Shown here piece after piece: positions 1-64,000 of a stretch of DNA of 64,000 nt. The stretch lies in the NCBI GenBank assembly GCA_903885375.1, contig CAISIK010000054.1, positions 72,789 to 136,788 of the forward strand, in the 5' to 3' direction. The position numbers were made by a program, and so were the translations under genes. How positions within the stretch are numbered: the first letter of the stretch is position 1; the number at the start of each line of letters is the position of its first letter. The DNA comes from an uncultured Pseudomonadota bacterium (GTDB lineage Bacteria; Myxococcota_A; UBA796; SXON01). A model generated the notes under the pieces. That model was given only the letters and a program-made list of their open reading frames with translations, searched no databases and was not told the origin of the DNA.

Positions 1-532
1 CCCAACAGGCCTGCACCAGCCGGAGGTACACCTTCTCGGCGAGCTTGCCGCTGCGGGTGCGGGTGCCTTCGGGGAAGACGTGGAGGTTGGCCCCCTGGCG
101 CATCATCGAGATCGCTTCGGTGACCACGGCCTGGCGGGAGTCCTTGCGGCTGCGGTCGAAGTAGATGACGCCCGACACCCATCCGGTGAGGCCGAAGAAG
201 GGGATGTAGCCCACCTCCTTCTTGGCGATGCCCTGGCTGCGGGTGTGGAGGATGAGGAGGCCGACGTCCTCCCAGGAGCGGTGGTTGCAGATGACGAGGT
301 AGCCGGGACGCTGGGGCAGGTGCTCCCGGCCGAGGATTGTGGTGCGGCCGAGGCAGGTGACGTGCGTGCAGAGCCAGCCGAAGACCCGAGCACCGACGAT
401 GCCGAAACGTTCGCGGCGGCCGCGGGGGATCACCACGAAGGGCAGGATCAGCGGCGTGACCAGCGCACCCCAGAGGATGACCTGGAACAGCCCACTGATG
501 GCCCACAGCGCGGCAAAGATCGAGGTGATCAT
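1..532 (-). CDS. Lysophospholipid (1-acyl-sn-glycerol-3-phosphate) acyltransferase family protein; C-terminus cut by window edge
   Basis: Not in the ORF track because it has no stop inside the window. Manual minus-strand translation from ATG at 530-532 gives MITSIFAALWAISGLFQVILWGALV (TM helix), then CNHRSWEDV (HX4D acyltransferase block), then FPEGTRTRSGKL (FPEGTR block). Confidence 0.8.
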   Translation of the reverse strand, partial: MITSIFAALWAISGLFQVILWGALVTPLILPFVVIPRGRRERFGIVGARVFGWLCTHVTCLGRTTILGREHLPQRPGYLVICNHRSWEDVGLLILHTRSQGIAKKEVGYIPFFGLTGWVSGVIYFDRSRKDSRQAVVTEAISMMRQGANLHVFPEGTRTRSGKLAEKVYLRLVQACW

Positions 533-681
533 CCCGCGCCGGCATAACCCCGCCGGACCGTTCGGTCGCCGCTCACGGGCGCCTCCGCGCGCTCCCCTTG
601 GTAGGCCCGACCACCCACCGCGCCGTCCCCCGCGCCGCCCGGGGTGGCGAATGATAAACAGGCGCCGCGAGAGAGGGTTGC

Positions 682-942
682 ATGTTCAAGGCGTCCGAGA
701 TCAAGCGGCTCATCGAGGAGTCCATCCCCGGCTCGGTGGCCGTGATCCTTGACGAAGCTCAGGATGGCGAACACTTCGAAGGCGAGGTCATGTCGCCCAC
801 GTTCACCGGCATCTCGCTGGTAAAGCAGCACCAGGCGGTCTACGCCGCGCTGGGCCCGCGCATGGGGCGCGAAATCCACGCCCTCGCGCTGAAGACCTAC
901 ACCCCCGAGGGCTGGGCGAAAGCCGGCAAGGAGTCCCGATGA
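682..942 (+). CDS. bolA: BolA family protein
   Basis: 86 aa ending in ...VKQHQAVYAALGPRMGREIHALALKTYTPEGW, a typical BolA C-terminal signature. It overlaps the downstream monothiol glutaredoxin gene by 4 nt, the classic BolA-Grx pairing. Confidence 0.85.
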   Translation: MFKASEIKRLIEESIPGSVAVILDEAQDGEHFEGEVMSPTFTGISLVKQHQAVYAALGPRMGREIHALALKTYTPEGWAKAGKESR

Positions 943-1247
943 GCGCGCAAGAGAAGGTGGCCGAGATCGTCAAGTCCAACGACGTGGTGCTCTTCATGAA
1001 GGGCAACCCCATGTTCCCGCAGTGCGGGTTCTCCGCCCGCGCCACGGGCATTCTCCAGCAGTGCGGCGTCAAGTTCGCCCACGTCAACGTGCTGGCCGAC
1101 CCCGACGTGCGTGAGGCGGTCAAAGCATACTCCGCCTGGCCGACCATCCCGCAGCTCTTCATCAAGGGCGAGTTCGTGGGCGGTTCGGACATCATGATGG
1201 AGATGTACGAGTCCGGCGAGCTGCAGAAGCTGATCTCCGCCTCCTGA
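939..1247 (+). CDS. grxD: Monothiol glutaredoxin (Grx4 family)
   Basis: CGFS active site (FPQCGFSARA) and WPTIPQLFIKGEFVGGSDI, the canonical Grx4 core. Confidence 0.9.
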   Translation: MSAQEKVAEIVKSNDVVLFMKGNPMFPQCGFSARATGILQQCGVKFAHVNVLADPDVREAVKAYSAWPTIPQLFIKGEFVGGSDIMMEMYESGELQKLISAS

Positions 1248-1275
1248 GCACGCCCACGGGCGCTATACTTCCGCC

Positions 1276-1953
1276 ATGGTGATCCTCCCCGCGCGTAACG
1301 AAGGCCCCCGCGTGGGCCTCGTCGTGGCGGAGGTCCGGCAGGTGCTGCCGGGCGTCGAGGTCGTGGTGGTCGAGAACGGCTCGCAGGACGACACGGCCGA
1401 GCAGGCTCGCCGGGCCGGGGCGACGGTGCTCCGCTCCGCAGAGGGCTACGCCCTCGCTCAGCGCGTCGGCTTCGCCTACGCGCACGCCAAGCGCGCCCCC
1501 TGGTGCGCCACGCTCGATGCCGACGGGCAGCATCCGCCGGCTGCGCTGCCGCGCCTGCTCGCTGCGCTCGCCGGCGCGGACCTCGTGGTGGGCAGCCGCT
1601 TCCTCGACTCGCCGGGCTACCCCATCGCGCCGCACCGCCGGCTCGCCAACAGCGCGTTCGCCGCCTGGGCCAGCGTGCTGGTGGGCCAGCCGCTCACCGA
1701 TGTCACCAGCGGGCTCCGCGCCATGGGCCCCGAGGTGCTGGCCGCGTTCGCGGCCGACTACCCGTCGGATGTGGCGGATGCCAACGTGCTGGTGCGCGCC
1801 GTGCGGGCCGGCTGGCGCGTGCGCGAGGTGCCGGTGGCGATGCGCGCGCGGGCAGGCGGCCGCTCGATGCACGACCACCCGCGGAGCGCGTGGTTCGCGC
1901 TCCGAATGCTGCAACTATGCGCGGAGGAGCGCTTCAGCGCCGCGCGGGCGTGA
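1276..1953 (+). CDS. Family 2 glycosyltransferase (DPM1/polyprenol-phosphate sugar synthase-like)
   Basis: VILPARNEG N-terminal GT2 motif, ENGSQDDT, and DADGQHP (DxD-type) motif. Size is about 225 aa. Confidence 0.75.
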   Translation: MVILPARNEGPRVGLVVAEVRQVLPGVEVVVVENGSQDDTAEQARRAGATVLRSAEGYALAQRVGFAYAHAKRAPWCATLDADGQHPPAALPRLLAALAGADLVVGSRFLDSPGYPIAPHRRLANSAFAAWASVLVGQPLTDVTSGLRAMGPEVLAAFAADYPSDVADANVLVRAVRAGWRVREVPVAMRARAGGRSMHDHPRSAWFALRMLQLCAEERFSAARA

Positions 1954-1970
1954 CCGCCGGGGGCCGGCGC

Positions 1971-3362
1971 TCAGCGACCGAGCTCGAAGTACAGCTCCGC
2001 CTCGTAGGGGCCGATCTCCCCGTCGCTGCCGGCCGGGCCCACGGGGTCGCGGGTGTAGAGGGAGAGGTCGATGCCGGGGTTCCCGTCGAGCTGGCCGGCA
2101 AAGGCCGAGGTGGCGAGCGGACCGTAGGCGAAGCCGGTGCGGACCGCGTACCGGGACCCCGCCAGATCGAGGGTGCCGCCCGCGGCCAACGCAGCCCCGA
2201 GCACGATGGAGAAGCTGGTGTCGTCGTCGGTCTGGAGGCCGAAGCCGAGGTCGTCGCGCTGGTCGCCCTCCACATCGCCGAGCGCCAGGAGCGACCCGCC
2301 CGACTCCCGCCGCGTGTGCGGCACCTCGACGACAACGTGAAGCTCCATGTCGCCCCCGAGGGGGCCCATCCAGGCCCCGAACGCGGCTCCGTAGCCGGAA
2401 TTCGCGCGCCAGTGGGCCACCAGGTCGGCGGTACCATCCCCATCGAGGTCGGTGACCGTACCCCCGCGCACGCCGTAGCTGTCATCCGGCAATCGCGCGC
2501 TGAAGAAGGGTGGGGTGTCCTCGCCGGAGAGGGCGTCCAGCGCCGCACCCGAGTGGACCTGCACGGTGACCGGGGTCGTGCTGGTGCCGCCCTCCCCGAT
2601 GACCACCACCAGATCATCGAGGCCGTCGCCGTCGAGGTCGGTCTGGCCGGGCGGGAGGCTCAGCGGCCCCCCCGCCACCTCCGCGTTCGCCTCTTCGCGC
2701 TGCAAGGCGCCATCCGACAGGGCGGACGCGGGTGCCACAGCCGTGCCCTCCCTCCCGTAGTACACCCACCGCGGCTCCGGGCCTTCGGGATCGAGCACGC
2801 GGATCACGGTGCTCTCGCTGGTCCACCTCGCGTCCGAGAGGGAGAATCCGCCGCCCACGGCCACGTCGCCCGGGTACACCACCGTTCGCGAGAACCACAT
2901 CCCCTCGAACCAGTAGCGATCGTCGCCGTTGACCAGGAGCTCCGGCAGCGCATCGCCATCGAGGTCGGACACCCAGAAAAGCAGCTCGGAACCGCAGCAC
3001 AGGTCCGGGTCGGTGCGGTACCCGAGGGGCGCAGCCTCGAACCAACGCGCGGTGCCGGCCGGCGGGTAGATGACGGGTAGACCCGCCCCCTCCAGCGCAA
3101 GCACGCCCACGTCGGCGCTGCCGATCACCTCATCCGGCGCCAGGGCATCGGCTGCGCCGAGCTCGTCCACCTGGCCGTCGCCGTCATCGTCGAGATGGTT
3201 GCCGAGCGTCTCGAGGACGGGGGCGGGCTCGCCAGCGTCGGGCTCCGACTCACCCGCGCACCCCGCCGGGCCCGTGAGCCCGAGCAACACCAGAAGGCCC
3301 GCGCCCCCACCATTCCCGAGGAAGTGCACGTCCGTAGGGTAACGCGCGCCCAGGCCGGTCAA
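1971..3362 (-). CDS. FG-GAP/VCBS repeat lipoprotein
   Basis: Lipobox LLGLTGPAGC. Repeated DLDGDG/DVEGD Ca-binding-like FG-GAP motifs (SDLDGDALPELLV, TDLDGDGLDDLVV, TDLDGDGTADLV, GDVEGDQRDDLG). Confidence 0.7.
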   Translation of the reverse strand: MTGLGARYPTDVHFLGNGGGAGLLVLLGLTGPAGCAGESEPDAGEPAPVLETLGNHLDDDGDGQVDELGAADALAPDEVIGSADVGVLALEGAGLPVIYPPAGTARWFEAAPLGYRTDPDLCCGSELLFWVSDLDGDALPELLVNGDDRYWFEGMWFSRTVVYPGDVAVGGGFSLSDARWTSESTVIRVLDPEGPEPRWVYYGREGTAVAPASALSDGALQREEANAEVAGGPLSLPPGQTDLDGDGLDDLVVVIGEGGTSTTPVTVQVHSGAALDALSGEDTPPFFSARLPDDSYGVRGGTVTDLDGDGTADLVAHWRANSGYGAAFGAWMGPLGGDMELHVVVEVPHTRRESGGSLLALGDVEGDQRDDLGFGLQTDDDTSFSIVLGAALAAGGTLDLAGSRYAVRTGFAYGPLATSAFAGQLDGNPGIDLSLYTRDPVGPAGSDGEIGPYEAELYFELGR

Positions 3363-3390
3363 CCGCAGGCCCGGTCGACGCCGGCCCGAC

Positions 3391-3930
3391 TCAGCGCCGC
3401 AAGAGCATGAAGTAGTGCTCCTCGGGCTTGCCCCGACGGAACACCTTGCCCACCACCATGCCGTCGACCACCTTGCGGACCTTGTCGATCATGTGGCCGT
3501 ACACGAGCTGCGCGAGACCCCGCTCGTTGGGCACCAGCGCCGGCCAGCCCTCGGGCACGCTCTCCGCGATGCGGGTGTAGTCGAACCACACCTCGGCCCC
3601 CTCCTCACGAACCGTGAAGTGCCCGGGGCCCACGAGCCAGGCGAACTTCTGCACGTTGATGCCCTGCACGCCCCCAGCGCGGGAGCAGAGGTGCTTCTCG
3701 AAACGATCAAAGCCCGGAAGCAGGTCGTTCTGGCCTTCGTGGCGCACGAACTCGCCCTCCACGCCGATCATCTCCGCGAGGGTCAGCGGCTCGCCCTCCT
3801 CCCAGAGCTTCTTCTGCTCGCGCTTGGCGAGGCCGTGCATGAAGTTGGCGCGCTCCTCGATGGGGAGCGCGGTGAGCGCGGCGCGGAAGCCGGACATGTC
3901 GTCGGTGAGCGTGGGGAGCGGCGGGGTCAT
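3391..3930 (-). CDS. Hypothetical cytoplasmic protein (C-terminus faintly resembles the GXWXG/DUF4334 family; unverified)
   Basis: 179-aa ORF with no signal peptide and coding-like composition. The tail ...LVYGHMIDKVRKVVDGMVVGKVFRRGKPEEHYFMLLRR recalls DUF4334 proteins from memory only. Confidence 0.55.
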   Translation of the reverse strand: MTPPLPTLTDDMSGFRAALTALPIEERANFMHGLAKREQKKLWEEGEPLTLAEMIGVEGEFVRHEGQNDLLPGFDRFEKHLCSRAGGVQGINVQKFAWLVGPGHFTVREEGAEVWFDYTRIAESVPEGWPALVPNERGLAQLVYGHMIDKVRKVVDGMVVGKVFRRGKPEEHYFMLLRR

Positions 3931-3939
3931 GGCCGTGGA

Positions 3940-4443
3940 CTAACGTGGTGGTGGGCCCGGGGGGCCGTTGCCCGCGCCGCCGCCGGGACCGTTGGGGCTC
4001 CCTCCGGGCGGGCCGCCCGGGGGTCCGTTCCCGCCCCCGTTGCCGCCCCTGCCCCCCTTCCCGGGGGTCTTCGGGATCTCGAAGAGCCCGGAGCCCGGCT
4101 CGCCCATGTCAACCGCAAACAGCTTGTCCTCGATCCGCGTGAGCCGGGCCTCCAGCGAGAGCGTGGCCGACGAGCCGGGGCCGGTGGGGTAGCCGGCGGT
4201 GGGCCTGGCCGCGTCGGCCTGGGCGGCCTGCCCCTGGAGCAACGCCTGCTCGATGCGGCTCAGGCGCCCGTCCAGGTCGGCGAAGGCGGCGCTCACCTCG
4301 GGCGGGCGCGCGGCCTCGAGCGCGTCGAGGCGCGTGTCGTGGCCGACGAGGCCGTCGGCCACGGTGCGAGCGCCCCACGTGACGGCAGCGGCGTCGGGGG
4401 GCGGCGGCGGGTCGCCACTGCAGGCGAGGAGGAGGGCGAGCAT
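3940..4443 (-). CDS. Lipoprotein with a coiled-coil segment and a Gly/Pro-rich C-terminal tail
   Basis: This is the C-terminal 167 codons of track ORF 3940..5070, trimmed to Met-210 (top coordinate 4443). It has lipobox MLALLLACSG, heptad-like LDALEAA...RLSRIEQALLQGQ...RLTRIEDKL, and the tail GKGGRGGNGGGNGPPGGPPGGSPNGPGGGAGNGPPGPPP. The upstream part of the track ORF is an alternate frame of the sulfatase-like gene. Confidence 0.6.
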   Translation of the reverse strand: MLALLLACSGDPPPPPDAAAVTWGARTVADGLVGHDTRLDALEAARPPEVSAAFADLDGRLSRIEQALLQGQAAQADAARPTAGYPTGPGSSATLSLEARLTRIEDKLFAVDMGEPGSGLFEIPKTPGKGGRGGNGGGNGPPGGPPGGSPNGPGGGAGNGPPGPPPR

Positions 4444-4462
4444 GGAGGCACCTCGGAAGGGT

Positions 4463-6016
4463 CTACTCCACATACCCCAGCGCACGCAGCGCCTCCTCGT
4501 CGGGGCCGGCTCCGCCCGAAACGCCGGCCGGCTCCACCTGCGCTTCGGGGTGCTCGGCCAGCCAGCGCTCGTCCAGACCGTCGAAGAGCGGCGGCAGGGC
4601 GGCGGCCGGCTGCAGCTCGCCCGGGTCTGCCGCGAGATCGTAGGCCTCGCGGGTGCCGTCGGTGCCGAGGATGAGCTTGTGGGGACCGATCCGGAAGGCG
4701 CGGCGGATGCGGTTGAAGCGCGCGCCGTAGGCCTTGGACTCCAGATCCTTCTTGAGCGTGAAGTAGAGCTCGGACACCGCCACCTCACCGGTACGGTCGA
4801 CGTCGGCGCTGGGGAGCCCCGCGGCGTCGAGCACCATGCCGGCGAGGTCGTGGGTCTGCACGAGCCTCGGCTCGCGGCCGGCGGAGATGGCCGGGCTCTT
4901 CGCGAGGAAGGGCACGTGGAGAACGGGCTCGTACACGTCCTTCGCGTGCTCGACGAGGCCGTGTTCGCCGAGGTACTCGCCGTGGTCGGCGAGGACGAAG
5001 CTGTACGGCGCGCGCGCCTTCGCGAGCAAGGCGCCGACGTGCTCATCGAGGAAGCGCAGCTCGGCGTCATAGGCCTCCACCCACGAGCGCTGCACCTCGG
5101 GCGACAGCGTGCCGCCCTTCAAGAGCCGGGTGGCCACCTTGCGGAAGCCGCCGCCATTGCCGGGGATGGTGGCGCGACGCAGCAGCGCGGGCTCGCGCAC
5201 GTAGCCACGGCGGGCCTTGTAGGGGGTGTGGGCGTCCATGAAGTTCACGAACAGGAACAGCGGGTGGGCGTCGTCCTGCGCCAGCGCAGCCTCGGCCATC
5301 GCGCGGATGCGGTCCGCCGGCGTGTACTGGACCCCGCGGGTATCGGCGGCGGGCTGGGCGTTCACCCACGCGTCGAAGCCCTGGTCGAGGCCGAAGCTGG
5401 GGTGGAGGAAGGCCCTATTGCCGGTGACCGCGACGGTGCGGTAGCCCGCGGCCTGCAGCCGCTCCGCGATCGTCGAGAACTGCTGACCAAGCGGTGCCCC
5501 CTTGCGGGGATCGTCGAGGCCAACGCTGCGCGCGCCATGCTGGCGTTGCGGTTTGCCCGTGAACATCGAAGCGTGGGCCGGCAAGGTCCACGGCGCGTCG
5601 GTCCAGGCGTTTTCGTACACGAGGGCGTCGTTCGCCCACGCGTCGAGGCGGGGGGTGGTTTCGCGGTCGTAGCCGTAGATGCCGAGGTGGTCGGCGCGAA
5701 CGGTGTCGAGCACGACCACGAGGATGTCGAGTGCGGGCCTGCCCTCCACGAGGGGAATCGGCCTCGCGGACGCCGCTTTCGCGACGGCCGCGAGCTCCCG
5801 CTCCATGAGCGCGGCATCGGAGGCGGCGAGCGCTTCCGGGACCGGGGCCCAGTCCACCAACGCATCCTCGCCGGGCGCGGGTGCCGCGGCGGGGGTTGGC
5901 TCGCTCGCGCAGGCGGCGAGCGCGACCGCCAGCAGCCAGCACGGCGCGAGGCGCCGCGATGCGGGGCTGCAAACGGAACCCCCGGCGGACAGGCCCGCCG
6001 CATCGCCCCGAACCAT
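4463..6016 (-). CDS. Sulfatase-fold (alkaline phosphatase superfamily) lipoprotein with a non-canonical Thr nucleophile motif
   Basis: Lipobox LAVALAACAS; metal-site VVVLDTVRADHLG; nucleophile region DAPWTLPAHASMFTGK; later FVNFMDAHTPY and ADHGEYLGEHG. Confidence 0.8.
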   Translation of the reverse strand: MVRGDAAGLSAGGSVCSPASRRLAPCWLLAVALAACASEPTPAAAPAPGEDALVDWAPVPEALAASDAALMERELAAVAKAASARPIPLVEGRPALDILVVVLDTVRADHLGIYGYDRETTPRLDAWANDALVYENAWTDAPWTLPAHASMFTGKPQRQHGARSVGLDDPRKGAPLGQQFSTIAERLQAAGYRTVAVTGNRAFLHPSFGLDQGFDAWVNAQPAADTRGVQYTPADRIRAMAEAALAQDDAHPLFLFVNFMDAHTPYKARRGYVREPALLRRATIPGNGGGFRKVATRLLKGGTLSPEVQRSWVEAYDAELRFLDEHVGALLAKARAPYSFVLADHGEYLGEHGLVEHAKDVYEPVLHVPFLAKSPAISAGREPRLVQTHDLAGMVLDAAGLPSADVDRTGEVAVSELYFTLKKDLESKAYGARFNRIRRAFRIGPHKLILGTDGTREAYDLAADPGELQPAAALPPLFDGLDERWLAEHPEAQVEPAGVSGGAGPDEEALRALGYVE

Positions 6017-7755
6017 CAGTCCGGCGCCGTGGTCCGGACGATCTCTTCGAGCGAGGTCTGGCCTTCGCGGAACTTGCTGATCGCGCTCATGCGGAGCGTC
6101 TTCATGCCCTGCCGGACCGCCTCACGCTTGAGCTCGAGCGTGCTCGCGCCGTTGAGGATGAACTCCTTCACCTCGTCGTTCGCGATCATGATCTCGTAGA
6201 CCGCGATGCGGCCCTTGTAGCCGGTGTTGTTGCAGGTCTTGCAGCCCTGACCGCGCATGGGTTTCACGTCGTCCACGTCTTCGGGGGGGATGCCCACATC
6301 GATGAGCTGTTGGCGCGTGATCTCCACCGGCGCCTTGCAGTCCACACAGAGCTTGCGCACGAGACGCTGGGCGCCGATGAGGTTGACCGAGCTCGCCACG
6401 AGGAAGGGCTCGATACCCATGTTCAGGAGGCGGCTCACGGTGCTGGGCGCATCGTTCGTGTGGAGCGTGGACAGCACGAGGTGACCGGTGAGCGCGGCCT
6501 TGACGGCGATCTCGGCCGTTTCAAAGTCTCGAATCTCGCCGACCATGATGATGTCGGGGTCCTGCCGGAGGAAGCACCGAAGGGCGGCCGCGAAGTTGAG
6601 GCCGATCTCGTCGTGCATCTGCACCTGGTTGATGCCGTAGAGGTTGTACTCGATCGGGTCTTCGGCGGTGCTGATGTTGTGCGTGCTCTTGTTGAGCTCC
6701 GAGAGCGTGGAGTACAGCGTGGTCGTCTTGCCGGAGCCGGTGGGGCCGGTGATGAGGATCATGCCGTAGGGCTTGTTGATGGCATCCTTGAAGCCGCGGA
6801 GGATCGCCTCTTCGAAGCCGAGCTTCGTCATGTCGAGCTGGAGGTTCGACTTGTCGAGGAGCCGCATGACGGTCTTCTCGCCCCAGAGCACCGGGCAGAT
6901 GCTCACGCGGAAGTCCATCTCCTTGCCCTTGCCCATCTTCAGCTTGATGCGACCGTCCTGCGGGAGGCGGCGCTCGGCGATGTCGAGGTTGGACATGATC
7001 TTCAGACGACTGGTGATCGCGTGCTTCAGCCGGAGCGGCGGCTTCATGACCTCGTAGAGCATGCCGTCGATGCGGTAGCGGATGCGGAGCTGCTTTTCGT
7101 AGGGTTCGATGTGGATGTCGCTCGCCCCCTTGCGGATGGCATCGAGGAGCACGAGGTTCACCAGCTTGACGACGGGCGCATCGCCCGCGCTCTTCTCGAG
7201 GTCGAGGACGTTGATGTCCTCATCCACATCGCCGCCGAGCTCCACGTCGTCTTCGCCGCCGGCGAAGTCGACCATCACGTCTTCGAAGGTGACGTTGCTG
7301 GTGTAGTACTTCTCGATGGCCTCGGCGATCTGGGCCTCGGAGGCCACGACCACGTCCATGTTGAAGTTGGTGATGAACTTGATGTCATCGACCGCGTAGA
7401 TGTTCGAGGGGTCGGCCATCGCCACGATGAGCGTGTTGCCGCTCTTGTTGATGGGCAGGACCTGGTGGCGAACCACCACCTCCTTCGGGATGAGCTTGAG
7501 CACCTCGCCGTCGATCTCGAAGTCGCGGAGGTTGATGCTCGGCACGCTGTACTGCTTGCTGAGGAACGAGGTGAGCTCGTTCTCTTCGATGTAGCCGAGC
7601 TTGGTGAGCTGGTGACCGAGGCGACCGCCGCTGGTGCGCTGGGTCTCCATGGCCTTCTGCAGCTGCAGCGGGGAGATCAGGTTCTCACGAACCAGCAGCT
7701 CGCCGAGACGATTGTTTCCACCAGATCCGGAAGCGGGCTTTCGTTCGTCTGCCAT
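6016..7755 (-). CDS. pilB: PilB/GspE-family secretion ATPase with an N-terminal MshEN-type domain
   Basis: T2SSE_N/MshEN N-terminus; Walker A ITGPTGSGKTTTLYS; Asp box and His box regions; tetracysteine CVDCKAP...CKTCNNTGYKGR. Confidence 0.9.
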   Translation of the reverse strand: MADERKPASGSGGNNRLGELLVRENLISPLQLQKAMETQRTSGGRLGHQLTKLGYIEENELTSFLSKQYSVPSINLRDFEIDGEVLKLIPKEVVVRHQVLPINKSGNTLIVAMADPSNIYAVDDIKFITNFNMDVVVASEAQIAEAIEKYYTSNVTFEDVMVDFAGGEDDVELGGDVDEDINVLDLEKSAGDAPVVKLVNLVLLDAIRKGASDIHIEPYEKQLRIRYRIDGMLYEVMKPPLRLKHAITSRLKIMSNLDIAERRLPQDGRIKLKMGKGKEMDFRVSICPVLWGEKTVMRLLDKSNLQLDMTKLGFEEAILRGFKDAINKPYGMILITGPTGSGKTTTLYSTLSELNKSTHNISTAEDPIEYNLYGINQVQMHDEIGLNFAAALRCFLRQDPDIIMVGEIRDFETAEIAVKAALTGHLVLSTLHTNDAPSTVSRLLNMGIEPFLVASSVNLIGAQRLVRKLCVDCKAPVEITRQQLIDVGIPPEDVDDVKPMRGQGCKTCNNTGYKGRIAVYEIMIANDEVKEFILNGASTLELKREAVRQGMKTLRMSAISKFREGQTSLEEIVRTTAPD

Positions 7756-7779
7756 GGTCGTCCTGTGAGCCGCGGGATC

Positions 7780-8811
7780 CTACCGCACTCCGGCCTCCGG
7801 GGGCAACGAGGCGATCGCCATCGCGGTGCCAAGCGTGCGGTCGGGCGCCGCGCGGGCCGCGAGCGTGTAGCTGGTGGGGCCCACGCGCCAGCTCACCCAG
7901 GACACCTCCCCCACCCGGGTGGGGCGCGTGATCTCGCCCTCCGGCACCCCCGCGAGGCCGCCCATCCGGTGCTGCAGGGAGAAGGTGACGTCGAGGTTCT
8001 CGTAGGTCAAGACGGCGCCGCCTTCATCCACGCCGAAGCCCACGCGCTCCAGGCCCAGCGTGCGCAGGTCGGGGCAGTCCCGGAGGAGCTCCGGCAACGA
8101 CTCGGCCGCAGGAAGGCACGACGCGGGCGGGGAAAGTTTCGGGCGGGCGAGCGCGCGCTGGTGCACCCGAAGCGGAACCGGCGCCCGCACCACCCAGGCA
8201 GCGGCCACCAGGGAGCCCACCAGCAATCCCCCGAACAAGGCCACCAGCCGGAAGGGGGTGGCGCGGCGCGGTGGCGCGTGACGGCTGGCGGGCTCCGATC
8301 CGGGCGGAAACAGCAGGGCCTCGGCGGGCGGCGTGCGCATGAGCGCGGTGTGTACGAGCAGGCGGGCGTCGGTGTCCTCCGCCGGCTCGAGGAGGCGGTA
8401 GGCCTCGCGGAGACGCGGGTCGGGCGGCGTCCAGTCGAAGAAGAGGTCCACGAGGTAGGCGAGCCGGGTGGAAGCCGGGATGGCGCGTACACCGGCCTCG
8501 TCGGGCGTGAGCGGGCCGGCGGGCAGGGGGCCACCCGCGGCGAACGAGCCCAGCGCGTGCGCGTAGAGCGCTTCGCCCACCTGCGGGCCAAGCGGACGAT
8601 CCGCGTGGAGCCGCCCCGCGCGCTCGTGAAGGTCGAGCCGGAAGGAAGCCATCCACCCGATGGCCTCCGAATCACGCTCGACCATGGCCCGGAAAACCGA
8701 CCACATCGCGCCCGCCTGGGCGTTCCAGAGCTGCAGAAAAGCCGCCCCGCCGTAGCCGGACTTCAACGCCCGCACGAGGCGGAACTCGGCGAGGTCGAGC
8801 GGCGCGGCCAT
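7780..8811 (-). CDS. Single-pass membrane protein with a helical cytoplasmic N-domain (degenerate ECF-sigma-like?) and an extracytoplasmic C-domain
   Basis: Track ORF 7780..9939 trimmed to Met-377 (top coordinate 8811); the upstream part is antisense to the phosphoesterase gene. TM segment is FRLVALFGGLLVGSLVAAAWVV. The gene ends 24 nt upstream of pilB. Confidence 0.6.
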   Translation of the reverse strand: MAAPLDLAEFRLVRALKSGYGGAAFLQLWNAQAGAMWSVFRAMVERDSEAIGWMASFRLDLHERAGRLHADRPLGPQVGEALYAHALGSFAAGGPLPAGPLTPDEAGVRAIPASTRLAYLVDLFFDWTPPDPRLREAYRLLEPAEDTDARLLVHTALMRTPPAEALLFPPGSEPASRHAPPRRATPFRLVALFGGLLVGSLVAAAWVVRAPVPLRVHQRALARPKLSPPASCLPAAESLPELLRDCPDLRTLGLERVGFGVDEGGAVLTYENLDVTFSLQHRMGGLAGVPEGEITRPTRVGEVSWVSWRVGPTSYTLAARAAPDRTLGTAMAIASLPPEAGVR

Positions 8812-8862
8812 TGGTTCGCCTCGAAGATAGCGCACACGCCACGGCCGTGTCACGATTGAACC

Positions 8863-9894
8863 GTGCTCACGATCGTCGCGTTCCTGTTGGCGTGTTCGCC
8901 CTCCACCGAAGGCGGCCGCGCCGCCTGGCGCGACAACGCCCCGACCCCGGGCCCCGACCCGGCGCTCGCCGCCGCCGGCGTGGGCGCACCGGTGGCCAGC
9001 GCGAGCCACGCCGCCGACGACACCGTCGTCCTGCGCCCAGCGTCCGACGTCGTGCGCTTCGTGGCGCTCGGCGATGCTGGCATGGGCGACCGGAACCAGT
9101 ACGCCGTGGCCAACGCGATGACCGAGGTTTGCGCCCGGAATGGCTGCGACTTCGCCATCCACCTCGGCGACAACATCTACAACTCGGGCGCCGACCACGT
9201 GGACGACCCGCAGTTCGACGAGAAATTCGAGATTCCCTACGCGAACGTGGACTTCCCCTTCTACCCGGCGCTCGGCAACCACGACTATGGAGCGGGTGGC
9301 GCCGGCTACGAGTTCTGGAAGTGGGAATACTACGTGGACTACAGCGAGCGGTCCGACAAGTGGGTGTTCCCGGCGCGGTACTACCGGGTGGACGCCGGGG
9401 TGGTCGAGCTCTACGCGCTCGACAGCAACGCCATCGTGTGGGGCATGATGGAGGACCAGATCGCGTGGTTGAACGACCGCGTGTCCCGCTCCACCGCCGC
9501 CTGGACCATCGCCTATGGGCACCACCCCTACCTGAGCAACGGCTCCCACGGCAACGCCGGCAGCTACGACGGCCACGAGTCGGGCGGCACCGATCCCATC
9601 GGCGAGGGCGCCTACCTGAAGGAAGCCATGGAGACGGCGGTATGCGGGAAGATCGACCTGTACCTGTGCGGGCACGACCACAACCTGCAGTGGGCCTCGG
9701 AGACGTGCGGCGGCACCGAGTTCGTGGTTTCGGGCGCGGCGGGCAAGGTCAGCAGCCTCTACGGCGACAACGACACCCTCTTCGAGAAGGCCTCGCTGGG
9801 CTTCCTTTGGGTGGAGGTCACCTCCACCCAGCTCACCGGCGTGTTCTACGATGACGACGGCGACGAGCTCTTCCGCCGCACCCTGCAGAAGTGA
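8863..9894 (+). CDS. Calcineurin-like metallophosphoesterase lipoprotein (purple acid phosphatase-like)
   Basis: GTG start and lipobox FLLACS. Motifs GDAGMG, GDNIY, GNHDY, GHHPY and CGHDHNLQ are all present in canonical order. Confidence 0.85.
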   Translation: MLTIVAFLLACSPSTEGGRAAWRDNAPTPGPDPALAAAGVGAPVASASHAADDTVVLRPASDVVRFVALGDAGMGDRNQYAVANAMTEVCARNGCDFAIHLGDNIYNSGADHVDDPQFDEKFEIPYANVDFPFYPALGNHDYGAGGAGYEFWKWEYYVDYSERSDKWVFPARYYRVDAGVVELYALDSNAIVWGMMEDQIAWLNDRVSRSTAAWTIAYGHHPYLSNGSHGNAGSYDGHESGGTDPIGEGAYLKEAMETAVCGKIDLYLCGHDHNLQWASETCGGTEFVVSGAAGKVSSLYGDNDTLFEKASLGFLWVEVTSTQLTGVFYDDDGDELFRRTLQK

Positions 9895-9895
9895 G

Positions 9896-10999
9896 CTAGG
9901 GCGGCAGGCCGCCGCCACCGAGGTTGGGGCCGTCGTCATCCCCGCAACACTGCACGATCAGCGACGACCCCTCGGACACGTAGGCGCCGCCGAGGGGATC
10001 GGCCCACAGCACCGTGGACGAGTAGCCCACCTCGCGACCGGAGCACGGGCCGGCGTAGGTGAGCCGGTAACGCAGGCTCACCTCGCCGTACGCGGTGTCC
10101 TTGCTGGTGTCGGCGGGCTCCACCGCAGCGTCGGCCTTGACGAGCCACGAGAGGGTCTGCCCCCCGTCGGCCTCGACCGAGCTGGCGTCGGGGGCGGGTG
10201 AGCCCGCGGAGACGACCCAGCCCGGCGGCACCCGCTCGGTCACCCGGGCCTCGCCGGCCACCCGCCCGAGGTTCGTGACCTCGAGGGTGACATCGACCGT
10301 CTGGCCGCCGCGCACCTCGAACCAGTTCATGCTCCGGCCCACCACGAAGACGGGCGACTCCGCGATGTAGTCCCAGACGTTGTGCTGCGTCTGGGGGAGG
10401 CCATCCTCGGGGTGGGTGTCGGTGTGGTCCTCGGCGGCGTCGGCATCCTCGTCGGAGGCGGACTGCGCCCACTCCCCCGGCAGCTCCGGGGCCCGCGCAC
10501 CGTTGAAGGAGTAGCCCGAGCCCGTGTTGGTGTACTGGTTGTGCTCGACGCACCACCACGCCTCGGTGTCCGTGCCCCAATCGCCGTAGGGGAGCGTCAC
10601 GCCGCTGCCAGCCTCGATCTCGGAGGCGCCCGTGGTGCCGGCGATGGCATCCTGCGAGGTCTCGCTGAGGAAGGTGTACCAAGCCTCGAAACAGATGGCG
10701 TAGGGCCCGATGTTCTCGACCTCGAGGCCCCAACTGCCGTACTGGATCGTGGCGAAGCCGCGGTCGTGCGCCTCGGCGAGCTCGATGCACGCCTCGGGTT
10801 CGCACAGGCCGAGGTCGTCGTTGTCATCCTCGGGGAGCTCGACCGCGGCCGTGCCGCTGTCCTCGGCCTCCTCCTCCCACTCGGGCCACGCCTCGGCCGA
10901 GGAGCCGGTATCCACCTTGCTCCCCACCGACGGGCACCCCAACGCGAGGAGCAGGATCACGAGCCCTCCCGCCCGGACGATAGCACCGACCCCGTTCAA
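9896..10999 (-). CDS. Acidic lipoprotein with a C-terminal DUF11/CARDB-like beta-sandwich
   Basis: Lipobox LLLALGC. The C-terminal TVDVTLEVTNLGRVAGEARVTERVPPGW pattern is typical of DUF11-type Ig-like domains. Its start overlaps the stop of the giant upstream gene by 4 nt. Confidence 0.65.
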   Translation of the reverse strand: MNGVGAIVRAGGLVILLLALGCPSVGSKVDTGSSAEAWPEWEEEAEDSGTAAVELPEDDNDDLGLCEPEACIELAEAHDRGFATIQYGSWGLEVENIGPYAICFEAWYTFLSETSQDAIAGTTGASEIEAGSGVTLPYGDWGTDTEAWWCVEHNQYTNTGSGYSFNGARAPELPGEWAQSASDEDADAAEDHTDTHPEDGLPQTQHNVWDYIAESPVFVVGRSMNWFEVRGGQTVDVTLEVTNLGRVAGEARVTERVPPGWVVSAGSPAPDASSVEADGGQTLSWLVKADAAVEPADTSKDTAYGEVSLRYRLTYAGPCSGREVGYSSTVLWADPLGGAYVSEGSSLIVQCCGDDDGPNLGGGGLPP

Positions 11000-13900
11000 T
11001 CGCCCGTACCGAGGTACAGGAACACCGAGCCGGTGTTCGAGGTGCCGCCGTAGTCGTAGTTGTTCACGCCGATGAGCAGGTCATCGAAGCCGTCGGCGTT
11101 GGTGTCGCCCACGAAGGCCGCCTGGCCTGCGGCCGCGTCGTTGGCCGCCACGCCGGTGATGGTGAGGTCGGCGCCCGAGACAATGCGCGACCCGGAGGAG
11201 ATCGGGCCGTACCAGAGGAAGGCCCCACCCGCGGCAGAAGCCGGGGAGTCCCAGCCCGTGGCACCGACCAGCACGTCGTCGTGGCCATCGCCGTCGAGAT
11301 CGCCGTTGCCATCTACCGAGCGCCCCACGAAGTCCGAGGCGGCGGTGCCGCTGAAGGAAGCATGCGCGGCGCTGGTGGAGCCCGACGAGATCGGGGAGAG
11401 GAAAACGTAGGCCGTACCCACAGGCACCGAGCTCGACGCGTTGCTGCCGTCAGCACCCACGACCAGGTCGTCATCGCCATCCCCATCCACGTCGCCGGCG
11501 TTGGCGATGGAGCGGCCGAGGGTGGCGTTGGTGCTGGCGCCGGAGAGCGTGTAGTCGACGGCGCTGGAGATGGCGCCGGAGGCCGGGAGGCTGCTCCCGC
11601 CGGCGATGATGTAAACCGCACCGGAGTCGGTGAAGCCGCCCTGGTCGGCCTTGTAGGCGCCGATGAGCACCTCCCCGATGCCATCGCCATCGAGGTCGGG
11701 GTGCATCCCCACGGTCTGGCCGAGCTGATCGCTGGCTACGAGGCCGGTCCAGGTGCGAACGCTCGCGGAGGTGAGCGCGTAGTCGCCGCTGGCGAGGCCG
11801 CCGAAGGCCACGGTGGCAGCGCCGGCGTTGCTGATCGCCGAGGGATCGTAGCCGTAGGCGCCCGCGATCACGTCGGGCACCGAGTCGTCGTTCACGTCGA
11901 CGCCGCCGGCCACGTCGAAGCCGAGGCTGTCGCTGGACGCGACGCCCACGAGCCGCACGATCGCGTCCGAGGAGGCGCGGGTGAGCGAGGTGCTGGCGGG
12001 GCTCGAGAACAGGATGGCCTCGCCCGCCGCGCCCGCCCCGGAGGACGAGGTGCCGGCCCGGGTGTTCGGGGCACCCACGAAGACGTCGATCGCGCCGTCG
12101 TTGTCGAAGTCGCCGGCCTCCGAGAGCTGGTAGCCGAGGTAGTCCGCGCTGGAGTTCTTGCGCACGCCGGTCATGACGGCGTAGGGCGAGGTGCCCGCGA
12201 TCTCGAGCCCGGAGGTGACGCCCCCCCGGTAGATGTAGGCCGCGCCCACGTCGGCGCCGGCCGTGCTGTCCACGAGGTAGCCGGCGAAGAACAGGTCGTC
12301 CTTGCCGTCGGCGTCCACGTCGCCCACGCGGGCCACGGCGAAGCCGAGGGCGTCGCTGGCGGTGGTGCGCACGAACTGCGCGTCGTCGATCGCGGTCACC
12401 GTGGAGGTGCCGGAGAGCGCACAGTCATCGGTGGCGGTGTCGCAGTCGTTCACGAGGTTGTCCTCGCAGACCGCCGGCGCGCCGGGGTACACGGCGCCTT
12501 CGGTGTCATCGCAATCGCTGTCGTCGGCCGTGCGGCCCACGGGGGCCGTGCAGGTCGCGACCGAGTCGCTGGCATCGCCGAAGCCATCGCCGTCGGCGTC
12601 CGCGTACCAGGTGGACTCGCCCGTGACACCAGGATCCGAATCGTCCGCCGCCCCGGAGCAGTCCTCGTCGACATCCAGCGGGTCGCACACCTCGGTGGCG
12701 GCCGGGTTCACGCCCACGGCGCCGTCGTTACAATCGGTGCTGTCGGCGGTGTAGCCGGCGGGCACGGTGCATGCGAGCGAGGTCGTGGCGAGGTCGCCGT
12801 AGCCGTCGCCGTCGCCGTCGGCGTACCAGGTGGAGCGGCCGGTCACGCCGGCATCGGCGTCGTCCGCCGCCCCGGAGCAATCCTCGTCCACATCGAGCGG
12901 GTCGCACACCTCGGTGGCGCCGGGGTTCACGGCGGCGGCTGCATCGTTGCAGTCGGCGCTGTCGGACGTGTAGCCGGCAGGCACCGTGCACGCGAGGCTC
13001 GTGACGGCGGCGTTGCCGTAGCTGTCGCCATCGCTGTCGGCGTACCAGGTGGAGCGGCCGGTCACGCCCGCGTCGGCGTCGTCGGCCGCGCCGGAGCAGT
13101 CCTCGTCGACATCCAGCGGGTCGCACTCCTCGGTGGCGCCGGGGTTCACTGCGGCCACTGCATCGTTGCAGTCGGCGCTGTCGGCCGTGTAGCCGACGGG
13201 TGCGGAGCACGCGAGCCGCGTGACGCCGAGCGCGCCGTAGGTGTCGCCATCGCTGTCGGCGTACCAGGTGGAGCGGCCGGTCACGCCGGCGTCGGCATCG
13301 TCGGCGGTGCCGGTGCAGTCCTCATCGACATCCAGCGGGTCGCACACCTCGGTGGCGCCCGGGTTCACGGCGGCGCGGGCATCGTTGCAGTCGGTGTCGT
13401 CGGCGACGAAGCCGGAAGGCGCATCGCAGGCCATGGTGATCGTGAGGGCATCGCCGTAGCCGTCGCCGTCGCCGTCGCCGTACCAGGTCAACGCGTCGAT
13501 CGCGCTGTCCTCGTCGATGTCGCCGTCGCAGTCGTCGTCATCGCCGTCGCACAGCTCGTCGGCGCCGGGGAACTCGGCGTCGTCCCCGTCGTCGCAGTCC
13601 GTGGCGTCGGTGACGTAGTCCGAAGGCTCGTCGCAGAGGCTGAGGTGCTCGGCGGCATCGCCGTAGCCGTCGGCGTCGAGGTCGGCGTACCAGTCGGTCA
13701 TGCCGGTGGCGGCCGGGTCGCCGTCGTCGGCGAGGCCGGAGCAATCCTCGTCGGTGTTCGCGCCGTCGCAAACCTCGGTGGCGGCGGGGTTCACCGCCAC
13801 GTCGGCGTCGTTGCAGTCGGTGGCATCGGGCACGAAGCCGGCGGGCCGGGTGCAGGCCACGTCGGCCACGGCAGCATTGCCGTACCCATCGGTGTCGGCG

Positions 13901-15642
13901 TCGGCGTACCAGGTGGCCGCGTCCACGGCGCTGTCCTCGTCGACCGTGCCATCGCAGTTGTCGTCGTCGCCATCGCAGGTCTCGGGGGCGCCGGGGTACT
14001 CGGCGGCATCCCCATCGTCACAATCGGTGGAGAAGGCGCTGTAGGCGGCGGGCTCCTCGCAAGCGAGCACGACGATGTCGGCATCGCCGAAGCCATCGCC
14101 ATCGCTGTCGGCGTACCAGGACAGGGCGTCGAGCGCGCTGCCCTCATCCACGGTGCCATCGCAGTTGTCGTCGAGGCCGTTGCAGCGCTCGTCGCCGGCC
14201 GGGCTCACCGCGCCGTCGGTGTCGTCACAGTCCTGATCGTCGGCAGTGAACCCGGCGGGCACGAGGCAGGAGACGGCGGCGTTGGCGGCATCGCCGTAGC
14301 CGTCGCCATCGAGGTCGGCGTACCAGGTGGAGGCATCGACCGCGCTGTCCTCGTCCACCTCGCCATCGCAGTCGTCGTCGTCGCCATCGCAGCGCTCGTC
14401 GGCGCCGGGGAACTCGGTGCCGTCGGTGTCGTCGCAGTCGGTGGCATCGGCCACGTAGCCAGCGCTCACCGAGCAGGCGATCACGGCGGCGGCGGCATCG
14501 CCGTACCCATCGGCGTCGGCGTCGGCGTACCAGGTCGGGGCATCGATGGCGCTGGCCTCGTCGACCTCGCCATCGCAGTCGTCGTCGTCACCATCGCAGC
14601 GCTCGTCGGCCCCGGGGAACTCGGTGCCGTCGGAGTCATCGCAGTCCGTGGCGTCGCTGACGTAGCCGGCCGGGGCCGCGCAGGCCGTGGTGGGGGTGGC
14701 GGCATCGCCGAAGGTGTCGGCATCGCCGTCGGCGTAGAAGGTCAGGGCGTCGACCGAGGTGTCCTCGTCGATTGCGCCGTCGCAGTTGTCGTCCTCGCCG
14801 TTGCAGGACTCGGTCGCGCCCGGGTAGGTCGCGGGGTTGCTGTCGTCGCACTCCTCGCAGGCAGCGAGGCCGTCCCCATCGGCATCGGCGTAGCCGACGG
14901 AGCCATCGCAGTTGTAGTCGGTGGGGTCCGCGCAGTTCTCCTCCGAGGCCGAGGGGTGGACATCCGGCGCGTCGTCGTTGCAATCGCCGGCCACGGCGGC
15001 GTAGCCCTCCGGCTGATCGCACGCGGACAGCGTGACGTCGGTGCCGTACCCGTCGGCGTCGCCATCCTCGTACCAGACCGTGGCGTCCGCCGAGTCGTCC
15101 ACCACCGAGTTGCAGTCATCGTCCTCGCCGTTGCACACCTCGACGGCGCCCGGGTGACGCGCCCCATCCGCGTCGTCGCAGTCCTCGCACGCAGGGGCGC
15201 CATCGCCGTCGTCATCCGCAAAACCCGACGACCCATCGCAGTTGTAGTCGGCGGGGTCGGTGCAGTCGTCCTCCACCGCGTCGGGGTGGTAGGCCGCATC
15301 AGCGTCGTTGCAGTCGCCCGCTACCGCCACGAACCCGGTGGGCGCATCACACGCGGTCACGGGCTGGGCGGGGTCGCCCGAACCATCGTTGTCGGCATCG
15401 GCGTACCAAACCGTCGCGTCGGCGGCACCGTCGTCGACCTCGCCGTCACAATCGTTGTCCAGGCCATCACAAAGCTCGGCGGCGCCCTCGTGGATCGTGC
15501 CGTCCTCGTCGTTGCAATCCTCGGCGCCCGTGAACCCGTCGCCATCCACATCGGGGGCCAGACCGCTGTCCTCCTTGTCGGTGCCGGGAGTCGACGCCAC
15601 GGGGCAGCCGGTGGCGAGGAGGAGCAGGACGAAAAGTCGCAT
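10996..15642 (-). CDS. Giant lipoprotein: about 17 Cys/Asp-rich 'putative metal-binding motif' (MopE-like) modules followed by FG-GAP (integrin-alpha-like) repeats
   Basis: Lipobox LLLLATGC. Modules of the form CxDxDxxxxPGAxExCDGxDxDCDGxxDE...WYADxDGDGYG repeat through roughly residues 40-1070. The C-terminal third has GDVDADGKDDL, GDFDNDGAIDV, PDLDGDGIGEV, GDVDGDGDDDL, GDLDGDGHDDV and GDTNADGFDDL FG-GAP motifs. Confidence 0.85.
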   Translation of the reverse strand: MRLFVLLLLATGCPVASTPGTDKEDSGLAPDVDGDGFTGAEDCNDEDGTIHEGAAELCDGLDNDCDGEVDDGAADATVWYADADNDGSGDPAQPVTACDAPTGFVAVAGDCNDADAAYHPDAVEDDCTDPADYNCDGSSGFADDDGDGAPACEDCDDADGARHPGAVEVCNGEDDDCNSVVDDSADATVWYEDGDADGYGTDVTLSACDQPEGYAAVAGDCNDDAPDVHPSASEENCADPTDYNCDGSVGYADADGDGLAACEECDDSNPATYPGATESCNGEDDNCDGAIDEDTSVDALTFYADGDADTFGDAATPTTACAAPAGYVSDATDCDDSDGTEFPGADERCDGDDDDCDGEVDEASAIDAPTWYADADADGYGDAAAAVIACSVSAGYVADATDCDDTDGTEFPGADERCDGDDDDCDGEVDEDSAVDASTWYADLDGDGYGDAANAAVSCLVPAGFTADDQDCDDTDGAVSPAGDERCNGLDDNCDGTVDEGSALDALSWYADSDGDGFGDADIVVLACEEPAAYSAFSTDCDDGDAAEYPGAPETCDGDDDNCDGTVDEDSAVDAATWYADADTDGYGNAAVADVACTRPAGFVPDATDCNDADVAVNPAATEVCDGANTDEDCSGLADDGDPAATGMTDWYADLDADGYGDAAEHLSLCDEPSDYVTDATDCDDGDDAEFPGADELCDGDDDDCDGDIDEDSAIDALTWYGDGDGDGYGDALTITMACDAPSGFVADDTDCNDARAAVNPGATEVCDPLDVDEDCTGTADDADAGVTGRSTWYADSDGDTYGALGVTRLACSAPVGYTADSADCNDAVAAVNPGATEECDPLDVDEDCSGAADDADAGVTGRSTWYADSDGDSYGNAAVTSLACTVPAGYTSDSADCNDAAAAVNPGATEVCDPLDVDEDCSGAADDADAGVTGRSTWYADGDGDGYGDLATTSLACTVPAGYTADSTDCNDGAVGVNPAATEVCDPLDVDEDCSGAADDSDPGVTGESTWYADADGDGFGDASDSVATCTAPVGRTADDSDCDDTEGAVYPGAPAVCEDNLVNDCDTATDDCALSGTSTVTAIDDAQFVRTTASDALGFAVARVGDVDADGKDDLFFAGYLVDSTAGADVGAAYIYRGGVTSGLEIAGTSPYAVMTGVRKNSSADYLGYQLSEAGDFDNDGAIDVFVGAPNTRAGTSSSGAGAAGEAILFSSPASTSLTRASSDAIVRLVGVASSDSLGFDVAGGVDVNDDSVPDVIAGAYGYDPSAISNAGAATVAFGGLASGDYALTSASVRTWTGLVASDQLGQTVGMHPDLDGDGIGEVLIGAYKADQGGFTDSGAVYIIAGGSSLPASGAISSAVDYTLSGASTNATLGRSIANAGDVDGDGDDDLVVGADGSNASSSVPVGTAYVFLSPISSGSTSAAHASFSGTAASDFVGRSVDGNGDLDGDGHDDVLVGATGWDSPASAAGGAFLWYGPISSGSRIVSGADLTITGVAANDAAAGQAAFVGDTNADGFDDLLIGVNNYDYGGTSNTGSVFLYLGTGD
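12545..13440 (-). repeat. Four tandem, highly similar 219-nt (73-codon) in-frame coding repeats inside the giant lipoprotein gene
   Basis: The landmark string gtaccaggtgga recurs at 12604, 12823, 13042 and 13261, an exact 219-nt period. It appears again in degenerate form at 13480. The copies encode CND..AAVNPGATE.CDPLDVDEDCSGAADDADAGVTGRSTWYADSDGD.YG... Boundaries are approximate. Confidence 0.8.
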
Positions 15643-15710
15643 GGGGAGCCCGTGAGGACCGCGACGTTAGCCCCGCTTCCGGGCAACCGCAACCGGCGTT
15701 CGGGTGACGT

Positions 15711-16403
15711 TCAGGGCACGGGGATCGGCAGCGGCCGACCTTCGGTAATCGCACCTACCAGGTCGAGGGTCAAGAGGGAGGGGTGTCCCGACCACACCAG
15801 CATCCCCTCGCGCACGAAGGCGATGTGCGGCACGCCGGCCACGCCGTAGGCTTCCGACACGCTGCCATCCTCGCGCCCGATGGGGAAGCCCACCTGCCCC
15901 GCGGTAACGAACTCCGCGAGGTCGGCCTCGGTGGCGCCGCGGGACATGGCGGTGATCCCCACCACGGTGAGCCCGCGCGGCTCGTACTCGCGGCGGAGGA
16001 GCTCCACCTGCGGCACATCGGCCCGACAGTGCGGGCACCACGGCTCGAAGAAGACGATCAGGGTGGCGGCGCGCGGAGCCGCCGGCTCCCCCGGCCAAAG
16101 CACGGATTCGAGCGAAGGCGCCGCTTTGCCCATGCGCTCGAGCGCATTCTTCCAGTCCACGAGCACCGACCCGGCGCGCGATTCCGGAAACTGCCGATCG
16201 AACTCGGCGAGCAGGGCCAGCGCACCTGGCGCATCGGCGCTGGCGTAGGCGACGGCGATGCGTCCGAAGAGCGCCTCCTCGGCGGTGGCCGGCGTGGAGT
16301 CGGCGGGGGCGGCCTCGGCGGGGGCGACCTCGGCGGGGGGGGCGGGAGCCGTCACCGGCGGCACCGGCCGCGGCACGCAGGCGAGCAGCCACCACAGCGC
16401 CAT
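15711..16403 (-). CDS. TlpA-like periplasmic thiol:disulfide oxidoreductase (thioredoxin fold)
   Basis: Track ORF trimmed to Met-21 (MALWWLLAC), whose ATG overlaps the upstream stop (ATGA). WCPHC active site, then GVAGVPHIAFV, a typical redoxin cis-Pro region. Confidence 0.8.
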   Translation of the reverse strand: MALWWLLACVPRPVPPVTAPAPPAEVAPAEAAPADSTPATAEEALFGRIAVAYASADAPGALALLAEFDRQFPESRAGSVLVDWKNALERMGKAAPSLESVLWPGEPAAPRAATLIVFFEPWCPHCRADVPQVELLRREYEPRGLTVVGITAMSRGATEADLAEFVTAGQVGFPIGREDGSVSEAYGVAGVPHIAFVREGMLVWSGHPSLLTLDLVGAITEGRPLPIPVP

Positions 16404-17416
16404 CACGTGCCGGCCAGCTGCCAGATGGCGGTGACGAGCGTGGATGTGGGCGGCCAGTTCCAATCCTGCCCGAACACGGCGAGATCGGTCTTCTTGCCGT
16501 CGCCATCCTTGTCGATCTTGCTCGACGTTTGCGAGGCGATCGCCTCGAGCTGCTCCTGCGGCTTCTGGTCCACATCCCAGAATTCATAGGCGTTGACGCC
16601 GAGGAACTTCGCGCCCACCGCGGTGAGGCCGCCGACGGCGGCACTCTTGTCGGCGCCGGCCGGACAGGTGCCGCTGGGCATCGCGTCGCCGTACTTGGCC
16701 TCGCGGAGGCCGTTCTCCGTGACGAGCACCACCACCCGCTTGCTGCCCTTGCGGAAGGCCATGCCGCCTTCGCTGCCGGTGCCGGGCACGCCGCTGCTGT
16801 AGGTGCTGCCCGCCTTGCCGCCGAAGGCGTCGCTCTTGCTGTCCTGGAAGGGCTGGATGTCGCTCTCCGCGTCGACCTTGCCGTCGCAGTCCTGATCGTA
16901 GCCCTTGCCTTCCGTGGCCTGCAGGAGCGCCTCGTAGCCGGTACCGGGGGCATCGCCGCCCCACTCGAGGCTCAGGTCACCCGCGGCGGCGAGCAGCCGG
17001 CCACGGTCGGTGGTGATCTGCGTGCCCAGCGTGTAGGGAACGCCGCCCCAGGCGGTGTACCACTCCCCATCCACCATGTAGTCGTCGAACGACGCGATCC
17101 CGATCGCCACGTCGGCGCCCGAGTCGAGCAGGGCCTCCACCAGCGCGGCCGCTTCGGTGGCGAGCTCGGCGTGGTAGCAGTCGTAGATGTAGGCCACGTC
17201 GATGAGGAGCACCACGTCGACCTTTCCCTCGGGGACCGGCTCGGCGGGCAGCCCCGTGTCGCGCCCGCCGGTTTCTGCGGAGTCCACGACGGCGCCGCTG
17301 TCGGATTCGGGCGCGAAGCTGTCGCCCCGACCGCCCGGGTTCCCCGCGGGCTTCGCGCCCTGCGAGAGGTCGTAGTCCGAACATCCGACGAGGAGCAGGA
17401 GCGGGATCGTACGCAT
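16403..17416 (-). CDS. Lipoprotein, tentatively vWA-like fold without a clear MIDAS motif
   Basis: Lipobox LLLLVGCS. KVDVVLLIDVAYIYD...VAIGIASFDDY and RVVVLVTENG resemble vWA beta-strands, but DxSxS is absent. Confidence 0.55.
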   Translation of the reverse strand: MRTIPLLLLVGCSDYDLSQGAKPAGNPGGRGDSFAPESDSGAVVDSAETGGRDTGLPAEPVPEGKVDVVLLIDVAYIYDCYHAELATEAAALVEALLDSGADVAIGIASFDDYMVDGEWYTAWGGVPYTLGTQITTDRGRLLAAAGDLSLEWGGDAPGTGYEALLQATEGKGYDQDCDGKVDAESDIQPFQDSKSDAFGGKAGSTYSSGVPGTGSEGGMAFRKGSKRVVVLVTENGLREAKYGDAMPSGTCPAGADKSAAVGGLTAVGAKFLGVNAYEFWDVDQKPQEQLEAIASQTSSKIDKDGDGKKTDLAVFGQDWNWPPTSTLVTAIWQLAGT

Positions 17417-17455
17417 GGCCGTGCGCTAACCGACACGTGCCGATATCGCAGGGAG

Positions 17456-17845
17456 ATGCTGAAGCGTGCGAGCCTCGTGGTGCTGTTGTGGGCCTGCTCG
17501 CCCGCGCCCTCCCCTCCCCGGCCGGCCGGCGACCCGCTCGAGGCCCGCCGCGCCGCGCTCAGCGCCGAGCTCCGGGAGCTGGTGACGGAGCTGGAGGCCG
17601 CCGGCCGGTACGACTGCTGCATCGAGACGCCGTGCAAGCTGTGCGCCACCCGCGCCGGAGGGTGCCGATGCGGCGAAGGAGCGCGCGCCGGCGAGCCGGT
17701 GTGCGAGGAGTGCGCGCTGATGTGGGCGCGCGGCAAGGGTGCCGAGCCAGTGGAGCCCGGCTCGATCCGAAGCTTCCTCGAGGCCGAACGTCGCGCCACG
17801 GGCGCCTACGGCGACATCTGCGGCGAACGCAAGCCCCCGCGCTGA
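17456..17845 (+). CDS. Small Cys-rich lipoprotein (9 Cys in the mature part)
   Basis: These are the last 129 codons of track ORF 16529..17845, which is otherwise antisense. Lipobox VVLLWACS; cluster CCIETPCKLCATRAGGCRCGE...PVCEEC. Confidence 0.6.
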   Translation: MLKRASLVVLLWACSPAPSPPRPAGDPLEARRAALSAELRELVTELEAAGRYDCCIETPCKLCATRAGGCRCGEGARAGEPVCEECALMWARGKGAEPVEPGSIRSFLEAERRATGAYGDICGERKPPR

Positions 17846-17864
17846 ACGGCGGTCGGGGCCGGCT

Positions 17865-19223
17865 TCAGCCGCGGACGACCGAGTCGAACGTGTTCCCGCG
17901 GGCCTTGCGCCAGTTCGCGCGCAGGTCGTAGATGTTGTGCGCCGCCGACTGGATGCCCGCCACCGCGTGCTGCAGGTAGCCCGGGTTCCAGAACTGGCCT
18001 TCGACCAGCTCGTGGTCGGGGTCGACGAGCCCGGTCTCTTTCGCGAGCTCGTGCAGGCGGGTGTGGGGGTAGATGCGTATGGGCTGCATCATCAGCAGCG
18101 TGAAGAGGCGGAGCTGCCCGCCGAGCTCCCAGCGGGCGTGGGCGAGGAACTTCACGATCGCCGCGAGGCTGCGCCAGTCCTCACCCGGGCTGTTCAGGAA
18201 GAAGCTGTACTCCACGTCCATGCCGTGCTTCTTCGCCACGGCCACGGTGTAGAGCATGTCCTCGTAGCGGAAGTTCTTGTCCAGGTTCCGGAGCATCCGG
18301 TCGTCGACATGGTCGGGGCTGAACGACAACAGCCCGCAACCTGCGCGCTTGAGCGCCACCATCAGGTTGTCGGGCAGCGTGTTCCGGTGCTCGTTGAACC
18401 ACGCCGACCACTTCACATCCAGCTTGCGACGGGTGATCTCCTCGCAGATCGCGATGGCGTGGGCCACCGGGATGTTGAAGATCTGGTCGCACATGAACAT
18501 CTGGTGCACGCCGTGCTCCTTCACGAGGAGCTCCATCTCGTCCACCACCTCGCGGGGCGGGCGCATGCGAACCCGATGCCCCAGCAGGAAGGTGTCGGAG
18601 CAGTGGATGCAGTGCAGCGAGCACCCGCGCTTGGCCTGCACGCCCACGGACACAAAGGAGGAGGCCATGTAGGGTGCGTGCGGCACGAGGTCGCGCGCGG
18701 GCTGCAGGTTGTCCTTCCAGTCCACGCCGCCGGGCTGCCCGGTGTACACGAGCTCATCGCCGCGGCGGAAGTACATCCCGGCGATCTTCTCGGGGTGATC
18801 GATGTCCTCGAGCAGATCGCGGAAGCGGAGCTCAGCCTCGCCCCACACGCCGATGTCGATCTCGGGGAGGCGCCGCATCATCACTTCGCTGTACAGCGAA
18901 AAGGCCGTGCCCCCGGCCACGATGCGGGCGGCGGGCGCGACGCGCTTCACGAGCTGGATGGCCTTCTGCTGGGGCTCGAAGTCGTCGGTGTGGAGGTTCG
19001 GCATGCCGACCTTCATGTTCCGCAACGAAAAGCCCACGACGTCGGGGGCGAACGCCCGCACGCAGGCCTCGAGCGCCGCGTAGGGATCCGCCCGGTGCAG
19101 GTTGACGTCGAACAGCTCGACAGCGTGGCGATCGCGGATGTGCGAGGCGAGGTACGCGAGGCCCAGCGGGTAGACGAGCTCCATGTCGAGCGCGGTAAAG
19201 GCCTGGACGAGCAGCACACGCAT
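17865..19223 (-). CDS. B12-binding-domain radical SAM protein
   Basis: N-terminal cobalamin-binding-like domain (MRVLLVQAF...GLAYLASH...VVGFS) and radical SAM CxxxCxxC (CSLHCIHC). I prefer ATG at 19223 over the track's GTG at 19241. Confidence 0.85.
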   Translation of the reverse strand: MRVLLVQAFTALDMELVYPLGLAYLASHIRDRHAVELFDVNLHRADPYAALEACVRAFAPDVVGFSLRNMKVGMPNLHTDDFEPQQKAIQLVKRVAPAARIVAGGTAFSLYSEVMMRRLPEIDIGVWGEAELRFRDLLEDIDHPEKIAGMYFRRGDELVYTGQPGGVDWKDNLQPARDLVPHAPYMASSFVSVGVQAKRGCSLHCIHCSDTFLLGHRVRMRPPREVVDEMELLVKEHGVHQMFMCDQIFNIPVAHAIAICEEITRRKLDVKWSAWFNEHRNTLPDNLMVALKRAGCGLLSFSPDHVDDRMLRNLDKNFRYEDMLYTVAVAKKHGMDVEYSFFLNSPGEDWRSLAAIVKFLAHARWELGGQLRLFTLLMMQPIRIYPHTRLHELAKETGLVDPDHELVEGQFWNPGYLQHAVAGIQSAAHNIYDLRANWRKARGNTFDSVVRG

Positions 19224-19294
19224 GGGTGCACCATAGCCCACGGCGGAGACGCCGGGTGTCGGCCGCGCTACAACGCACCAAAGGAACCCACCGC

Positions 19295-20302
19295 ATGCTG
19301 TTGTCCCTCCTGCTGACCCTCCAGGCTGTCGCAGCCGAGCCCGCCGCTGACGACCCCGTGGTGGCCCGGGTGCAGGGCTTCGAGATTCACGCCAGCGAAT
19401 TTGCGGCCGCCGCGAAGAAGGTGAAGCCGGCCGACGGCAAGACCCTCACCGCCGACGAACGTCACGCCGTGCTGGACGGCCTCGTGGACGAGAAGCTCAT
19501 CTGGCTCGAGGCGCGCAAGAACGACACCGCGCTCGCCAACCCGGCGGTGCAGAAGGCGCTCGTGAAGGCCTACCTGTCGGATGTGACGGCCGCGTCCGTG
19601 CGCGAGCCGACCGAACAGGAGCTGCGCGCGTTCTACGACGCGAACCCCAACCTCTACACCACGCCCGCAGCCGTGCGCGGCAGCCGGATCCTCGTGCGCG
19701 TGAGCGCCAAGGTGACGGCCGCGCAGGCGAAGGCGAAGGCAGAAACGCTCCTCGCCGCCGTGAAGGCCGCCCCCAAGCGCACCTTCGCGGCCACGGCGAA
19801 GAAGTCCTCGGGCGACGAGAACCGCGCCGATGGCGGCGACATGGGGCTCGTCACCAAGACCGACAAGAAGGTCGACGCCACCGTCCGAAAGATGCTCTTC
19901 ACCACCAAGGTGGGGACCGTGAGCAAGGTCTTCACCACGCGGGAGGGGGCGAACATCGTGTGGGTGTCGGGCAAGCGGGCCGCCACGCAGAAGACCTTCG
20001 AGCAGGCCCACGCCGACGTGCTGAAGCGCTGGAAGGCAGCGAAGCTCGTCGAGGCCCGGGCGGAGAAGGTCGCCAAGCTGGAGAAGGCCTCGAAGGTGAA
20101 GATCGAGGAGACGGCGCTCGCCGCCGTGCCGCTCCCGGTGGCAAAGGGCGCCGCCAAGGCGAAGGCCAAGGCCGCGCCCGCGAAGGCGGCCGCGCCCGCC
20201 GCTGGAGCCGCAGCCGCCGCACCCGCCGACGACGCCGATGAGCCCGAGGAGGTCGAGGACGACGAGGACGAGAGCGACGACGACGGCGGCGGCGACGACT
20301 AG
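19295..20302 (+). CDS. SurA/PpiD-like parvulin-type peptidyl-prolyl isomerase with an Ala/Lys-rich and acidic tail
   Basis: Track ORF trimmed to Met-24 (signal peptide MLLSLLLTLQAVAA). Rotamase-like core RGSRILVRV...GGDMGLVTK...VSKVFTTREGANIVWV. Tail is DDADEPEEVEDDEDESDDDGGGDD. Confidence 0.7.
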   Translation: MLLSLLLTLQAVAAEPAADDPVVARVQGFEIHASEFAAAAKKVKPADGKTLTADERHAVLDGLVDEKLIWLEARKNDTALANPAVQKALVKAYLSDVTAASVREPTEQELRAFYDANPNLYTTPAAVRGSRILVRVSAKVTAAQAKAKAETLLAAVKAAPKRTFAATAKKSSGDENRADGGDMGLVTKTDKKVDATVRKMLFTTKVGTVSKVFTTREGANIVWVSGKRAATQKTFEQAHADVLKRWKAAKLVEARAEKVAKLEKASKVKIEETALAAVPLPVAKGAAKAKAKAAPAKAAAPAAGAAAAAPADDADEPEEVEDDEDESDDDGGGDD

Positions 20303-20304
20303 CC

Positions 20305-21201
20305 GTGCGGGAGTTCCTCGAAGAGCCGCTCTCCCGTCACGGGTACTGGCGGGTTGGCGGACCGTTGGAGCGGCTGGTGCTGGTGGAGAGCACCGCCGAG
20401 CTGCGCGCGCTCGGCCGGGTGGACCACGTGCTCGGCAACGGCTCGAACCTGCTCGTTCCCGACGAGGGCCTCCGGGGAACGACCGTTCGCCTCGCCGGCG
20501 AGCTTCGCGGGCTTGATCTCGAGGAGCACGCGGACGGCGCCGTTACCGCCACGGTGGGCGCTGGCCTTCTGAACGCGGTGCTGCTCGCACGGCTGGACAG
20601 GCTCGGCGTGGGTGGCCTCGGCTGCCTCGCGGGCGTACCCGGCACGGTGGGGGGCGCAGTAGCGATGAACGCGGGCACCGCGCTCGGCGAGGTGTCTGAG
20701 CGGCTCCTGGCGGTCACCGGCCTCGACGGAACGCGCCTGGGCCGTGCAGAGCTGGCCATGGAGTACCGCCACGGCGGCCTGCCCGAGGGGTTCATCGTCG
20801 TGGGCGCCGCGTTCGCGCTGAGCCGGAACGGCGTGCGCGAGGAGCAGGCGCGGGTGGCCCTCCACCTCGCGCGCCGGAAGGCGACGCAGCCGCTCGACCT
20901 CCCGAGCTGCGGGAGCGTGTTCCGAAACCCGGCGGGCGACCACGCCGGCCGGCTCATCGAAGCCGCCGGCCTGAAGGGCTGGTCGAGCGGGGCCGCCAGC
21001 ATCAGCGAGCGGCACGCCAACTTCATCGTGAACCGCGGCGGGGCCACCGCCGGCGACGTGATGCGGTGCATCCGCACGGCATGGGAGCAGGTGTTGGCCA
21101 CGAGCGGCGTTCGGCTCATTCCGGAGGTGCATGTTCTCGGGCGCTGGGACCCGCAGCTCTGGCCCCTTCCCGGCGTGGGCAACGCCGGAACTTTGGGTTA
21201 G
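20305..21201 (+). CDS. murB: UDP-N-acetylenolpyruvoylglucosamine reductase
   Basis: GTG start. Motifs GNGSNLLV, AGVPGTVGGAVAMNAG and PSCGSVFRNP, plus a C-terminal MurB domain. Confidence 0.9.
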   Translation: MREFLEEPLSRHGYWRVGGPLERLVLVESTAELRALGRVDHVLGNGSNLLVPDEGLRGTTVRLAGELRGLDLEEHADGAVTATVGAGLLNAVLLARLDRLGVGGLGCLAGVPGTVGGAVAMNAGTALGEVSERLLAVTGLDGTRLGRAELAMEYRHGGLPEGFIVVGAAFALSRNGVREEQARVALHLARRKATQPLDLPSCGSVFRNPAGDHAGRLIEAAGLKGWSSGAASISERHANFIVNRGGATAGDVMRCIRTAWEQVLATSGVRLIPEVHVLGRWDPQLWPLPGVGNAGTLG

Positions 21202-21224
21202 CCGGCCGTACTCTCGGACGACCC

Positions 21225-22073
21225 ATGACCTCCACGCAGGCCGAAATCGACGTCAGCTACAGCGTCTCCAACGACTTTTTCAAGCTGTGGCTCGACAAGA
21301 ACATGCACTACACCTCGGCGGTGTACCAATCGGCCGATCAGTCGCTCGAGGATGCGCAGGAGAACAAGGCGCGCGTCCTGTACGACTTCGCCGAGCTCGG
21401 CCCGGACAAGACGGTGCTCGACATCGGCTGCGGCTGGGGCTCGATGCTCGACTACTGCGTGCGTCGCGGCATCAAGCGCGCCGAAGGCGTCACCCTCTCC
21501 ACGGCCCAGGCCGAATGGTGCCACGCCCGCAAGCTCGAGAAGTCCCAGATCCACATCTGCGACTACCGGGACTGGAAGCCCGCCGAGCCCTACGATGGCC
21601 TCGTGTCCATCGAGATGATCGACCACCTCTGCTCGCCGGCGCAGGCCCGTGAAGGAAAGGCGGTCGACATCTACCGCGCCTACTTCAACAAGCTCGCGGA
21701 ATGGGTCAAGCCGGGCGCCCACTTCGGCTTCCAAGCCATCCTCACCAACCGCGTTCCGCGCAACCGTCGCGACCTGCAGGACCTGCAGTTCACCGCCGAC
21801 GTCATCTTCCCCGGCGGCCGCAACCCCCGGGTGGAGGAGCTCGTGGCGGCCGTGAACCCCAACTGGGAAATCCGCGAGCTGCACATGCGCCGCGAAGACT
21901 ACGGCCGCACGACCGCCGAGTGGCTGCGCCGCATGCGCCAGAATGAAGCCTACATCCGCCAGACCTGGGGCGATGCGCTCTTCGACGACTACGATCGTTA
22001 CCTCGACACCTGCGTGCGCGGCTTCGCCGCCCACTACGTGGGCGACGTGCAGATGAAGCTCCGCCGCATCTGA
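21225..22073 (+). CDS. Cyclopropane-fatty-acyl-phospholipid synthase-family SAM methyltransferase
   Basis: Track ORF trimmed to Met-54. YSVSNDFFKLWLDKNMHYTSAVY (CMAS N-terminal signature), SAM motif VLDIGCGWG, and IEMIDH. Confidence 0.8.
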   Translation: MTSTQAEIDVSYSVSNDFFKLWLDKNMHYTSAVYQSADQSLEDAQENKARVLYDFAELGPDKTVLDIGCGWGSMLDYCVRRGIKRAEGVTLSTAQAEWCHARKLEKSQIHICDYRDWKPAEPYDGLVSIEMIDHLCSPAQAREGKAVDIYRAYFNKLAEWVKPGAHFGFQAILTNRVPRNRRDLQDLQFTADVIFPGGRNPRVEELVAAVNPNWEIRELHMRREDYGRTTAEWLRRMRQNEAYIRQTWGDALFDDYDRYLDTCVRGFAAHYVGDVQMKLRRI

Positions 22074-22100
22074 GCGGCGCTCCAGCCGCGAAGCCGTGCC

Positions 22101-22535
22101 TCAGTCGGAGTAGCGGAAGTGGTACGGGGTGGTCGGCGCCGTAGCCGGCATGACCGCCTCGTTCTGGGCCACGTCGACCGCCAGCAGGTAGTACCACATG
22201 CCGCTCGAGTGCTGCTCGGCGGCCTTGATGGTGGCCTTGAAGTCGTCCGTCTCGCCCTGACGCACGAACCCGATGGTTTCCCAGTCGGTAGATGCGTCGG
22301 TCTCGTTCCGGTAGTACAGCGTGCCCACGAAGAGGCCGGAGCCGCCCTCGTTGTCCGCGATGGTGGCCTCGAGCACCACGTCTTCACCCGTGGGCTGCGC
22401 ATCCTCCACGGGCTCGAACGTGATGATGGGCGCTACCTCATCCCCACTGTTGAAGCCCGTATCGGTGCCATCACCGAGGCCATCCGAAGAGGAGGGCGGC
22501 GCTTCCGAACATGCGACCATCAGCACCAGAACCAT
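22101..22535 (-). CDS. Small acidic lipoprotein, unknown function
   Basis: Lipobox LVLMVACS. 144 aa with coding-like composition. It lies 64 nt downstream of the exbD pair on the same strand. Confidence 0.55.
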   Translation of the reverse strand: MVLVLMVACSEAPPSSSDGLGDGTDTGFNSGDEVAPIITFEPVEDAQPTGEDVVLEATIADNEGGSGLFVGTLYYRNETDASTDWETIGFVRQGETDDFKATIKAAEQHSSGMWYYLLAVDVAQNEAVMPATAPTTPYHFRYSD

Positions 22536-22599
22536 TACAACCTCCGCACCGACGAGGCGCCCACTGTAGCCCGCACGCCGCGCGACCGCGACGACTAGC

Positions 22600-23157
22600 T
22601 CAGTTCTTGCCCCCCGCCTGCAGGATCAGACGGTAGGTGGTGTACTTTTCGTTGCCCGCCTGGAACAGGGCCCCGCTGAGCGTTTCGTAGGGGACCTCGC
22701 CATCGGCGATCACCATGACATCGCCCGTGAACTTCGCGCCGCCGCGATCCCCGAGGGCGATGATGGTGTCGCGACGATCGGCCAGCGCCTTCGCTACGAC
22801 GGCCCACTGCGCGGGGGTGACCGACTTGCCACGTTCGATCGTGACGACCAGCTTGTTGTCGAGCAGGATGGACGTCTTGGAGATGGTGAGCGCCACGCCG
22901 GGAACCATCTCCGCCTCGGAGGTGCTCTTCGGCGGCGTGAGGTCTTCGCTCAGGGTGATGTTCTGGGGCGCAGCTTCATACTGCTTGATCATGAACACCA
23001 GAATGATGGTGAAGATGTCCATCATCGCGGTGAGGTTCAGGCCCTCGTTGGCGCCGGCCACCTTGTGCTTGCGGCGGCGCATGAGGAGCATGTCATCGTC
23101 AGAGCTCCCCTGCCCTTCGGACGTTTCAGCGGGATTGGTCTCGGACGTGCTCATCAC
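22600..23157 (-). CDS. ExbD/TolR-family biopolymer transport protein
   Basis: GLNLTAMMDIFTIILVFMI TM helix with the conserved Asp, and a periplasmic ExbD fold. GTG at 23157 or ATG at 23154; both overlap the upstream stop. Confidence 0.85.
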   Translation of the reverse strand: MMSTSETNPAETSEGQGSSDDDMLLMRRRKHKVAGANEGLNLTAMMDIFTIILVFMIKQYEAAPQNITLSEDLTPPKSTSEAEMVPGVALTISKTSILLDNKLVVTIERGKSVTPAQWAVVAKALADRRDTIIALGDRGGAKFTGDVMVIADGEVPYETLSGALFQAGNEKYTTYRLILQAGGKN

Positions 23158-23612
23158 TTCGAAACCGTGACGCTGAGGGTGATGTTCGGAAACAGGCTGC
23201 CCGCCTTGTCGTTGCGCGCCGCATCCATCACCCGAACCACGTCCTTGTAGGGGACCTGGTTGTCGGCCGTGACCACGAGGCTCTCGGCCATGTCGGGCAT
23301 CGCCGTCTTCAGGGCGCGGAGCTGCGCGGCGAGGCCGGCGTAGTCGTCCTTCCCGAGCGTCTGCTCCATGCCCTGGGCCTTGCCGCCGCCCACCACCTGG
23401 ATGGCGTTGTTGGTGATGGCAACCGTAAGGTAGGGCTTCTGCTCACCCGACGAACCGCCACCGCCCGGGCCGTAGCTGGGCGCCATGATCGGCGCCTCCT
23501 TCAGCTGCACCAGGTACGCAGTGACCACGACCATGAACATGATCAGGTTCACCATGATGTCGAGGTACGGAACGAGGTTCAGCTCTTCGGTACCACCGCC
23601 CCCACCTGCCAT
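23154..23612 (-). CDS. ExbD/TolR-family biopolymer transport protein
   Basis: ELNLVPYLDIMVNLIMFMVV TM helix with the conserved Asp; ...VVTADNQVPYKDVVRVMDAA. Confidence 0.85.
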   Translation of the reverse strand: MAGGGGGTEELNLVPYLDIMVNLIMFMVVVTAYLVQLKEAPIMAPSYGPGGGGSSGEQKPYLTVAITNNAIQVVGGGKAQGMEQTLGKDDYAGLAAQLRALKTAMPDMAESLVVTADNQVPYKDVVRVMDAARNDKAGSLFPNITLSVTVSK

Positions 23613-23615
23613 GGG

Positions 23616-24278
23616 TCAGCCCTTCTTCGCCTCGCCCTCGGCGGGGCGGTAGCCCTTGCGCCACTGGGCGTGGACGTTGATGAAGTGGAACAGCGCGTGC
23701 TCGGTCTTCTCCACGATCTTCACCGACTGATTGTTGATGATCAGGTGGAAGAAGATGCAGGTCACGGCGATGCCCAGACCGAAGGCGGTGTTGTTCATCG
23801 CCTCCGAGATACCGCGCGCCAGGGCGGCGGCCTTCTGGTCGGCGGCCACGGCGCCTACCGCGGAGAACGCCTTGATGAGGCCGAGCACGGTACCCACCAG
23901 CCCGATGAGGGTGGCGATGTTCGCGATGGACCACAGCCAAGCCACGCGAGCGGTCACGAGGGGCCGCACCTCCATGAGGCTCTCTTCGACGGCGAGGAGC
24001 GGGCTCTCGGCTCCGTTACGAAGGAGCTTGAGGAGGTTCCGCGTGCCGCGCGACATCGCCGGCGTCGGAGTGTTCGCACAGACCTTGGCGGCGGCCTCGA
24101 TGTTGCCGGCCTGCAGGTACCGATCGACCGCCGCGAGGAACGGCTTTTCGTTGATGCCGAAGCTCACGAACATCGCGTACAGCCGCTCCACGATCACCGC
24201 GAGCGCGAAGGCCAAGAAGAAGACGTTGACCATCATGAATGGTCCGCCTTCCTGGAAGAAATGGATCAACCCGTCCAT
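23616..24278 (-). CDS. MotA/TolQ/ExbB proton-channel protein
   Basis: Track ORF trimmed to Met-40. SIANIATLIGLVGTVLGLIKAF...GISEAMNNTAFGLGIAV is the MotA_ExbB signature. Confidence 0.85.
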   Translation of the reverse strand: MDGLIHFFQEGGPFMMVNVFFLAFALAVIVERLYAMFVSFGINEKPFLAAVDRYLQAGNIEAAAKVCANTPTPAMSRGTRNLLKLLRNGAESPLLAVEESLMEVRPLVTARVAWLWSIANIATLIGLVGTVLGLIKAFSAVGAVAADQKAAALARGISEAMNNTAFGLGIAVTCIFFHLIINNQSVKIVEKTEHALFHFINVHAQWRKGYRPAEGEAKKG

Positions 24279-24420
24279 GCACTCTCCTCCACTCGGGAGT
24301 CGATTCAAACCAGCTGGTGTTTCAGAAGCGCGCAACCTCGAGGGTCGAGGAGCGCCCGGGAACTTACCACGTCGTCGATGGCGACGCGCAACCATTGGGC
24401 AACAGAGTTGAGCATGTTGG

Positions 24421-24443
24421 CCGGGTGAGCAGAACTCGCCCGG
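24421..24443 (-). terminator. Candidate stem-loop about 50 nt downstream of the hppA stop (no U-tract)
   Basis: ccgggtgag/cagaa/ctcgcccgg forms a 9-bp stem (one G-U pair) with a 5-nt loop. Function is not demonstrated. Confidence 0.3.
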
Positions 24444-24491
24444 TGCATCCCCCGCTATCTGCGTCCGTCAAGGACTCGTTAGCCGCCGAAC

Positions 24492-26585
<2,094 letters not shown>

Positions 26586-26671
26586 GGGGCTACAATCCGG
26601 TGTGCGACCCGGGCTCTGGGGCGGCCCGGAAGTCGGGCGCCCATTTGTCACGTTCGATGCAGGCGCGCAAG

Positions 26672-28003
26672 CTACGCGAGGACTTCCCCGACGAGATCAT
26701 GCGCCGTGGCCTTCGTGATGCGCACTCGGCGGAACTGGCCCGCTCGGACGCTCTCATCTGTCTCGGTGAGCCAGACGTGCCCATCCACGTCGGGCGCCTG
26801 CCCAGCAAGACGACCCACGAGGACCAGGGGGCTCTCCTTGCTCGGCCCGTCGACGAGGACGGTCTGCTCCGTCTTGATCAACGCCCGGTTCTTCCGGCGA
26901 CTCACCGCGGCCTGGAGCTTCATGAGCTCCTTCTGGCGGGCATTCTTCACCGCCTCGTCGACCTGATGGGGCAGCGAGGCGCCGGGGGTGCCATCCTCCG
27001 GGTAGTACGTGAATACGCCTACCCGGTCGAACTGTTCGGTCTGCACGAAGTCGCACAGCTCGCGGAAGTCCTCGTCGGTTTCCCCAGGGAAGCCCACGAT
27101 GAAGGTGGTGCGGAGCGTGACGTTCGGGATGCGCGCCCGGATGCGCTGGAGGATTTTCTCCTGGCCCGCGCGGCTCACCCCGCGCTTCATGGCCTTCAGC
27201 ATGCGACCGGAGGCGTGCTGCAGGGGGATGTCCACGTACTTGAGCACCCGTTCCTCCTCCGCGATCGCGGCGAGGGCGCTCTCGGGCACCCCGAGGGGGT
27301 ACACGTAATGGAGGCGAATCCACTTCAACGTCTCGATCCGACCCAGCGCGCGCAGGAGCGTGCCCAGATCGGAGCCATTGCTCAGGTCGCGACCGTAGGC
27401 CGTGGAGTCCTGCGAGACGAGGTTCAACTCGACGACGCCTTCATCGCCGAGGCGCTGGGCCTCGGTGACGAGCGAAGGCACCGTTCGACTGCGCATCTTG
27501 CCGCGAAGCTGCGGGATGATGCAGAAGGCGCACCGATGGTCGCAGCCCTCGGACAGCTTCAAGTAGGCGCTGTGCGGCGCCCAGCTGTTCACCCGCGGCG
27601 CCATCTCGTCGTGGATGTAGAGGGGCGTGTCGACGTAGCTCTTCTGCGTGACCTCACGGGTCTGCAGCAGCTCTGCGAGGCGGTGGTACTCACCGGTGCC
27701 GAGGAAGTGGTCCACCTCGGGGAGCTCGACCTCGAGGCTCTTACCGTACCGCTGGACCATGCACCCGGTAACGACGAGGCGCTTGGCCTTGCCGCTCTTT
27801 TTCAGGGCCGCCATCTCGAGGATGGTGTCGATCGACTCCTCGGTGGCCGGGCGGATGAACGAGCAGGTGTTCACCACGATCACGTCGGCGTCTTCCGCCT
27901 CGTTGACCAGCTCGAACGGCCCCTGCCGGAGCTGGCCCACCATTACCTCGGAATCGACACGATTCTTCGGGCAACCCAGCGAGACGAGGTGGACGCGCTC
28001 CAT
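26672..28003 (-). CDS. rimO: Ribosomal protein S12 methylthiotransferase
   Basis: MTTase N-domain (VSLGCPKNRVDSE...VNTCSF), radical SAM CDHRCAFC, and a C-terminal TRAM domain. Confidence 0.9.
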   Translation of the reverse strand: MERVHLVSLGCPKNRVDSEVMVGQLRQGPFELVNEAEDADVIVVNTCSFIRPATEESIDTILEMAALKKSGKAKRLVVTGCMVQRYGKSLEVELPEVDHFLGTGEYHRLAELLQTREVTQKSYVDTPLYIHDEMAPRVNSWAPHSAYLKLSEGCDHRCAFCIIPQLRGKMRSRTVPSLVTEAQRLGDEGVVELNLVSQDSTAYGRDLSNGSDLGTLLRALGRIETLKWIRLHYVYPLGVPESALAAIAEEERVLKYVDIPLQHASGRMLKAMKRGVSRAGQEKILQRIRARIPNVTLRTTFIVGFPGETDEDFRELCDFVQTEQFDRVGVFTYYPEDGTPGASLPHQVDEAVKNARQKELMKLQAAVSRRKNRALIKTEQTVLVDGPSKESPLVLVGRLAGQAPDVDGHVWLTETDESVRAGQFRRVRITKATAHDLVGEVLA

Positions 28004-28678
28004 CTAAAGCTGCACGACGGTCACGCCGGGGGGCGGCTTGAACGTGAAGAGGGCATCCGGCACGTCGCCACCGAGCACCATTCCCGTGAAGTTCATCTTC
28101 ACCACGCTGCCCGTGGCATCCGTGACGTTGAGGTCCTGAAGCAGGTACGAGACCTTCTTGATGGTGAGGTCGAGCGACTTCACGCCGCCGGCCTGACGGG
28201 GCTTCAGCGTGAGCTGGTGCACGGGCTTCGGGGGAACGCCCGGGGGAACGCCCGGGGGAACGAGGGTGACCTCGAAGAGCTCGGAGAGGTGCCCGAGATC
28301 GTCGATCAGCGTCTCCACCCCGGAGGCGCTACCCAGCAGCTTCTGGACGATCACCTGCTTCGAGCTCGCGGCGTACAGCCACTGGGTCGTCCCGTCGCTC
28401 ACCACGGCGTTGGCGAGCGGCAGGCCCAGCTCGAGGCGCATCTTGCGCGGACGCTCCAACTGGATGCGACCACGCTGCTTTTCTTCGACACCCGTGACCG
28501 GATTCTTCACGGTCTGCTGGAAGTCGGAACGGATGGCGGTGACGCCCGCGTAGGTCTTCTGCACTGCGGCGATGATTTCGGGCAGCGTGGTCGGCTCGCC
28601 CGCGGGCCCTGCGAACGCCCTGGCCGGAGCCAGAAGCGCCAGCCCGATCGCGACTGCGGCAATGCACCGGGAAGCCAT
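28004..28678 (-). CDS. lolA: Outer-membrane lipoprotein carrier LolA-like protein
   Basis: Track ORF trimmed to Met-39 (signal peptide MASRCIAAVAIGLALLAPARAFA). AVQKTYAGVTAIRSDFQQTV...GRIQLERPRKMRLE is typical of the LolA N-terminus. Confidence 0.75.
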   Translation of the reverse strand: MASRCIAAVAIGLALLAPARAFAGPAGEPTTLPEIIAAVQKTYAGVTAIRSDFQQTVKNPVTGVEEKQRGRIQLERPRKMRLELGLPLANAVVSDGTTQWLYAASSKQVIVQKLLGSASGVETLIDDLGHLSELFEVTLVPPGVPPGVPPKPVHQLTLKPRQAGGVKSLDLTIKKVSYLLQDLNVTDATGSVVKMNFTGMVLGGDVPDALFTFKPPPGVTVVQL

Positions 28679-28809
28679 CACACACGTCTCCAGACGGGAC
28701 GCGCCCATACTCCACCTGATCATCGGTCGCAAGGTTGAACTCCGGTTGCAGGACTGACGCACCGGCGGCTTGGAGATTCGCCCCCGAGACAATCACTTAC
28801 GGCTGGCGC

Positions 28810-31800
28810 TCAATCCTGGGCGACGACCTTGCGGGGCTTCGCGCCATCGGCCGGGCCCACGATTCCGTTGCGTTCGAGCTGCTCCATCAGCGTACATGCC
28901 CGGTTGTACCCCAGCTTCAGGTGACGCTGGATCATCGAGGTGCTGATCTGCCCCTTCTCGAGCGCGATATCGAGGATCTCGTCGTAGTACCGCGACATCT
29001 CCTCGCCCAGCTCCTCGACCTCCTCTACGGTGCCATCCCCGTCATCCAGCCGGATGGCCGGCGCGTAGTTCGGCTTGCCCTGCGCGCGACAGTAGTCCGC
29101 CACCCGCTTGACCTCCTCGTCACTGAGGAAGGGGCCGTGGATGCGAGTCAGGGCGCTCACGCCCGGCGGGACGAACAGGAGGTCGCCCTTCCCGAGCAGC
29201 GCGTTGGCGCCCATCGCGTCGAGGATGATGCGGCTCTCCGACGCTGTACGGACCTGGTAGGCCAGCCGGGAGGGCATGTTGCTGCGGATGAGCCCCGTCA
29301 CGACGTCGGCGGAGGGCCGCTGCGTGGCCACGATGAGGTGGATGCCGCTGGCCCGCGCCTTCTGGGCGATCCGGGCGATGCTCGTCTCCACGTCCTTGCC
29401 GGCCACCATCATCAGGTCGGCGAGCTCGTCGATCACGACCACGATGTAGGGGAGCTTCTTCGGCGTCGGGAGCAGGCTTCCCTCCGGCCAGTCCGGGTAG
29501 TAGGTGCGGGCCTTCTCGGCCGTCCAGTCCGCGGACTCCGCCTCCACCTTGGCGTTGAAGTTCTCGATGTTCCGTACCTGCCAATCGCCCAGCATGCGGT
29601 AGCGGCGGTCCATCTCCTCGCAGGCCCAGGCCAGCACCTTGCTGGCCAGCGCGGCGTTGGTCACCACCGGGTGCAGGAGGTGCGGAATCTCCTTGTAGAG
29701 CTCGAACTCCAGCATCTTGGGATCGACGAGGATGAGCCTGAGCTCCTCGGGCGTGCGCGTCATCAGCAGGGAGACGAGCATGGCGTTGATGCCAACGCTC
29801 TTGCCCGACCCGGTGGTGCCGCCGACGAGGAGGTGGGGCGTCTTGGCGAGGTCGGCCACGTAGGGCCTCCCCTCGGTGTCCTTGCCGAGCATGATGGGCA
29901 GCGTGTGGCGCTGGTCGCGGAACTCGGACGAGGCGAAGACGTCGCGCGCCCAAACCGTCTGCCGCACCTCGTTCGGCACTTCCACACCGACCACACCACG
30001 GCCCGGGAGGGGGGCCACGATGCGGATCGCGAGCGCCTTCATGGCCATCGCCACGTCGTCGGCCAGCGAGGCGATCTTGCTCAGCTTGATGCCGGGGGCC
30101 GGCTCGTACTCGAACATGGTGATGACCGGACCCGGCCGGATGGCAGAGACGCGGCCCTCCACGCCGAAGTCGCTCAGCTTCGCGGTCAGCTTCGCCGCGA
30201 GGTCACGGAGGCGACCTTCGTTGGTGGCACCCACGATGGCGGGGTGTTCGTCGAGCAGGCCGAGGGGGGGGAGCTGGAACGGGGTGTTGCTCTCGCGGAC
30301 GGCGCCGCCATCGTCGTTGCAGCCGCCGGAGCGCAGGTTGCCCGGCATCACGGCGGCGGCCTTCTTGCCGCGGGCACGGCCGGGGATCGCGTCGGCGGCG
30401 GGGCCCATGTCGAGCACCTCGGCGCTGAACGCGGCGGGCAGGTTCGACGTGGGGGCGGGCGGCTCGGGAAGACGGTCGTCGACTCGCGCGCTCATTCCCG
30501 CGGTACCCCGATCGCCTTCACCCAGCGAGCCCATGCCGAACGCGTTGGAGGCGCGCTCGTGGGGGCTCGTGGGGTCACGCAGCGGCTGGGCGTCCTCGAA
30601 CACGTCGACGTCCTCGTCCTCGTCCGGGATGACTGCGGCGCGGGGGGCGAGCGAGCGGGGCGACGGGACGTCGTACTCGTCCGCTGCGGGGCGCTGTACC
30701 GGCATGGCGGGCTGACGCGGGCGCAGCTCCTCCACGGCGGCGGCCGGCCGGCCTGCCCGCGCGCGAGACGAGCCGACGGCAACGGAGGTGTCGGGATCGA
30801 GCTCAACCTCGACCAGCGTGCGACCGCTCACCCGCGTGGGCTTCTCGGGCTGCGGCGCCGTGAACGCATCCCGGGCGGGGGGCGCTGCCGCGGACCACAC
30901 GCTCCCGTGCACTGAGGGGAGGTCCTCGACCGGTTCTGCCGCCACCACCAGGGCGCCGGCCGACCGACGGGTGAGGCTGCTCTCCAGAGGGCTGGGGGAC
31001 TGCACCACCATCGGCGCGGGAGCTTCCTCGCGCGCCTCGGGCCGCCAGGGCTGCTCCTCCACCACGTCGAGCGGTTCCTGCTCCCACTCCTCGTCCTCTT
31101 CGGCCGGCGCAAACCGGTTTCGGAGCGACTCTCCGGCGCGCGCTGTAACGGCGAGCGCACCTCGACCAGCGGCCACCGTGGCGGCGCCAAGGAAGCGGCC
31201 CACCTTGGGGGTTCCCGACTGAACCCGCTCGACGGTGGCGGCCGCGATGGGCTGCCAATTGATCCCGAAGAGCGCGGTCAGCGCCGCGAGCAGGCCGGTG
31301 GCGACCCCGATCGCGCCGCCGGCCCGGCCGACATGCGAGAGGAGGGCATTTCCCGTCACCACACCGACCAGCCCACCGGCCGGGAAGGCCCGCGTGACCT
31401 CGTGGCCCACGCCGAGGTCGAGCGCCGTGGCCACCATCCAGAGCGCGAATCCGCCGAGCACCCCGTTCCACACCGATCGGTTGACCCGACCCGCCAGCTT
31501 CAACACCAACCACGCCCCGACCACCAGGACGGACCAGCCCGCCCATCCGAAGGCCTGGTACAGCGCGTCGGCCGTGTAGGCCCCGATCGGGCCGCACCAG
31601 TTCAACGTTTCCGCGCCCGGGTTCGCGACCGAGAGCGAAGCATCGGTCGGGGACCATGAGGCCAGGCTGAGCGCCACGAAAGCACTGCCAGCGAGGCCCA
31701 CGAGGGTCAGTATCTGCCCAAGCTGTGCGCGCTTCGGGTCTGGTTCCTCCACCCGCCGGCGCGCCGCCCCGCGGGGACCGCCGTCTCGAGGGGTAGGTCG

Positions 31801-31914
31801 CCGGCCTGCCGCATCGGGCGCGCTCGGACGAGCCGCCGGGCGACGCACCAGCGGCGCAGACTCGACCGCTTCGGCGGCCGTCGTTTCCGGAGTTTCAGTA
31901 CGCAAACGCGCCAC
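28810..31914 (-). CDS. ftsK: DNA translocase FtsK/SpoIIIE
   Basis: GTG start; N-terminal TM helices; long Pro/Ala-rich linker; Walker A GGTTGSGKSVGINAM; C-terminal gamma winged-helix ISTSMIQRHLKLGYNRACTLMEQLE. Confidence 0.92.
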   Translation of the reverse strand: MARLRTETPETTAAEAVESAPLVRRPAARPSAPDAAGRRPTPRDGGPRGAARRRVEEPDPKRAQLGQILTLVGLAGSAFVALSLASWSPTDASLSVANPGAETLNWCGPIGAYTADALYQAFGWAGWSVLVVGAWLVLKLAGRVNRSVWNGVLGGFALWMVATALDLGVGHEVTRAFPAGGLVGVVTGNALLSHVGRAGGAIGVATGLLAALTALFGINWQPIAAATVERVQSGTPKVGRFLGAATVAAGRGALAVTARAGESLRNRFAPAEEDEEWEQEPLDVVEEQPWRPEAREEAPAPMVVQSPSPLESSLTRRSAGALVVAAEPVEDLPSVHGSVWSAAAPPARDAFTAPQPEKPTRVSGRTLVEVELDPDTSVAVGSSRARAGRPAAAVEELRPRQPAMPVQRPAADEYDVPSPRSLAPRAAVIPDEDEDVDVFEDAQPLRDPTSPHERASNAFGMGSLGEGDRGTAGMSARVDDRLPEPPAPTSNLPAAFSAEVLDMGPAADAIPGRARGKKAAAVMPGNLRSGGCNDDGGAVRESNTPFQLPPLGLLDEHPAIVGATNEGRLRDLAAKLTAKLSDFGVEGRVSAIRPGPVITMFEYEPAPGIKLSKIASLADDVAMAMKALAIRIVAPLPGRGVVGVEVPNEVRQTVWARDVFASSEFRDQRHTLPIMLGKDTEGRPYVADLAKTPHLLVGGTTGSGKSVGINAMLVSLLMTRTPEELRLILVDPKMLEFELYKEIPHLLHPVVTNAALASKVLAWACEEMDRRYRMLGDWQVRNIENFNAKVEAESADWTAEKARTYYPDWPEGSLLPTPKKLPYIVVVIDELADLMMVAGKDVETSIARIAQKARASGIHLIVATQRPSADVVTGLIRSNMPSRLAYQVRTASESRIILDAMGANALLGKGDLLFVPPGVSALTRIHGPFLSDEEVKRVADYCRAQGKPNYAPAIRLDDGDGTVEEVEELGEEMSRYYDEILDIALEKGQISTSMIQRHLKLGYNRACTLMEQLERNGIVGPADGAKPRKVVAQD

Positions 31915-31983
31915 GGAGGAACCTCGTCACTCCGCATCCTACCGCCAGACTCTTGACACGTCGAGAGTGAGACGCGAAGCAAC

Positions 31984-32808
31984 CTAGAAGGGTGACTCGG
32001 GAACGTAGACGTGGTCGCCCGGCTTGAGCATGACATCCGCATCGAGACCGCGCAAAACCCGGCGCAGGTTGATGATCGTCTGGCCCTTGCCGCGGATCAG
32101 CTTGACCTTCGAGGTGAGCGCGGAACCATCGGCACCGCCCGCCGCCGCGACGGCCGTGGACAAGGTCATGCCATCGCGGAAAGGGTAGCTCCCGGCCAGC
32201 TTCACGTTGCCATCGACGAAGATCTGCTGGGCGGGCGGGACCGCGAGGGTATCGCCCGGCATGAGCTCGATGTCGGCCGCGGGATCGCCCTTGGTAAGCC
32301 GGTCGAGGTCGACGACGATCACCTGCCGGCTGGCATCGTTCGCGCCGCGCCACACCTCGGCGAGCGGCGTGCTCGGATCGACAAGTCCGCCGGCGCGAAC
32401 GATCAGGTCGCTGACCCGCATGTGCGCGGCGGTGAGCGGGTATTCGCCAGCGTGCGCCACCCCGCCCGTGACCTTGATGATCTTGGAGTTGATCTGTTCG
32501 ACCCGAATGACCACCTGCGGGTTCTTCACGAACCCATCACGCAGTCGAGCCGCGATCTGCTCGCGCGCACCCGCCAGCGTGAAGCCCTGGATGGCCACCC
32601 GACCCGCATACGGGATTTCGACGGCACCATCCGGGCCGATGGGGAAGGAGCCGCTCATGTCGGGCTGGCCAAGCACCTCCACCGCAACCGAATCGCCGAT
32701 CCCCAGCTCGTACGACACGTCGACCGCCAGCGGCTCGGCAGCAGCCGCGATCATGATCTGCATCAAGCAGAGCCACGCGCCCATTAGAAACCGGAAAACC
32801 CGCACCAT
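31984..32808 (-). CDS. Short outer-membrane polysaccharide export (OPX/Wza-family) protein lacking a C-terminal membrane-spanning helix
   Basis: Poly_export-like YELGIGDSVAVEVLGQPDMSGSFPIGPDGAVEIPYAGRVAIQGFTLAGAREQIAARL. Two SLBB-like units follow (KVTGGVAHAGEYPL...LIVRAGG; FVDGNVKLAGSYPF...AVAAAGG). The protein ends at ...KPGDHVYVPESPF after only 274 aa. Confidence 0.8.
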   Translation of the reverse strand: MVRVFRFLMGAWLCLMQIMIAAAAEPLAVDVSYELGIGDSVAVEVLGQPDMSGSFPIGPDGAVEIPYAGRVAIQGFTLAGAREQIAARLRDGFVKNPQVVIRVEQINSKIIKVTGGVAHAGEYPLTAAHMRVSDLIVRAGGLVDPSTPLAEVWRGANDASRQVIVVDLDRLTKGDPAADIELMPGDTLAVPPAQQIFVDGNVKLAGSYPFRDGMTLSTAVAAAGGADGSALTSKVKLIRGKGQTIINLRRVLRGLDADVMLKPGDHVYVPESPF

Positions 32809-32857
32809 CCACCCTGTCCCACACCAAGTTTAGCACCGCACCTGCGCGCGGCATTGC

Positions 32858-34240
32858 TCAATACGTGAAGGTGAGGCCGAGCGTGCCCGAAAAGTCATCG
32901 TACTGCGTGCTGTAGAACACGCCGTCGCAATCCTTGGCCGAGCACGCGCGGCGCGCCCAGGTGCCCGCGGCGCCGGCGGAGAGCCAGGGCGTGATCTGGT
33001 AGGAGGCGTTCACCTTCATGCCGAGGTTCTGGTCGGCACGGGCCACTTCCCCGTGGAACTCATCCATCCGGTAGCTGAGCTCCCCACCCAGACCCAGGCG
33101 GTTCTGGAAGGTACCCTCGTAGCGGAAGAATACAAAGTTGTACGCTACGTAGTTCGTGAAGACCGCATCCTGGAAGTCCTTGCGATAGCCTGCAGTCAGC
33201 GTTTGCCCCCGCAGCGGCGCGTAGGAGACCTGCAGGTTCACGAGGATGCCATCACCGATCGTGGTGTCATCGGCGAAGGTGTCGGAGCCGGTCGTGTTCA
33301 GCTCGTTGGACGACCCCGCCAGCGTGTCAGCGAAAGGATCATCGAGCACCGACTGCTCATCGTAGGTCATGGCCCCGAAGCCAAGGATCGCCGACGCCGC
33401 AAGCTTCTGCGTGAACTGTCCGGTGACACCGGCGGTTGCTCGCCAAGAGTCCGCATCGGGTTTGCCGATGTAGGCACCGAGCTCGGAGCCCTCGACATCC
33501 GGGCCGACCGCTTCGATGAGGTGGTTCTCCCACCGCAGGAAGTTGTACGAGAAGCTCGCGTTCATCGTCGTTTTCGGCAGGAACTTCCAGCTGCCATTCA
33601 CGATGGGGCCGTACTGGAGCCGGTTGTTGTACACCGAAGAGGTGGACGTGGTGAGCACGTCGGGAACCTCGTAGTTGTCGTAGCCAACCTGCCCCAGCGC
33701 CTCGAAGCTCAACGCCGACCCGGGCCGTACGACGACACCGCCGGTGAGGTCGTTGCCCGTGTGCACCACGTTGGCCGTGGCGTTGCCTTCCTGGGTGGGC
33801 AGCTCCGCGGGGATGGCCTGGTTCTCGAAACGGTCGGCCAGCTTGCCGCCGATCAACGAGGTCGGGAACAGCTGCAGCGCGCCGTTGACCGAGACATTGC
33901 CGAACTGGTCGGCATTCTCGGGGTGGAAGTTGTCTTCCGGGTAGAAGTCGATGAACTTCTTGAGGCTGTAGTCGGCCCCGAGATTGAAGAGCACCACGCG
34001 ACCCTTGGCATCGACCAGCACGGCGGGCTTCAAGACCCACGCCAACGCTGAAACTTCCGGGGACTGGGCGCCGCCATCCGACAGGTAGAGGTTGCTGTGC
34101 GCTTCGATGCCGGTCGTGACCGACGGGGTGATGACGCTCTCCCCCACGCGGATGTGATCGCCCGGCTCGGCATGGGCCACGGGCGAAAACCCAAGGGCCA
34201 AGCCGACAAGAGCCGGGGAAAGCAACCATCCACGCTGCAT
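32858..34240 (-). CDS. Outer-membrane beta-barrel protein (candidate porin partner of the adjacent OPX)
   Basis: Track start is TTG at 34270. I prefer ATG at 34240, which gives signal peptide MQRGWLLSPALVGLALGFSPVAHA. The sequence shows alternating hydrophobic/polar beta-strand periodicity throughout and ends with ...SGTLGLTFTY (aromatic C-terminal OMP signature). Confidence 0.7.
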   Translation of the reverse strand: MQRGWLLSPALVGLALGFSPVAHAEPGDHIRVGESVITPSVTTGIEAHSNLYLSDGGAQSPEVSALAWVLKPAVLVDAKGRVVLFNLGADYSLKKFIDFYPEDNFHPENADQFGNVSVNGALQLFPTSLIGGKLADRFENQAIPAELPTQEGNATANVVHTGNDLTGGVVVRPGSALSFEALGQVGYDNYEVPDVLTTSTSSVYNNRLQYGPIVNGSWKFLPKTTMNASFSYNFLRWENHLIEAVGPDVEGSELGAYIGKPDADSWRATAGVTGQFTQKLAASAILGFGAMTYDEQSVLDDPFADTLAGSSNELNTTGSDTFADDTTIGDGILVNLQVSYAPLRGQTLTAGYRKDFQDAVFTNYVAYNFVFFRYEGTFQNRLGLGGELSYRMDEFHGEVARADQNLGMKVNASYQITPWLSAGAAGTWARRACSAKDCDGVFYSTQYDDFSGTLGLTFTY

Positions 34241-34323
34241 CAACAAGACCTCACAACAACTTCCGGGCAAGCCGCTATCCCGGATCGGCGACAGCCGCCC
34301 CCGGGTTTTTCCCCAATCGATGG

Positions 34324-34845
34324 TCAGAAGGCCGTGGTTACTTCAGGTACATCAACGGGGATTTCGGTTTCGATCTCCTCCATCGCGGCCTCGCCACCGG
34401 AGATGGTGCTGCTGCTCTTGCCAGGATCGCCCGCGGCGCTCTTCAAACAGGCCTGCGCCGCCACGAGGGTTTCCTTCGCCGCCGAGAACAGGACCGCCAC
34501 CTGCCGGTAGTCGCTCCGTGCGCGCCCCGTCTTTCCGGACGCGAGGTTCTGCTTCATCGAGGTGTTCGTCTTGCCGACGATCTCCTGGATGGTCTTGAGC
34601 TGAGGCACCTTGGACTCAAGGCACTTGATCAACTCGTCATCCTTCTTCTTGTCCTGCTTCGCCGTTTCGAGCAGCTTGTTGACCGTGACGACCGCCGCAT
34701 CGATCTCGGCGATCATCTCGGCTGCGCCCTCGGTCATTTCCTTCGGCGTGCTGTTCGAGGAATCCTCCAACGTGGTGGCGATTCCCGGCGTGGCCGCCGA
34801 CGCCGATCCGGCGAGCGTGCAGAGCAACGAGGCGAGTACGAACAT
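34324..34845 (-). CDS. Secreted Lys/Glu-rich helical protein, unknown function
   Basis: Signal peptide MFVLASLLCTLAGSASA. Predicted helical repeats. GC is visibly lower than in the neighbouring genes. A GGAG sits 7 nt upstream of the ATG. Confidence 0.6.
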   Translation of the reverse strand: MFVLASLLCTLAGSASAATPGIATTLEDSSNSTPKEMTEGAAEMIAEIDAAVVTVNKLLETAKQDKKKDDELIKCLESKVPQLKTIQEIVGKTNTSMKQNLASGKTGRARSDYRQVAVLFSAAKETLVAAQACLKSAAGDPGKSSSTISGGEAAMEEIETEIPVDVPEVTTAF

Positions 34846-34931
34846 TTTCGCTCCGGTTAGGCAGGGGTCGGAACCAGCATAGCGCGGGAGCGCCGCTGCC
34901 GCTCAGAAATCGCGCCTACCCGCCGACGCAG

Positions 34932-36269
34932 CTACTGACCCGAAACGACCCAGGCCCACTCATCGACGGTCGCCGTGACCGACTCGTCGAAGCGCATGGA
35001 GCGAACCGTCTTGGCCACGCAGTTGCCGAGCTCCTCGTTGCCGGTGGTGTTCTTCTTGACCACCGCACCCGAAACCTTGCCAGCCTGGATGACCCAGCCC
35101 ACCGCGATGCGGCCGTTGGTGCCCGAGTCCTTCTTCAGCGCCTGCTGCACGCAGGTCTCGATCGCGCCCTTCTTGAGGCGGACCACTCGCCCGATGTCGG
35201 CGGGATCGCCTTCGTCGGTCTGCACGTCGCCATCGCCGCCCTCGACCTTGGCCTTCTTTACGACCACGGCCACACCATCGCCCGTTCCGGCCTTGCCGGC
35301 ATTGGCCTGGGTGATCCCCACCGTGGCATCGCCAGAGCCGCCCTTGCCGCCCGTCTTGAGGCCGGCGTTGCCCTGCGTGGCCATCTCCACGCCGCTCACG
35401 CCATCGAGCGCGCTCGCGAGCGACCCCGACTGGGCCTGCTCGTTGCCGAGGATGTTGTCGACGAACTCGTCGGTACCCACACCATTGGTGCCGAGCGCCT
35501 GGATCACCAGCGACTTCTTGGCCACCGACTCCACGCTCGCCGGCGTCTGTGCGGCCGGGGGCGCATCCTCCGCCTTCGGTGCTTCCTTCGGCTTCTCGGG
35601 AACGGGCTCATCCGCGCCGGGCTCCGGCGCGATTTCCACCACCGGCTTGGGGAGCTCCAGACGATCCACGATGAGGTCGGCCGCGTCATCCACGTGATCG
35701 AGCGCGTTGTCTTCCACGGGCGGCAGGATCAGGATCGCCACGTAGAACAGCACGGCGATGAGGTTGAATACGCCGAACAGCCCGAGAAAAAGCGGGTCGT
35801 CGTCGTTGAAGAAGCGAGGCCGGAAGTCGGCAGCGGTCAGCGCGCGCACCGGCTCGGGTGGCGCGTTGACGAACTGGAAAAGCAGGGTGGTGTTTCCAAA
35901 CGCGAGCTTCCCACGCACGTTTTCGTTCAGCTGGAGGACGTGGTGCTCACCCCGCTTCGACATCTCGCCGCGCGTGCGGAGGTCGCTCAGGTCACGAATG
36001 CCATCCTTCCAGGAAATCTTCCCTTCCACATGCTCCGGCACCACGAGCTGGTAGCTGCCGCCACCGGCCACGAAAAGCGCGTGCATTACGCCAAGATTCG
36101 CCGTCGGAATCTGGAAGCTCGCCTTCGGCCCCGAGCCCACGGTCACGGCCTCGCCCGCGCGGATCAGCCGCTCCTGCGCGATCTTGCCGTCCTGCACCAC
36201 TCCGATCCGGAGCACCTTCGGCAGCGTCTTGGCGGTGGGTTGCGGTTGTGCGGCAGCGGACATGGTCAC
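34932..36269 (-). CDS. FHA-like / TM / Pro-rich linker / TonB_C-like (AgmX-PglI-type C-terminal domain) protein; GltG/GltJ-like
   Basis: The N-terminus VLRIGVVQDGKIAQERLIRAGEAVTVGSGPKASFQIP...GNTTLLFQF is FHA-like. TM segment is LFLGLFGVFNLIAVLFYVAILIL. Linker is PKPVVEIAPEPGADEPVPEKPKEAPKAEDAPPAAQTP. The C-terminus is IETCVQQALKKDSGTNGRIAVGWVIQAGKVSGAVVKKNTTGNEELGNCVAKTVRSMRF. Confidence 0.7.
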   Translation of the reverse strand: MTMSAAAQPQPTAKTLPKVLRIGVVQDGKIAQERLIRAGEAVTVGSGPKASFQIPTANLGVMHALFVAGGGSYQLVVPEHVEGKISWKDGIRDLSDLRTRGEMSKRGEHHVLQLNENVRGKLAFGNTTLLFQFVNAPPEPVRALTAADFRPRFFNDDDPLFLGLFGVFNLIAVLFYVAILILPPVEDNALDHVDDAADLIVDRLELPKPVVEIAPEPGADEPVPEKPKEAPKAEDAPPAAQTPASVESVAKKSLVIQALGTNGVGTDEFVDNILGNEQAQSGSLASALDGVSGVEMATQGNAGLKTGGKGGSGDATVGITQANAGKAGTGDGVAVVVKKAKVEGGDGDVQTDEGDPADIGRVVRLKKGAIETCVQQALKKDSGTNGRIAVGWVIQAGKVSGAVVKKNTTGNEELGNCVAKTVRSMRFDESVTATVDEWAWVVSGQ

Positions 36270-36371
36270 CTTCGGGGAATCTACACGGGCACTCGACAGC
36301 GCGACGTACAGAAGGTTGCAAAAATAACGGCTCGGAGCGCAAGAGGCTCGCCCCGGAGCGACCTTGACCGC

Positions 36372-36842
36372 CTACTCTCCGGCCACGACGAATCGGTACC
36401 GCGGAAAGCCCGCCTGCGAGGCGCTCTCCAGCACCGCGCCAAGCACCTGCCACGGCACCCGCCTGTCGCACTCCACCGACACGGCTGGCGGCTCTGCCCC
36501 ATCCTTCGGAACGAGCGGTGAGAGGCTGGAGACCAACGCCGTGATGGCTCGTCCCTGCATGGCCACCGCCGCGTCCAGTTTGCCATCGCGGATCGCCGCT
36601 ACCGGCTTGCCGTTCACCACGATGTTCTCGGTCGTCACCGTGATGGTGGGCCCGCCCTGCGCCTTGGCTTGGACGTCGCCATTGGGCAGCTCCACCGGCG
36701 AGCTCCCGTCGTAGAGCGGGTCGTAGAACATCAGCAGGAACAACAGGACGAGGGTGAACATGTCCACCATCGAGGTGATGATGAGCCCGTGGGCCATCGT
36801 CGCCCGGCGGGGAGTGCGCCGACGACGAGCGGTCGAACTCAT
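36372..36842 (-). CDS. ExbD/TolR-family motor subunit (Asp-containing)
   Basis: The GLIITSMVDMFTLVLLFLLMF TM helix carries the conserved Asp. The gene overlaps the upstream gene by 4 nt. Confidence 0.8.
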   Translation of the reverse strand: MSSTARRRRTPRRATMAHGLIITSMVDMFTLVLLFLLMFYDPLYDGSSPVELPNGDVQAKAQGGPTITVTTENIVVNGKPVAAIRDGKLDAAVAMQGRAITALVSSLSPLVPKDGAEPPAVSVECDRRVPWQVLGAVLESASQAGFPRYRFVVAGE

Positions 36843-37354
36843 GGCCCACCGGTCGGCGCGGGCCGCGCGTCGGCGCCGTCGACCAGGACAGGTTCGGGGA
36901 ACAGGGGCTTCCGCACCCCGGAGCTACCCGTCTCGGTGACTGCGTCGAAGACCCCGATGATCGTCTGGTACGGGATGCCGGCGTCCGGCGCGACCACCAC
37001 CTGCCGCACGTTCGGGTAGCGGGCGTGCGCGCTCACCATCAGCACGTTCAAGGCTTCGTAGTCGTAGTTCTCCGGGGCGCAGGGCGCGACGCAGGGCACC
37101 GTGCTCTCGCCGGCGTCGCCGCCGCGGACCTCGAATCCGGTGGCGAGGATCCGCACCACTACCCGCTCCTTGTCCTGCTCGTCGGCCAGCTGCTGGCTCG
37201 GCGCCTCCTCCGCGACGAGGGGCGGCGAATCAAGCCGGTGCTCATGCAGGGTCACGAATCGCACCGCAATCAGCGCGATGGGGATGATGTGCACGATGGT
37301 GGACAGGACCGGCGTGAGGTCGAGCTCGGCGCCCACGGGGTTGCGAGCGCGCAC
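36839..37354 (-). CDS. ExbD/TolR-family motor subunit with Ser in place of the conserved TM Asp
   Basis: ELDLTPVLSTIVHIIPIALIAV aligns with E/D-I-N-x-T/V-P-x-x-D-V of TolR/ExbD, but Ser-18 occupies the Asp position. The periplasmic part VVVAPDAGIPYQTIIGVFDAV is ExbD-like. Confidence 0.75.
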   Translation of the reverse strand: MRARNPVGAELDLTPVLSTIVHIIPIALIAVRFVTLHEHRLDSPPLVAEEAPSQQLADEQDKERVVVRILATGFEVRGGDAGESTVPCVAPCAPENYDYEALNVLMVSAHARYPNVRQVVVAPDAGIPYQTIIGVFDAVTETGSSGVRKPLFPEPVLVDGADARPAPTGGP

Positions 37355-37356
37355 GG

Positions 37357-38031
37357 CTACCGCCCGGGGAACGGCAATACAGGAGGAGACTCGGTCGCCT
37401 CGCTTCCCCCGCGAAGCGCATTGAGCAGGTTGATGATCTTCAGCCCGTAGTGGTCGATCTCATCCAGGATGCCGTTGGCCTGGGCCGCGATGAGCCCGTG
37501 GGCCACAAGCGTGGGGATCGAGACGAGCAGGCCGAAGAACGTGGCGTACATCGCGACGGCGATGCCGCTGGAGAGGAGCTCGCCGCGCCCCTGGGCATCG
37601 GCCATGCCCACCGCGTCGAAGGCCATGATGAGGCCGTGGATGGTGCCCAGCAGGCCGATCAGGGTGGAGACGTTGGCGATCATCGGCAGGTACGCGAGGC
37701 GACGGTTCACCTGCGGGCCCACCTCCAGCGTGGCCTCCTCCACCGCATCACGGAGCTCCGATTCCGACCGGTCGTGCCGCAAGAGCGCCGCCTTCACCAC
37801 CCGCGGCAACGCCGCCGCCGGCTCCGCGTTGCAGAGTCGGAGCGCGCCTTCCACATCCCCATCCAGGAGGAGGCGTTGCACCTGCCCCATGAAGTTGGGG
37901 CCGTGGATGTTCGCGCGGAAGTAGACGTAGAGCACGCGGTCGAGCGTGACGCCCAGCGCCGTGAAGGCGCACAGGAGGATGGGGTACATGAACACCCCAC
38001 CCTTCGAAAAACCGTCGATGAAGAACTGCAA
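37357..38031 (-). CDS. MotA/TolQ/ExbB proton-channel protein (AglR/TolQ-like)
   Basis: MIANVSTLIGLLGTIHGLIMAF...GIAVAMYATFFGLLVSIPTLVAH is the MotA_ExbB signature. Confidence 0.85.
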   Translation of the reverse strand: MQFFIDGFSKGGVFMYPILLCAFTALGVTLDRVLYVYFRANIHGPNFMGQVQRLLLDGDVEGALRLCNAEPAAALPRVVKAALLRHDRSESELRDAVEEATLEVGPQVNRRLAYLPMIANVSTLIGLLGTIHGLIMAFDAVGMADAQGRGELLSSGIAVAMYATFFGLLVSIPTLVAHGLIAAQANGILDEIDHYGLKIINLLNALRGGSEATESPPVLPFPGR

Positions 38032-38038
38032 GGGCGAC

Positions 38039-38239
38039 TCAGAACGGCTTGGCTTTGACGCTCGCCACGACCTTGGGGAGGAAGCTCTGCCTCAACTCCA
38101 GATCGTACTTGGGCGTGAGGTGCTGCTTGTTCATGATGATCGCGACCTCGGGCTTCGGGATCTTCACGTTCTTCACGTCGCTCTCGCCGCGAACGCCCGC
38201 GAAAGCAGATTGCGCCAGAAACAGGACGAGCATCATCAC
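38039..38239 (-). CDS. 66-aa secreted peptide (GltF-like by position and size only)
   Basis: Signal peptide MMMLVLFLAQSAFAG. Its start overlaps the stop of the upstream TPR lipoprotein gene by 4 nt. It lies 7 nt upstream of the TolQ-like gene. Confidence 0.5.
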   Translation of the reverse strand: MMMLVLFLAQSAFAGVRGESDVKNVKIPKPEVAIIMNKQHLTPKYDLELRQSFLPKVVASVKAKPF

Positions 38240-39714
38240 TGACCTCCCCAGGGTGAGTCGGGTGAACCCTCAGCGGGCGCCGGTTGTTCCGGCGAAGGCG
38301 GCACGGACGTGGGTGTTTCGGGGGCCGGCGCCCCCCAGGGCGACGGCGCGGGTGCGGGTGCCGGCTCCACCGGGGGGGCGGGCGAAGGCTCCACCGTTCC
38401 GGAAGGCGGGGGCTCGATCGGCGGCGCGGGCTCCGGCGGTGCGGGCTCCGGCGGAGCTTCCGCGGCCCTTTCTGCCGCTTCACGCTCCTTGCGAGCCGCC
38501 TCATCACGCCGCTGCTGGCGGAGGGCTTTCTCCTTGTCCTTCGTGAGCGACACCACCCAAGCGTCCAGTTCGGCGGGGGGGCCGCCACCGGCCCGGCGGT
38601 AGGCCTCCACCTCGGCTACGGCGGTGTCCCATGCCTTCAGGTGGTCGCCATAGACGACAGCCAGGTTGCGGTGCGGCTCCGCGCCGGAGGGCTCGAGCTT
38701 GAGCGCCTGCTCGTAGCACTTGATCGCGTCCTCGAACCGCCCCTGCCCCCGGTACGCTACGCCGAGCGTGAGACGCGGGCCTGCCTGGGTGGGGTAGAGG
38801 CGGACCTGCCGCTCCAGCAGCGGAACGGCGTCGGCGTAGTTCCGGTTGTCGAGGTAGTACCCGCTCAGGAACTGCAGGGCGACGGGCTGGTTCGGGTCGA
38901 GCTCCAGCGCCTTGCGGAACGCATCGAGCGCATCGCCGGAATAGCCGGTGCGAAGGTAGATCTGCCCGAAGTTCGCCTGGAGTTCGGCATTGCGCTCGGC
39001 CCCCTGAACCACTTCGAGCGCCTTGAGCGACATGAAGCGTGCCATGTCCAGCTGGTCGGTGGCCAGGTACACCGAGGCGAGCGAGTTGTAGATGCCGATG
39101 GCGCGGCTGTCGACGAGCAGGGCGGCCTTGGCTTCGGCCACCGCGTCGGGGTAGCGCTTCAGGGCCCGTTGGGCTTCGATTGCGGCGATACGAAGGGAGA
39201 CATTCTTCGGCGCCTGACGGATTCCCGCCTGGTAGCTGGCCAGCGCCGCCTCCATCTGCCCGCGCTGGGCGGACAGGGCACCGAGGTTCAGCCAGGCCTT
39301 CGCGAACGTGGGATCGATCTCGGTCGCCCGCAGCCACGCCCGGCGCGCCTCAGTGTCGTCCTGGAGGATGTGCTGGGCCACCCCGATGTTGTAGGGGATC
39401 TCCACCACGTCGGGGTACTGGGCCGTGAGGGGCTTGAGCAGGTCGAGTGCTGCGCGGGCGCGGCCTTCATCCCCCGTGGTCAGCATCGAAACCGCGTCGT
39501 CGAGCCCAGGCACGGAGGCTTCCGACGCGGGCGCAGTGGCGGCAGGATCGCCTCCCCACACGGGCTCGGCGGGCACCGCAGGCTCGGTCGTGGCGGCAGG
39601 GGCCGACGGGGCGGGCGGGGGTGCAACCTCGACGGGCACGGGTTCGGGCACCGGCGGCGCGGGCGCAACGACCTTGGGCCCGCAAGCGAGCGCGAGCAGC
39701 AGGATGATGCTCAC
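38236..39714 (-). CDS. TPR-repeat lipoprotein with a Pro-rich C-terminal tail (GltE/AglT-like architecture)
   Basis: Track ORF trimmed to GTG at 39714. A GGGAGG sits 6 nt upstream of it, and it overlaps the upstream stop (GTGA). Lipobox LLLALACG. Multiple TPRs (YNIGVAQH, AWLNLGALSAQRGQMEAALASYQ, ...). Tail is PPEPAPPEPAPPIEPPPSG... Confidence 0.75.
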   Translation of the reverse strand: MSIILLLALACGPKVVAPAPPVPEPVPVEVAPPPAPSAPAATTEPAVPAEPVWGGDPAATAPASEASVPGLDDAVSMLTTGDEGRARAALDLLKPLTAQYPDVVEIPYNIGVAQHILQDDTEARRAWLRATEIDPTFAKAWLNLGALSAQRGQMEAALASYQAGIRQAPKNVSLRIAAIEAQRALKRYPDAVAEAKAALLVDSRAIGIYNSLASVYLATDQLDMARFMSLKALEVVQGAERNAELQANFGQIYLRTGYSGDALDAFRKALELDPNQPVALQFLSGYYLDNRNYADAVPLLERQVRLYPTQAGPRLTLGVAYRGQGRFEDAIKCYEQALKLEPSGAEPHRNLAVVYGDHLKAWDTAVAEVEAYRRAGGGPPAELDAWVVSLTKDKEKALRQQRRDEAARKEREAAERAAEAPPEPAPPEPAPPIEPPPSGTVEPSPAPPVEPAPAPAPSPWGAPAPETPTSVPPSPEQPAPAEGSPDSPWGGQ

Positions 39715-42700
39715 TGGGAACCTCCCGACTTCGGCACCGAAGCGGCGCCCTGGAATTCCACGCTCACGCCGGTCGACCCGCCGCGCGCCTCGGTACGCTC
39801 GCCGGCGTACTCCAACGGGAACCGGTCGTGCAGGAGCTGCAACGCCTTGCCGTTCCACTCGCTCCAGCGCTTGTCCACGCGCGCCTTCTCGAGCGAACCG
39901 AGCAGTCGCGCCTTGCCGGTATCTTCAGCACGAAGCCGGATCGGGCTGAATCGGGCGTCCAACTCCTCCTGGAAGATGGCCTTCTCCTCCTCGGAGAACC
40001 CCGGCGGCACCGGGAACGTGTAGACCAGGTCGGCGTAGGCGAAGTACGCGGCGCCCTGCACATACAGCGCCGCCGCGGCCGCATCGTAGTCCTGGTAGGT
40101 CTGGATGAGCGCGAGGCAGTCATCGACGAGGAGGCGAAGCGCCTCGGGCTTCTGCTTCAAGAGCAGGTCGACGTTGGCCTTCTCGCTCGTGCTCCACTTG
40201 TAGGCCTTGAAGGCCTCAAGCTTCGCGATGAGCTCGCGAACGGGCTCCTCGGCCACCAACTTGCGGGCGTCGGAGCTGACCCCGGTGCCCACGTTGGCCC
40301 GGAAGGTGGCATCCATCTCGGCCGCCTTCTGGCGCGCCTTCACCTTCTCGCCCTTGGCCGCGTAGAGCTTGGCGAGCTTGGACTGCGCGATGATGGTGTG
40401 GCTCGGGTTGAGCGCCGCGAAGGGCTGGCGCAGGTATCGCTCGTAGAAGGCGGTCGCCTCGCGCGGACCCACCAGCTCCCACTGCTCGCCCGCCATCCAG
40501 TAGATGCGCTCGGCATCCGGCACGTTCGGGAGGTTGGCGTACTCCTCGTAGTTCTGCGCCGCTTCCTTGTGTAGGCCCATGCCGGTGCGGAGGAACGCCG
40601 AGTTGTAGCGAGCCGCAGGCGCATCGGGGTGGTCGGGCGCCAACTTCACGAGCTTGTCGAAGTAGCCGACCGACTTGTCGAGCTCGAGGATCGAGCTGTA
40701 GCCCGAGGCGATCCGGAAGTACAACGCCTTGGACCGTTCGTCGGTCGGGTAGTCGTTGATGTACTGCTCGAAGAGGGTGTTCGCGCGCGCCGTCTGGCCC
40801 GCCATGTCGAGCTGGTTCGCCTCGTTGTACAGCGCCACGTTCAGGTACTTCGACGTGGGCCACTGCTTGCGGAACTCGGCGTAGCAGGCCGCGGAATCCG
40901 CGTACTTCTGCGACGTGCTGAGATCGAGACAGCGCTGCAGGTTGGCCTGCTGGGCCACCTCCTCGCGGCTGAACTCCCGAGCGGTCTCCTCCACCTTGGC
41001 GATGTCGCCTTCGTTGGTGTAGCTCTGGATGAGGAGGTCGATGGCGAACGCCGTTTCGGGCGCTCCGGGGTAGCGGGCGATCTGCTTGCGGAACCGCTTC
41101 CGCGCATCCTCGTAGTAGCCGTGGTTGTATGAAATCAGGCCGCCGAGGTACGCCATGGCCGGGCGGATGCGCTCGAGCACGGGAATCCAGTCGGGGTCGG
41201 TGAACTCGCGCTCGGCGAGATCGTCGGAGGCCAGGACGAAGGACTTCTGCTCGTCGGAAACGATGTACTGGACGATCTGCTTGCCGGCCGGGGTGGTGAC
41301 CGTGGTGGCCACGAGCGCGCCCTGCGGCACATCCTCCAGCTTGCCGTACTTCGCGAGCGCGATGGCCTCGCGAGACTTCATGAGCTGGAAGAGCGCCCCA
41401 TCCTTGTACTTGCTGCGCGGGTTCTTCAGGACCTGCTGGTACTGGCGGGCCGCCTCCGCGAATTCCTTGCCTTCGTAATAGCAGAGGGCGAGGTACCACT
41501 CGTAGAGGTCGTAATCCGCCGCGAAGGGGTACTTCTGGAGGAAGCTGCGGAAGGTCTCCGCGGCGTCGCGGTAGTCGGCGGGGTTCCGGGTCTCGCGCGC
41601 ACGCAGGAGCTTCTCGGTGGCGATGGTGGCGAGCGAGGACTCGATGAAGCCCCGCGCCGCGGCGATCGCGTCCGGGTTGTTCCGGTTCGCGGCGTACCAG
41701 TTCGTCCCTTCGGTGTAGTTCTGGCCCAGCTCCGTGAGCGCGGCCGCCGCCGACTCCGGATCCCGCACGGGCATCCTGGCGCCGTAGATGAGCGCGATGT
41801 CATGCTGGTAGATCGGGTTGGTCGGATCGAGCGGCCAGCGCTTCTGGAGGAAGCGGTACACGTCGATCGCTTCTTCGTACTTCGTCTGCGTTTCGAGGAT
41901 CTTCGCGAGCCGCTCGATGACGTCGTGCTGCCACTTCTTCTCGCCAATTCGGGCGAGGTGGGCCGAGGCGACGGCGATGGGCTTCTTGTTCTGTTTGTCC
42001 GCCATGTCGGCGTAGGAGATGGCCAGATACTCGACGGCTTCCTTGCGGGTGTCGGCCACCTGCCCGGTCAGCTCGTAGCGCGTGTCGGAGTAGTCGAGCA
42101 GCTCGACGAGGTAGGCCAGCGCCCGATCGTAATCATCGAGCTTGTAGTACGACCAACCCAGCTTGTAGATGGCGCGGTCGTAGTTGCGGCCGCTGGTGCC
42201 ATCCGCCAGCACGGCGTTGTAGTAAGTGATGGCCTGACGAACGTTCGCGAGCGGGTCGGTGCGCGCCGCGAGCAGCTCGAAGTAGTACTCGCCGAGGCGC
42301 ATGTTGGCGTCGTTGGCGAACACGGACTTCGGGTACTTCGTGACGATCGCGACGTACGCATCGCGAGCGGCCACTTCGTCGTACTGGAGCCCGTTCGCCG
42401 ACCCGCGGCACCAGCCCAGCATGTAGTAGGCGTCGGGCCGAAACTCGAAGTCGGGGTAATGCGCGAGGATGTCCTCGTAGAGCGCGATCGAGCGGCGGTA
42501 GTCCTTCTTGGGCTCGAGCTCGGGCGCGGGGTCTTCCACCGCGTCGTAGGCCTCGTTCCGGGCCATGAACTCCACTTCCGACTCATCGTAGTAGAGGTCG
42601 GCCAGCCGGAACTTCATGTCGGCGGCGTACTGCGTGTCCGGGTAACGCTGGAGGAAAGCCTCGATCTTGGCGATGCTCACCCGGCGGAGGGTGGACCCCT

Positions 42701-42950
42701 CCTCCTGGTTGCGGGACACCGCCGCGCCGAAGGTGGATTCGATGCGCTCGCGCTCCTCGGACTCCGTCACGTCCACGATGTGGCTGACGTCGGCGTGGAA
42801 CTCACGCATGCGGCTCGTGTAGCGCTCGGCCGTGTCGCGGAACACACGAAGCTCGGCCTCGTCTGGCTGGGCGAACGCCGCGCCCGGCACCGCAAGCACC
42901 AGGGCAAGGAGCGGAGCGCGGACAGACCCGCGTGTGGACATCCCGCTCAT
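39711..42950 (-). CDS. Large (1079 aa) secreted all-TPR protein (GltD/AgmU-like architecture)
   Basis: Track ORF trimmed to Met-126, whose ATG overlaps the upstream stop (ATGA). Signal peptide MSGMSTRGSVRAPLLALVLAVPGAAFA. TPR-like helical repeats run through the whole length. Confidence 0.75.
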   Translation of the reverse strand: MSGMSTRGSVRAPLLALVLAVPGAAFAQPDEAELRVFRDTAERYTSRMREFHADVSHIVDVTESEERERIESTFGAAVSRNQEEGSTLRRVSIAKIEAFLQRYPDTQYAADMKFRLADLYYDESEVEFMARNEAYDAVEDPAPELEPKKDYRRSIALYEDILAHYPDFEFRPDAYYMLGWCRGSANGLQYDEVAARDAYVAIVTKYPKSVFANDANMRLGEYYFELLAARTDPLANVRQAITYYNAVLADGTSGRNYDRAIYKLGWSYYKLDDYDRALAYLVELLDYSDTRYELTGQVADTRKEAVEYLAISYADMADKQNKKPIAVASAHLARIGEKKWQHDVIERLAKILETQTKYEEAIDVYRFLQKRWPLDPTNPIYQHDIALIYGARMPVRDPESAAAALTELGQNYTEGTNWYAANRNNPDAIAAARGFIESSLATIATEKLLRARETRNPADYRDAAETFRSFLQKYPFAADYDLYEWYLALCYYEGKEFAEAARQYQQVLKNPRSKYKDGALFQLMKSREAIALAKYGKLEDVPQGALVATTVTTPAGKQIVQYIVSDEQKSFVLASDDLAEREFTDPDWIPVLERIRPAMAYLGGLISYNHGYYEDARKRFRKQIARYPGAPETAFAIDLLIQSYTNEGDIAKVEETAREFSREEVAQQANLQRCLDLSTSQKYADSAACYAEFRKQWPTSKYLNVALYNEANQLDMAGQTARANTLFEQYINDYPTDERSKALYFRIASGYSSILELDKSVGYFDKLVKLAPDHPDAPAARYNSAFLRTGMGLHKEAAQNYEEYANLPNVPDAERIYWMAGEQWELVGPREATAFYERYLRQPFAALNPSHTIIAQSKLAKLYAAKGEKVKARQKAAEMDATFRANVGTGVSSDARKLVAEEPVRELIAKLEAFKAYKWSTSEKANVDLLLKQKPEALRLLVDDCLALIQTYQDYDAAAAALYVQGAAYFAYADLVYTFPVPPGFSEEEKAIFQEELDARFSPIRLRAEDTGKARLLGSLEKARVDKRWSEWNGKALQLLHDRFPLEYAGERTEARGGSTGVSVEFQGAASVPKSGGSQ

Positions 42951-45316
42951 TCCAGATTCTCCCGTACGACGCGGAACCGATCGTTCAGCGCACGAATCAT
43001 TGTCGACCGTTCTTCGACCAGCACGTCCTGCTCGTCGGTGTTCTCCATCCGCCGCAGCCAGTAGACATCGACAATGCCCTTCTCGGCATCGACGATGTCC
43101 GCCTCGAACTGCGCCTGCAAGCTGCGGAGCCCAGTGAGGACCGCACGCGTGGCCACCGACTCGGTGGCGACGAGGCTCGCATCGAGATCCCGGCGCAGCT
43201 CCACGACCTTCTGCGAGGTGGCAGCGAGCCGACGGCGCACCGCTTGCGTTTCGCGCGCCTCGCCGGCGGCAACCACCCGCGAGGCCTCGGCCGAGCTGGC
43301 CTCGAGGGCATCGAGCTGGGTCCACAAACGATCAACCTGCGCAAACAGCGCGGCGCTGTCGGTGTCCTGAACGGAACGACGGAACGCGGCCGTCCGCTCG
43401 CGGAGCCGTGTGTACGCCGAGATCGACGCGCCACGCGCCGAGCCATCTTCCACGATCGACGACGACTCCACCGAGCGGAGAACCCGCTTGCGGGTGACGT
43501 CGGACTGGGCCGAGCCGAGATCGCCCGTGGCCTGGGCGAGATCGGCCCGCGCGGCCTCCAGCTCCTTCCGCACGGCATCGAGCTCGGAGGGTGCGAGCTT
43601 GGAGGTCCCGGTGCTGATGACCTCGGCGAGACTCCGGCCCGACGCCGCCGCCTCGTCCGCGACCTGCTGGATGCGGAACGCGCGCTGCTGGACCTCGCGG
43701 ACCTGCGCCTCGTAGATCTGGACCCGATCGGTGATGGCGCCGACGGAGGTGTTCGAGGAGGCCGCGCTCTCGTCCATCGAGGCCACTTCCCGCGCGATCG
43801 CGGCGAGCTCGGCCTTGGCAGGGCCGCCGGACCGACCGCGGAGGTACTGGACCTCCGCCTCGATGAGCCGCCCGCGCATGGAGAGGGCGGAGCCCCGCAT
43901 CAGCGTGAGCTGGTTTCGGGCGGCCACGAACATGCCGAGCGTGTCCTTCTCCGAGGAAAGCGCCGCTTCGAGATCGGCCACATCCCGTTCGGCGCGCTCG
44001 AGCTCCTGCGCCTGGCGCGAGGTTTCGAGGTAGGCACCGAGCGCACGCTTCACGTCCTCGCCGCCGAGGAGCAGATCGACGGCGTGGGCCGGGAGACCCG
44101 AGGTGCCGCCGGTGTCGCCCATGCGCTCCACAAAGCGCCTCGCTTCGGTGGTGCCCTGCCCGAGCTCCTCGAGACGGGCCGCCACCGGCGTGTAGGCCGC
44201 GATGAGGTCTTCGTACGCGGTGCGCGCAGCGTCGAACTCCCGCAGCTTCATGTGCAGGTGACCGCGAACCAGCTTGACCCGCGCGGTGTAGCGGTGGTCC
44301 GGGAAGGCGATGAGGAAGTTGTCGACCTGACCGAGGGCATCCCGCCACCGCGAGGCCGCGTCGGCCTCCGCGAGCTCGGCTTCGCGGCTGCCCGGCTCTG
44401 CGGCCTCCATCACGCTCTCCGCGGCGGAACCCTGCTTGATGTAGGACCACACCGACTCGTACAACTTGTCGGCGAACTCGGGGGAGTTCTGGTCGACCTT
44501 GGCGTAGTAGCCGCTCGCCTGCGAGAACTCGCCGCTCTCGTAGTAGAGCCGCCCCAACGCGAGCAGCGACAGCTCGCGCACCCGCGCCTGCTCGGCATCG
44601 CCCACGGGGGCCGATTCGATCTTCGCGAATTCCGCGGTGGCCTGCTTGAGGTTGCCTTCGGTGATCATCAGCACGCCGAGCTGGTACCGGGCACGCGTGT
44701 ACCAGGCGCTCGTAGGCACGATCGAGTCGAACATGGACTTCGCGCGCGCAGTCTCCTGCCGGCGCGCAAAACCCTTCGCGAGCGTGTAGGTGACGAGATC
44801 GGTGACCTCCACCTTTCCGGACACGATGTAGGTCGTGTAGTAGGTGTTGAAGGCCTCGTCGTTGCGCAAGAGCGCGAAGACTTCGAGGCTGCGACGCACC
44901 GCATCCGCGAAGTAGGGGTGGGAATCGCCCTTGTCCACGATGCCGCGGTAGGCCTCCTCCGCGGTGCGGAGATTGCCGAGCTCGAACAGGCATTCGGCCA
45001 GGTACCACTCGGAGTCGCGGGCGAGGTCGGCGTTGCCGAGCGCGCGCGACTGCACAAGGATGTAGAAGCTGGTCGCAGCGCCTTCGAAGTCGCCCACGAG
45101 GAAGCCGTACACGGCATCCTCGTAGCGGCGCCGAGCCTCGGAAACGCCGATGAGACCGGAGCGCTCGGAGAAGTTCAGCCGCGTGTCATCTACTTCCGCG
45201 CTGATGGTGCCCAGCTCGGTTTCGAGCTCACGCACGCGCTCTCCGCCCGAACGATCCGCCGCCAGGGCGAACTCGGGCAAAAGAAGCAGAAGGAGGATCG
45301 AAGCCCTACTTGGCAT
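42947..45316 (-). CDS. Secreted protein with N-terminal TPR repeats and a long C-terminal coiled coil (GltC-like position)
   Basis: Signal peptide MPSRASILLLLLLPEFALA. TPR-like EWYLAECLFELGNLRTAEEAYRGIV and similar segments. The C-terminal ~350 aa are Ala/Glu/Arg-rich heptads. Confidence 0.7.
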   Translation of the reverse strand: MPSRASILLLLLLPEFALAADRSGGERVRELETELGTISAEVDDTRLNFSERSGLIGVSEARRRYEDAVYGFLVGDFEGAATSFYILVQSRALGNADLARDSEWYLAECLFELGNLRTAEEAYRGIVDKGDSHPYFADAVRRSLEVFALLRNDEAFNTYYTTYIVSGKVEVTDLVTYTLAKGFARRQETARAKSMFDSIVPTSAWYTRARYQLGVLMITEGNLKQATAEFAKIESAPVGDAEQARVRELSLLALGRLYYESGEFSQASGYYAKVDQNSPEFADKLYESVWSYIKQGSAAESVMEAAEPGSREAELAEADAASRWRDALGQVDNFLIAFPDHRYTARVKLVRGHLHMKLREFDAARTAYEDLIAAYTPVAARLEELGQGTTEARRFVERMGDTGGTSGLPAHAVDLLLGGEDVKRALGAYLETSRQAQELERAERDVADLEAALSSEKDTLGMFVAARNQLTLMRGSALSMRGRLIEAEVQYLRGRSGGPAKAELAAIAREVASMDESAASSNTSVGAITDRVQIYEAQVREVQQRAFRIQQVADEAAASGRSLAEVISTGTSKLAPSELDAVRKELEAARADLAQATGDLGSAQSDVTRKRVLRSVESSSIVEDGSARGASISAYTRLRERTAAFRRSVQDTDSAALFAQVDRLWTQLDALEASSAEASRVVAAGEARETQAVRRRLAATSQKVVELRRDLDASLVATESVATRAVLTGLRSLQAQFEADIVDAEKGIVDVYWLRRMENTDEQDVLVEERSTMIRALNDRFRVVRENLE

Positions 45317-45962
45317 CCGTGATCCGCTCGCACTTCAGCTCGAAGTCGACCTTGGCGCGCTCCTCGAACGAGTTGACCACGCCGCCCCGATCACTCACGA
45401 CCGCGCGCACCGTGCAGCTCTTGCCGAGCTCGGCCGCGAACGCGTAGGTGCTGCGCACGTTGATTTCATAGTCGCGGGCGTACGTGAAGACGCCGGCGCC
45501 GGTGGGGCGGATCTTGAGGTCGACCGAGAGGTTGTGGTTGCCGGGCGGCACCGCGCCGTCGTGGATCTTGAATTCCCGGCTCTGGTCGAGGCTGCCCGAG
45601 GGATCAGCCTTGCTGAACTTCGACTGACCGTCGAGCAGGTACTGCACCGACTCGAGCCGGAACGCTCCGGACAATTTGTTTACGTGCCAGATGGTCGCGC
45701 GGGCCCCGGAGGAGCTGCCTTCGATGACGATCTCCTTGAGGAGCTGGAGCGTGGCCTTGCTGCGGAAAACACGCTCTTTCAAGCTGTCGACCTGCTGCTC
45801 CACCGTGAGCAACTCGCGGTTGAACTCCGCCGTGCTCTCGTTCGCGCCCACGAGGGGCTCCTCCTTGGTGGCCTCGTCGGCCGCGAGGGCGGGCGAGGCG
45901 GAACTGGAGACGGCGAGAAGCCCCACGGCAACGAGCATGGAGGACCAACGATACAGGGACAT
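45306..45962 (-). CDS. Secreted beta-rich protein, unknown function (first gene of the array)
   Basis: Track ORF trimmed to Met-49 (signal peptide MSLYRWSSMLVAVGLLAVSSSASPALA). A short coiled coil is followed by beta-strand-like segments. It overlaps the next gene by 11 nt. Confidence 0.6.
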   Translation of the reverse strand: MSLYRWSSMLVAVGLLAVSSSASPALAADEATKEEPLVGANESTAEFNRELLTVEQQVDSLKERVFRSKATLQLLKEIVIEGSSSGARATIWHVNKLSGAFRLESVQYLLDGQSKFSKADPSGSLDQSREFKIHDGAVPPGNHNLSVDLKIRPTGAGVFTYARDYEINVRSTYAFAAELGKSCTVRAVVSDRGGVVNSFEERAKVDFELKCERITDAK

Positions 45963-46002
45963 TCCGGGACTCCCGAGGGACTGCGCCCCACGTAACGCGG
46001 CT

Positions 46003-47547
46003 TCAGTCGCCTTCGCCATCATCGGCGGCGGCGAGGCTGCCCGTGACGCCGCTGAGGACCCGCACGAGCTGGTCGTGGGCCGCGCGGGCACGAGCCGTCG
46101 AGCCATCGAGCTCGTTCACGAAGAAGGTGAAGGCGTAGTCGGTGCCATCGGCCGCGGCGACGTAGCCGGCAAGGCAGAAGACGCCGGAGAGCGAGCCGGT
46201 CTTGGCCCGCACGCGGCCCTCCATGCCATCCTCGCGGAAACGATGCCAGAGGGTGCCATCGCGGCCGCCCACGGCGAGCGTGGCCCGGTACTCGGGGCCG
46301 AGATCGAGGTTCTGGTGCATGTCGAGCAGGACCGCATCGAGCGCGCTGGGAGCCAGGTAGGCCTCGCGAGAGAGCCCGGAGCCGTTCACGATGTGGTAGC
46401 GGTCGGGCGCCACGCCCAGAGAGGCGAGGTAGTCGGCGAGCAGCTTCGCTCCCCCCTCGGTGGTGCCGGGCAACCCGATGCGCTCCGCAGCCACCGCGCG
46501 CAGCACCTGCTCCGCGATGAAGTTGTTGGACTGCTTGTTCATGTCCGTGAGGATCGTGGCGAGCCGCTCGGACTCCACCTTCAGGAGGAGCTTCGAGGTG
46601 GCCGGCGCGGTCCCCGTCACGAACCTGCCCTTGACCTTGATTCCCTGCGCCTTGGCGAGCTCCCGGAACACCGAGATGTAGTTCCCCGTGGGGTCGGCGA
46701 GGGTCCGGTAGATCGGGGAGTGATCGGGCTCGAGGTCGACGGGCACGTTGCCCGTGAGGGTGTAGGTGGCCACCTTCCCGGCCTCGTCGAGCTTGCGCTC
46801 CACCTTGACCCAGTACTTCGAGCGCGCCCGGCCCGTGGTGAGCTGGTTGTCCATCACGAGCACGTCGCTCGGGGTCTCGAAGGAGGCGAGCGCGGCTCCG
46901 CCGACCGACGCCCCCGGGCGCACCACCATGGACGCCACGTTGTAGTTGAGCGAGAGCGCGCCGAGCGCCGAGTAGTACACCTCGCCCCGCTCAAGGTCCT
47001 CCGGCTTGTTCCACCCCGGGATCCAGACGCCTTCGCCGGACATGTAGGTGTCGTCGAAGATGACGTCGCCCTTGATCTCCGACACGCCGCGGGCCTTGAT
47101 GTCCGCGATCATCTTCCACATCCGCTCGACGACCATCGTGGGGTCGCCCTGACCGATGATGTGGAGGTTCCCGGTGAGCACGCCGTCGAGACCGAGCTCG
47201 CCATCGGTCTTCACCCAGGTGGGAAAACGGTAGGCGGGGCCGAGCTCCTTGAGGGCCACCGCGCTGGTCACGAGCTTCATGGTGCTCGCGGGCAGGAGCG
47301 TACGATCGTCACCATAGGCGTACACCCGCTCGCCCGTGGCCGCGTTGACCACCTCGAGCGCGATGGTGGACTTCGCGAACACCGGCATCGTGGGGAGCGT
47401 GGCCAATGCAGCATCGAGCGGCGGCACGGCCACTGCGGCGGCCGGCTCGGTGGCGACCGGCGCGGGTTCAGGGGCGGCCTCCGGACTGCTTGCCCAGGCC
47501 GGCGTGAGGAGGCTGAGGGCGGCAAGCGAGAGCACGAGGTTGCGCAT
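46003..47547 (-). CDS. dacB: D-alanyl-D-alanine carboxypeptidase/endopeptidase (PBP4, peptidase S13)
   Basis: Signal peptide; SxxK (PASTMKLVT); SNN (KQSNNFIAEQ); KTG (AKTGSLSGV). Confidence 0.88.
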   Translation of the reverse strand: MRNLVLSLAALSLLTPAWASSPEAAPEPAPVATEPAAAVAVPPLDAALATLPTMPVFAKSTIALEVVNAATGERVYAYGDDRTLLPASTMKLVTSAVALKELGPAYRFPTWVKTDGELGLDGVLTGNLHIIGQGDPTMVVERMWKMIADIKARGVSEIKGDVIFDDTYMSGEGVWIPGWNKPEDLERGEVYYSALGALSLNYNVASMVVRPGASVGGAALASFETPSDVLVMDNQLTTGRARSKYWVKVERKLDEAGKVATYTLTGNVPVDLEPDHSPIYRTLADPTGNYISVFRELAKAQGIKVKGRFVTGTAPATSKLLLKVESERLATILTDMNKQSNNFIAEQVLRAVAAERIGLPGTTEGGAKLLADYLASLGVAPDRYHIVNGSGLSREAYLAPSALDAVLLDMHQNLDLGPEYRATLAVGGRDGTLWHRFREDGMEGRVRAKTGSLSGVFCLAGYVAAADGTDYAFTFFVNELDGSTARARAAHDQLVRVLSGVTGSLAAADDGEGD

Positions 47548-47745
47548 GGGTCACCCGAGGCTGGGTTCACCGGTACAGACACCGGCGGGGAAGGAGTCGC
47601 TCCCTGCATTCTCACGCACCCGACGGGATGGGGCAAGAGTGCAAGGAAAAAAAGCTAGATACGTCGATTGAATTGCTGCGTGGTCGAGCGGTGTGCATGA
47701 CATGTCAAGCCTTCCCGCCCGCGATCGGCTCGTTAGCTTCTATGG
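47548..47745. promoter_or_regulatory. Divergent dacB / sppA intergenic region with an AT-rich patch and a 10-bp perfect palindrome
   Basis: 198-nt spacer. The AT-rich ggaaaaaaagctagatacgtcgattgaattg (about 47645-47675) is unusual in this GC-rich DNA. TGACATGTCA lies at 47698-47707. No promoter consensus could be assigned confidently. Confidence 0.4.
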
Positions 47746-50153
47746 ATGCTCCTGCTTCTCGCCGCCGTCGCCGGTGCCGCTCCCTTGGAGCGGCCCACGC
47801 TTCCCTTCCACGGCACCGCGGTGGAGGACGGCGCGCACACCCTCTACCTCAATCCGGCGCTGCTCAATTTCGATCGGGACCCGGTCTACGGCGCCTACTA
47901 CCAGTCCGACGAGGTCACGACGGGCGAGGGCAACGGCGTGGCCTTCCTCGCCACCGGCTCGGGCGTTGGCGCGGGCGTGAGCTATCGCGAAGGCTCGGTT
48001 GACTGGTGGACCCTGAGCAGCGGTGCCTCGCTCCGCCTCGCCGACTCACTCGCTTTCGGCAGCGGCATCCACTGGCAACTGCCCGAGGGCGGCGAGAACA
48101 ACTTCGTGAGCTGGGACCTCGGGCTCGCCTGGCGCCCCACCCCCTGGCTGGGGTTCGGCGCGGCCGCGCTGAACCTCGGTTCGCCCGCGCCCGACCTGGG
48201 GGTCTACAGCCGCTACGATGCCGGCGTAGCCTTGCGCCCCGCGGGGGACACGTTCACCCTCGGCCTGGACTATCGCGCCGACACCACGTCGGATGACACC
48301 TTCCGCTCCTCCGTGGAGGCCTCGCTTCGCGTGCGCGCCGCCCGGGGCGTGTGGCTCCGCGCATGGGCCGATCGTGCCCTCGAATCCGAGGCCCCGATCG
48401 GCGTGGGCGGCTCGCTCGAGCTGCACTTTGCCAACCTCGCGGTGGGCGTCGGCGGCGCGGGGGCGACGGGCGAGTCCGGCGCAGCGGGCACGGGCTACGT
48501 GACCAGCCTCCGCGGGAGCGACCAGCTCTTTCTCCCCGGCCGCCAGGTGGCGGAGATCACCATCGACGGTCCCTTCCCCTACCAGCCGCAGGGCAGCATC
48601 TTCGCCGCCGCGCCGGAAGGCTACTTCTCCCTCCTGCGCCGCCTCGAGGCGGCCTCCCGCGATCCCGGCATCCGCGGCATCCTGCTCCGCCTCGATGGCG
48701 TGGAGCTCTCGCTCGCCCAGGTGGAAGAGCTCCGCGACCTCATCAAGAAGGCGCGACGGGAAGGCAAGGCCGTGGCCGCCTGGCTCGGCGGCGCCAACAG
48801 CAACGGCAGCTACCTGCTCGCTACCGCATGCGACAAGGTGTACCTCCACCCGGCCGCCGGCCTCGATCTCGTGGGGATCTCCGCCGAGGTCCAGTATTTC
48901 AAGGGCGCGATGGACCTCGTGGGGGTTGGCGCCCAGTACGCGCAGCGCAGCGAGTACAAGTCGGGTCCGGAGCCCTTCACCCGCACGGGCTCCAGCGAGG
49001 CCGCCTCCGAGGAGATGGAGGCGCTGGTTGACGACCTCTACGACACGCTGGTGACCGGAATCGTGGACGGCCGGGGCCGCTCCCGCGAGGTGGCCGGCCA
49101 GCTCATCGACGGCGGGCCCTACAGCGCGCGCGAGGCCCTCTCCGGCGGCCTGGTCGACGGTCTCTTGTACCCCGATCAGCTCGAGTCCCAGCTCGACTCG
49201 CTCTTCTCCGAGGACTACCACCTCGTCGCCGACTACGCGCGGGAGGTCGACGAGAGCGGTTGGCATCCCCAGCGCGCCGTGGCCGTCGTGGTGGTGGATG
49301 GCGCCATCGCCGAGGGAGCCAGCTCGCCGGGCGGTTTCCTGAGCGGCCCCGCCACCGGGAGCCGCTCGGTCGTGGAAGCGTTGGAGACCGCGGCTGATTC
49401 CCGCTCGATCAAGGCGGTGGTCCTCCGGGTGGACAGCCCTGGCGGCAGCGCGTTTGCCTCGGACGAGATCTGGCGCGCTGTGGAGCGCGTGAAGGAGACG
49501 GGCAAGCCCGTCGTGGTGTCGATGGGCGGCTATGCCGCAAGCGGTGGCTACTACGTGTCGGCCGGCGCCGACGCGATCTGGGCCGAGCCGAGCACGATCA
49601 CCGGGTCGATCGGGGTGTACGGCGGCAAGTACAACGGCGAGGGCCTGTTCGGAAAGCTGGGAATCAACACGGAAATCACGGCCCGCGGCCGGAACGCTTC
49701 CATGTTCTCGCTCTCCCGACCGATGGACGACGTCGAATACGCCGCGCTCGATCGGCTCATCGGCGAGACCTACGACCAGTTCAAGGAGCGCGTCGCCGGC
49801 GGTCGCAACCTCACCCCGGAGCAGGTCGAAACGGCCGCGCGCGGTCGGGTGTGGTCGGGCAAGCGGGCCAAGGACAACGGCCTCGTCGACAACCACGGCG
49901 GCTTCTACGAGGCGCTCGATGATGCCCGGCTCCGCGCCGGGATGGATGCCCGCGCCCCCTACACCCTCGTCCTCATGGACCCGTGGGAGGGCCCCACCAC
50001 CCTCGCGGGCGGCGTGGCCCGGGTCGGAGCCCAGATGAAGGCCGCGCTCGAACCCCAGGTATCGGTGCCGCAGGAGGTGAGCCGCTTCTGGTCGCTCAGC
50101 GCGCTGCGGGACACCCGGGTGTTCGCCATGATGCCCTACGAGCTGAACATCCG

Positions 50154-50157
<4 letters not shown>
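47746..50157 (+). CDS. sppA: Signal peptide peptidase SppA (67K, two S49 domains) with a ~270-aa N-terminal beta-barrel-like extension
   Basis: An in-frame TAG at 47734 fixes the start at 47746. Two ClpP/crotonase-fold S49 domains are present: ...[15 protein letters not shown]... and [16 protein letters not shown]...[18 protein letters not shown], with the catalytic Ser in the second. The N-terminal 270 aa have OMP-like strand periodicity. Confidence 0.85.
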
Positions 50158-51569
<1,412 letters not shown>

Positions 51570-51578
51570 GCGCCGCGC

Positions 51579-51869
51579 TCAGGGGTCGAAGTACAGGGCA
51601 CGGAGCTCGTCGCAGCTGAGCCGATCGAAGTCGTCGGCCGCATCGGTGCAGGCCGCGCTCGCCACGTCGACCTGACGGAGCTCCAGCTTCACGCGCTCCT
51701 CGTCCCACTGGGAACGACAGCGGTCGCCCCATGCAACACGGTTGGAGGCATCGAAGTCCTCCCACGTGGAGCCCCACTCCGCGAGGCAAGGCTCCAACGC
51801 CTGCGCGGTGGTCGCGCAGAGTTGGTAGCAGGCGTCTGCGCTGCAGCCCAGGAATGCAATCAAGAGCAT
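51579..51869 (-). CDS. Small Cys-rich lipoprotein, unknown function
   Basis: Lipobox LIAFLGCS. 96 aa, acidic, with 7 Cys. It lies immediately downstream of tRNA-Phe on the same strand. Confidence 0.5.
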   Translation of the reverse strand: MLLIAFLGCSADACYQLCATTAQALEPCLAEWGSTWEDFDASNRVAWGDRCRSQWDEERVKLELRQVDVASAACTDAADDFDRLSCDELRALYFDP

Positions 51870-51891
51870 CGTAGGCGACCAACGAAGAAGA

Positions 51892-51967
51892 TGGTGGCCG
51901 GGGACGGGATCGAACCGCCGACACGGGGATTTTCAATCCCCTGCTCTACCAACTGAGCTACCCGGCC
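51892..51967 (-). tRNA. tRNA-Phe (anticodon GAA), CCA encoded
   Basis: The reverse complement folds as GGCCGGG-TA-GCTC-AGTTGGTA-GAGC-A-GGGGA-TTGAAAA-TCCCC-GTGTC-GGCGG-TTCGATC-CCGTC-CCCGGCC-A-CCA. It is 76 nt, with GAA at positions 34-36. Confidence 0.93.
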
Positions 51968-52010
51968 AGAAGCGCCTCGCTACTATGCCCTTGGCGCGTC
52001 GGCGTCAAGA

Positions 52011-52280
52011 TCACGCGCCCGGGTCGAGTCGAACAGTCACGGGACCGACGAGCAGCGCCTGACAGGCCAACCGCTGGCCAGGACGGTCGAGGAAGGGTTC
52101 CTCCACCGCTTCGCACGGCGAGAGTTCACCCTCGAGCACGAGAACCCGGCACGTGTTGCAGCCGGCAAAGCCGCCACAGGCGGCCTCGATCGGCACGCCA
52201 CCCGCCTCGGCAATCTCGAGGAGCGTGGCGCCGGCAGCGCCCTCCAGGCAGACCCCGAGGTCCGCGAAGCGGACCTCCAC
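52011..52280 (-). CDS. 2Fe-2S ferredoxin
   Basis: CGGFAGCNTCRV plus a downstream Cys (RLACQ), the plant/vertebrate-type 2Fe-2S ligand pattern. 89 aa. Confidence 0.75.
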   Translation of the reverse strand: MEVRFADLGVCLEGAAGATLLEIAEAGGVPIEAACGGFAGCNTCRVLVLEGELSPCEAVEEPFLDRPGQRLACQALLVGPVTVRLDPGA

Positions 52281-52283
52281 TCG

Positions 52284-52661
52284 CTACACGTCGAAGCTGG
52301 TGCCGCAGCCGCACTTCCGCTTCACGTTCGGGTTCTCGATGTGGAAGCCCGCGCCGATGAGCTCGTCCTTGAAGTCGATCTCCGAGCCGCGGAGGTATTC
52401 CTTGTGCAGCGGGTTCAGGAAGACCTGCACGCCATCGAAGGAGTAGACCTCGTCGTCCGGCTGCGCGGCTTCTTCGAACTCCAGCTGGTAGGAGTAGCCG
52501 GAGCAGCCGCCCCCCTGGAGGCCGAAGCGAAGGCCGAAGCCCTCCATCTCGTTCTCCTTCAACATCCGCTTGATGTGGTGCACGGCGCCTGCCGTGAGCA
52601 TCACGGTGGGGCCATCCGGATTGAGGACCGGGGTAAACTCGAGGGAAGGCTGAGCGTCCAT
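52284..52661 (-). CDS. HesB/IscA-family iron-sulfur cluster insertion protein
   Basis: GGGCSGYSY and the C-terminal CGCGTSF motifs. Confidence 0.88.
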   Translation of the reverse strand: MDAQPSLEFTPVLNPDGPTVMLTAGAVHHIKRMLKENEMEGFGLRFGLQGGGCSGYSYQLEFEEAAQPDDEVYSFDGVQVFLNPLHKEYLRGSEIDFKDELIGAGFHIENPNVKRKCGCGTSFDV

Positions 52662-52741
52662 GCTGACTCCGGAGGCCGGGAGGGGCCATCGCGCACCAGT
52701 GTAATCACCAAAGTGGCCGCGGCGTTGTTAGCCAGCCCACC

Positions 52742-53305
52742 GTGCGCGTGCTCGTGGTCGACAATCTGGACAGTTTCACCCACTCGCTGGTGCAGCTGCT
52801 CTGCATTCTGGGCGCCCGGCCCACCGTCGTGCGCGATGCGCTGCCCGAGGATGCCGACCAGTACGCGATGATCCTCCTCTCCCCCGGGCCCGGGCGTCCC
52901 TCCGACCACCCGGCCACCATGGCGGCGCTCGCCACGCTCCCCGCGCCGATCTTCGGCGTCTGCCTCGGCATGCAGGGCATCGCGGAGCGGTTCGGCGGCG
53001 CGGTGGTCGGCGCCCGCGAGATCGTGCATGGGCGCAGCCGGCGCGTCTACCACGAGGGGGGCTCCTTCCTCGCCGGCCTCCCCTCCCCCTTCCGTGCCAC
53101 CCGCTACCACTCCCTCGCCGTTGCCCAGCTCCCGCCGGAGTTGGAGGTGCTCGCCCGGAGCCGCGACGGCGAAGTCATGGCGCTTCGGCACCGCACGCTG
53201 CCCGTGGGAGGCGTGCAGTTCCATCCCGAGTCGGTGCGCTCGGAGTACGGGAGTGAGCTCCTGGCCAACGCGATCCGCACGTTCGCGCGGACCGGCGCGC
53301 CCTGA
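52742..53305 (+). CDS. Class-I glutamine amidotransferase (anthranilate / aminodeoxychorismate synthase component II)
   Basis: VLVVDNLDSFT, GVCLGMQ (catalytic Cys) and VQFHPES (His-Glu). Confidence 0.85.
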   Translation: MRVLVVDNLDSFTHSLVQLLCILGARPTVVRDALPEDADQYAMILLSPGPGRPSDHPATMAALATLPAPIFGVCLGMQGIAERFGGAVVGAREIVHGRSRRVYHEGGSFLAGLPSPFRATRYHSLAVAQLPPELEVLARSRDGEVMALRHRTLPVGGVQFHPESVRSEYGSELLANAIRTFARTGAP

Positions 53306-53308
53306 CCG

Positions 53309-53773
53309 TTACTTCTTGCGGCGGCCGCCGCGGCCGATCTCGCCGGCGATCCGGTCGAGCAGGCCGTTCACGAACGCGCGCGACTCGGCGCCCCCGAACC
53401 GTTTGGCGAGCTCGATCGACTCGTTGATGGTGACGCTCGTGGGGATGTCCGGGCGCTGCAGGAGCTCCCAGGTGCCGAGGCGGAGGATGTTGCGATCCAC
53501 CACGGGCATGCGGGCCAAACGCCAGTTCTCGCTGGCGGCTTCGATGCGTGCATCGATGGCCTCGCGCTCCTCCATCACCCCGCGGACCAGCTCGGTGGCG
53601 AATTCGGTCTCTTCGGCGCCGACCGGCTCCTCGAGGCCATCGCCGAGCTCATCGAGCTGGCTCGACCACAGACCGGAGAGGGCGACGGGGCCGGTGCTGC
53701 CGCCGATGTCGGTGGCGTAGAGCGCCTGCAGCGCGAATTCACGCGCGCGGCGACGACCAGGGCGGATGATCAC
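53309..53773 (-). CDS. nusB: Transcription antitermination factor NusB
   Basis: Track ORF trimmed to GTG at 53773, which overlaps the ribH stop (GTGA). [25 protein letters not shown] and [12 protein letters not shown] motifs. Confidence 0.88.
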
Positions 53774-54237
53774 TCGAGCTTCCGCATGAGGTCGACCATC
53801 TCGATGGCGCTCAGGGCCGCTTCCGCGCCCTTGTTGCCCATCTTGGTGCCCGCGCGCTCGATGGCCTGTTCGATGCTCTCCGTGGTGAGCACGCCGAAGA
53901 TGACGGGCACCCCCGACGCCATGCCGGCGGCGGCGAGCCCCTTGGCGGCCTCGCCCGCCACGTAGTCGAAGTGGGCGGTGCCGCCGCGGATCACGCAGCC
54001 GAGCGCGATGATCGCGTCGTAATCGCCGCTGTCGGCCAGGCGCTTGCACACCACGCCAAGCTCGAAGGCCCCGGGCACGCGCACGATGTCGATGTTGGCA
54101 TCCTCCGCGCCGTGGCGCAGGAGCGTGTCGACCGCACCGGCGACCAGCTTCTCCACGATGAACTCGTTGAAGCGGGCGGCGACGAGCGCGTAGCGCCCTC
54201 CCTTGTCGACCAGCTTTCCTTCCAGAACTCGGGGCAC
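53770..54237 (-). CDS. ribH: 6,7-dimethyl-8-ribityllumazine synthase
   Basis: [37 protein letters not shown] and FGVLTT motifs. Confidence 0.92.
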
Positions 54238-54240
54238 GGG

Positions 54241-55458
54241 CTACTCCTGCGCGCCGGTGGAGCCGAGCAGGTGCCCGAGCTGGGTGCGGCGCGATTCGAG
54301 AAAGCGCCGCCTATCCGGATGGGGCGCGATGGCCAGCGGCACGCGCTCGTCCACCGTGAGCCCGAACCCCTCCAGCCCGACAATCTTGCGCGGGTTGTTG
54401 GTGAGAAGGCGGATGCGGCGAACGCCGAGGTCCACGAGCATCTGCGCGCCAGTACCGAGCTCGCGGAGGGCATCGGGAGCGCGGGGCGAGGCCACCTCGG
54501 GCGTGAGGTGTTCGCGCATACGCTCGAGCAGCGCGGCATCGCCGCCGCCGTCGAGGTGCAGGTAGAGCAGCACGCCCCGCCCTTCGGCGGCGATGGCGGC
54601 AAGGGCGGCATCGATCTGGGCCGCGCTGTCGCTGGTCAGGGCCTTGAATACGTCGGCCGGGCCGGCCGCCGTCTGCACGCGAGTGAGCACCGGCTCCGGC
54701 CCGCCGAGATCGCCTCGGATCAGGGCGAGGTGCAGCCCCCCGCCGGTGGCGCGGTACACGCGGGCACGGAACTCGCCGTGGTCGGGCGTGGCGATCACCG
54801 TGTCGATCTCGCACTTCACCAGCCGCTCGTGCGTGAGCCGCCAGCGAATGAGGTCGGCGACGGCCACGATGCGGATGTTGTGGGTCTCGCCGAAGCGCTT
54901 GAGCTCCGGCAGGCGCGCCATGGTGCCGTCGGCGTTCATGATCTCGCAGATCACGCCGCTCGGCGAGAGGCCGGCGAGCCGGGCGAGGTCGACGCTGCCC
55001 TCGGTCTGGCCGGTGCGCACGAGCACGCCGCCATCGCGGGCACGCAGCGGGAACACGTGGCCGGGAGTCACGAGGTCGTTGCCTCCCTTCGTGGGATCGA
55101 CGGCCACGAGGCAGGTACGGGCCCGGTCGGCCGCGGAGATGCCGGTGCTCACGCCCTCGCGGGCCTCGATCGACACCGTGAACGCGGTGGAGAACGGCGA
55201 GCGGTTGTTCGTGGCCATCATCGGCAGGCCGAGCGCTTCCACCCGCGCTTCGGTGAGCGTGATGCAGATGAGACCGCGCGCGTGCGTGGCCATGAAGTTG
55301 ATCGCCTCGGGGGTGACCAGCTCGCTGGCCAGCACGAGGTCGCCTTCGTTCTCGCGGTCCTCGTCGTCCACCAGGATGACCATCCGGCCCGCGCGGATGT
55401 CGGCGATCGCCAGCTCCACCCGCCGTTCGGGGCTCTCCGCCATCACTTCGAAGCTCAT
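54241..55458 (-). CDS. ribBA: 3,4-dihydroxy-2-butanone-4-phosphate synthase fused to a degenerate GTP cyclohydrolase II-like domain
   Basis: Track ORF trimmed to Met-27; its ATG overlaps the ribE stop. The DHBPS half is intact (DDEDRENEGDLV, HVFPLRARDGGVLVRTGQTEGSVDL). The C-terminal half aligns to RibA but lacks its Cys ligands. Confidence 0.85.
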   Translation of the reverse strand: MSFEVMAESPERRVELAIADIRAGRMVILVDDEDRENEGDLVLASELVTPEAINFMATHARGLICITLTEARVEALGLPMMATNNRSPFSTAFTVSIEAREGVSTGISAADRARTCLVAVDPTKGGNDLVTPGHVFPLRARDGGVLVRTGQTEGSVDLARLAGLSPSGVICEIMNADGTMARLPELKRFGETHNIRIVAVADLIRWRLTHERLVKCEIDTVIATPDHGEFRARVYRATGGGLHLALIRGDLGGPEPVLTRVQTAAGPADVFKALTSDSAAQIDAALAAIAAEGRGVLLYLHLDGGGDAALLERMREHLTPEVASPRAPDALRELGTGAQMLVDLGVRRIRLLTNNPRKIVGLEGFGLTVDERVPLAIAPHPDRRRFLESRRTQLGHLLGSTGAQE

Positions 55459-56114
55459 TTCGACTCCTTGAGAAATCCGTTCGCCTGCAAGACCGTGCGG
55501 AGGCGCGCGTCGGCTGCCTCCGGGGAGCCGAGCCACGGAGCCAGCATCTGGCGCACGTAGCGCGCGATGAGGTCCACCTCGACGTTCATCCGTTGCCCCA
55601 CCGCCACCGTGCCGAATTTCGTGAACGAAGCGGTGTGGGGAATGATGCCGACCTCAAGCCGGCTTCCTTCCGCCCGATTCACCGTGAGGCTCACGCCGTC
55701 GAGGGTCACGCTCCCCTTCTCCACGAAAAAGATGGCGAGAGGTTCGGGAACCTCAACCTCGATCTCCGTGAAACCGGTGCGACGATCCGCCCTCACGACA
55801 TGCACAATTCCATCTACGTGCCCTGTTACGAGATGCCCGCCGAGCCGATCTGTAGGGAGCAGGGCGCGTTCCAGGTGGACGCGACAACCCGGTGCGTATT
55901 CAGACAGTGTGGTTCGCTTTAGGGTCTCCTCCCCCGCGGTCACCTGGAACGCCCTGTGCTCGACCGCCTCCACCGTGAGGCACACCCCGTCGTGCGAAAT
56001 CGACTCCCCCAGCACCAGCTCCCCCAGCTCCGCCTCGACCCAAAGGGTGCGGCCGGTGCCGGCTGCCCGGACGGAGCGCACGGTGCCCAGGGTTTGAACG
56101 AGCCCGGTGAACAT
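55455..56114 (-). CDS. ribE: Riboflavin synthase alpha chain
   Basis: Track ORF trimmed to Met-16. MFTGLVQTLGTV, SHDGVCLTV, GGHLVTGHVDG and DGVSLTV (internal duplication). Confidence 0.9.
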   Translation of the reverse strand: MFTGLVQTLGTVRSVRAAGTGRTLWVEAELGELVLGESISHDGVCLTVEAVEHRAFQVTAGEETLKRTTLSEYAPGCRVHLERALLPTDRLGGHLVTGHVDGIVHVVRADRRTGFTEIEVEVPEPLAIFFVEKGSVTLDGVSLTVNRAEGSRLEVGIIPHTASFTKFGTVAVGQRMNVEVDLIARYVRQMLAPWLGSPEAADARLRTVLQANGFLKESK

Positions 56115-56200
56115 CGGCGGCGCATACCGCACTGGCGGGCGCCACGCGAGCATCTTCAACGCGCAACCCGCCAGACCGCGGAGCTGACTACCGCGGACCC

Positions 56201-57268
56201 TCAGCCGCGCTCGAGCGCCAGCCGCAGGTCGTCGCCCACACGCTCCACGAGGTCGATCTGGAAGGACGGCGCCTGCGCGAGCGCGTACCCGGGCCCCGCC
56301 ACGAAACCCGGCCCCCCCGCGAGAACGCGAGCGTTGACGAAGAGTTCGAGCCGGTCGGCCATCCCGGCGTCGAGGAAGCTGCGGTGCACGTGGGCCCCGC
56401 CATCCACGAGCACCCGATGGAGCCCCCGGGCGGTGAGATCACGGAGCACGGCGCGAACGTCCACGCCGGTGGGCCCGCGCGGCACCCGAATGATGGTGGC
56501 GCCCGGCAGCTGCACGGCAGGGGCCTCCGGCGCGCAGTAGACGAGCGCCGTACCCCGACGGAGCACCGTGGCCTCCGCCGGCGTGCGGAGGAGGCTGTCG
56601 AGGACGACGGGCACCGCATCGCGGCCGCCCGGGATGCGCGTGGTGAGCTCGGGATCATCGGCGATCACGGTGCCCACGCCCACGACGATGGCATCGTGCT
56701 GATCGCGGAGACGGTGGCTCAGCTCGCGCGCGGCCGGGCCGGTAATCCAGCGGGCCTCGCCCGTTGCGCTCGCGATGCGGCCGTCGAGCGTGATCCCGGC
56801 CTTGAGCGTGACCTCGGGGAGCCCTTCGGTCTGGGCGCGGATGAAGCCGAGCATCAGCCGCCGGCACTCCGCCTCGCGCACGCCCACCACGACGTCGAGG
56901 CCGGCCGCCCGAAGCTGCGCGATGCCCTTGCCCGCCACGAGCGGGAAGGGATCGACCGTGCCGACCACCACCCGCGAAATCCCCGCACGCAGCACCGCGT
57001 CGGTACAGGGAGCAGTGCGACCATGATGGCAGCAGGGCTCGAGCGTGACGTACATCGTGGCGCCCTGGAGCAGCACACCCGCTCGCTCGGCGGCCTGCAA
57101 GGCATGCGGCTCCGCGTGCGCCTGCCCGGGCGGTTGCGTCCACCCCTCGGCTACCACCACGCCATCCTGCACGATCACCGCGCCCACGGGCGGGTTCGGC
57201 GAGGTCCTGCCGAGCGCGCGGCGCGCGAGGTCCAACGCGAGCCCCATGAAGCGGGCGTCGTTCCTCAC
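56201..57268 (-). CDS. ribD: Bifunctional diaminohydroxyphosphoribosylaminopyrimidine deaminase / 5-amino-6-(5-phosphoribosylamino)uracil reductase
   Basis: CMP/dCMP deaminase zinc motifs HAEPHAL and TLEPCCHHGRTAPC. C-terminal RibD reductase domain. Confidence 0.9.
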   Translation of the reverse strand: MRNDARFMGLALDLARRALGRTSPNPPVGAVIVQDGVVVAEGWTQPPGQAHAEPHALQAAERAGVLLQGATMYVTLEPCCHHGRTAPCTDAVLRAGISRVVVGTVDPFPLVAGKGIAQLRAAGLDVVVGVREAECRRLMLGFIRAQTEGLPEVTLKAGITLDGRIASATGEARWITGPAARELSHRLRDQHDAIVVGVGTVIADDPELTTRIPGGRDAVPVVLDSLLRTPAEATVLRRGTALVYCAPEAPAVQLPGATIIRVPRGPTGVDVRAVLRDLTARGLHRVLVDGGAHVHRSFLDAGMADRLELFVNARVLAGGPGFVAGPGYALAQAPSFQIDLVERVGDDLRLALERG

Positions 57269-57720
57269 CCCTCCTTCCTCCGCTCGAGCAGCGGCTGGAG
57301 CACTTCGAGGAAGTCGTGCGGCGAGGTGATCTCGTGGTAGACCGAGGCGAATCGAAGGTATGCCACGTCGTCGAGCTTGCGGAGCTCCAGGAGGGCGAGG
57401 TCGCCGATCTCGCGGGTCTGCACGTCGGTGGAGCGGCGGGCCAGCTCACTCTCCACGCGCGCGCAGGCGGCATCGAGCTGCTCCTCCGACACCGGCCGCT
57501 TTCGGCAGGCGAGCCGCAGGCCGGCGAGCAGCTTGTCGCGATTGAAGTGCTGGCGCCGACCGTCGCGCTTCACCACGTCGGGGAGCTTGAACTCCACGCG
57601 CTCGAAGGTCGTGAACCGGAACTCGCACTTCTGGCATTCCCGGCGGCGCCGGATGCTGTCTACCGCCTCGCGGCTGTCGACGACGCGGGTGTCGCCGTGC
57701 TGGCAGCTCGGGCAGTCCAC
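57265..57720 (-). CDS. nrdR: Transcriptional repressor NrdR
   Basis: Zinc ribbon CPSC...CQKC followed by an ATP-cone (KRDGRRQHFNRDKL). Confidence 0.92.
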   Translation of the reverse strand: MDCPSCQHGDTRVVDSREAVDSIRRRRECQKCEFRFTTFERVEFKLPDVVKRDGRRQHFNRDKLLAGLRLACRKRPVSEEQLDAACARVESELARRSTDVQTREIGDLALLELRKLDDVAYLRFASVYHEITSPHDFLEVLQPLLERRKEG

Positions 57721-57723
57721 CGC

Positions 57724-58962
57724 CTAGCCGAGCCCGGGAACGGGGAAGCGCGCGCTCATCGCGTGCACCTCGGCGCGGATGGCGGCGAGACGCGCTTCGT
57801 CGGTGTGGTTCTCGAGCACGTCGGCCATCCAGCCCGCCACGATGCGCGCTTCGGCCACGCCGAGGCCGCGCGTAGTCATCGCCGGGGTGCCCACGCGGAT
57901 GCCGCTCGTCACGAAGGGGCTGCGCTGCTCGTTGGGCACGGTGTTCTTGTTCACGGTGATGCCGGCCTTGCCGAGCGCGATCTCGGCATCCTTGCCGCTG
58001 GTGCTGCGCGCCGAGAGGTCGAGCAGCAGCAGGTGGTTGTCGGTGCCGCCGGACACGAGGCCGAAGCCGCGCTCGGTGAGCACCGCCGCCATCGCCTGCG
58101 CGTTGTCGAGCACGGCCTGCGCGTACTGCCTGAACGAAGGCTGCAGCGCCTCCTGGAAGGCCACCGCCTTCGCCGCGATCACGTGCATGAGCGGGCCGCC
58201 CTGCGAGCCCGGGAAGACCGCGCTGTTCAGACCCTTCATCAGGCCCTCGCGCGCGAAAGCCACGCCGCCGCGCGGACCGCGGAGGGTCTTGTGCGTGGTG
58301 GTGGTCACGTAGTCGCAGTGCCCGAAGGGCGTGGGGTGGAGGCCGGCCGCCACGAGCCCGGCCACGTGGGCCATGTCGGCGAGGAGCAGGGCGCCCACCT
58401 CGTCGGCGATCGAGCGGAAGCCCGCAAAGTCCCAATGGCGCGGGTAGGCGCTCGCCCCCGTGACGATCATCTTCGGCTGCTCGCGCTTGGCGATGTCCCG
58501 CACCTGGTCGAGATCGATGCGCCCACGCTCGTCGACCTTGTAATGCACGGCCCGGTAGAGCTTGCCGGAGCTGTTCGCCGGCGAGCCGTGGGTGAGGTGG
58601 CCGCCGTTGCTCAGGTCGAGCCCGAGGAGCGTATCGCCGGCCTTCAGGGCGGCGAGGTACACCGCGGCGTTGGCCTGGGCGCCAGAGTGCGGCTGCACGT
58701 TCACGCCCTCACTCCCGGCGAAGAGCTGCATGGCGCGCGACCGGGCGAGGTCCTCGATCACGTCGACCACCTCGCAACCGCCGTAGTAGCGCTTGCCCGG
58801 CAGGCCCTCGGCGTACTTGTTGGTGAGCACGCTCCCGGCGGCCTCGAGGACGGCGGCCGACACGTAGTTCTCCGAGGCGATGAGCTCCAGGTCCTCCCGC
58901 TGGCGCTCGGCCTCCCGGGCGATGAGGGCGGCGACTTCGGGGTCTTGACGGGAGAGGATCAC
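57724..58962 (-). CDS. glyA: Serine hydroxymethyltransferase
   Basis: SENYVS, GGHLTHG and the PLP-lysine region [15 protein letters not shown]. Confidence 0.93.
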
Positions 58963-59066
58963 GCGGGGCTCCAGCGGCGCCGTGGTGCCTAACCCGGACG
59001 AGGACTGTGATCACGAGGCGTGAGCGGCGGGCCACGCCGCCGCCTCCCGGCGGCCCGATGCCCCCG

Positions 59067-59504
59067 CTACCCGCCGATACGCGAGAGCTTCTGCACCCGT
59101 CCCGCGTGGCGGCCACCCTCGAACTTCGCGCCGAGAAAGGTGTCGAGGAGCTCGCCCGCCAACCCCGCGCCCACCACCCGCTCGCCGAGGCAGAGCACGT
59201 TGGCGTCGTTGTGCTCCCGGGTGGCGTGGGCCGTGAACGAGTCGCACACGACCGCGGCCCGGATGCCCGGCACCCGGTTCGCCGCCATGGCCATTCCCTG
59301 CCCGGTGCCGCAAACGAGCAGGCCGAACTGGGCCTCCCCCGCGGCCACGGACCGGGCCACGATCACGGCGTAGTCGGGGTAGTCACAGCTCGCGCTGGAG
59401 TCGGTGCCCGCATCGATCACCTCGTGCCCCTGCCCGCGCATCCGCTCGATGAGCACGCGCTTCAGCGACAGTCCCCCGTGGTCACTTCCGGCGATGATCT
59501 TCAT
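59067..59504 (-). CDS. rpiB: Ribose-5-phosphate isomerase B
   Basis: Trimmed to MKIIAGSDHGG. LVCGTGQGMAMAANR and HNDANVLCLGERV motifs. Confidence 0.9.
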   Translation of the reverse strand: MKIIAGSDHGGLSLKRVLIERMRGQGHEVIDAGTDSSASCDYPDYAVIVARSVAAGEAQFGLLVCGTGQGMAMAANRVPGIRAAVVCDSFTAHATREHNDANVLCLGERVVGAGLAGELLDTFLGAKFEGGRHAGRVQKLSRIGG

Positions 59505-59546
59505 GCTGCCCTCGCCCACCGAGCGTAGCCCGGCGGACCCGCGGCC

Positions 59547-60161
59547 TCACCTTCCCAACGCGCCCGCGGCCACCACCAGCCGGCAGGGGCCGCTTGCGCC
59601 GCCCTCGCAGTCCGCGCGCTCCTCGTCGAGCCAGAGCACGATGCGTTCACCCGTCAGCGCGTTCACCCCCTCCGAGAGCCGCGGCGTGCCCGTGAGCGTG
59701 ATGCGCCCGGTTCGGCCCACGAGCTCCGCCCGGTCGGCCAGGGCGTGGCGCTCGCCGCGGTCCACCGTCACGCTGCCCGTGGCCACGACGGTGTCGATCA
59801 CGTCGGCGGCGGCGTAGCGCACATCGAGCGACGCACAGCGGAGGGTGACCGGGCCGCGGGTGACCACGACGTTGCCCTCGAAGTGGGCCGAGTGGCCCTT
59901 CAAATCCCAGGAGGAGCGCTCGGCCACGATGTTGAGGGTGGGGCCCTCCGCCGGTTTCGAGGCCACGCGCGTGGCGCTCGCGGAGACCGCGCTGCCCGCC
60001 GCCACATCGGCCTCGGCGCCGGCGAGCTCCACCCGGTAGGTGGTGTCGTCGGCTTCAGCCTGAAGCACGACGCCCTCGGCGCGAGCGGCCGTCGCCAGCG
60101 GTTCGAACGACTCCGGCGCGCAGCCCGCCGCCCACCCCAGCAGGGCAGCGGCGAGCCCCAT
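59547..60161 (-). CDS. OstA/LptA-like domain lipoprotein (tentative)
   Basis: Lipobox LLGWAAGC. Repeating beta-jellyroll pattern HFEGNVVVTRGPVTLRCASLDVRY...ATGSVTVDRGERHALADRAELVGRTGRITLTG...LTGERIVLWL, as in LptA/LptC. The neighbourhood contains kdsB. Confidence 0.55.
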   Translation of the reverse strand: MGLAAALLGWAAGCAPESFEPLATAARAEGVVLQAEADDTTYRVELAGAEADVAAGSAVSASATRVASKPAEGPTLNIVAERSSWDLKGHSAHFEGNVVVTRGPVTLRCASLDVRYAAADVIDTVVATGSVTVDRGERHALADRAELVGRTGRITLTGTPRLSEGVNALTGERIVLWLDEERADCEGGASGPCRLVVAAGALGR

Positions 60162-62568
<2,407 letters not shown>

Positions 62569-62571
62569 CGC

Positions 62572-64000
62572 TCAGAGCGGGACGCAGGCATCGCCGCAAC
62601 CATCGGTCTCGCCGGAGGTGTTGCCGGACAGGTCGGTGCTGCCGCAGTAGTCGAACGTCACTTCCGAGCAGGTCATGCCGTAGGTGGCGTTGCCGACGAA
62701 CGCGTTGTCCTCCACCCAGGCGGTCAGCGAGCCGAGGCTCACACCGCTGGCATCGCCACCCGAAACGCTCGAGCTCTCGAGGAGCAAGGAGCCGTTCGTG
62801 ACCGACACGCCCGCGAGCGTGGCGCTCGACACCAGCACCTCCTCCAGCGAACCGGAGGAGTCGAGGGTGCCATACACGTACGTGGAGCTGGGCGTGGAGT
62901 AGTCGGTGTAGCCGTAGGAGCCGTCGGCGTAGAAGCCGTAGCTGGCCGCATCGAGCACGGAGAGCTCGGTGACGGCCCAGTCCGCGAAGCCGGTCATGTA
63001 CACGCCCGAGCCGCCGGCAACATCCACCTCGATGTCGGAGAGCAGGGCGTAGCCGGCATCGGCGGTGTTCGCGTCGAGGTGCACCGCCGTGTACGTGGTC
63101 GACCCGAAGTCGACGCCCTCGATCTCCACGGTGGGCGCATAGTGGCCCCAGTAGGCGTAAACGCCGTAGCCGCCCGCCGACTCGGCGGTGAGGTCCACGA
63201 TCTCCAGCTCGGCTTCGGAGCCCTCCACGACGCTGCCGTAGGCGTTGCCCACGGTGACGTTCTTCAGCGAGATGCCACTCGGGTAGCCGCTCTCGGTGAA
63301 GCTGTCGGGGATGCCGTCGCCATCGGTGTCGGTCCAGTAGCCGTAGTAGTAGCCGTACGCCTCGAAGACGGGATTGCCGTAGCTGTAGCTGTAGCTGTAC
63401 TGCAGCGTTTCCGTGCCGTCGGCGGCCACGTAGTAGGCGGAGTAGCCGTACTCGTACGCCCGCGTGTCGCCCACCCGGAAGTCCTCCACCTCGGCGTAGC
63501 CGTACGTGGAGTAGACCGCCTGGCCGCCGAAGTTGTCGGCCGAGTTGTCCTTGATCACCACGGGATCGCTCGGGTCGCCCTGGTAGACCTGGATGAGCGT
63601 GCCGTTGTAGTCCGTCCAGGAGTTGCCGCGGATGTCGCACCCGCTGGCCTCCACCGAGATGGACTGCCCGCCGCCCGAGAAGGTGTTGTTCGAGATGGCA
63701 CAGGCCGTGCCGTAGGTGGACGTGACGTCGCGGCCGGCGTTCGGGTACTCGTAGCGGTAGTAGGCGCCGGGGTTGCTGCTGTCGTCGTAGACGTCGACCT
63801 GCGTGACCTTGGTGTCGACGAAGCTGTTCTCCTCGAGGATGACCGCGCCCGAGTAGTTGAATACGGCGCCGTAGGACTCGCCGGAACCGAAGGTGTTCCC
63901 GCTGGCGGTGAGGGTGCTCTCGTAGGCGATGATGCCCGCGCACTTCACGCCGCCGATGCTGGACGCCGTCACGTCGAGGGTGCCGCGCACCATCGAGAGG
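62572..64000 (-). CDS. Right-handed parallel beta-helix repeat protein, Tyr/Gly/Ser-rich; N-terminus probably outside the window
   Basis: The frame stays open to the window edge, and there is no signal peptide at the first Met (63993). Repeated ...G..V.....L.....F.GN... PbH1-like turns. Low-complexity YSYSYSYGNPVFEAYGYYYGYW. Cys-rich end CGSTDLSGNTSGETDGCGDACVPL. Confidence 0.65.
   Translation of the reverse strand, partial: LSMVRGTLDVTASSIGGVKCAGIIAYESTLTASGNTFGSGESYGAVFNYSGAVILEENSFVDTKVTQVDVYDDSSNPGAYYRYEYPNAGRDVTSTYGTACAISNNTFSGGGQSISVEASGCDIRGNSWTDYNGTLIQVYQGDPSDPVVIKDNSADNFGGQAVYSTYGYAEVEDFRVGDTRAYEYGYSAYYVAADGTETLQYSYSYSYGNPVFEAYGYYYGYWTDTDGDGIPDSFTESGYPSGISLKNVTVGNAYGSVVEGSEAELEIVDLTAESAGGYGVYAYWGHYAPTVEIEGVDFGSTTYTAVHLDANTADAGYALLSDIEVDVAGGSGVYMTGFADWAVTELSVLDAASYGFYADGSYGYTDYSTPSSTYVYGTLDSSGSLEEVLVSSATLAGVSVTNGSLLLESSSVSGGDASGVSLGSLTAWVEDNAFVGNATYGMTCSEVTFDYCGSTDLSGNTSGETDGCGDACVPL

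Follow-up and report, generated by a model that had tools for sequence, protein, structure and literature searches.

A motor-containing Agl/Glt/Nfs-family gene cluster that ends in a predicted class-3 OPX/Wzp pore resembles the Myxococcus xanthus G4 cluster and its neighbours wzpB-wzaB

Twelve genes (g01-g12) in the window, the whole 64-kb stretch of DNA from an uncultured bacterium that we analysed, encode, with good support, a complete envelope-spanning machine of the Agl/Glt/Nfs family, motor included, and are a counterpart of the M. xanthus G4 cluster plus wzpB-wzaB. G4, with the gltD homologue MXAN_1922, is the closest cultured counterpart and is uncharacterised. Since G4 is set beside the M. 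xanthus biosurfactant-polysaccharide (BPS) pore genes, the function of the machine gains a testable candidate. By analogy with Agl-Nfs, which works with the Exo/MASC polysaccharide, the function would most likely be Nfs-like, a PMF-driven handling or export of secreted polysaccharide.

Gene layout of the locus

As read from the sequence, all twelve ORFs lie on the minus strand, from 45962 to 31984:

g01, 45306..45962, minus: 218-aa secreted protein with signal peptide; first gene, family-specific
g02, 42947..45316, minus: 789-aa secreted GltC-like protein; N-terminal TPR, C-terminal half long helical
g03, 39711..42950, minus: 1079-aa secreted GltD-like, all-TPR scaffold protein
g04, 38236..39714, minus: 492-aa GltE-like TPR lipoprotein with Pro-rich tail
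g05, 38039..38239, minus: 66-aa secreted GltF-like peptide
g06, 37357..38031, minus: 224-aa AglR/TolQ-like proton channel subunit
g07, 36839..37354, minus: 171-aa divergent TolR/ExbD-like subunit
g08, 36372..36842, minus: 156-aa TolR/ExbD-like subunit
g09, 34932..36269, minus: 445-aa GltG-like transducer
g10, 34324..34845, minus: 173-aa secreted helical protein specific to the family; gene invariably placed between those for the GltG-like protein and the barrel
g11, 32858..34240, minus: 460-aa outer-membrane (OM) beta-barrel, Wzp-type porin
g12, 31984..32808, minus: 274-aa periplasmic class-3 OPX, D1-D2-D2

The preliminary description of twelve consecutive, close-packed minus-strand genes was borne out, as ORFs, junctions, GC3 and predicted domains agree. 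GC3 is of the coding type in each ORF (0.82-0.91). Genes g01 and g02 overlap by 11 nt, and 4-nt overlaps occur at g02/g03, g03/g04, g04/g05 and g07/g08. The gaps measure 7 nt (g05/g06), 2 nt (g06/g07), 102 nt (g08/g09), 86 nt (g09/g10), 83 nt (g10/g11; 53 nt with a TTG start) and 49 nt (g11/g12). From 30000 to 48500, the minus strand has no terminator-like site. The flanking genes, dacB/PBP4 40 nt upstream and ftsK 69 nt downstream of the set, are also on this strand and as close as the internal genes, so the operon limits are not set by spacing alone. The arrangement of g01-g12 is far beyond chance, and the whole gene order was found again in about 37 species-level genomes. Genes for Wzx, Wzy, PCP or glycosyltransferases are absent from the 64-kb window; those for polymer synthesis are probably placed elsewhere in the genome.

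Motor, transducer and scaffold

As evidenced by the MotA_ExbB and ExbD matches, the motor pairs a TolQ-type protein with two distinct TolR paralogues, a composition known from AglRQS and proposed before. MotA_ExbB matches g06 with 80.7 bits and TolQ/ExbB models stay under their cutoffs; the TTG start of g06 is backed by a conserved N-terminus in the orthologue alignment. The alignment of g08 (ExbD 42.2 bits, TolR TIGR02801 26 bits) shows that the transmembrane Asp is retained (TSMVDMF). In g07, which scores 24.4 bits on ExbD, slightly below the cutoff of 25.4, Ser occupies the position of the canonical transmembrane Asp, with an invariant His and a PVLS..H motif across 20 aligned orthologues.

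In the transducer g09, a cytoplasmic N-domain is followed by one TM helix, a linker rich in Pro, Glu and Lys and, at the C-terminus, the TonB-C-like AgmX/PglI domain (NF033768, 59.5 bits, cutoff 40). The protein covers positions 225-629 of the 650 in the GltG model with 82 bits and lacks the first FHA domain of GltG. Its earlier designation as FHA-like stands by homology only, to a GltG segment so termed by Cambillau & Mignot, whereas Pfam gives no such domain.

For g02, Pfam detects TPRs and the best NCBIfam model is GltC (NF033756, 65 bits vs cutoff 450). The g03 protein matches Pfam TPR_6 and YfiO, exceeds the cutoff of the YbgF/CpoB-type repeat model TIGR02795 (108 bits) and has at least 576 relatives in species genomes. 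With a lipobox (LALAC) read from the sequence, g04 matches the GltE model NF033758 over nearly its full length (109.5 bits, cutoff 225). The GltC, GltE and GltG models are thus the best or near-best NCBIfam matches, all far under their equivalog cutoffs, and the proposed homology of the TPR and TonB-like proteins to Glt/Nfs families holds at this distance. The g05 peptide has no match in the Pfam/NCBIfam libraries; it is kept at the same position in all loci compared, ends in a conserved SF[LV]PKV...KPF-COOH motif and shares 39% identity over its last 41 aa with the Myxococcus F-like protein, itself a weak match to the CglF model.

This part is completed by g01 and g10, periplasmic proteins specific to the family. 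No Pfam or NCBIfam match was obtained for g01, whose AlphaFold2 model (pLDDT 74) displays one long helix (residues 41-84) followed by a beta-sandwich (88-213) and resembles only generic Ig/transthyretin-like folds in the PDB. Some of its 518 homologues carry the wrong name 'dihydrolipoamide acetyltransferase'. Similarly, g10 has no significant match in the Pfam/NCBIfam libraries, and BLASTP against its M. eversor counterpart was not significant; an HMM built from the window clade yielded syntenic matches of 44-69 bits in distant loci, those of Myxococcaceae among them.

A class-3 OPX/Wzp pore at the outer membrane

The AlphaFold2 model of g11 (pLDDT 86.5) contains 18 long strands, and the protein matches PF10082 with 33.8 bits. 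Its mature N-terminus, PGDHIR, is conserved, its C-terminus reads TFTY, and Foldseek against the PDB returned generic barrels only. OPX g12 combines Poly_export with two SLBB domains and no Wza_C. It has a type-I signal peptide, neither lipobox nor outer-membrane helix, a conserved PESPF end and no twin-Arg motif; its closest solved structure is M. xanthus WzaB (9n9a, E 5e-18). The pair had been described as an addition outside the known Glt/Nfs sets, to which we add a correction: it is the known class-3 OPX/Wzp composite translocon, with WzaB/WzpB as M. xanthus counterpart.

In the translocons EpsY/EpsX, ExoA/ExoB and WzaB/WzpB a short OPX likewise adjoins an 18-stranded barrel; class-3 OPX proteins have up to 280 aa, Poly_export and SLBB and no OM helix, and D1D2D2 variants are described (Schwabe 2022, Saidi 2022, Mellouk 2026). 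In contrast to these, the window pair lies at the end of a Glt-like cluster without nearby PCP, Wzx or Wzy, and g12 is not lipidated and lacks the twin-Arg PCP-binding motif. WzaB, a D1D2 lipoprotein of 204 aa, carries FF and RR motifs, whereas the 274-aa D1D2D2 g12 is a non-lipoprotein with a PF end and no RR.

The M. xanthus G4 cluster and wzpB-wzaB

Comparative loci give the order mglB-mglA-G4-wzpB(MXAN_1916)-wzaB(MXAN_1915), with no motor genes. The locus tags are consistent from both ends (mglA, MXAN_1925; gltD homologue, MXAN_1922; wzpB, MXAN_1916; wzaB, MXAN_1915), and the OPX at the cluster end in Myxococcus shares about 93% identity with the crystallised WzaB of M. xanthus. The paralogue type of the window locus was already on record in M. 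xanthus as cluster G4, with the gltD homologue MXAN_1922 (Luciano 2011). We found no mention in the literature of G4 adjoining wzpB-wzaB.

Both loci share the order g01-C-D-E-F-G-g10-barrel-OPX, a ~445-aa GltG-like protein from which the first FHA domain is missing, and the g01 and g10 families. Pairwise homology between window and G4 extends to g01, C, D, E, F, G, barrel and OPX at identities of only 19-41%, with E from about 1e-85 (D) to 7e-8 (barrel). Against M. eversor, g01 reaches 41% identity (E 8e-42), g03 28% over 1060 aa of the G4 D-like protein (E 2e-85) and g11 23% over 402 aa of the WzpB counterpart (E 7e-8). The G4 C-, E- and G-like proteins align with g02 (27% over 366 aa, E 1e-34), g04 (32%, E 6e-28) and g09 (448-aa protein, 31% over 434 aa, E 1e-47). 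Like the window proteins, those of M. eversor G4 match GltC, GltE and GltG below threshold, and the ~445-aa GltG-like architecture recurs among them. In Myxococcus, the g01 counterpart is the gene immediately following mglA, presumably MXAN_1924. The loci differ in that TolQ-TolR-TolR separates F from G in the window whereas G4 has no motor genes, and in that mglB-mglA precede G4 whereas dacB precedes the window locus.

A polar MXAN_1922 insertion left gliding and soft-agar twitching normal (Luciano 2011), while wzaB mutants of M. xanthus are swarm-defective. The M. xanthus pore genes are therefore probably expressed separately, and BPS export has no strict need for G4; the published mutant argues against an obligatory dependence of the pore on the machine. 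WzaB, WzpB and WzcB form a trans-envelope complex by themselves, in which WzaB binds the co-polymerase WzcB via its twin-Arg motif, and wzaB lies 1.016 Mbp from its synthesis cluster.

Conservation across Myxococcota

An OPX gene occurs downstream of the one for the GltG-like protein in 72 of 93 species-level Myxococcota loci. Another 8 loci have kept the barrel, which is still present where the OPX was lost, and 13 have neither. Roughly 37 of the 93 show the full motor-containing layout. The OPX-retaining loci fall into three flank contexts (ftsK, mglBA and others). The barrel/OPX pair thus travels with the Glt-like genes across Myxococcota classes and in three flank contexts, as had been suspected. 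Sugar-nucleotide genes adjoin the cluster in two other lineages.

Comparison with other known systems

The compact single locus with embedded motor had earlier not been recognised as a characterised arrangement. Such a 'core complex', GltC, D, E, G and AglR, Q, S in one locus, was already reported for Gammaproteobacteria, Geobacter and Fibrobacter (Luciano 2011); that core has one extra gene without myxobacterial homologue, and GltF, g01, g10, barrel and OPX are not reported in the published description. The Agl-Nfs spore-coat machine (NfsA-H plus AglRQS) also has Glt-like C-D-E-F-G in one operon and a TolQ/TolR/TolR motor, and acts on a Wzx/Wzy-made polysaccharide exiting via a class-3 OPX/Wzp pore. 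Unlike the window, it has NfsA/B barrels and NfsH, lacks g01 and g10, and has its motor and pore genes (exoA/exoB) at other loci. Agl-Glt (clusters G1, G2 and M1) shares homologous C, D, E, F, G and AglRQS-type parts and the predicted force path from stator via TonB-like protein to TPR pillar. Its genes are dispersed, whereas those of the window are clustered, lack GltA/B/H/K, GltI/J and CglB, and score about 65, 109 and 82 bits where the cutoffs are 450, 225 and 650. With Tol-Pal (TolQRA-TolB-Pal-CpoB) the locus has in common a TolQ/TolR-type stator, a TolA/TonB-like transducer and CpoB-like repeats (g03). It differs from it in having two distinct TolR paralogues, three TPR proteins of very large size and a predicted export pore as OM end; TolA, TolB and Pal/OmpA domains occur in none of the twelve products, in accordance with the earlier exclusion of Tol-Pal.

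Proposed mechanism and alternatives

The best explanation, with a probability of roughly 55%, joins Agl/Glt/Nfs-type identity, mechanism and a secreted-polysaccharide role in one reading. By homology, a TolQ-like g06 pentamer would hold a heterodimer of the two different TolR-like subunits, the proton-binding Asp being on g08 and lost from g07; an AglR5-AglQ-AglS heterodimeric stator has been modelled for M. xanthus. This stator would turn proton flow into motion of the single-pass, TonB-like g09, whose periplasmic linker and TonB-C-like domain may engage a TPR scaffold with g03 as its pillar, together with the lipoprotein g04, g02 and the small peptide g05. A GltG-GltD-GltE-GltC-GltF chain has likewise been modelled for M. 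xanthus. The scaffold would reach an OM module of the Wzp-type barrel g11 and class-3 OPX g12, not GltA/B/H/K, putatively assisted by g01 and g10, and the PMF would be used on a secreted polysaccharide at the exit pore for export, anchoring or spreading. Domain and family matches for all parts support this explanation, as do the barrel kept without OPX and the sugar-nucleotide genes adjoining in two lineages. It is weakened by the lack of Wzx, Wzy, PCP and glycosyltransferase genes in the window, by WzcB being already a sufficient partner for WzaB/WzpB while g12 has no twin-Arg motif, and by the 13 loci without barrel and OPX.

Possible, at clearly lower odds, is that the two modules are neighbours and not partners. 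The barrel/OPX would then serve an ordinary Wzx/Wzy-PCP pathway whose genes lie elsewhere, like WzaB/WzpB with WzcB in M. xanthus; adjacency would be inherited history, and the Glt-like core unrelated, e.g. Tol-like in envelope integrity or division. The self-sufficient WzaB-WzpB-WzcB complex, the normal motility of the polar MXAN_1922 mutant, unlike that of wzaB mutants, and the 13 loci without the pair fit this, as do the envelope and division genes nearby (dacB, ftsK, lolA), the above-cutoff YbgF/CpoB score of g03 and the larger gaps of 49-102 nt, which start exactly at g09 and run to g12. However, the adjacency persists where the proteins are down to about 27-31% identity, and it does so across classes and in three unrelated flank contexts, and M. 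xanthus wzaB is still beside G4 despite its distance from the synthesis cluster. Moreover, the barrel is retained after OPX loss, and this paralogue type has no GltA/B/H-like OM component of its own and would have no OM end without the barrel.

Homology to GltC/D/E/F/G and the AglRQS-type motor, along with mglBA upstream in some relatives, could also suggest an Agl-Glt-like gliding engine. This is already disfavoured and very improbable, as GltI/J, a CglB-like adhesin and the GltA/B/H/K-like small barrels and lipoprotein are all missing from the locus, every Glt equivalog score is far under cutoff, core genes are insufficient for gliding and the G4 gltD homologue is dispensable (Luciano 2011). 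We consider still less probable a TonB/ExbBD-type uptake system with the barrel as energised importer, even though the locus encodes an OM barrel along with an ExbB/ExbD-like motor and a TonB-C-like domain: the 18-stranded barrel carries neither plug domain nor TonB-dependent receptor signature, known TonB uptake has no place for an OPX export protein or for three large TPR proteins, and the family context is Glt/Nfs.

Gene organization of the locus

Twelve minus-strand ORFs, numbered g01 to g12 in transcription order, lie within 45962-31984 of the window (G+C ~69%) and have a coding-type third-position G+C of 0.82-0.91. The genes g01 and g02 overlap by 11 nt, and g02/g03, g03/g04, g04/g05 and g07/g08 overlap by 4 nt each. 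Short gaps of 7 and 2 nt separate g05/g06 and g06/g07, and from g08 onward the gaps measure 102, 86, 83 and 49 nt, the last between g11 and g12. On the same strand, 40 nt separate g01 from the end of a PBP4/DacB gene upstream, and 69 nt separate g12 from the start of ftsK downstream. Since these neighbors are equally close, spacing does not delimit the transcription unit. A consensus scan of 30000-48500 detected neither a minus-strand terminator nor a sigma-70-like promoter and therefore gives no definition of transcription units. Rfam and tRNA scans returned nothing within the twelve-gene locus.

Glt-like proteins and an embedded TolQ-TolR-TolR motor

Pfam and NCBIfam searches confirmed all of the architectural classes named in the preliminary description. 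The products of g02 (789 aa), g03 (1079 aa) and g04 (492 aa) are TPR proteins, the last with an LALAC lipobox and a Pro-rich tail. The GltC model is the top NCBIfam match of g02 (65 bits, equivalog cutoff 450) and the GltE model aligns along nearly the whole of g04 (109.5 bits, cutoff 225), and no GltD model turned up in the NCBIfam output for the locus proteins. The 66-aa g05, at the place of GltF, matched nothing in either library. It is kept at the same position everywhere among the loci compared and shares the C-terminal motif SF[LV]PKV...KPF-COOH with the Myxococcus GltF-like protein.

GltG-type g09 spans the membrane once and carries a Pro-rich linker and, at its C-terminus, an AgmX/PglI (TonB-like) domain (NF033768, 59.5 bits, cutoff 40). 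Its top full-length NCBIfam match is GltG, with 82 bits (equivalog cutoff 650) over model positions 225-629 of 650. In the published structural description of M. xanthus GltG, this range comprises the second, membrane-proximal FHA-like domain, the TM helix, a disordered linker and the TonB-C-like domain, and the alignment range therefore indicates that the first FHA domain of GltG is missing from g09. No Pfam FHA match was obtained for the protein previously called 'FHA-like'; the label survives solely through homology to this GltG segment. Because the GltC, GltE and GltG scores are far under the equivalog cutoffs, the locus proteins are predicted to be relatives, not orthologues, of the gliding proteins.

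The motor consists of a MotA/TolQ/ExbB protein, g06 (MotA_ExbB, 80.7 bits), and two ExbD/TolR proteins, g07 and g08 (ExbD, 24.4 and 42.2 bits, respectively). The canonical proton-binding transmembrane Asp is present in g08 (TSMVDMF), where it is conserved in the 20 orthologues aligned, and lost from g07 (36839-37354, minus strand), where Ser replaces it and an invariant His follows one turn later (20/20 orthologues aligned). This difference would fit a plug formed by a heterodimer within a pentamer of TolQ-like subunits, the arrangement modelled for AglR5-AglQ-AglS.

Neither g01 nor g10 matched a Pfam or NCBIfam model. The AlphaFold2 model of g01 (pLDDT 74) displays a signal peptide, one long helix and a beta-sandwich rather than a barrel, and a fold search of the PDB yielded only generic Ig/transthyretin-like sandwiches (TM 0.31 or less). 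Downstream of the GltG-like gene, g10 encodes a helical 173-aa protein.

Comparison with known trans-envelope systems

The locus shares with the core complex of Luciano et al. (2011) a TolQ-like gene and two TolR-like genes inside the cluster, GltC-, GltD- and GltE-like TPR proteins encoded with the motor, and a GltG-type protein with its Pro-rich linker and AgmX/PglI C-terminal domain. Unlike the Agl-Glt gliding machinery, it reaches none of the GltC, GltE and GltG equivalog cutoffs, and GltA/B/H/K, CglB and GltI/GltJ are found neither among the twelve products nor among the other window genes scanned. A gliding engine was rejected on these defining features, and TonB-type uptake was likewise rejected on defining features of its own. 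In the Nfs spore-coat machine the NfsA/NfsB barrels are encoded upstream of the GltC-like gene and NfsH downstream of the GltG-like gene, whereas here these places are taken by the helix and beta-sandwich protein g01 and the helical g10. The preliminary description had also held that the locus is not Tol-Pal. We agree and rejected Tol-Pal, as no TolA, TolB propeller or Pal/OmpA-like lipoprotein domain occurs in any of the twelve products.

The array ends in a barrel and a class-3 OPX

The barrel protein g11 matches PF10082, and its AlphaFold2 model contains 18 long strands (pLDDT 86.5, pTM 0.80). Foldseek against the PDB retrieved many generic 16-22-stranded barrels with TM of 0.33-0.47, with neither AlgE nor PgaA among the top 50. 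The OPX g12 holds Poly_export and two SLBB domains and has no Wza_C helix. Among solved structures its best match is crystallised M. xanthus WzaB (9n9a, E 5e-18), with E. coli Wza ranking lower, and its C-terminus, PESPF, is like that of WzaB, with PES-x-[FI] conserved in orthologues.

In the composite translocon described in 2022, a periplasmic class-3 OPX of short length (280 aa or less; D1D2 or D1D2D2) is partnered by an adjacent Wzp barrel of 18 strands. The g11/g12 pair is such a translocon, with Poly_export and SLBB domains in 274 aa (limit 280) next to an 18-stranded barrel. It differs from the described systems in that no PCP, Wzx/Wzy or ABC partner genes occur within the 64-kb window; flippase, polymerase, co-polymerase and glycosyltransferase genes were likewise not found among the scanned genes of the window. 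Compared with WzaB, g12 lacks the lipobox, does not conserve the twin-Arg motif with which WzaB binds the co-polymerase WzcB, and only partly keeps the C-terminal aromatic residue that binds WzpB. The mature N-terminus of g11 (residues 22-29, A-x-A-x-PGDHIR) is nearly invariant among 39 barrel homologues and might serve a periplasmic partner as a docking strand.

Distribution of the locus across Myxococcota

The closest genomes are uncultured Myxococcota MAGs, mostly from freshwater lakes, and twenty species-level loci keep all twelve genes together with dacB and ftsK (43-92% identity). More distant loci, which were reached by profile-based scans, fall into four other arrangements. More distant MAGs of the UBA796/UBA2385-type clade keep g01 to g11 and lack the OPX gene; there, a gene for an NAD-dependent sugar epimerase/dehydratase lies on the opposite strand between the barrel gene and ftsK (e.g. 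L038:13543-14676, minus; L-numbers denote relatives' loci). The complete layout without dacB/ftsK occurs in MAGs labelled Nannocystaceae, Bradymonadia and Lujinxingiaceae and in one closed MAG chromosome. A motor-less array, g01-C-D-E-F-G-g10-barrel-OPX (C to G being the GltC- to GltG-like genes), lies directly downstream of mglB-mglA in Anaeromyxobacteraceae MAGs and in cultured members of the Myxococcaceae and Archangiaceae (Myxococcus xanthus, M. eversor, Archangium, Pyxidicoccus, Citreicoccus and Corallococcus); in Hyalangium mglBA and the cluster through G are kept, with no g10, barrel or OPX seen. Finally, some loci consist of g01-C-D-E-F-G only.

After removal of duplicates the survey comprised 93 informative loci, in which an OPX was counted if it lay within 7 kb downstream of the GltG-like gene. 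An OPX was found in 72, a barrel only in 8 and neither in 13, and the pair travels with the Glt-like genes across Myxococcota classes. The OPX-positive loci divide into 27 motor-less with an mglBA flank, 20 motor-containing with an ftsK flank, 17 motor-containing with other flanks and 8 motor-less with other flanks. Every locus of the Myxococcaceae, Archangiaceae and Anaeromyxobacteraceae whose flank was long enough (~29 Myxococcia-type loci) carries the co-oriented mglB-mglA operon directly upstream of the motor-less cluster, for example at these positions:

L099:5441-6519 (M. eversor): mglB-mglA, polarity GTPase operon
L131 and L206:5506-6584 (M. xanthus AM003): mglB-mglA, polarity GTPase operon

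Two MAG loci, L155 and L185, combine mglBA with the motor-containing cluster; the 64-kb window contains no mglBA.

Some individual records deserve mention. In L050:14818-20398 a set of nucleotide-sugar genes comes after the OPX gene (epimerase, SIS plus hexapeptide transferase, GFO/IDH/MocA oxidoreductase, HMGL-like). Several MAG records with this clearly myxobacterial locus (L006, L011, L017, L020, L133 and others) are titled Klebsiella, Enterobacterales, Rickettsiales or Comamonas, which are evident mislabels. L023, from the same MAG as L020, holds a lone second GltG-like gene, 44% identical to g09, with no other cluster gene within 10 kb on either side.

The M. xanthus counterpart is G4 with wzpB-wzaB

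Kinship to Glt and Nfs was gauged with the NCBIfam equivalog models and with loci of the G4 type, G4 being the M. xanthus Glt-paralogue cluster (MXAN_1917-1924) that adjoins wzpB-wzaB. A protein search with g09 matched uncultured relatives only and did not reach M. xanthus GltG; cultured genomes were reached solely through GltD-like alignments. Among the best 80 of 576 GltD-like matches the Myxococcaceae loci were all G4-type.

In M. eversor (L099) the cluster ends with a 420-aa barrel gene followed by the gene for a 204-aa OPX that is ~93% identical to the crystallised M. xanthus WzaB. Published locus tags are MXAN_1915 for WzaB, MXAN_1916 for WzpB and MXAN_1925 for mglA, and Luciano et al. 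(2011) list MXAN_1922 as the gltD homologue in the functionally uncharacterised cluster 'G4'. Gene counts along L099 reach MXAN_1922 from both ends, from mglA by way of g01, C and D, and from wzaB by way of the barrel gene, two further genes, G, F, E and D. Against NCBIfam models the G4 proteins score below threshold in the same pattern as those of the window (GltC 67, GltE 102 and GltG 172 bits), their GltG-like alignment beginning at model position 223, compared with 225 for g09. Synteny, HMM, BLASTP and NCBIfam results together liken the window locus to the G4-type paralogue, with a g01-like first gene, a ~445-aa GltG-like protein without the N-terminal FHA domain, a g10-like gene, a barrel and an OPX.

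Table. BLASTP similarity of the locus proteins to their M. eversor counterparts
g01: 41% over 176 aa, E 8e-42
GltC-like g02: 27% over 366 aa, E 1e-34
GltD-like g03 (against the G4 gltD homologue): 28% over 1060 aa, E 2e-85
GltE-like g04: 32% over 435 aa, E 6e-28
GltG-like g09: 31% over 434 aa, E 1e-47
g10: 19% over 119 aa, not significant by BLASTP; HMM match at the syntenic position
Barrel g11: 23% over 402 aa, E 7e-8
OPX g12: 29% over 157 aa, E 1e-15

Between the GltG-like and g10-like genes of L099, ~540 nt (16281-16819) contain a 159-aa ORF 'x' (16294-16773) with a wrong-frame-like Arg/Ser/Pro composition, which makes the exact MXAN_1917/MXAN_1918 assignment uncertain. A literature search found no publication naming MXAN_1922 together with MXAN_1915 or MXAN_1916; Islam et al. 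called mxan_1915 'orphan-like', 1.016 Mbp from the synthesis cluster of the biosurfactant polysaccharide (BPS).

Proposed function

As judged by homology, the parts encoded are a TolQ-like and two TolR-like proteins, a GltG-type TonB-like transducer, GltC/D/E/F-like periplasmic proteins, an 18-stranded outer membrane (OM) barrel and a periplasmic OPX. How they might work together follows what has been modelled and shown experimentally in M. xanthus. Protons flowing through the stator would move the TonB-like transducer g09, the linker of which would wrap the GltD-like pillar, and the GltE-, GltC- and GltF-like proteins would extend the chain to the outer membrane. The G4-type paralogue comes without GltA/B/H/K-like OM proteins, and loci that have lost the OPX still keep the barrel. 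From this we infer that the Wzp-type barrel is the OM end of the machine and that the system probably acts on a secreted polysaccharide, as Agl-Nfs does on the Exo/MASC polymer.

The locus may thus encode a self-contained, PMF-energised machine for OM polysaccharide secretion and deployment, in which stator and TonB-like transducer act via the TPR scaffold directly on the Wzp barrel/OPX pore. This coupling would be ancestral to the Nfs spore-coat and Glt gliding motors. In M. xanthus, the 'Nfs-like' partner that the BPS pathway is missing would be G4 together with the M2 motor paralogues. We give this tentative reading a probability of about one in four. The main rival to a role in polysaccharide handling, that the Glt-like core and the barrel/OPX pair share an inherited adjacency without partnership, retains substantial weight because of the published trans-envelope complex of WzaB, WzpB and WzcB, in which no G4 protein is implicated, because of mutant phenotypes, and because the pair is missing from 13 of the 93 loci. 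As for the phenotypes, a polar insertion in MXAN_1922 leaves gliding and soft-agar twitching normal (Luciano 2011), whereas wzaB mutants are swarm-defective (Islam et al.). This implies that the pore genes are probably expressed separately and that G4 is not strictly required for BPS export in M. xanthus.

The preliminary description did not recognise the arrangement as characterised, which needs qualification. A single-locus core with embedded motor has been known since 2011, the OPX/barrel translocon since 2022, and the existence of G4 is known as well. We found no description of the fusion, as a locus and across Myxococcota classes, of a G4-type paralogue with a pore of the WzpB/WzaB type, of the wide spread of the motor-containing twelve-gene form, or of the placement of the cluster between mglBA and wzpB-wzaB in class Myxococcia. 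The roles of the Agl/Glt 'core complex' and of the M. xanthus G4, G5 and M2 paralogues have been long-standing questions since 2011, as has the descent of the gliding and spore-coat motors from a polysaccharide-handling system, for which there is little genomic evidence so far. The locus, its ~37 full-layout and its 72 OPX-linked relatives physically tie one Glt paralogue type to a polysaccharide exit pore across Myxococcota classes, and the model-organism counterpart of this pore is WzpB/WzaB of the BPS pathway. The value is mainly that G4 and the core complex become functionally testable in a tractable organism, with PMF-energised OM polysaccharide secretion or deployment raised as a possibility.

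Other genes in the window

The neighbors are housekeeping genes. Besides dacB and ftsK, they comprise lolA, genes for a MiaB/RimO-type radical-SAM enzyme and for an H+-pyrophosphatase, a second TolQ/TolR pair, murB, riboflavin genes, glyA, rpiB, pyrG and an LptA-like gene. No TolA, TolB or Pal was recognisable beside the second pair, and a similar pair is also present in L016 and L043. Further features are:

51892-51967: tRNA-Phe(GAA), the sole RNA gene found in the window
53770-57268: riboflavin cluster (ribH, ribBA, ribD-like), near tRNA-Phe(GAA)
23154-24395, minus: second pair, MotA/ExbB-like (259 aa) and ExbD/TolR-like (152 aa), downstream of the H+-pyrophosphatase gene
10996-15642, minus: 1548-aa protein with 13 MopE-type putative metal-binding repeats and FG-GAP repeats
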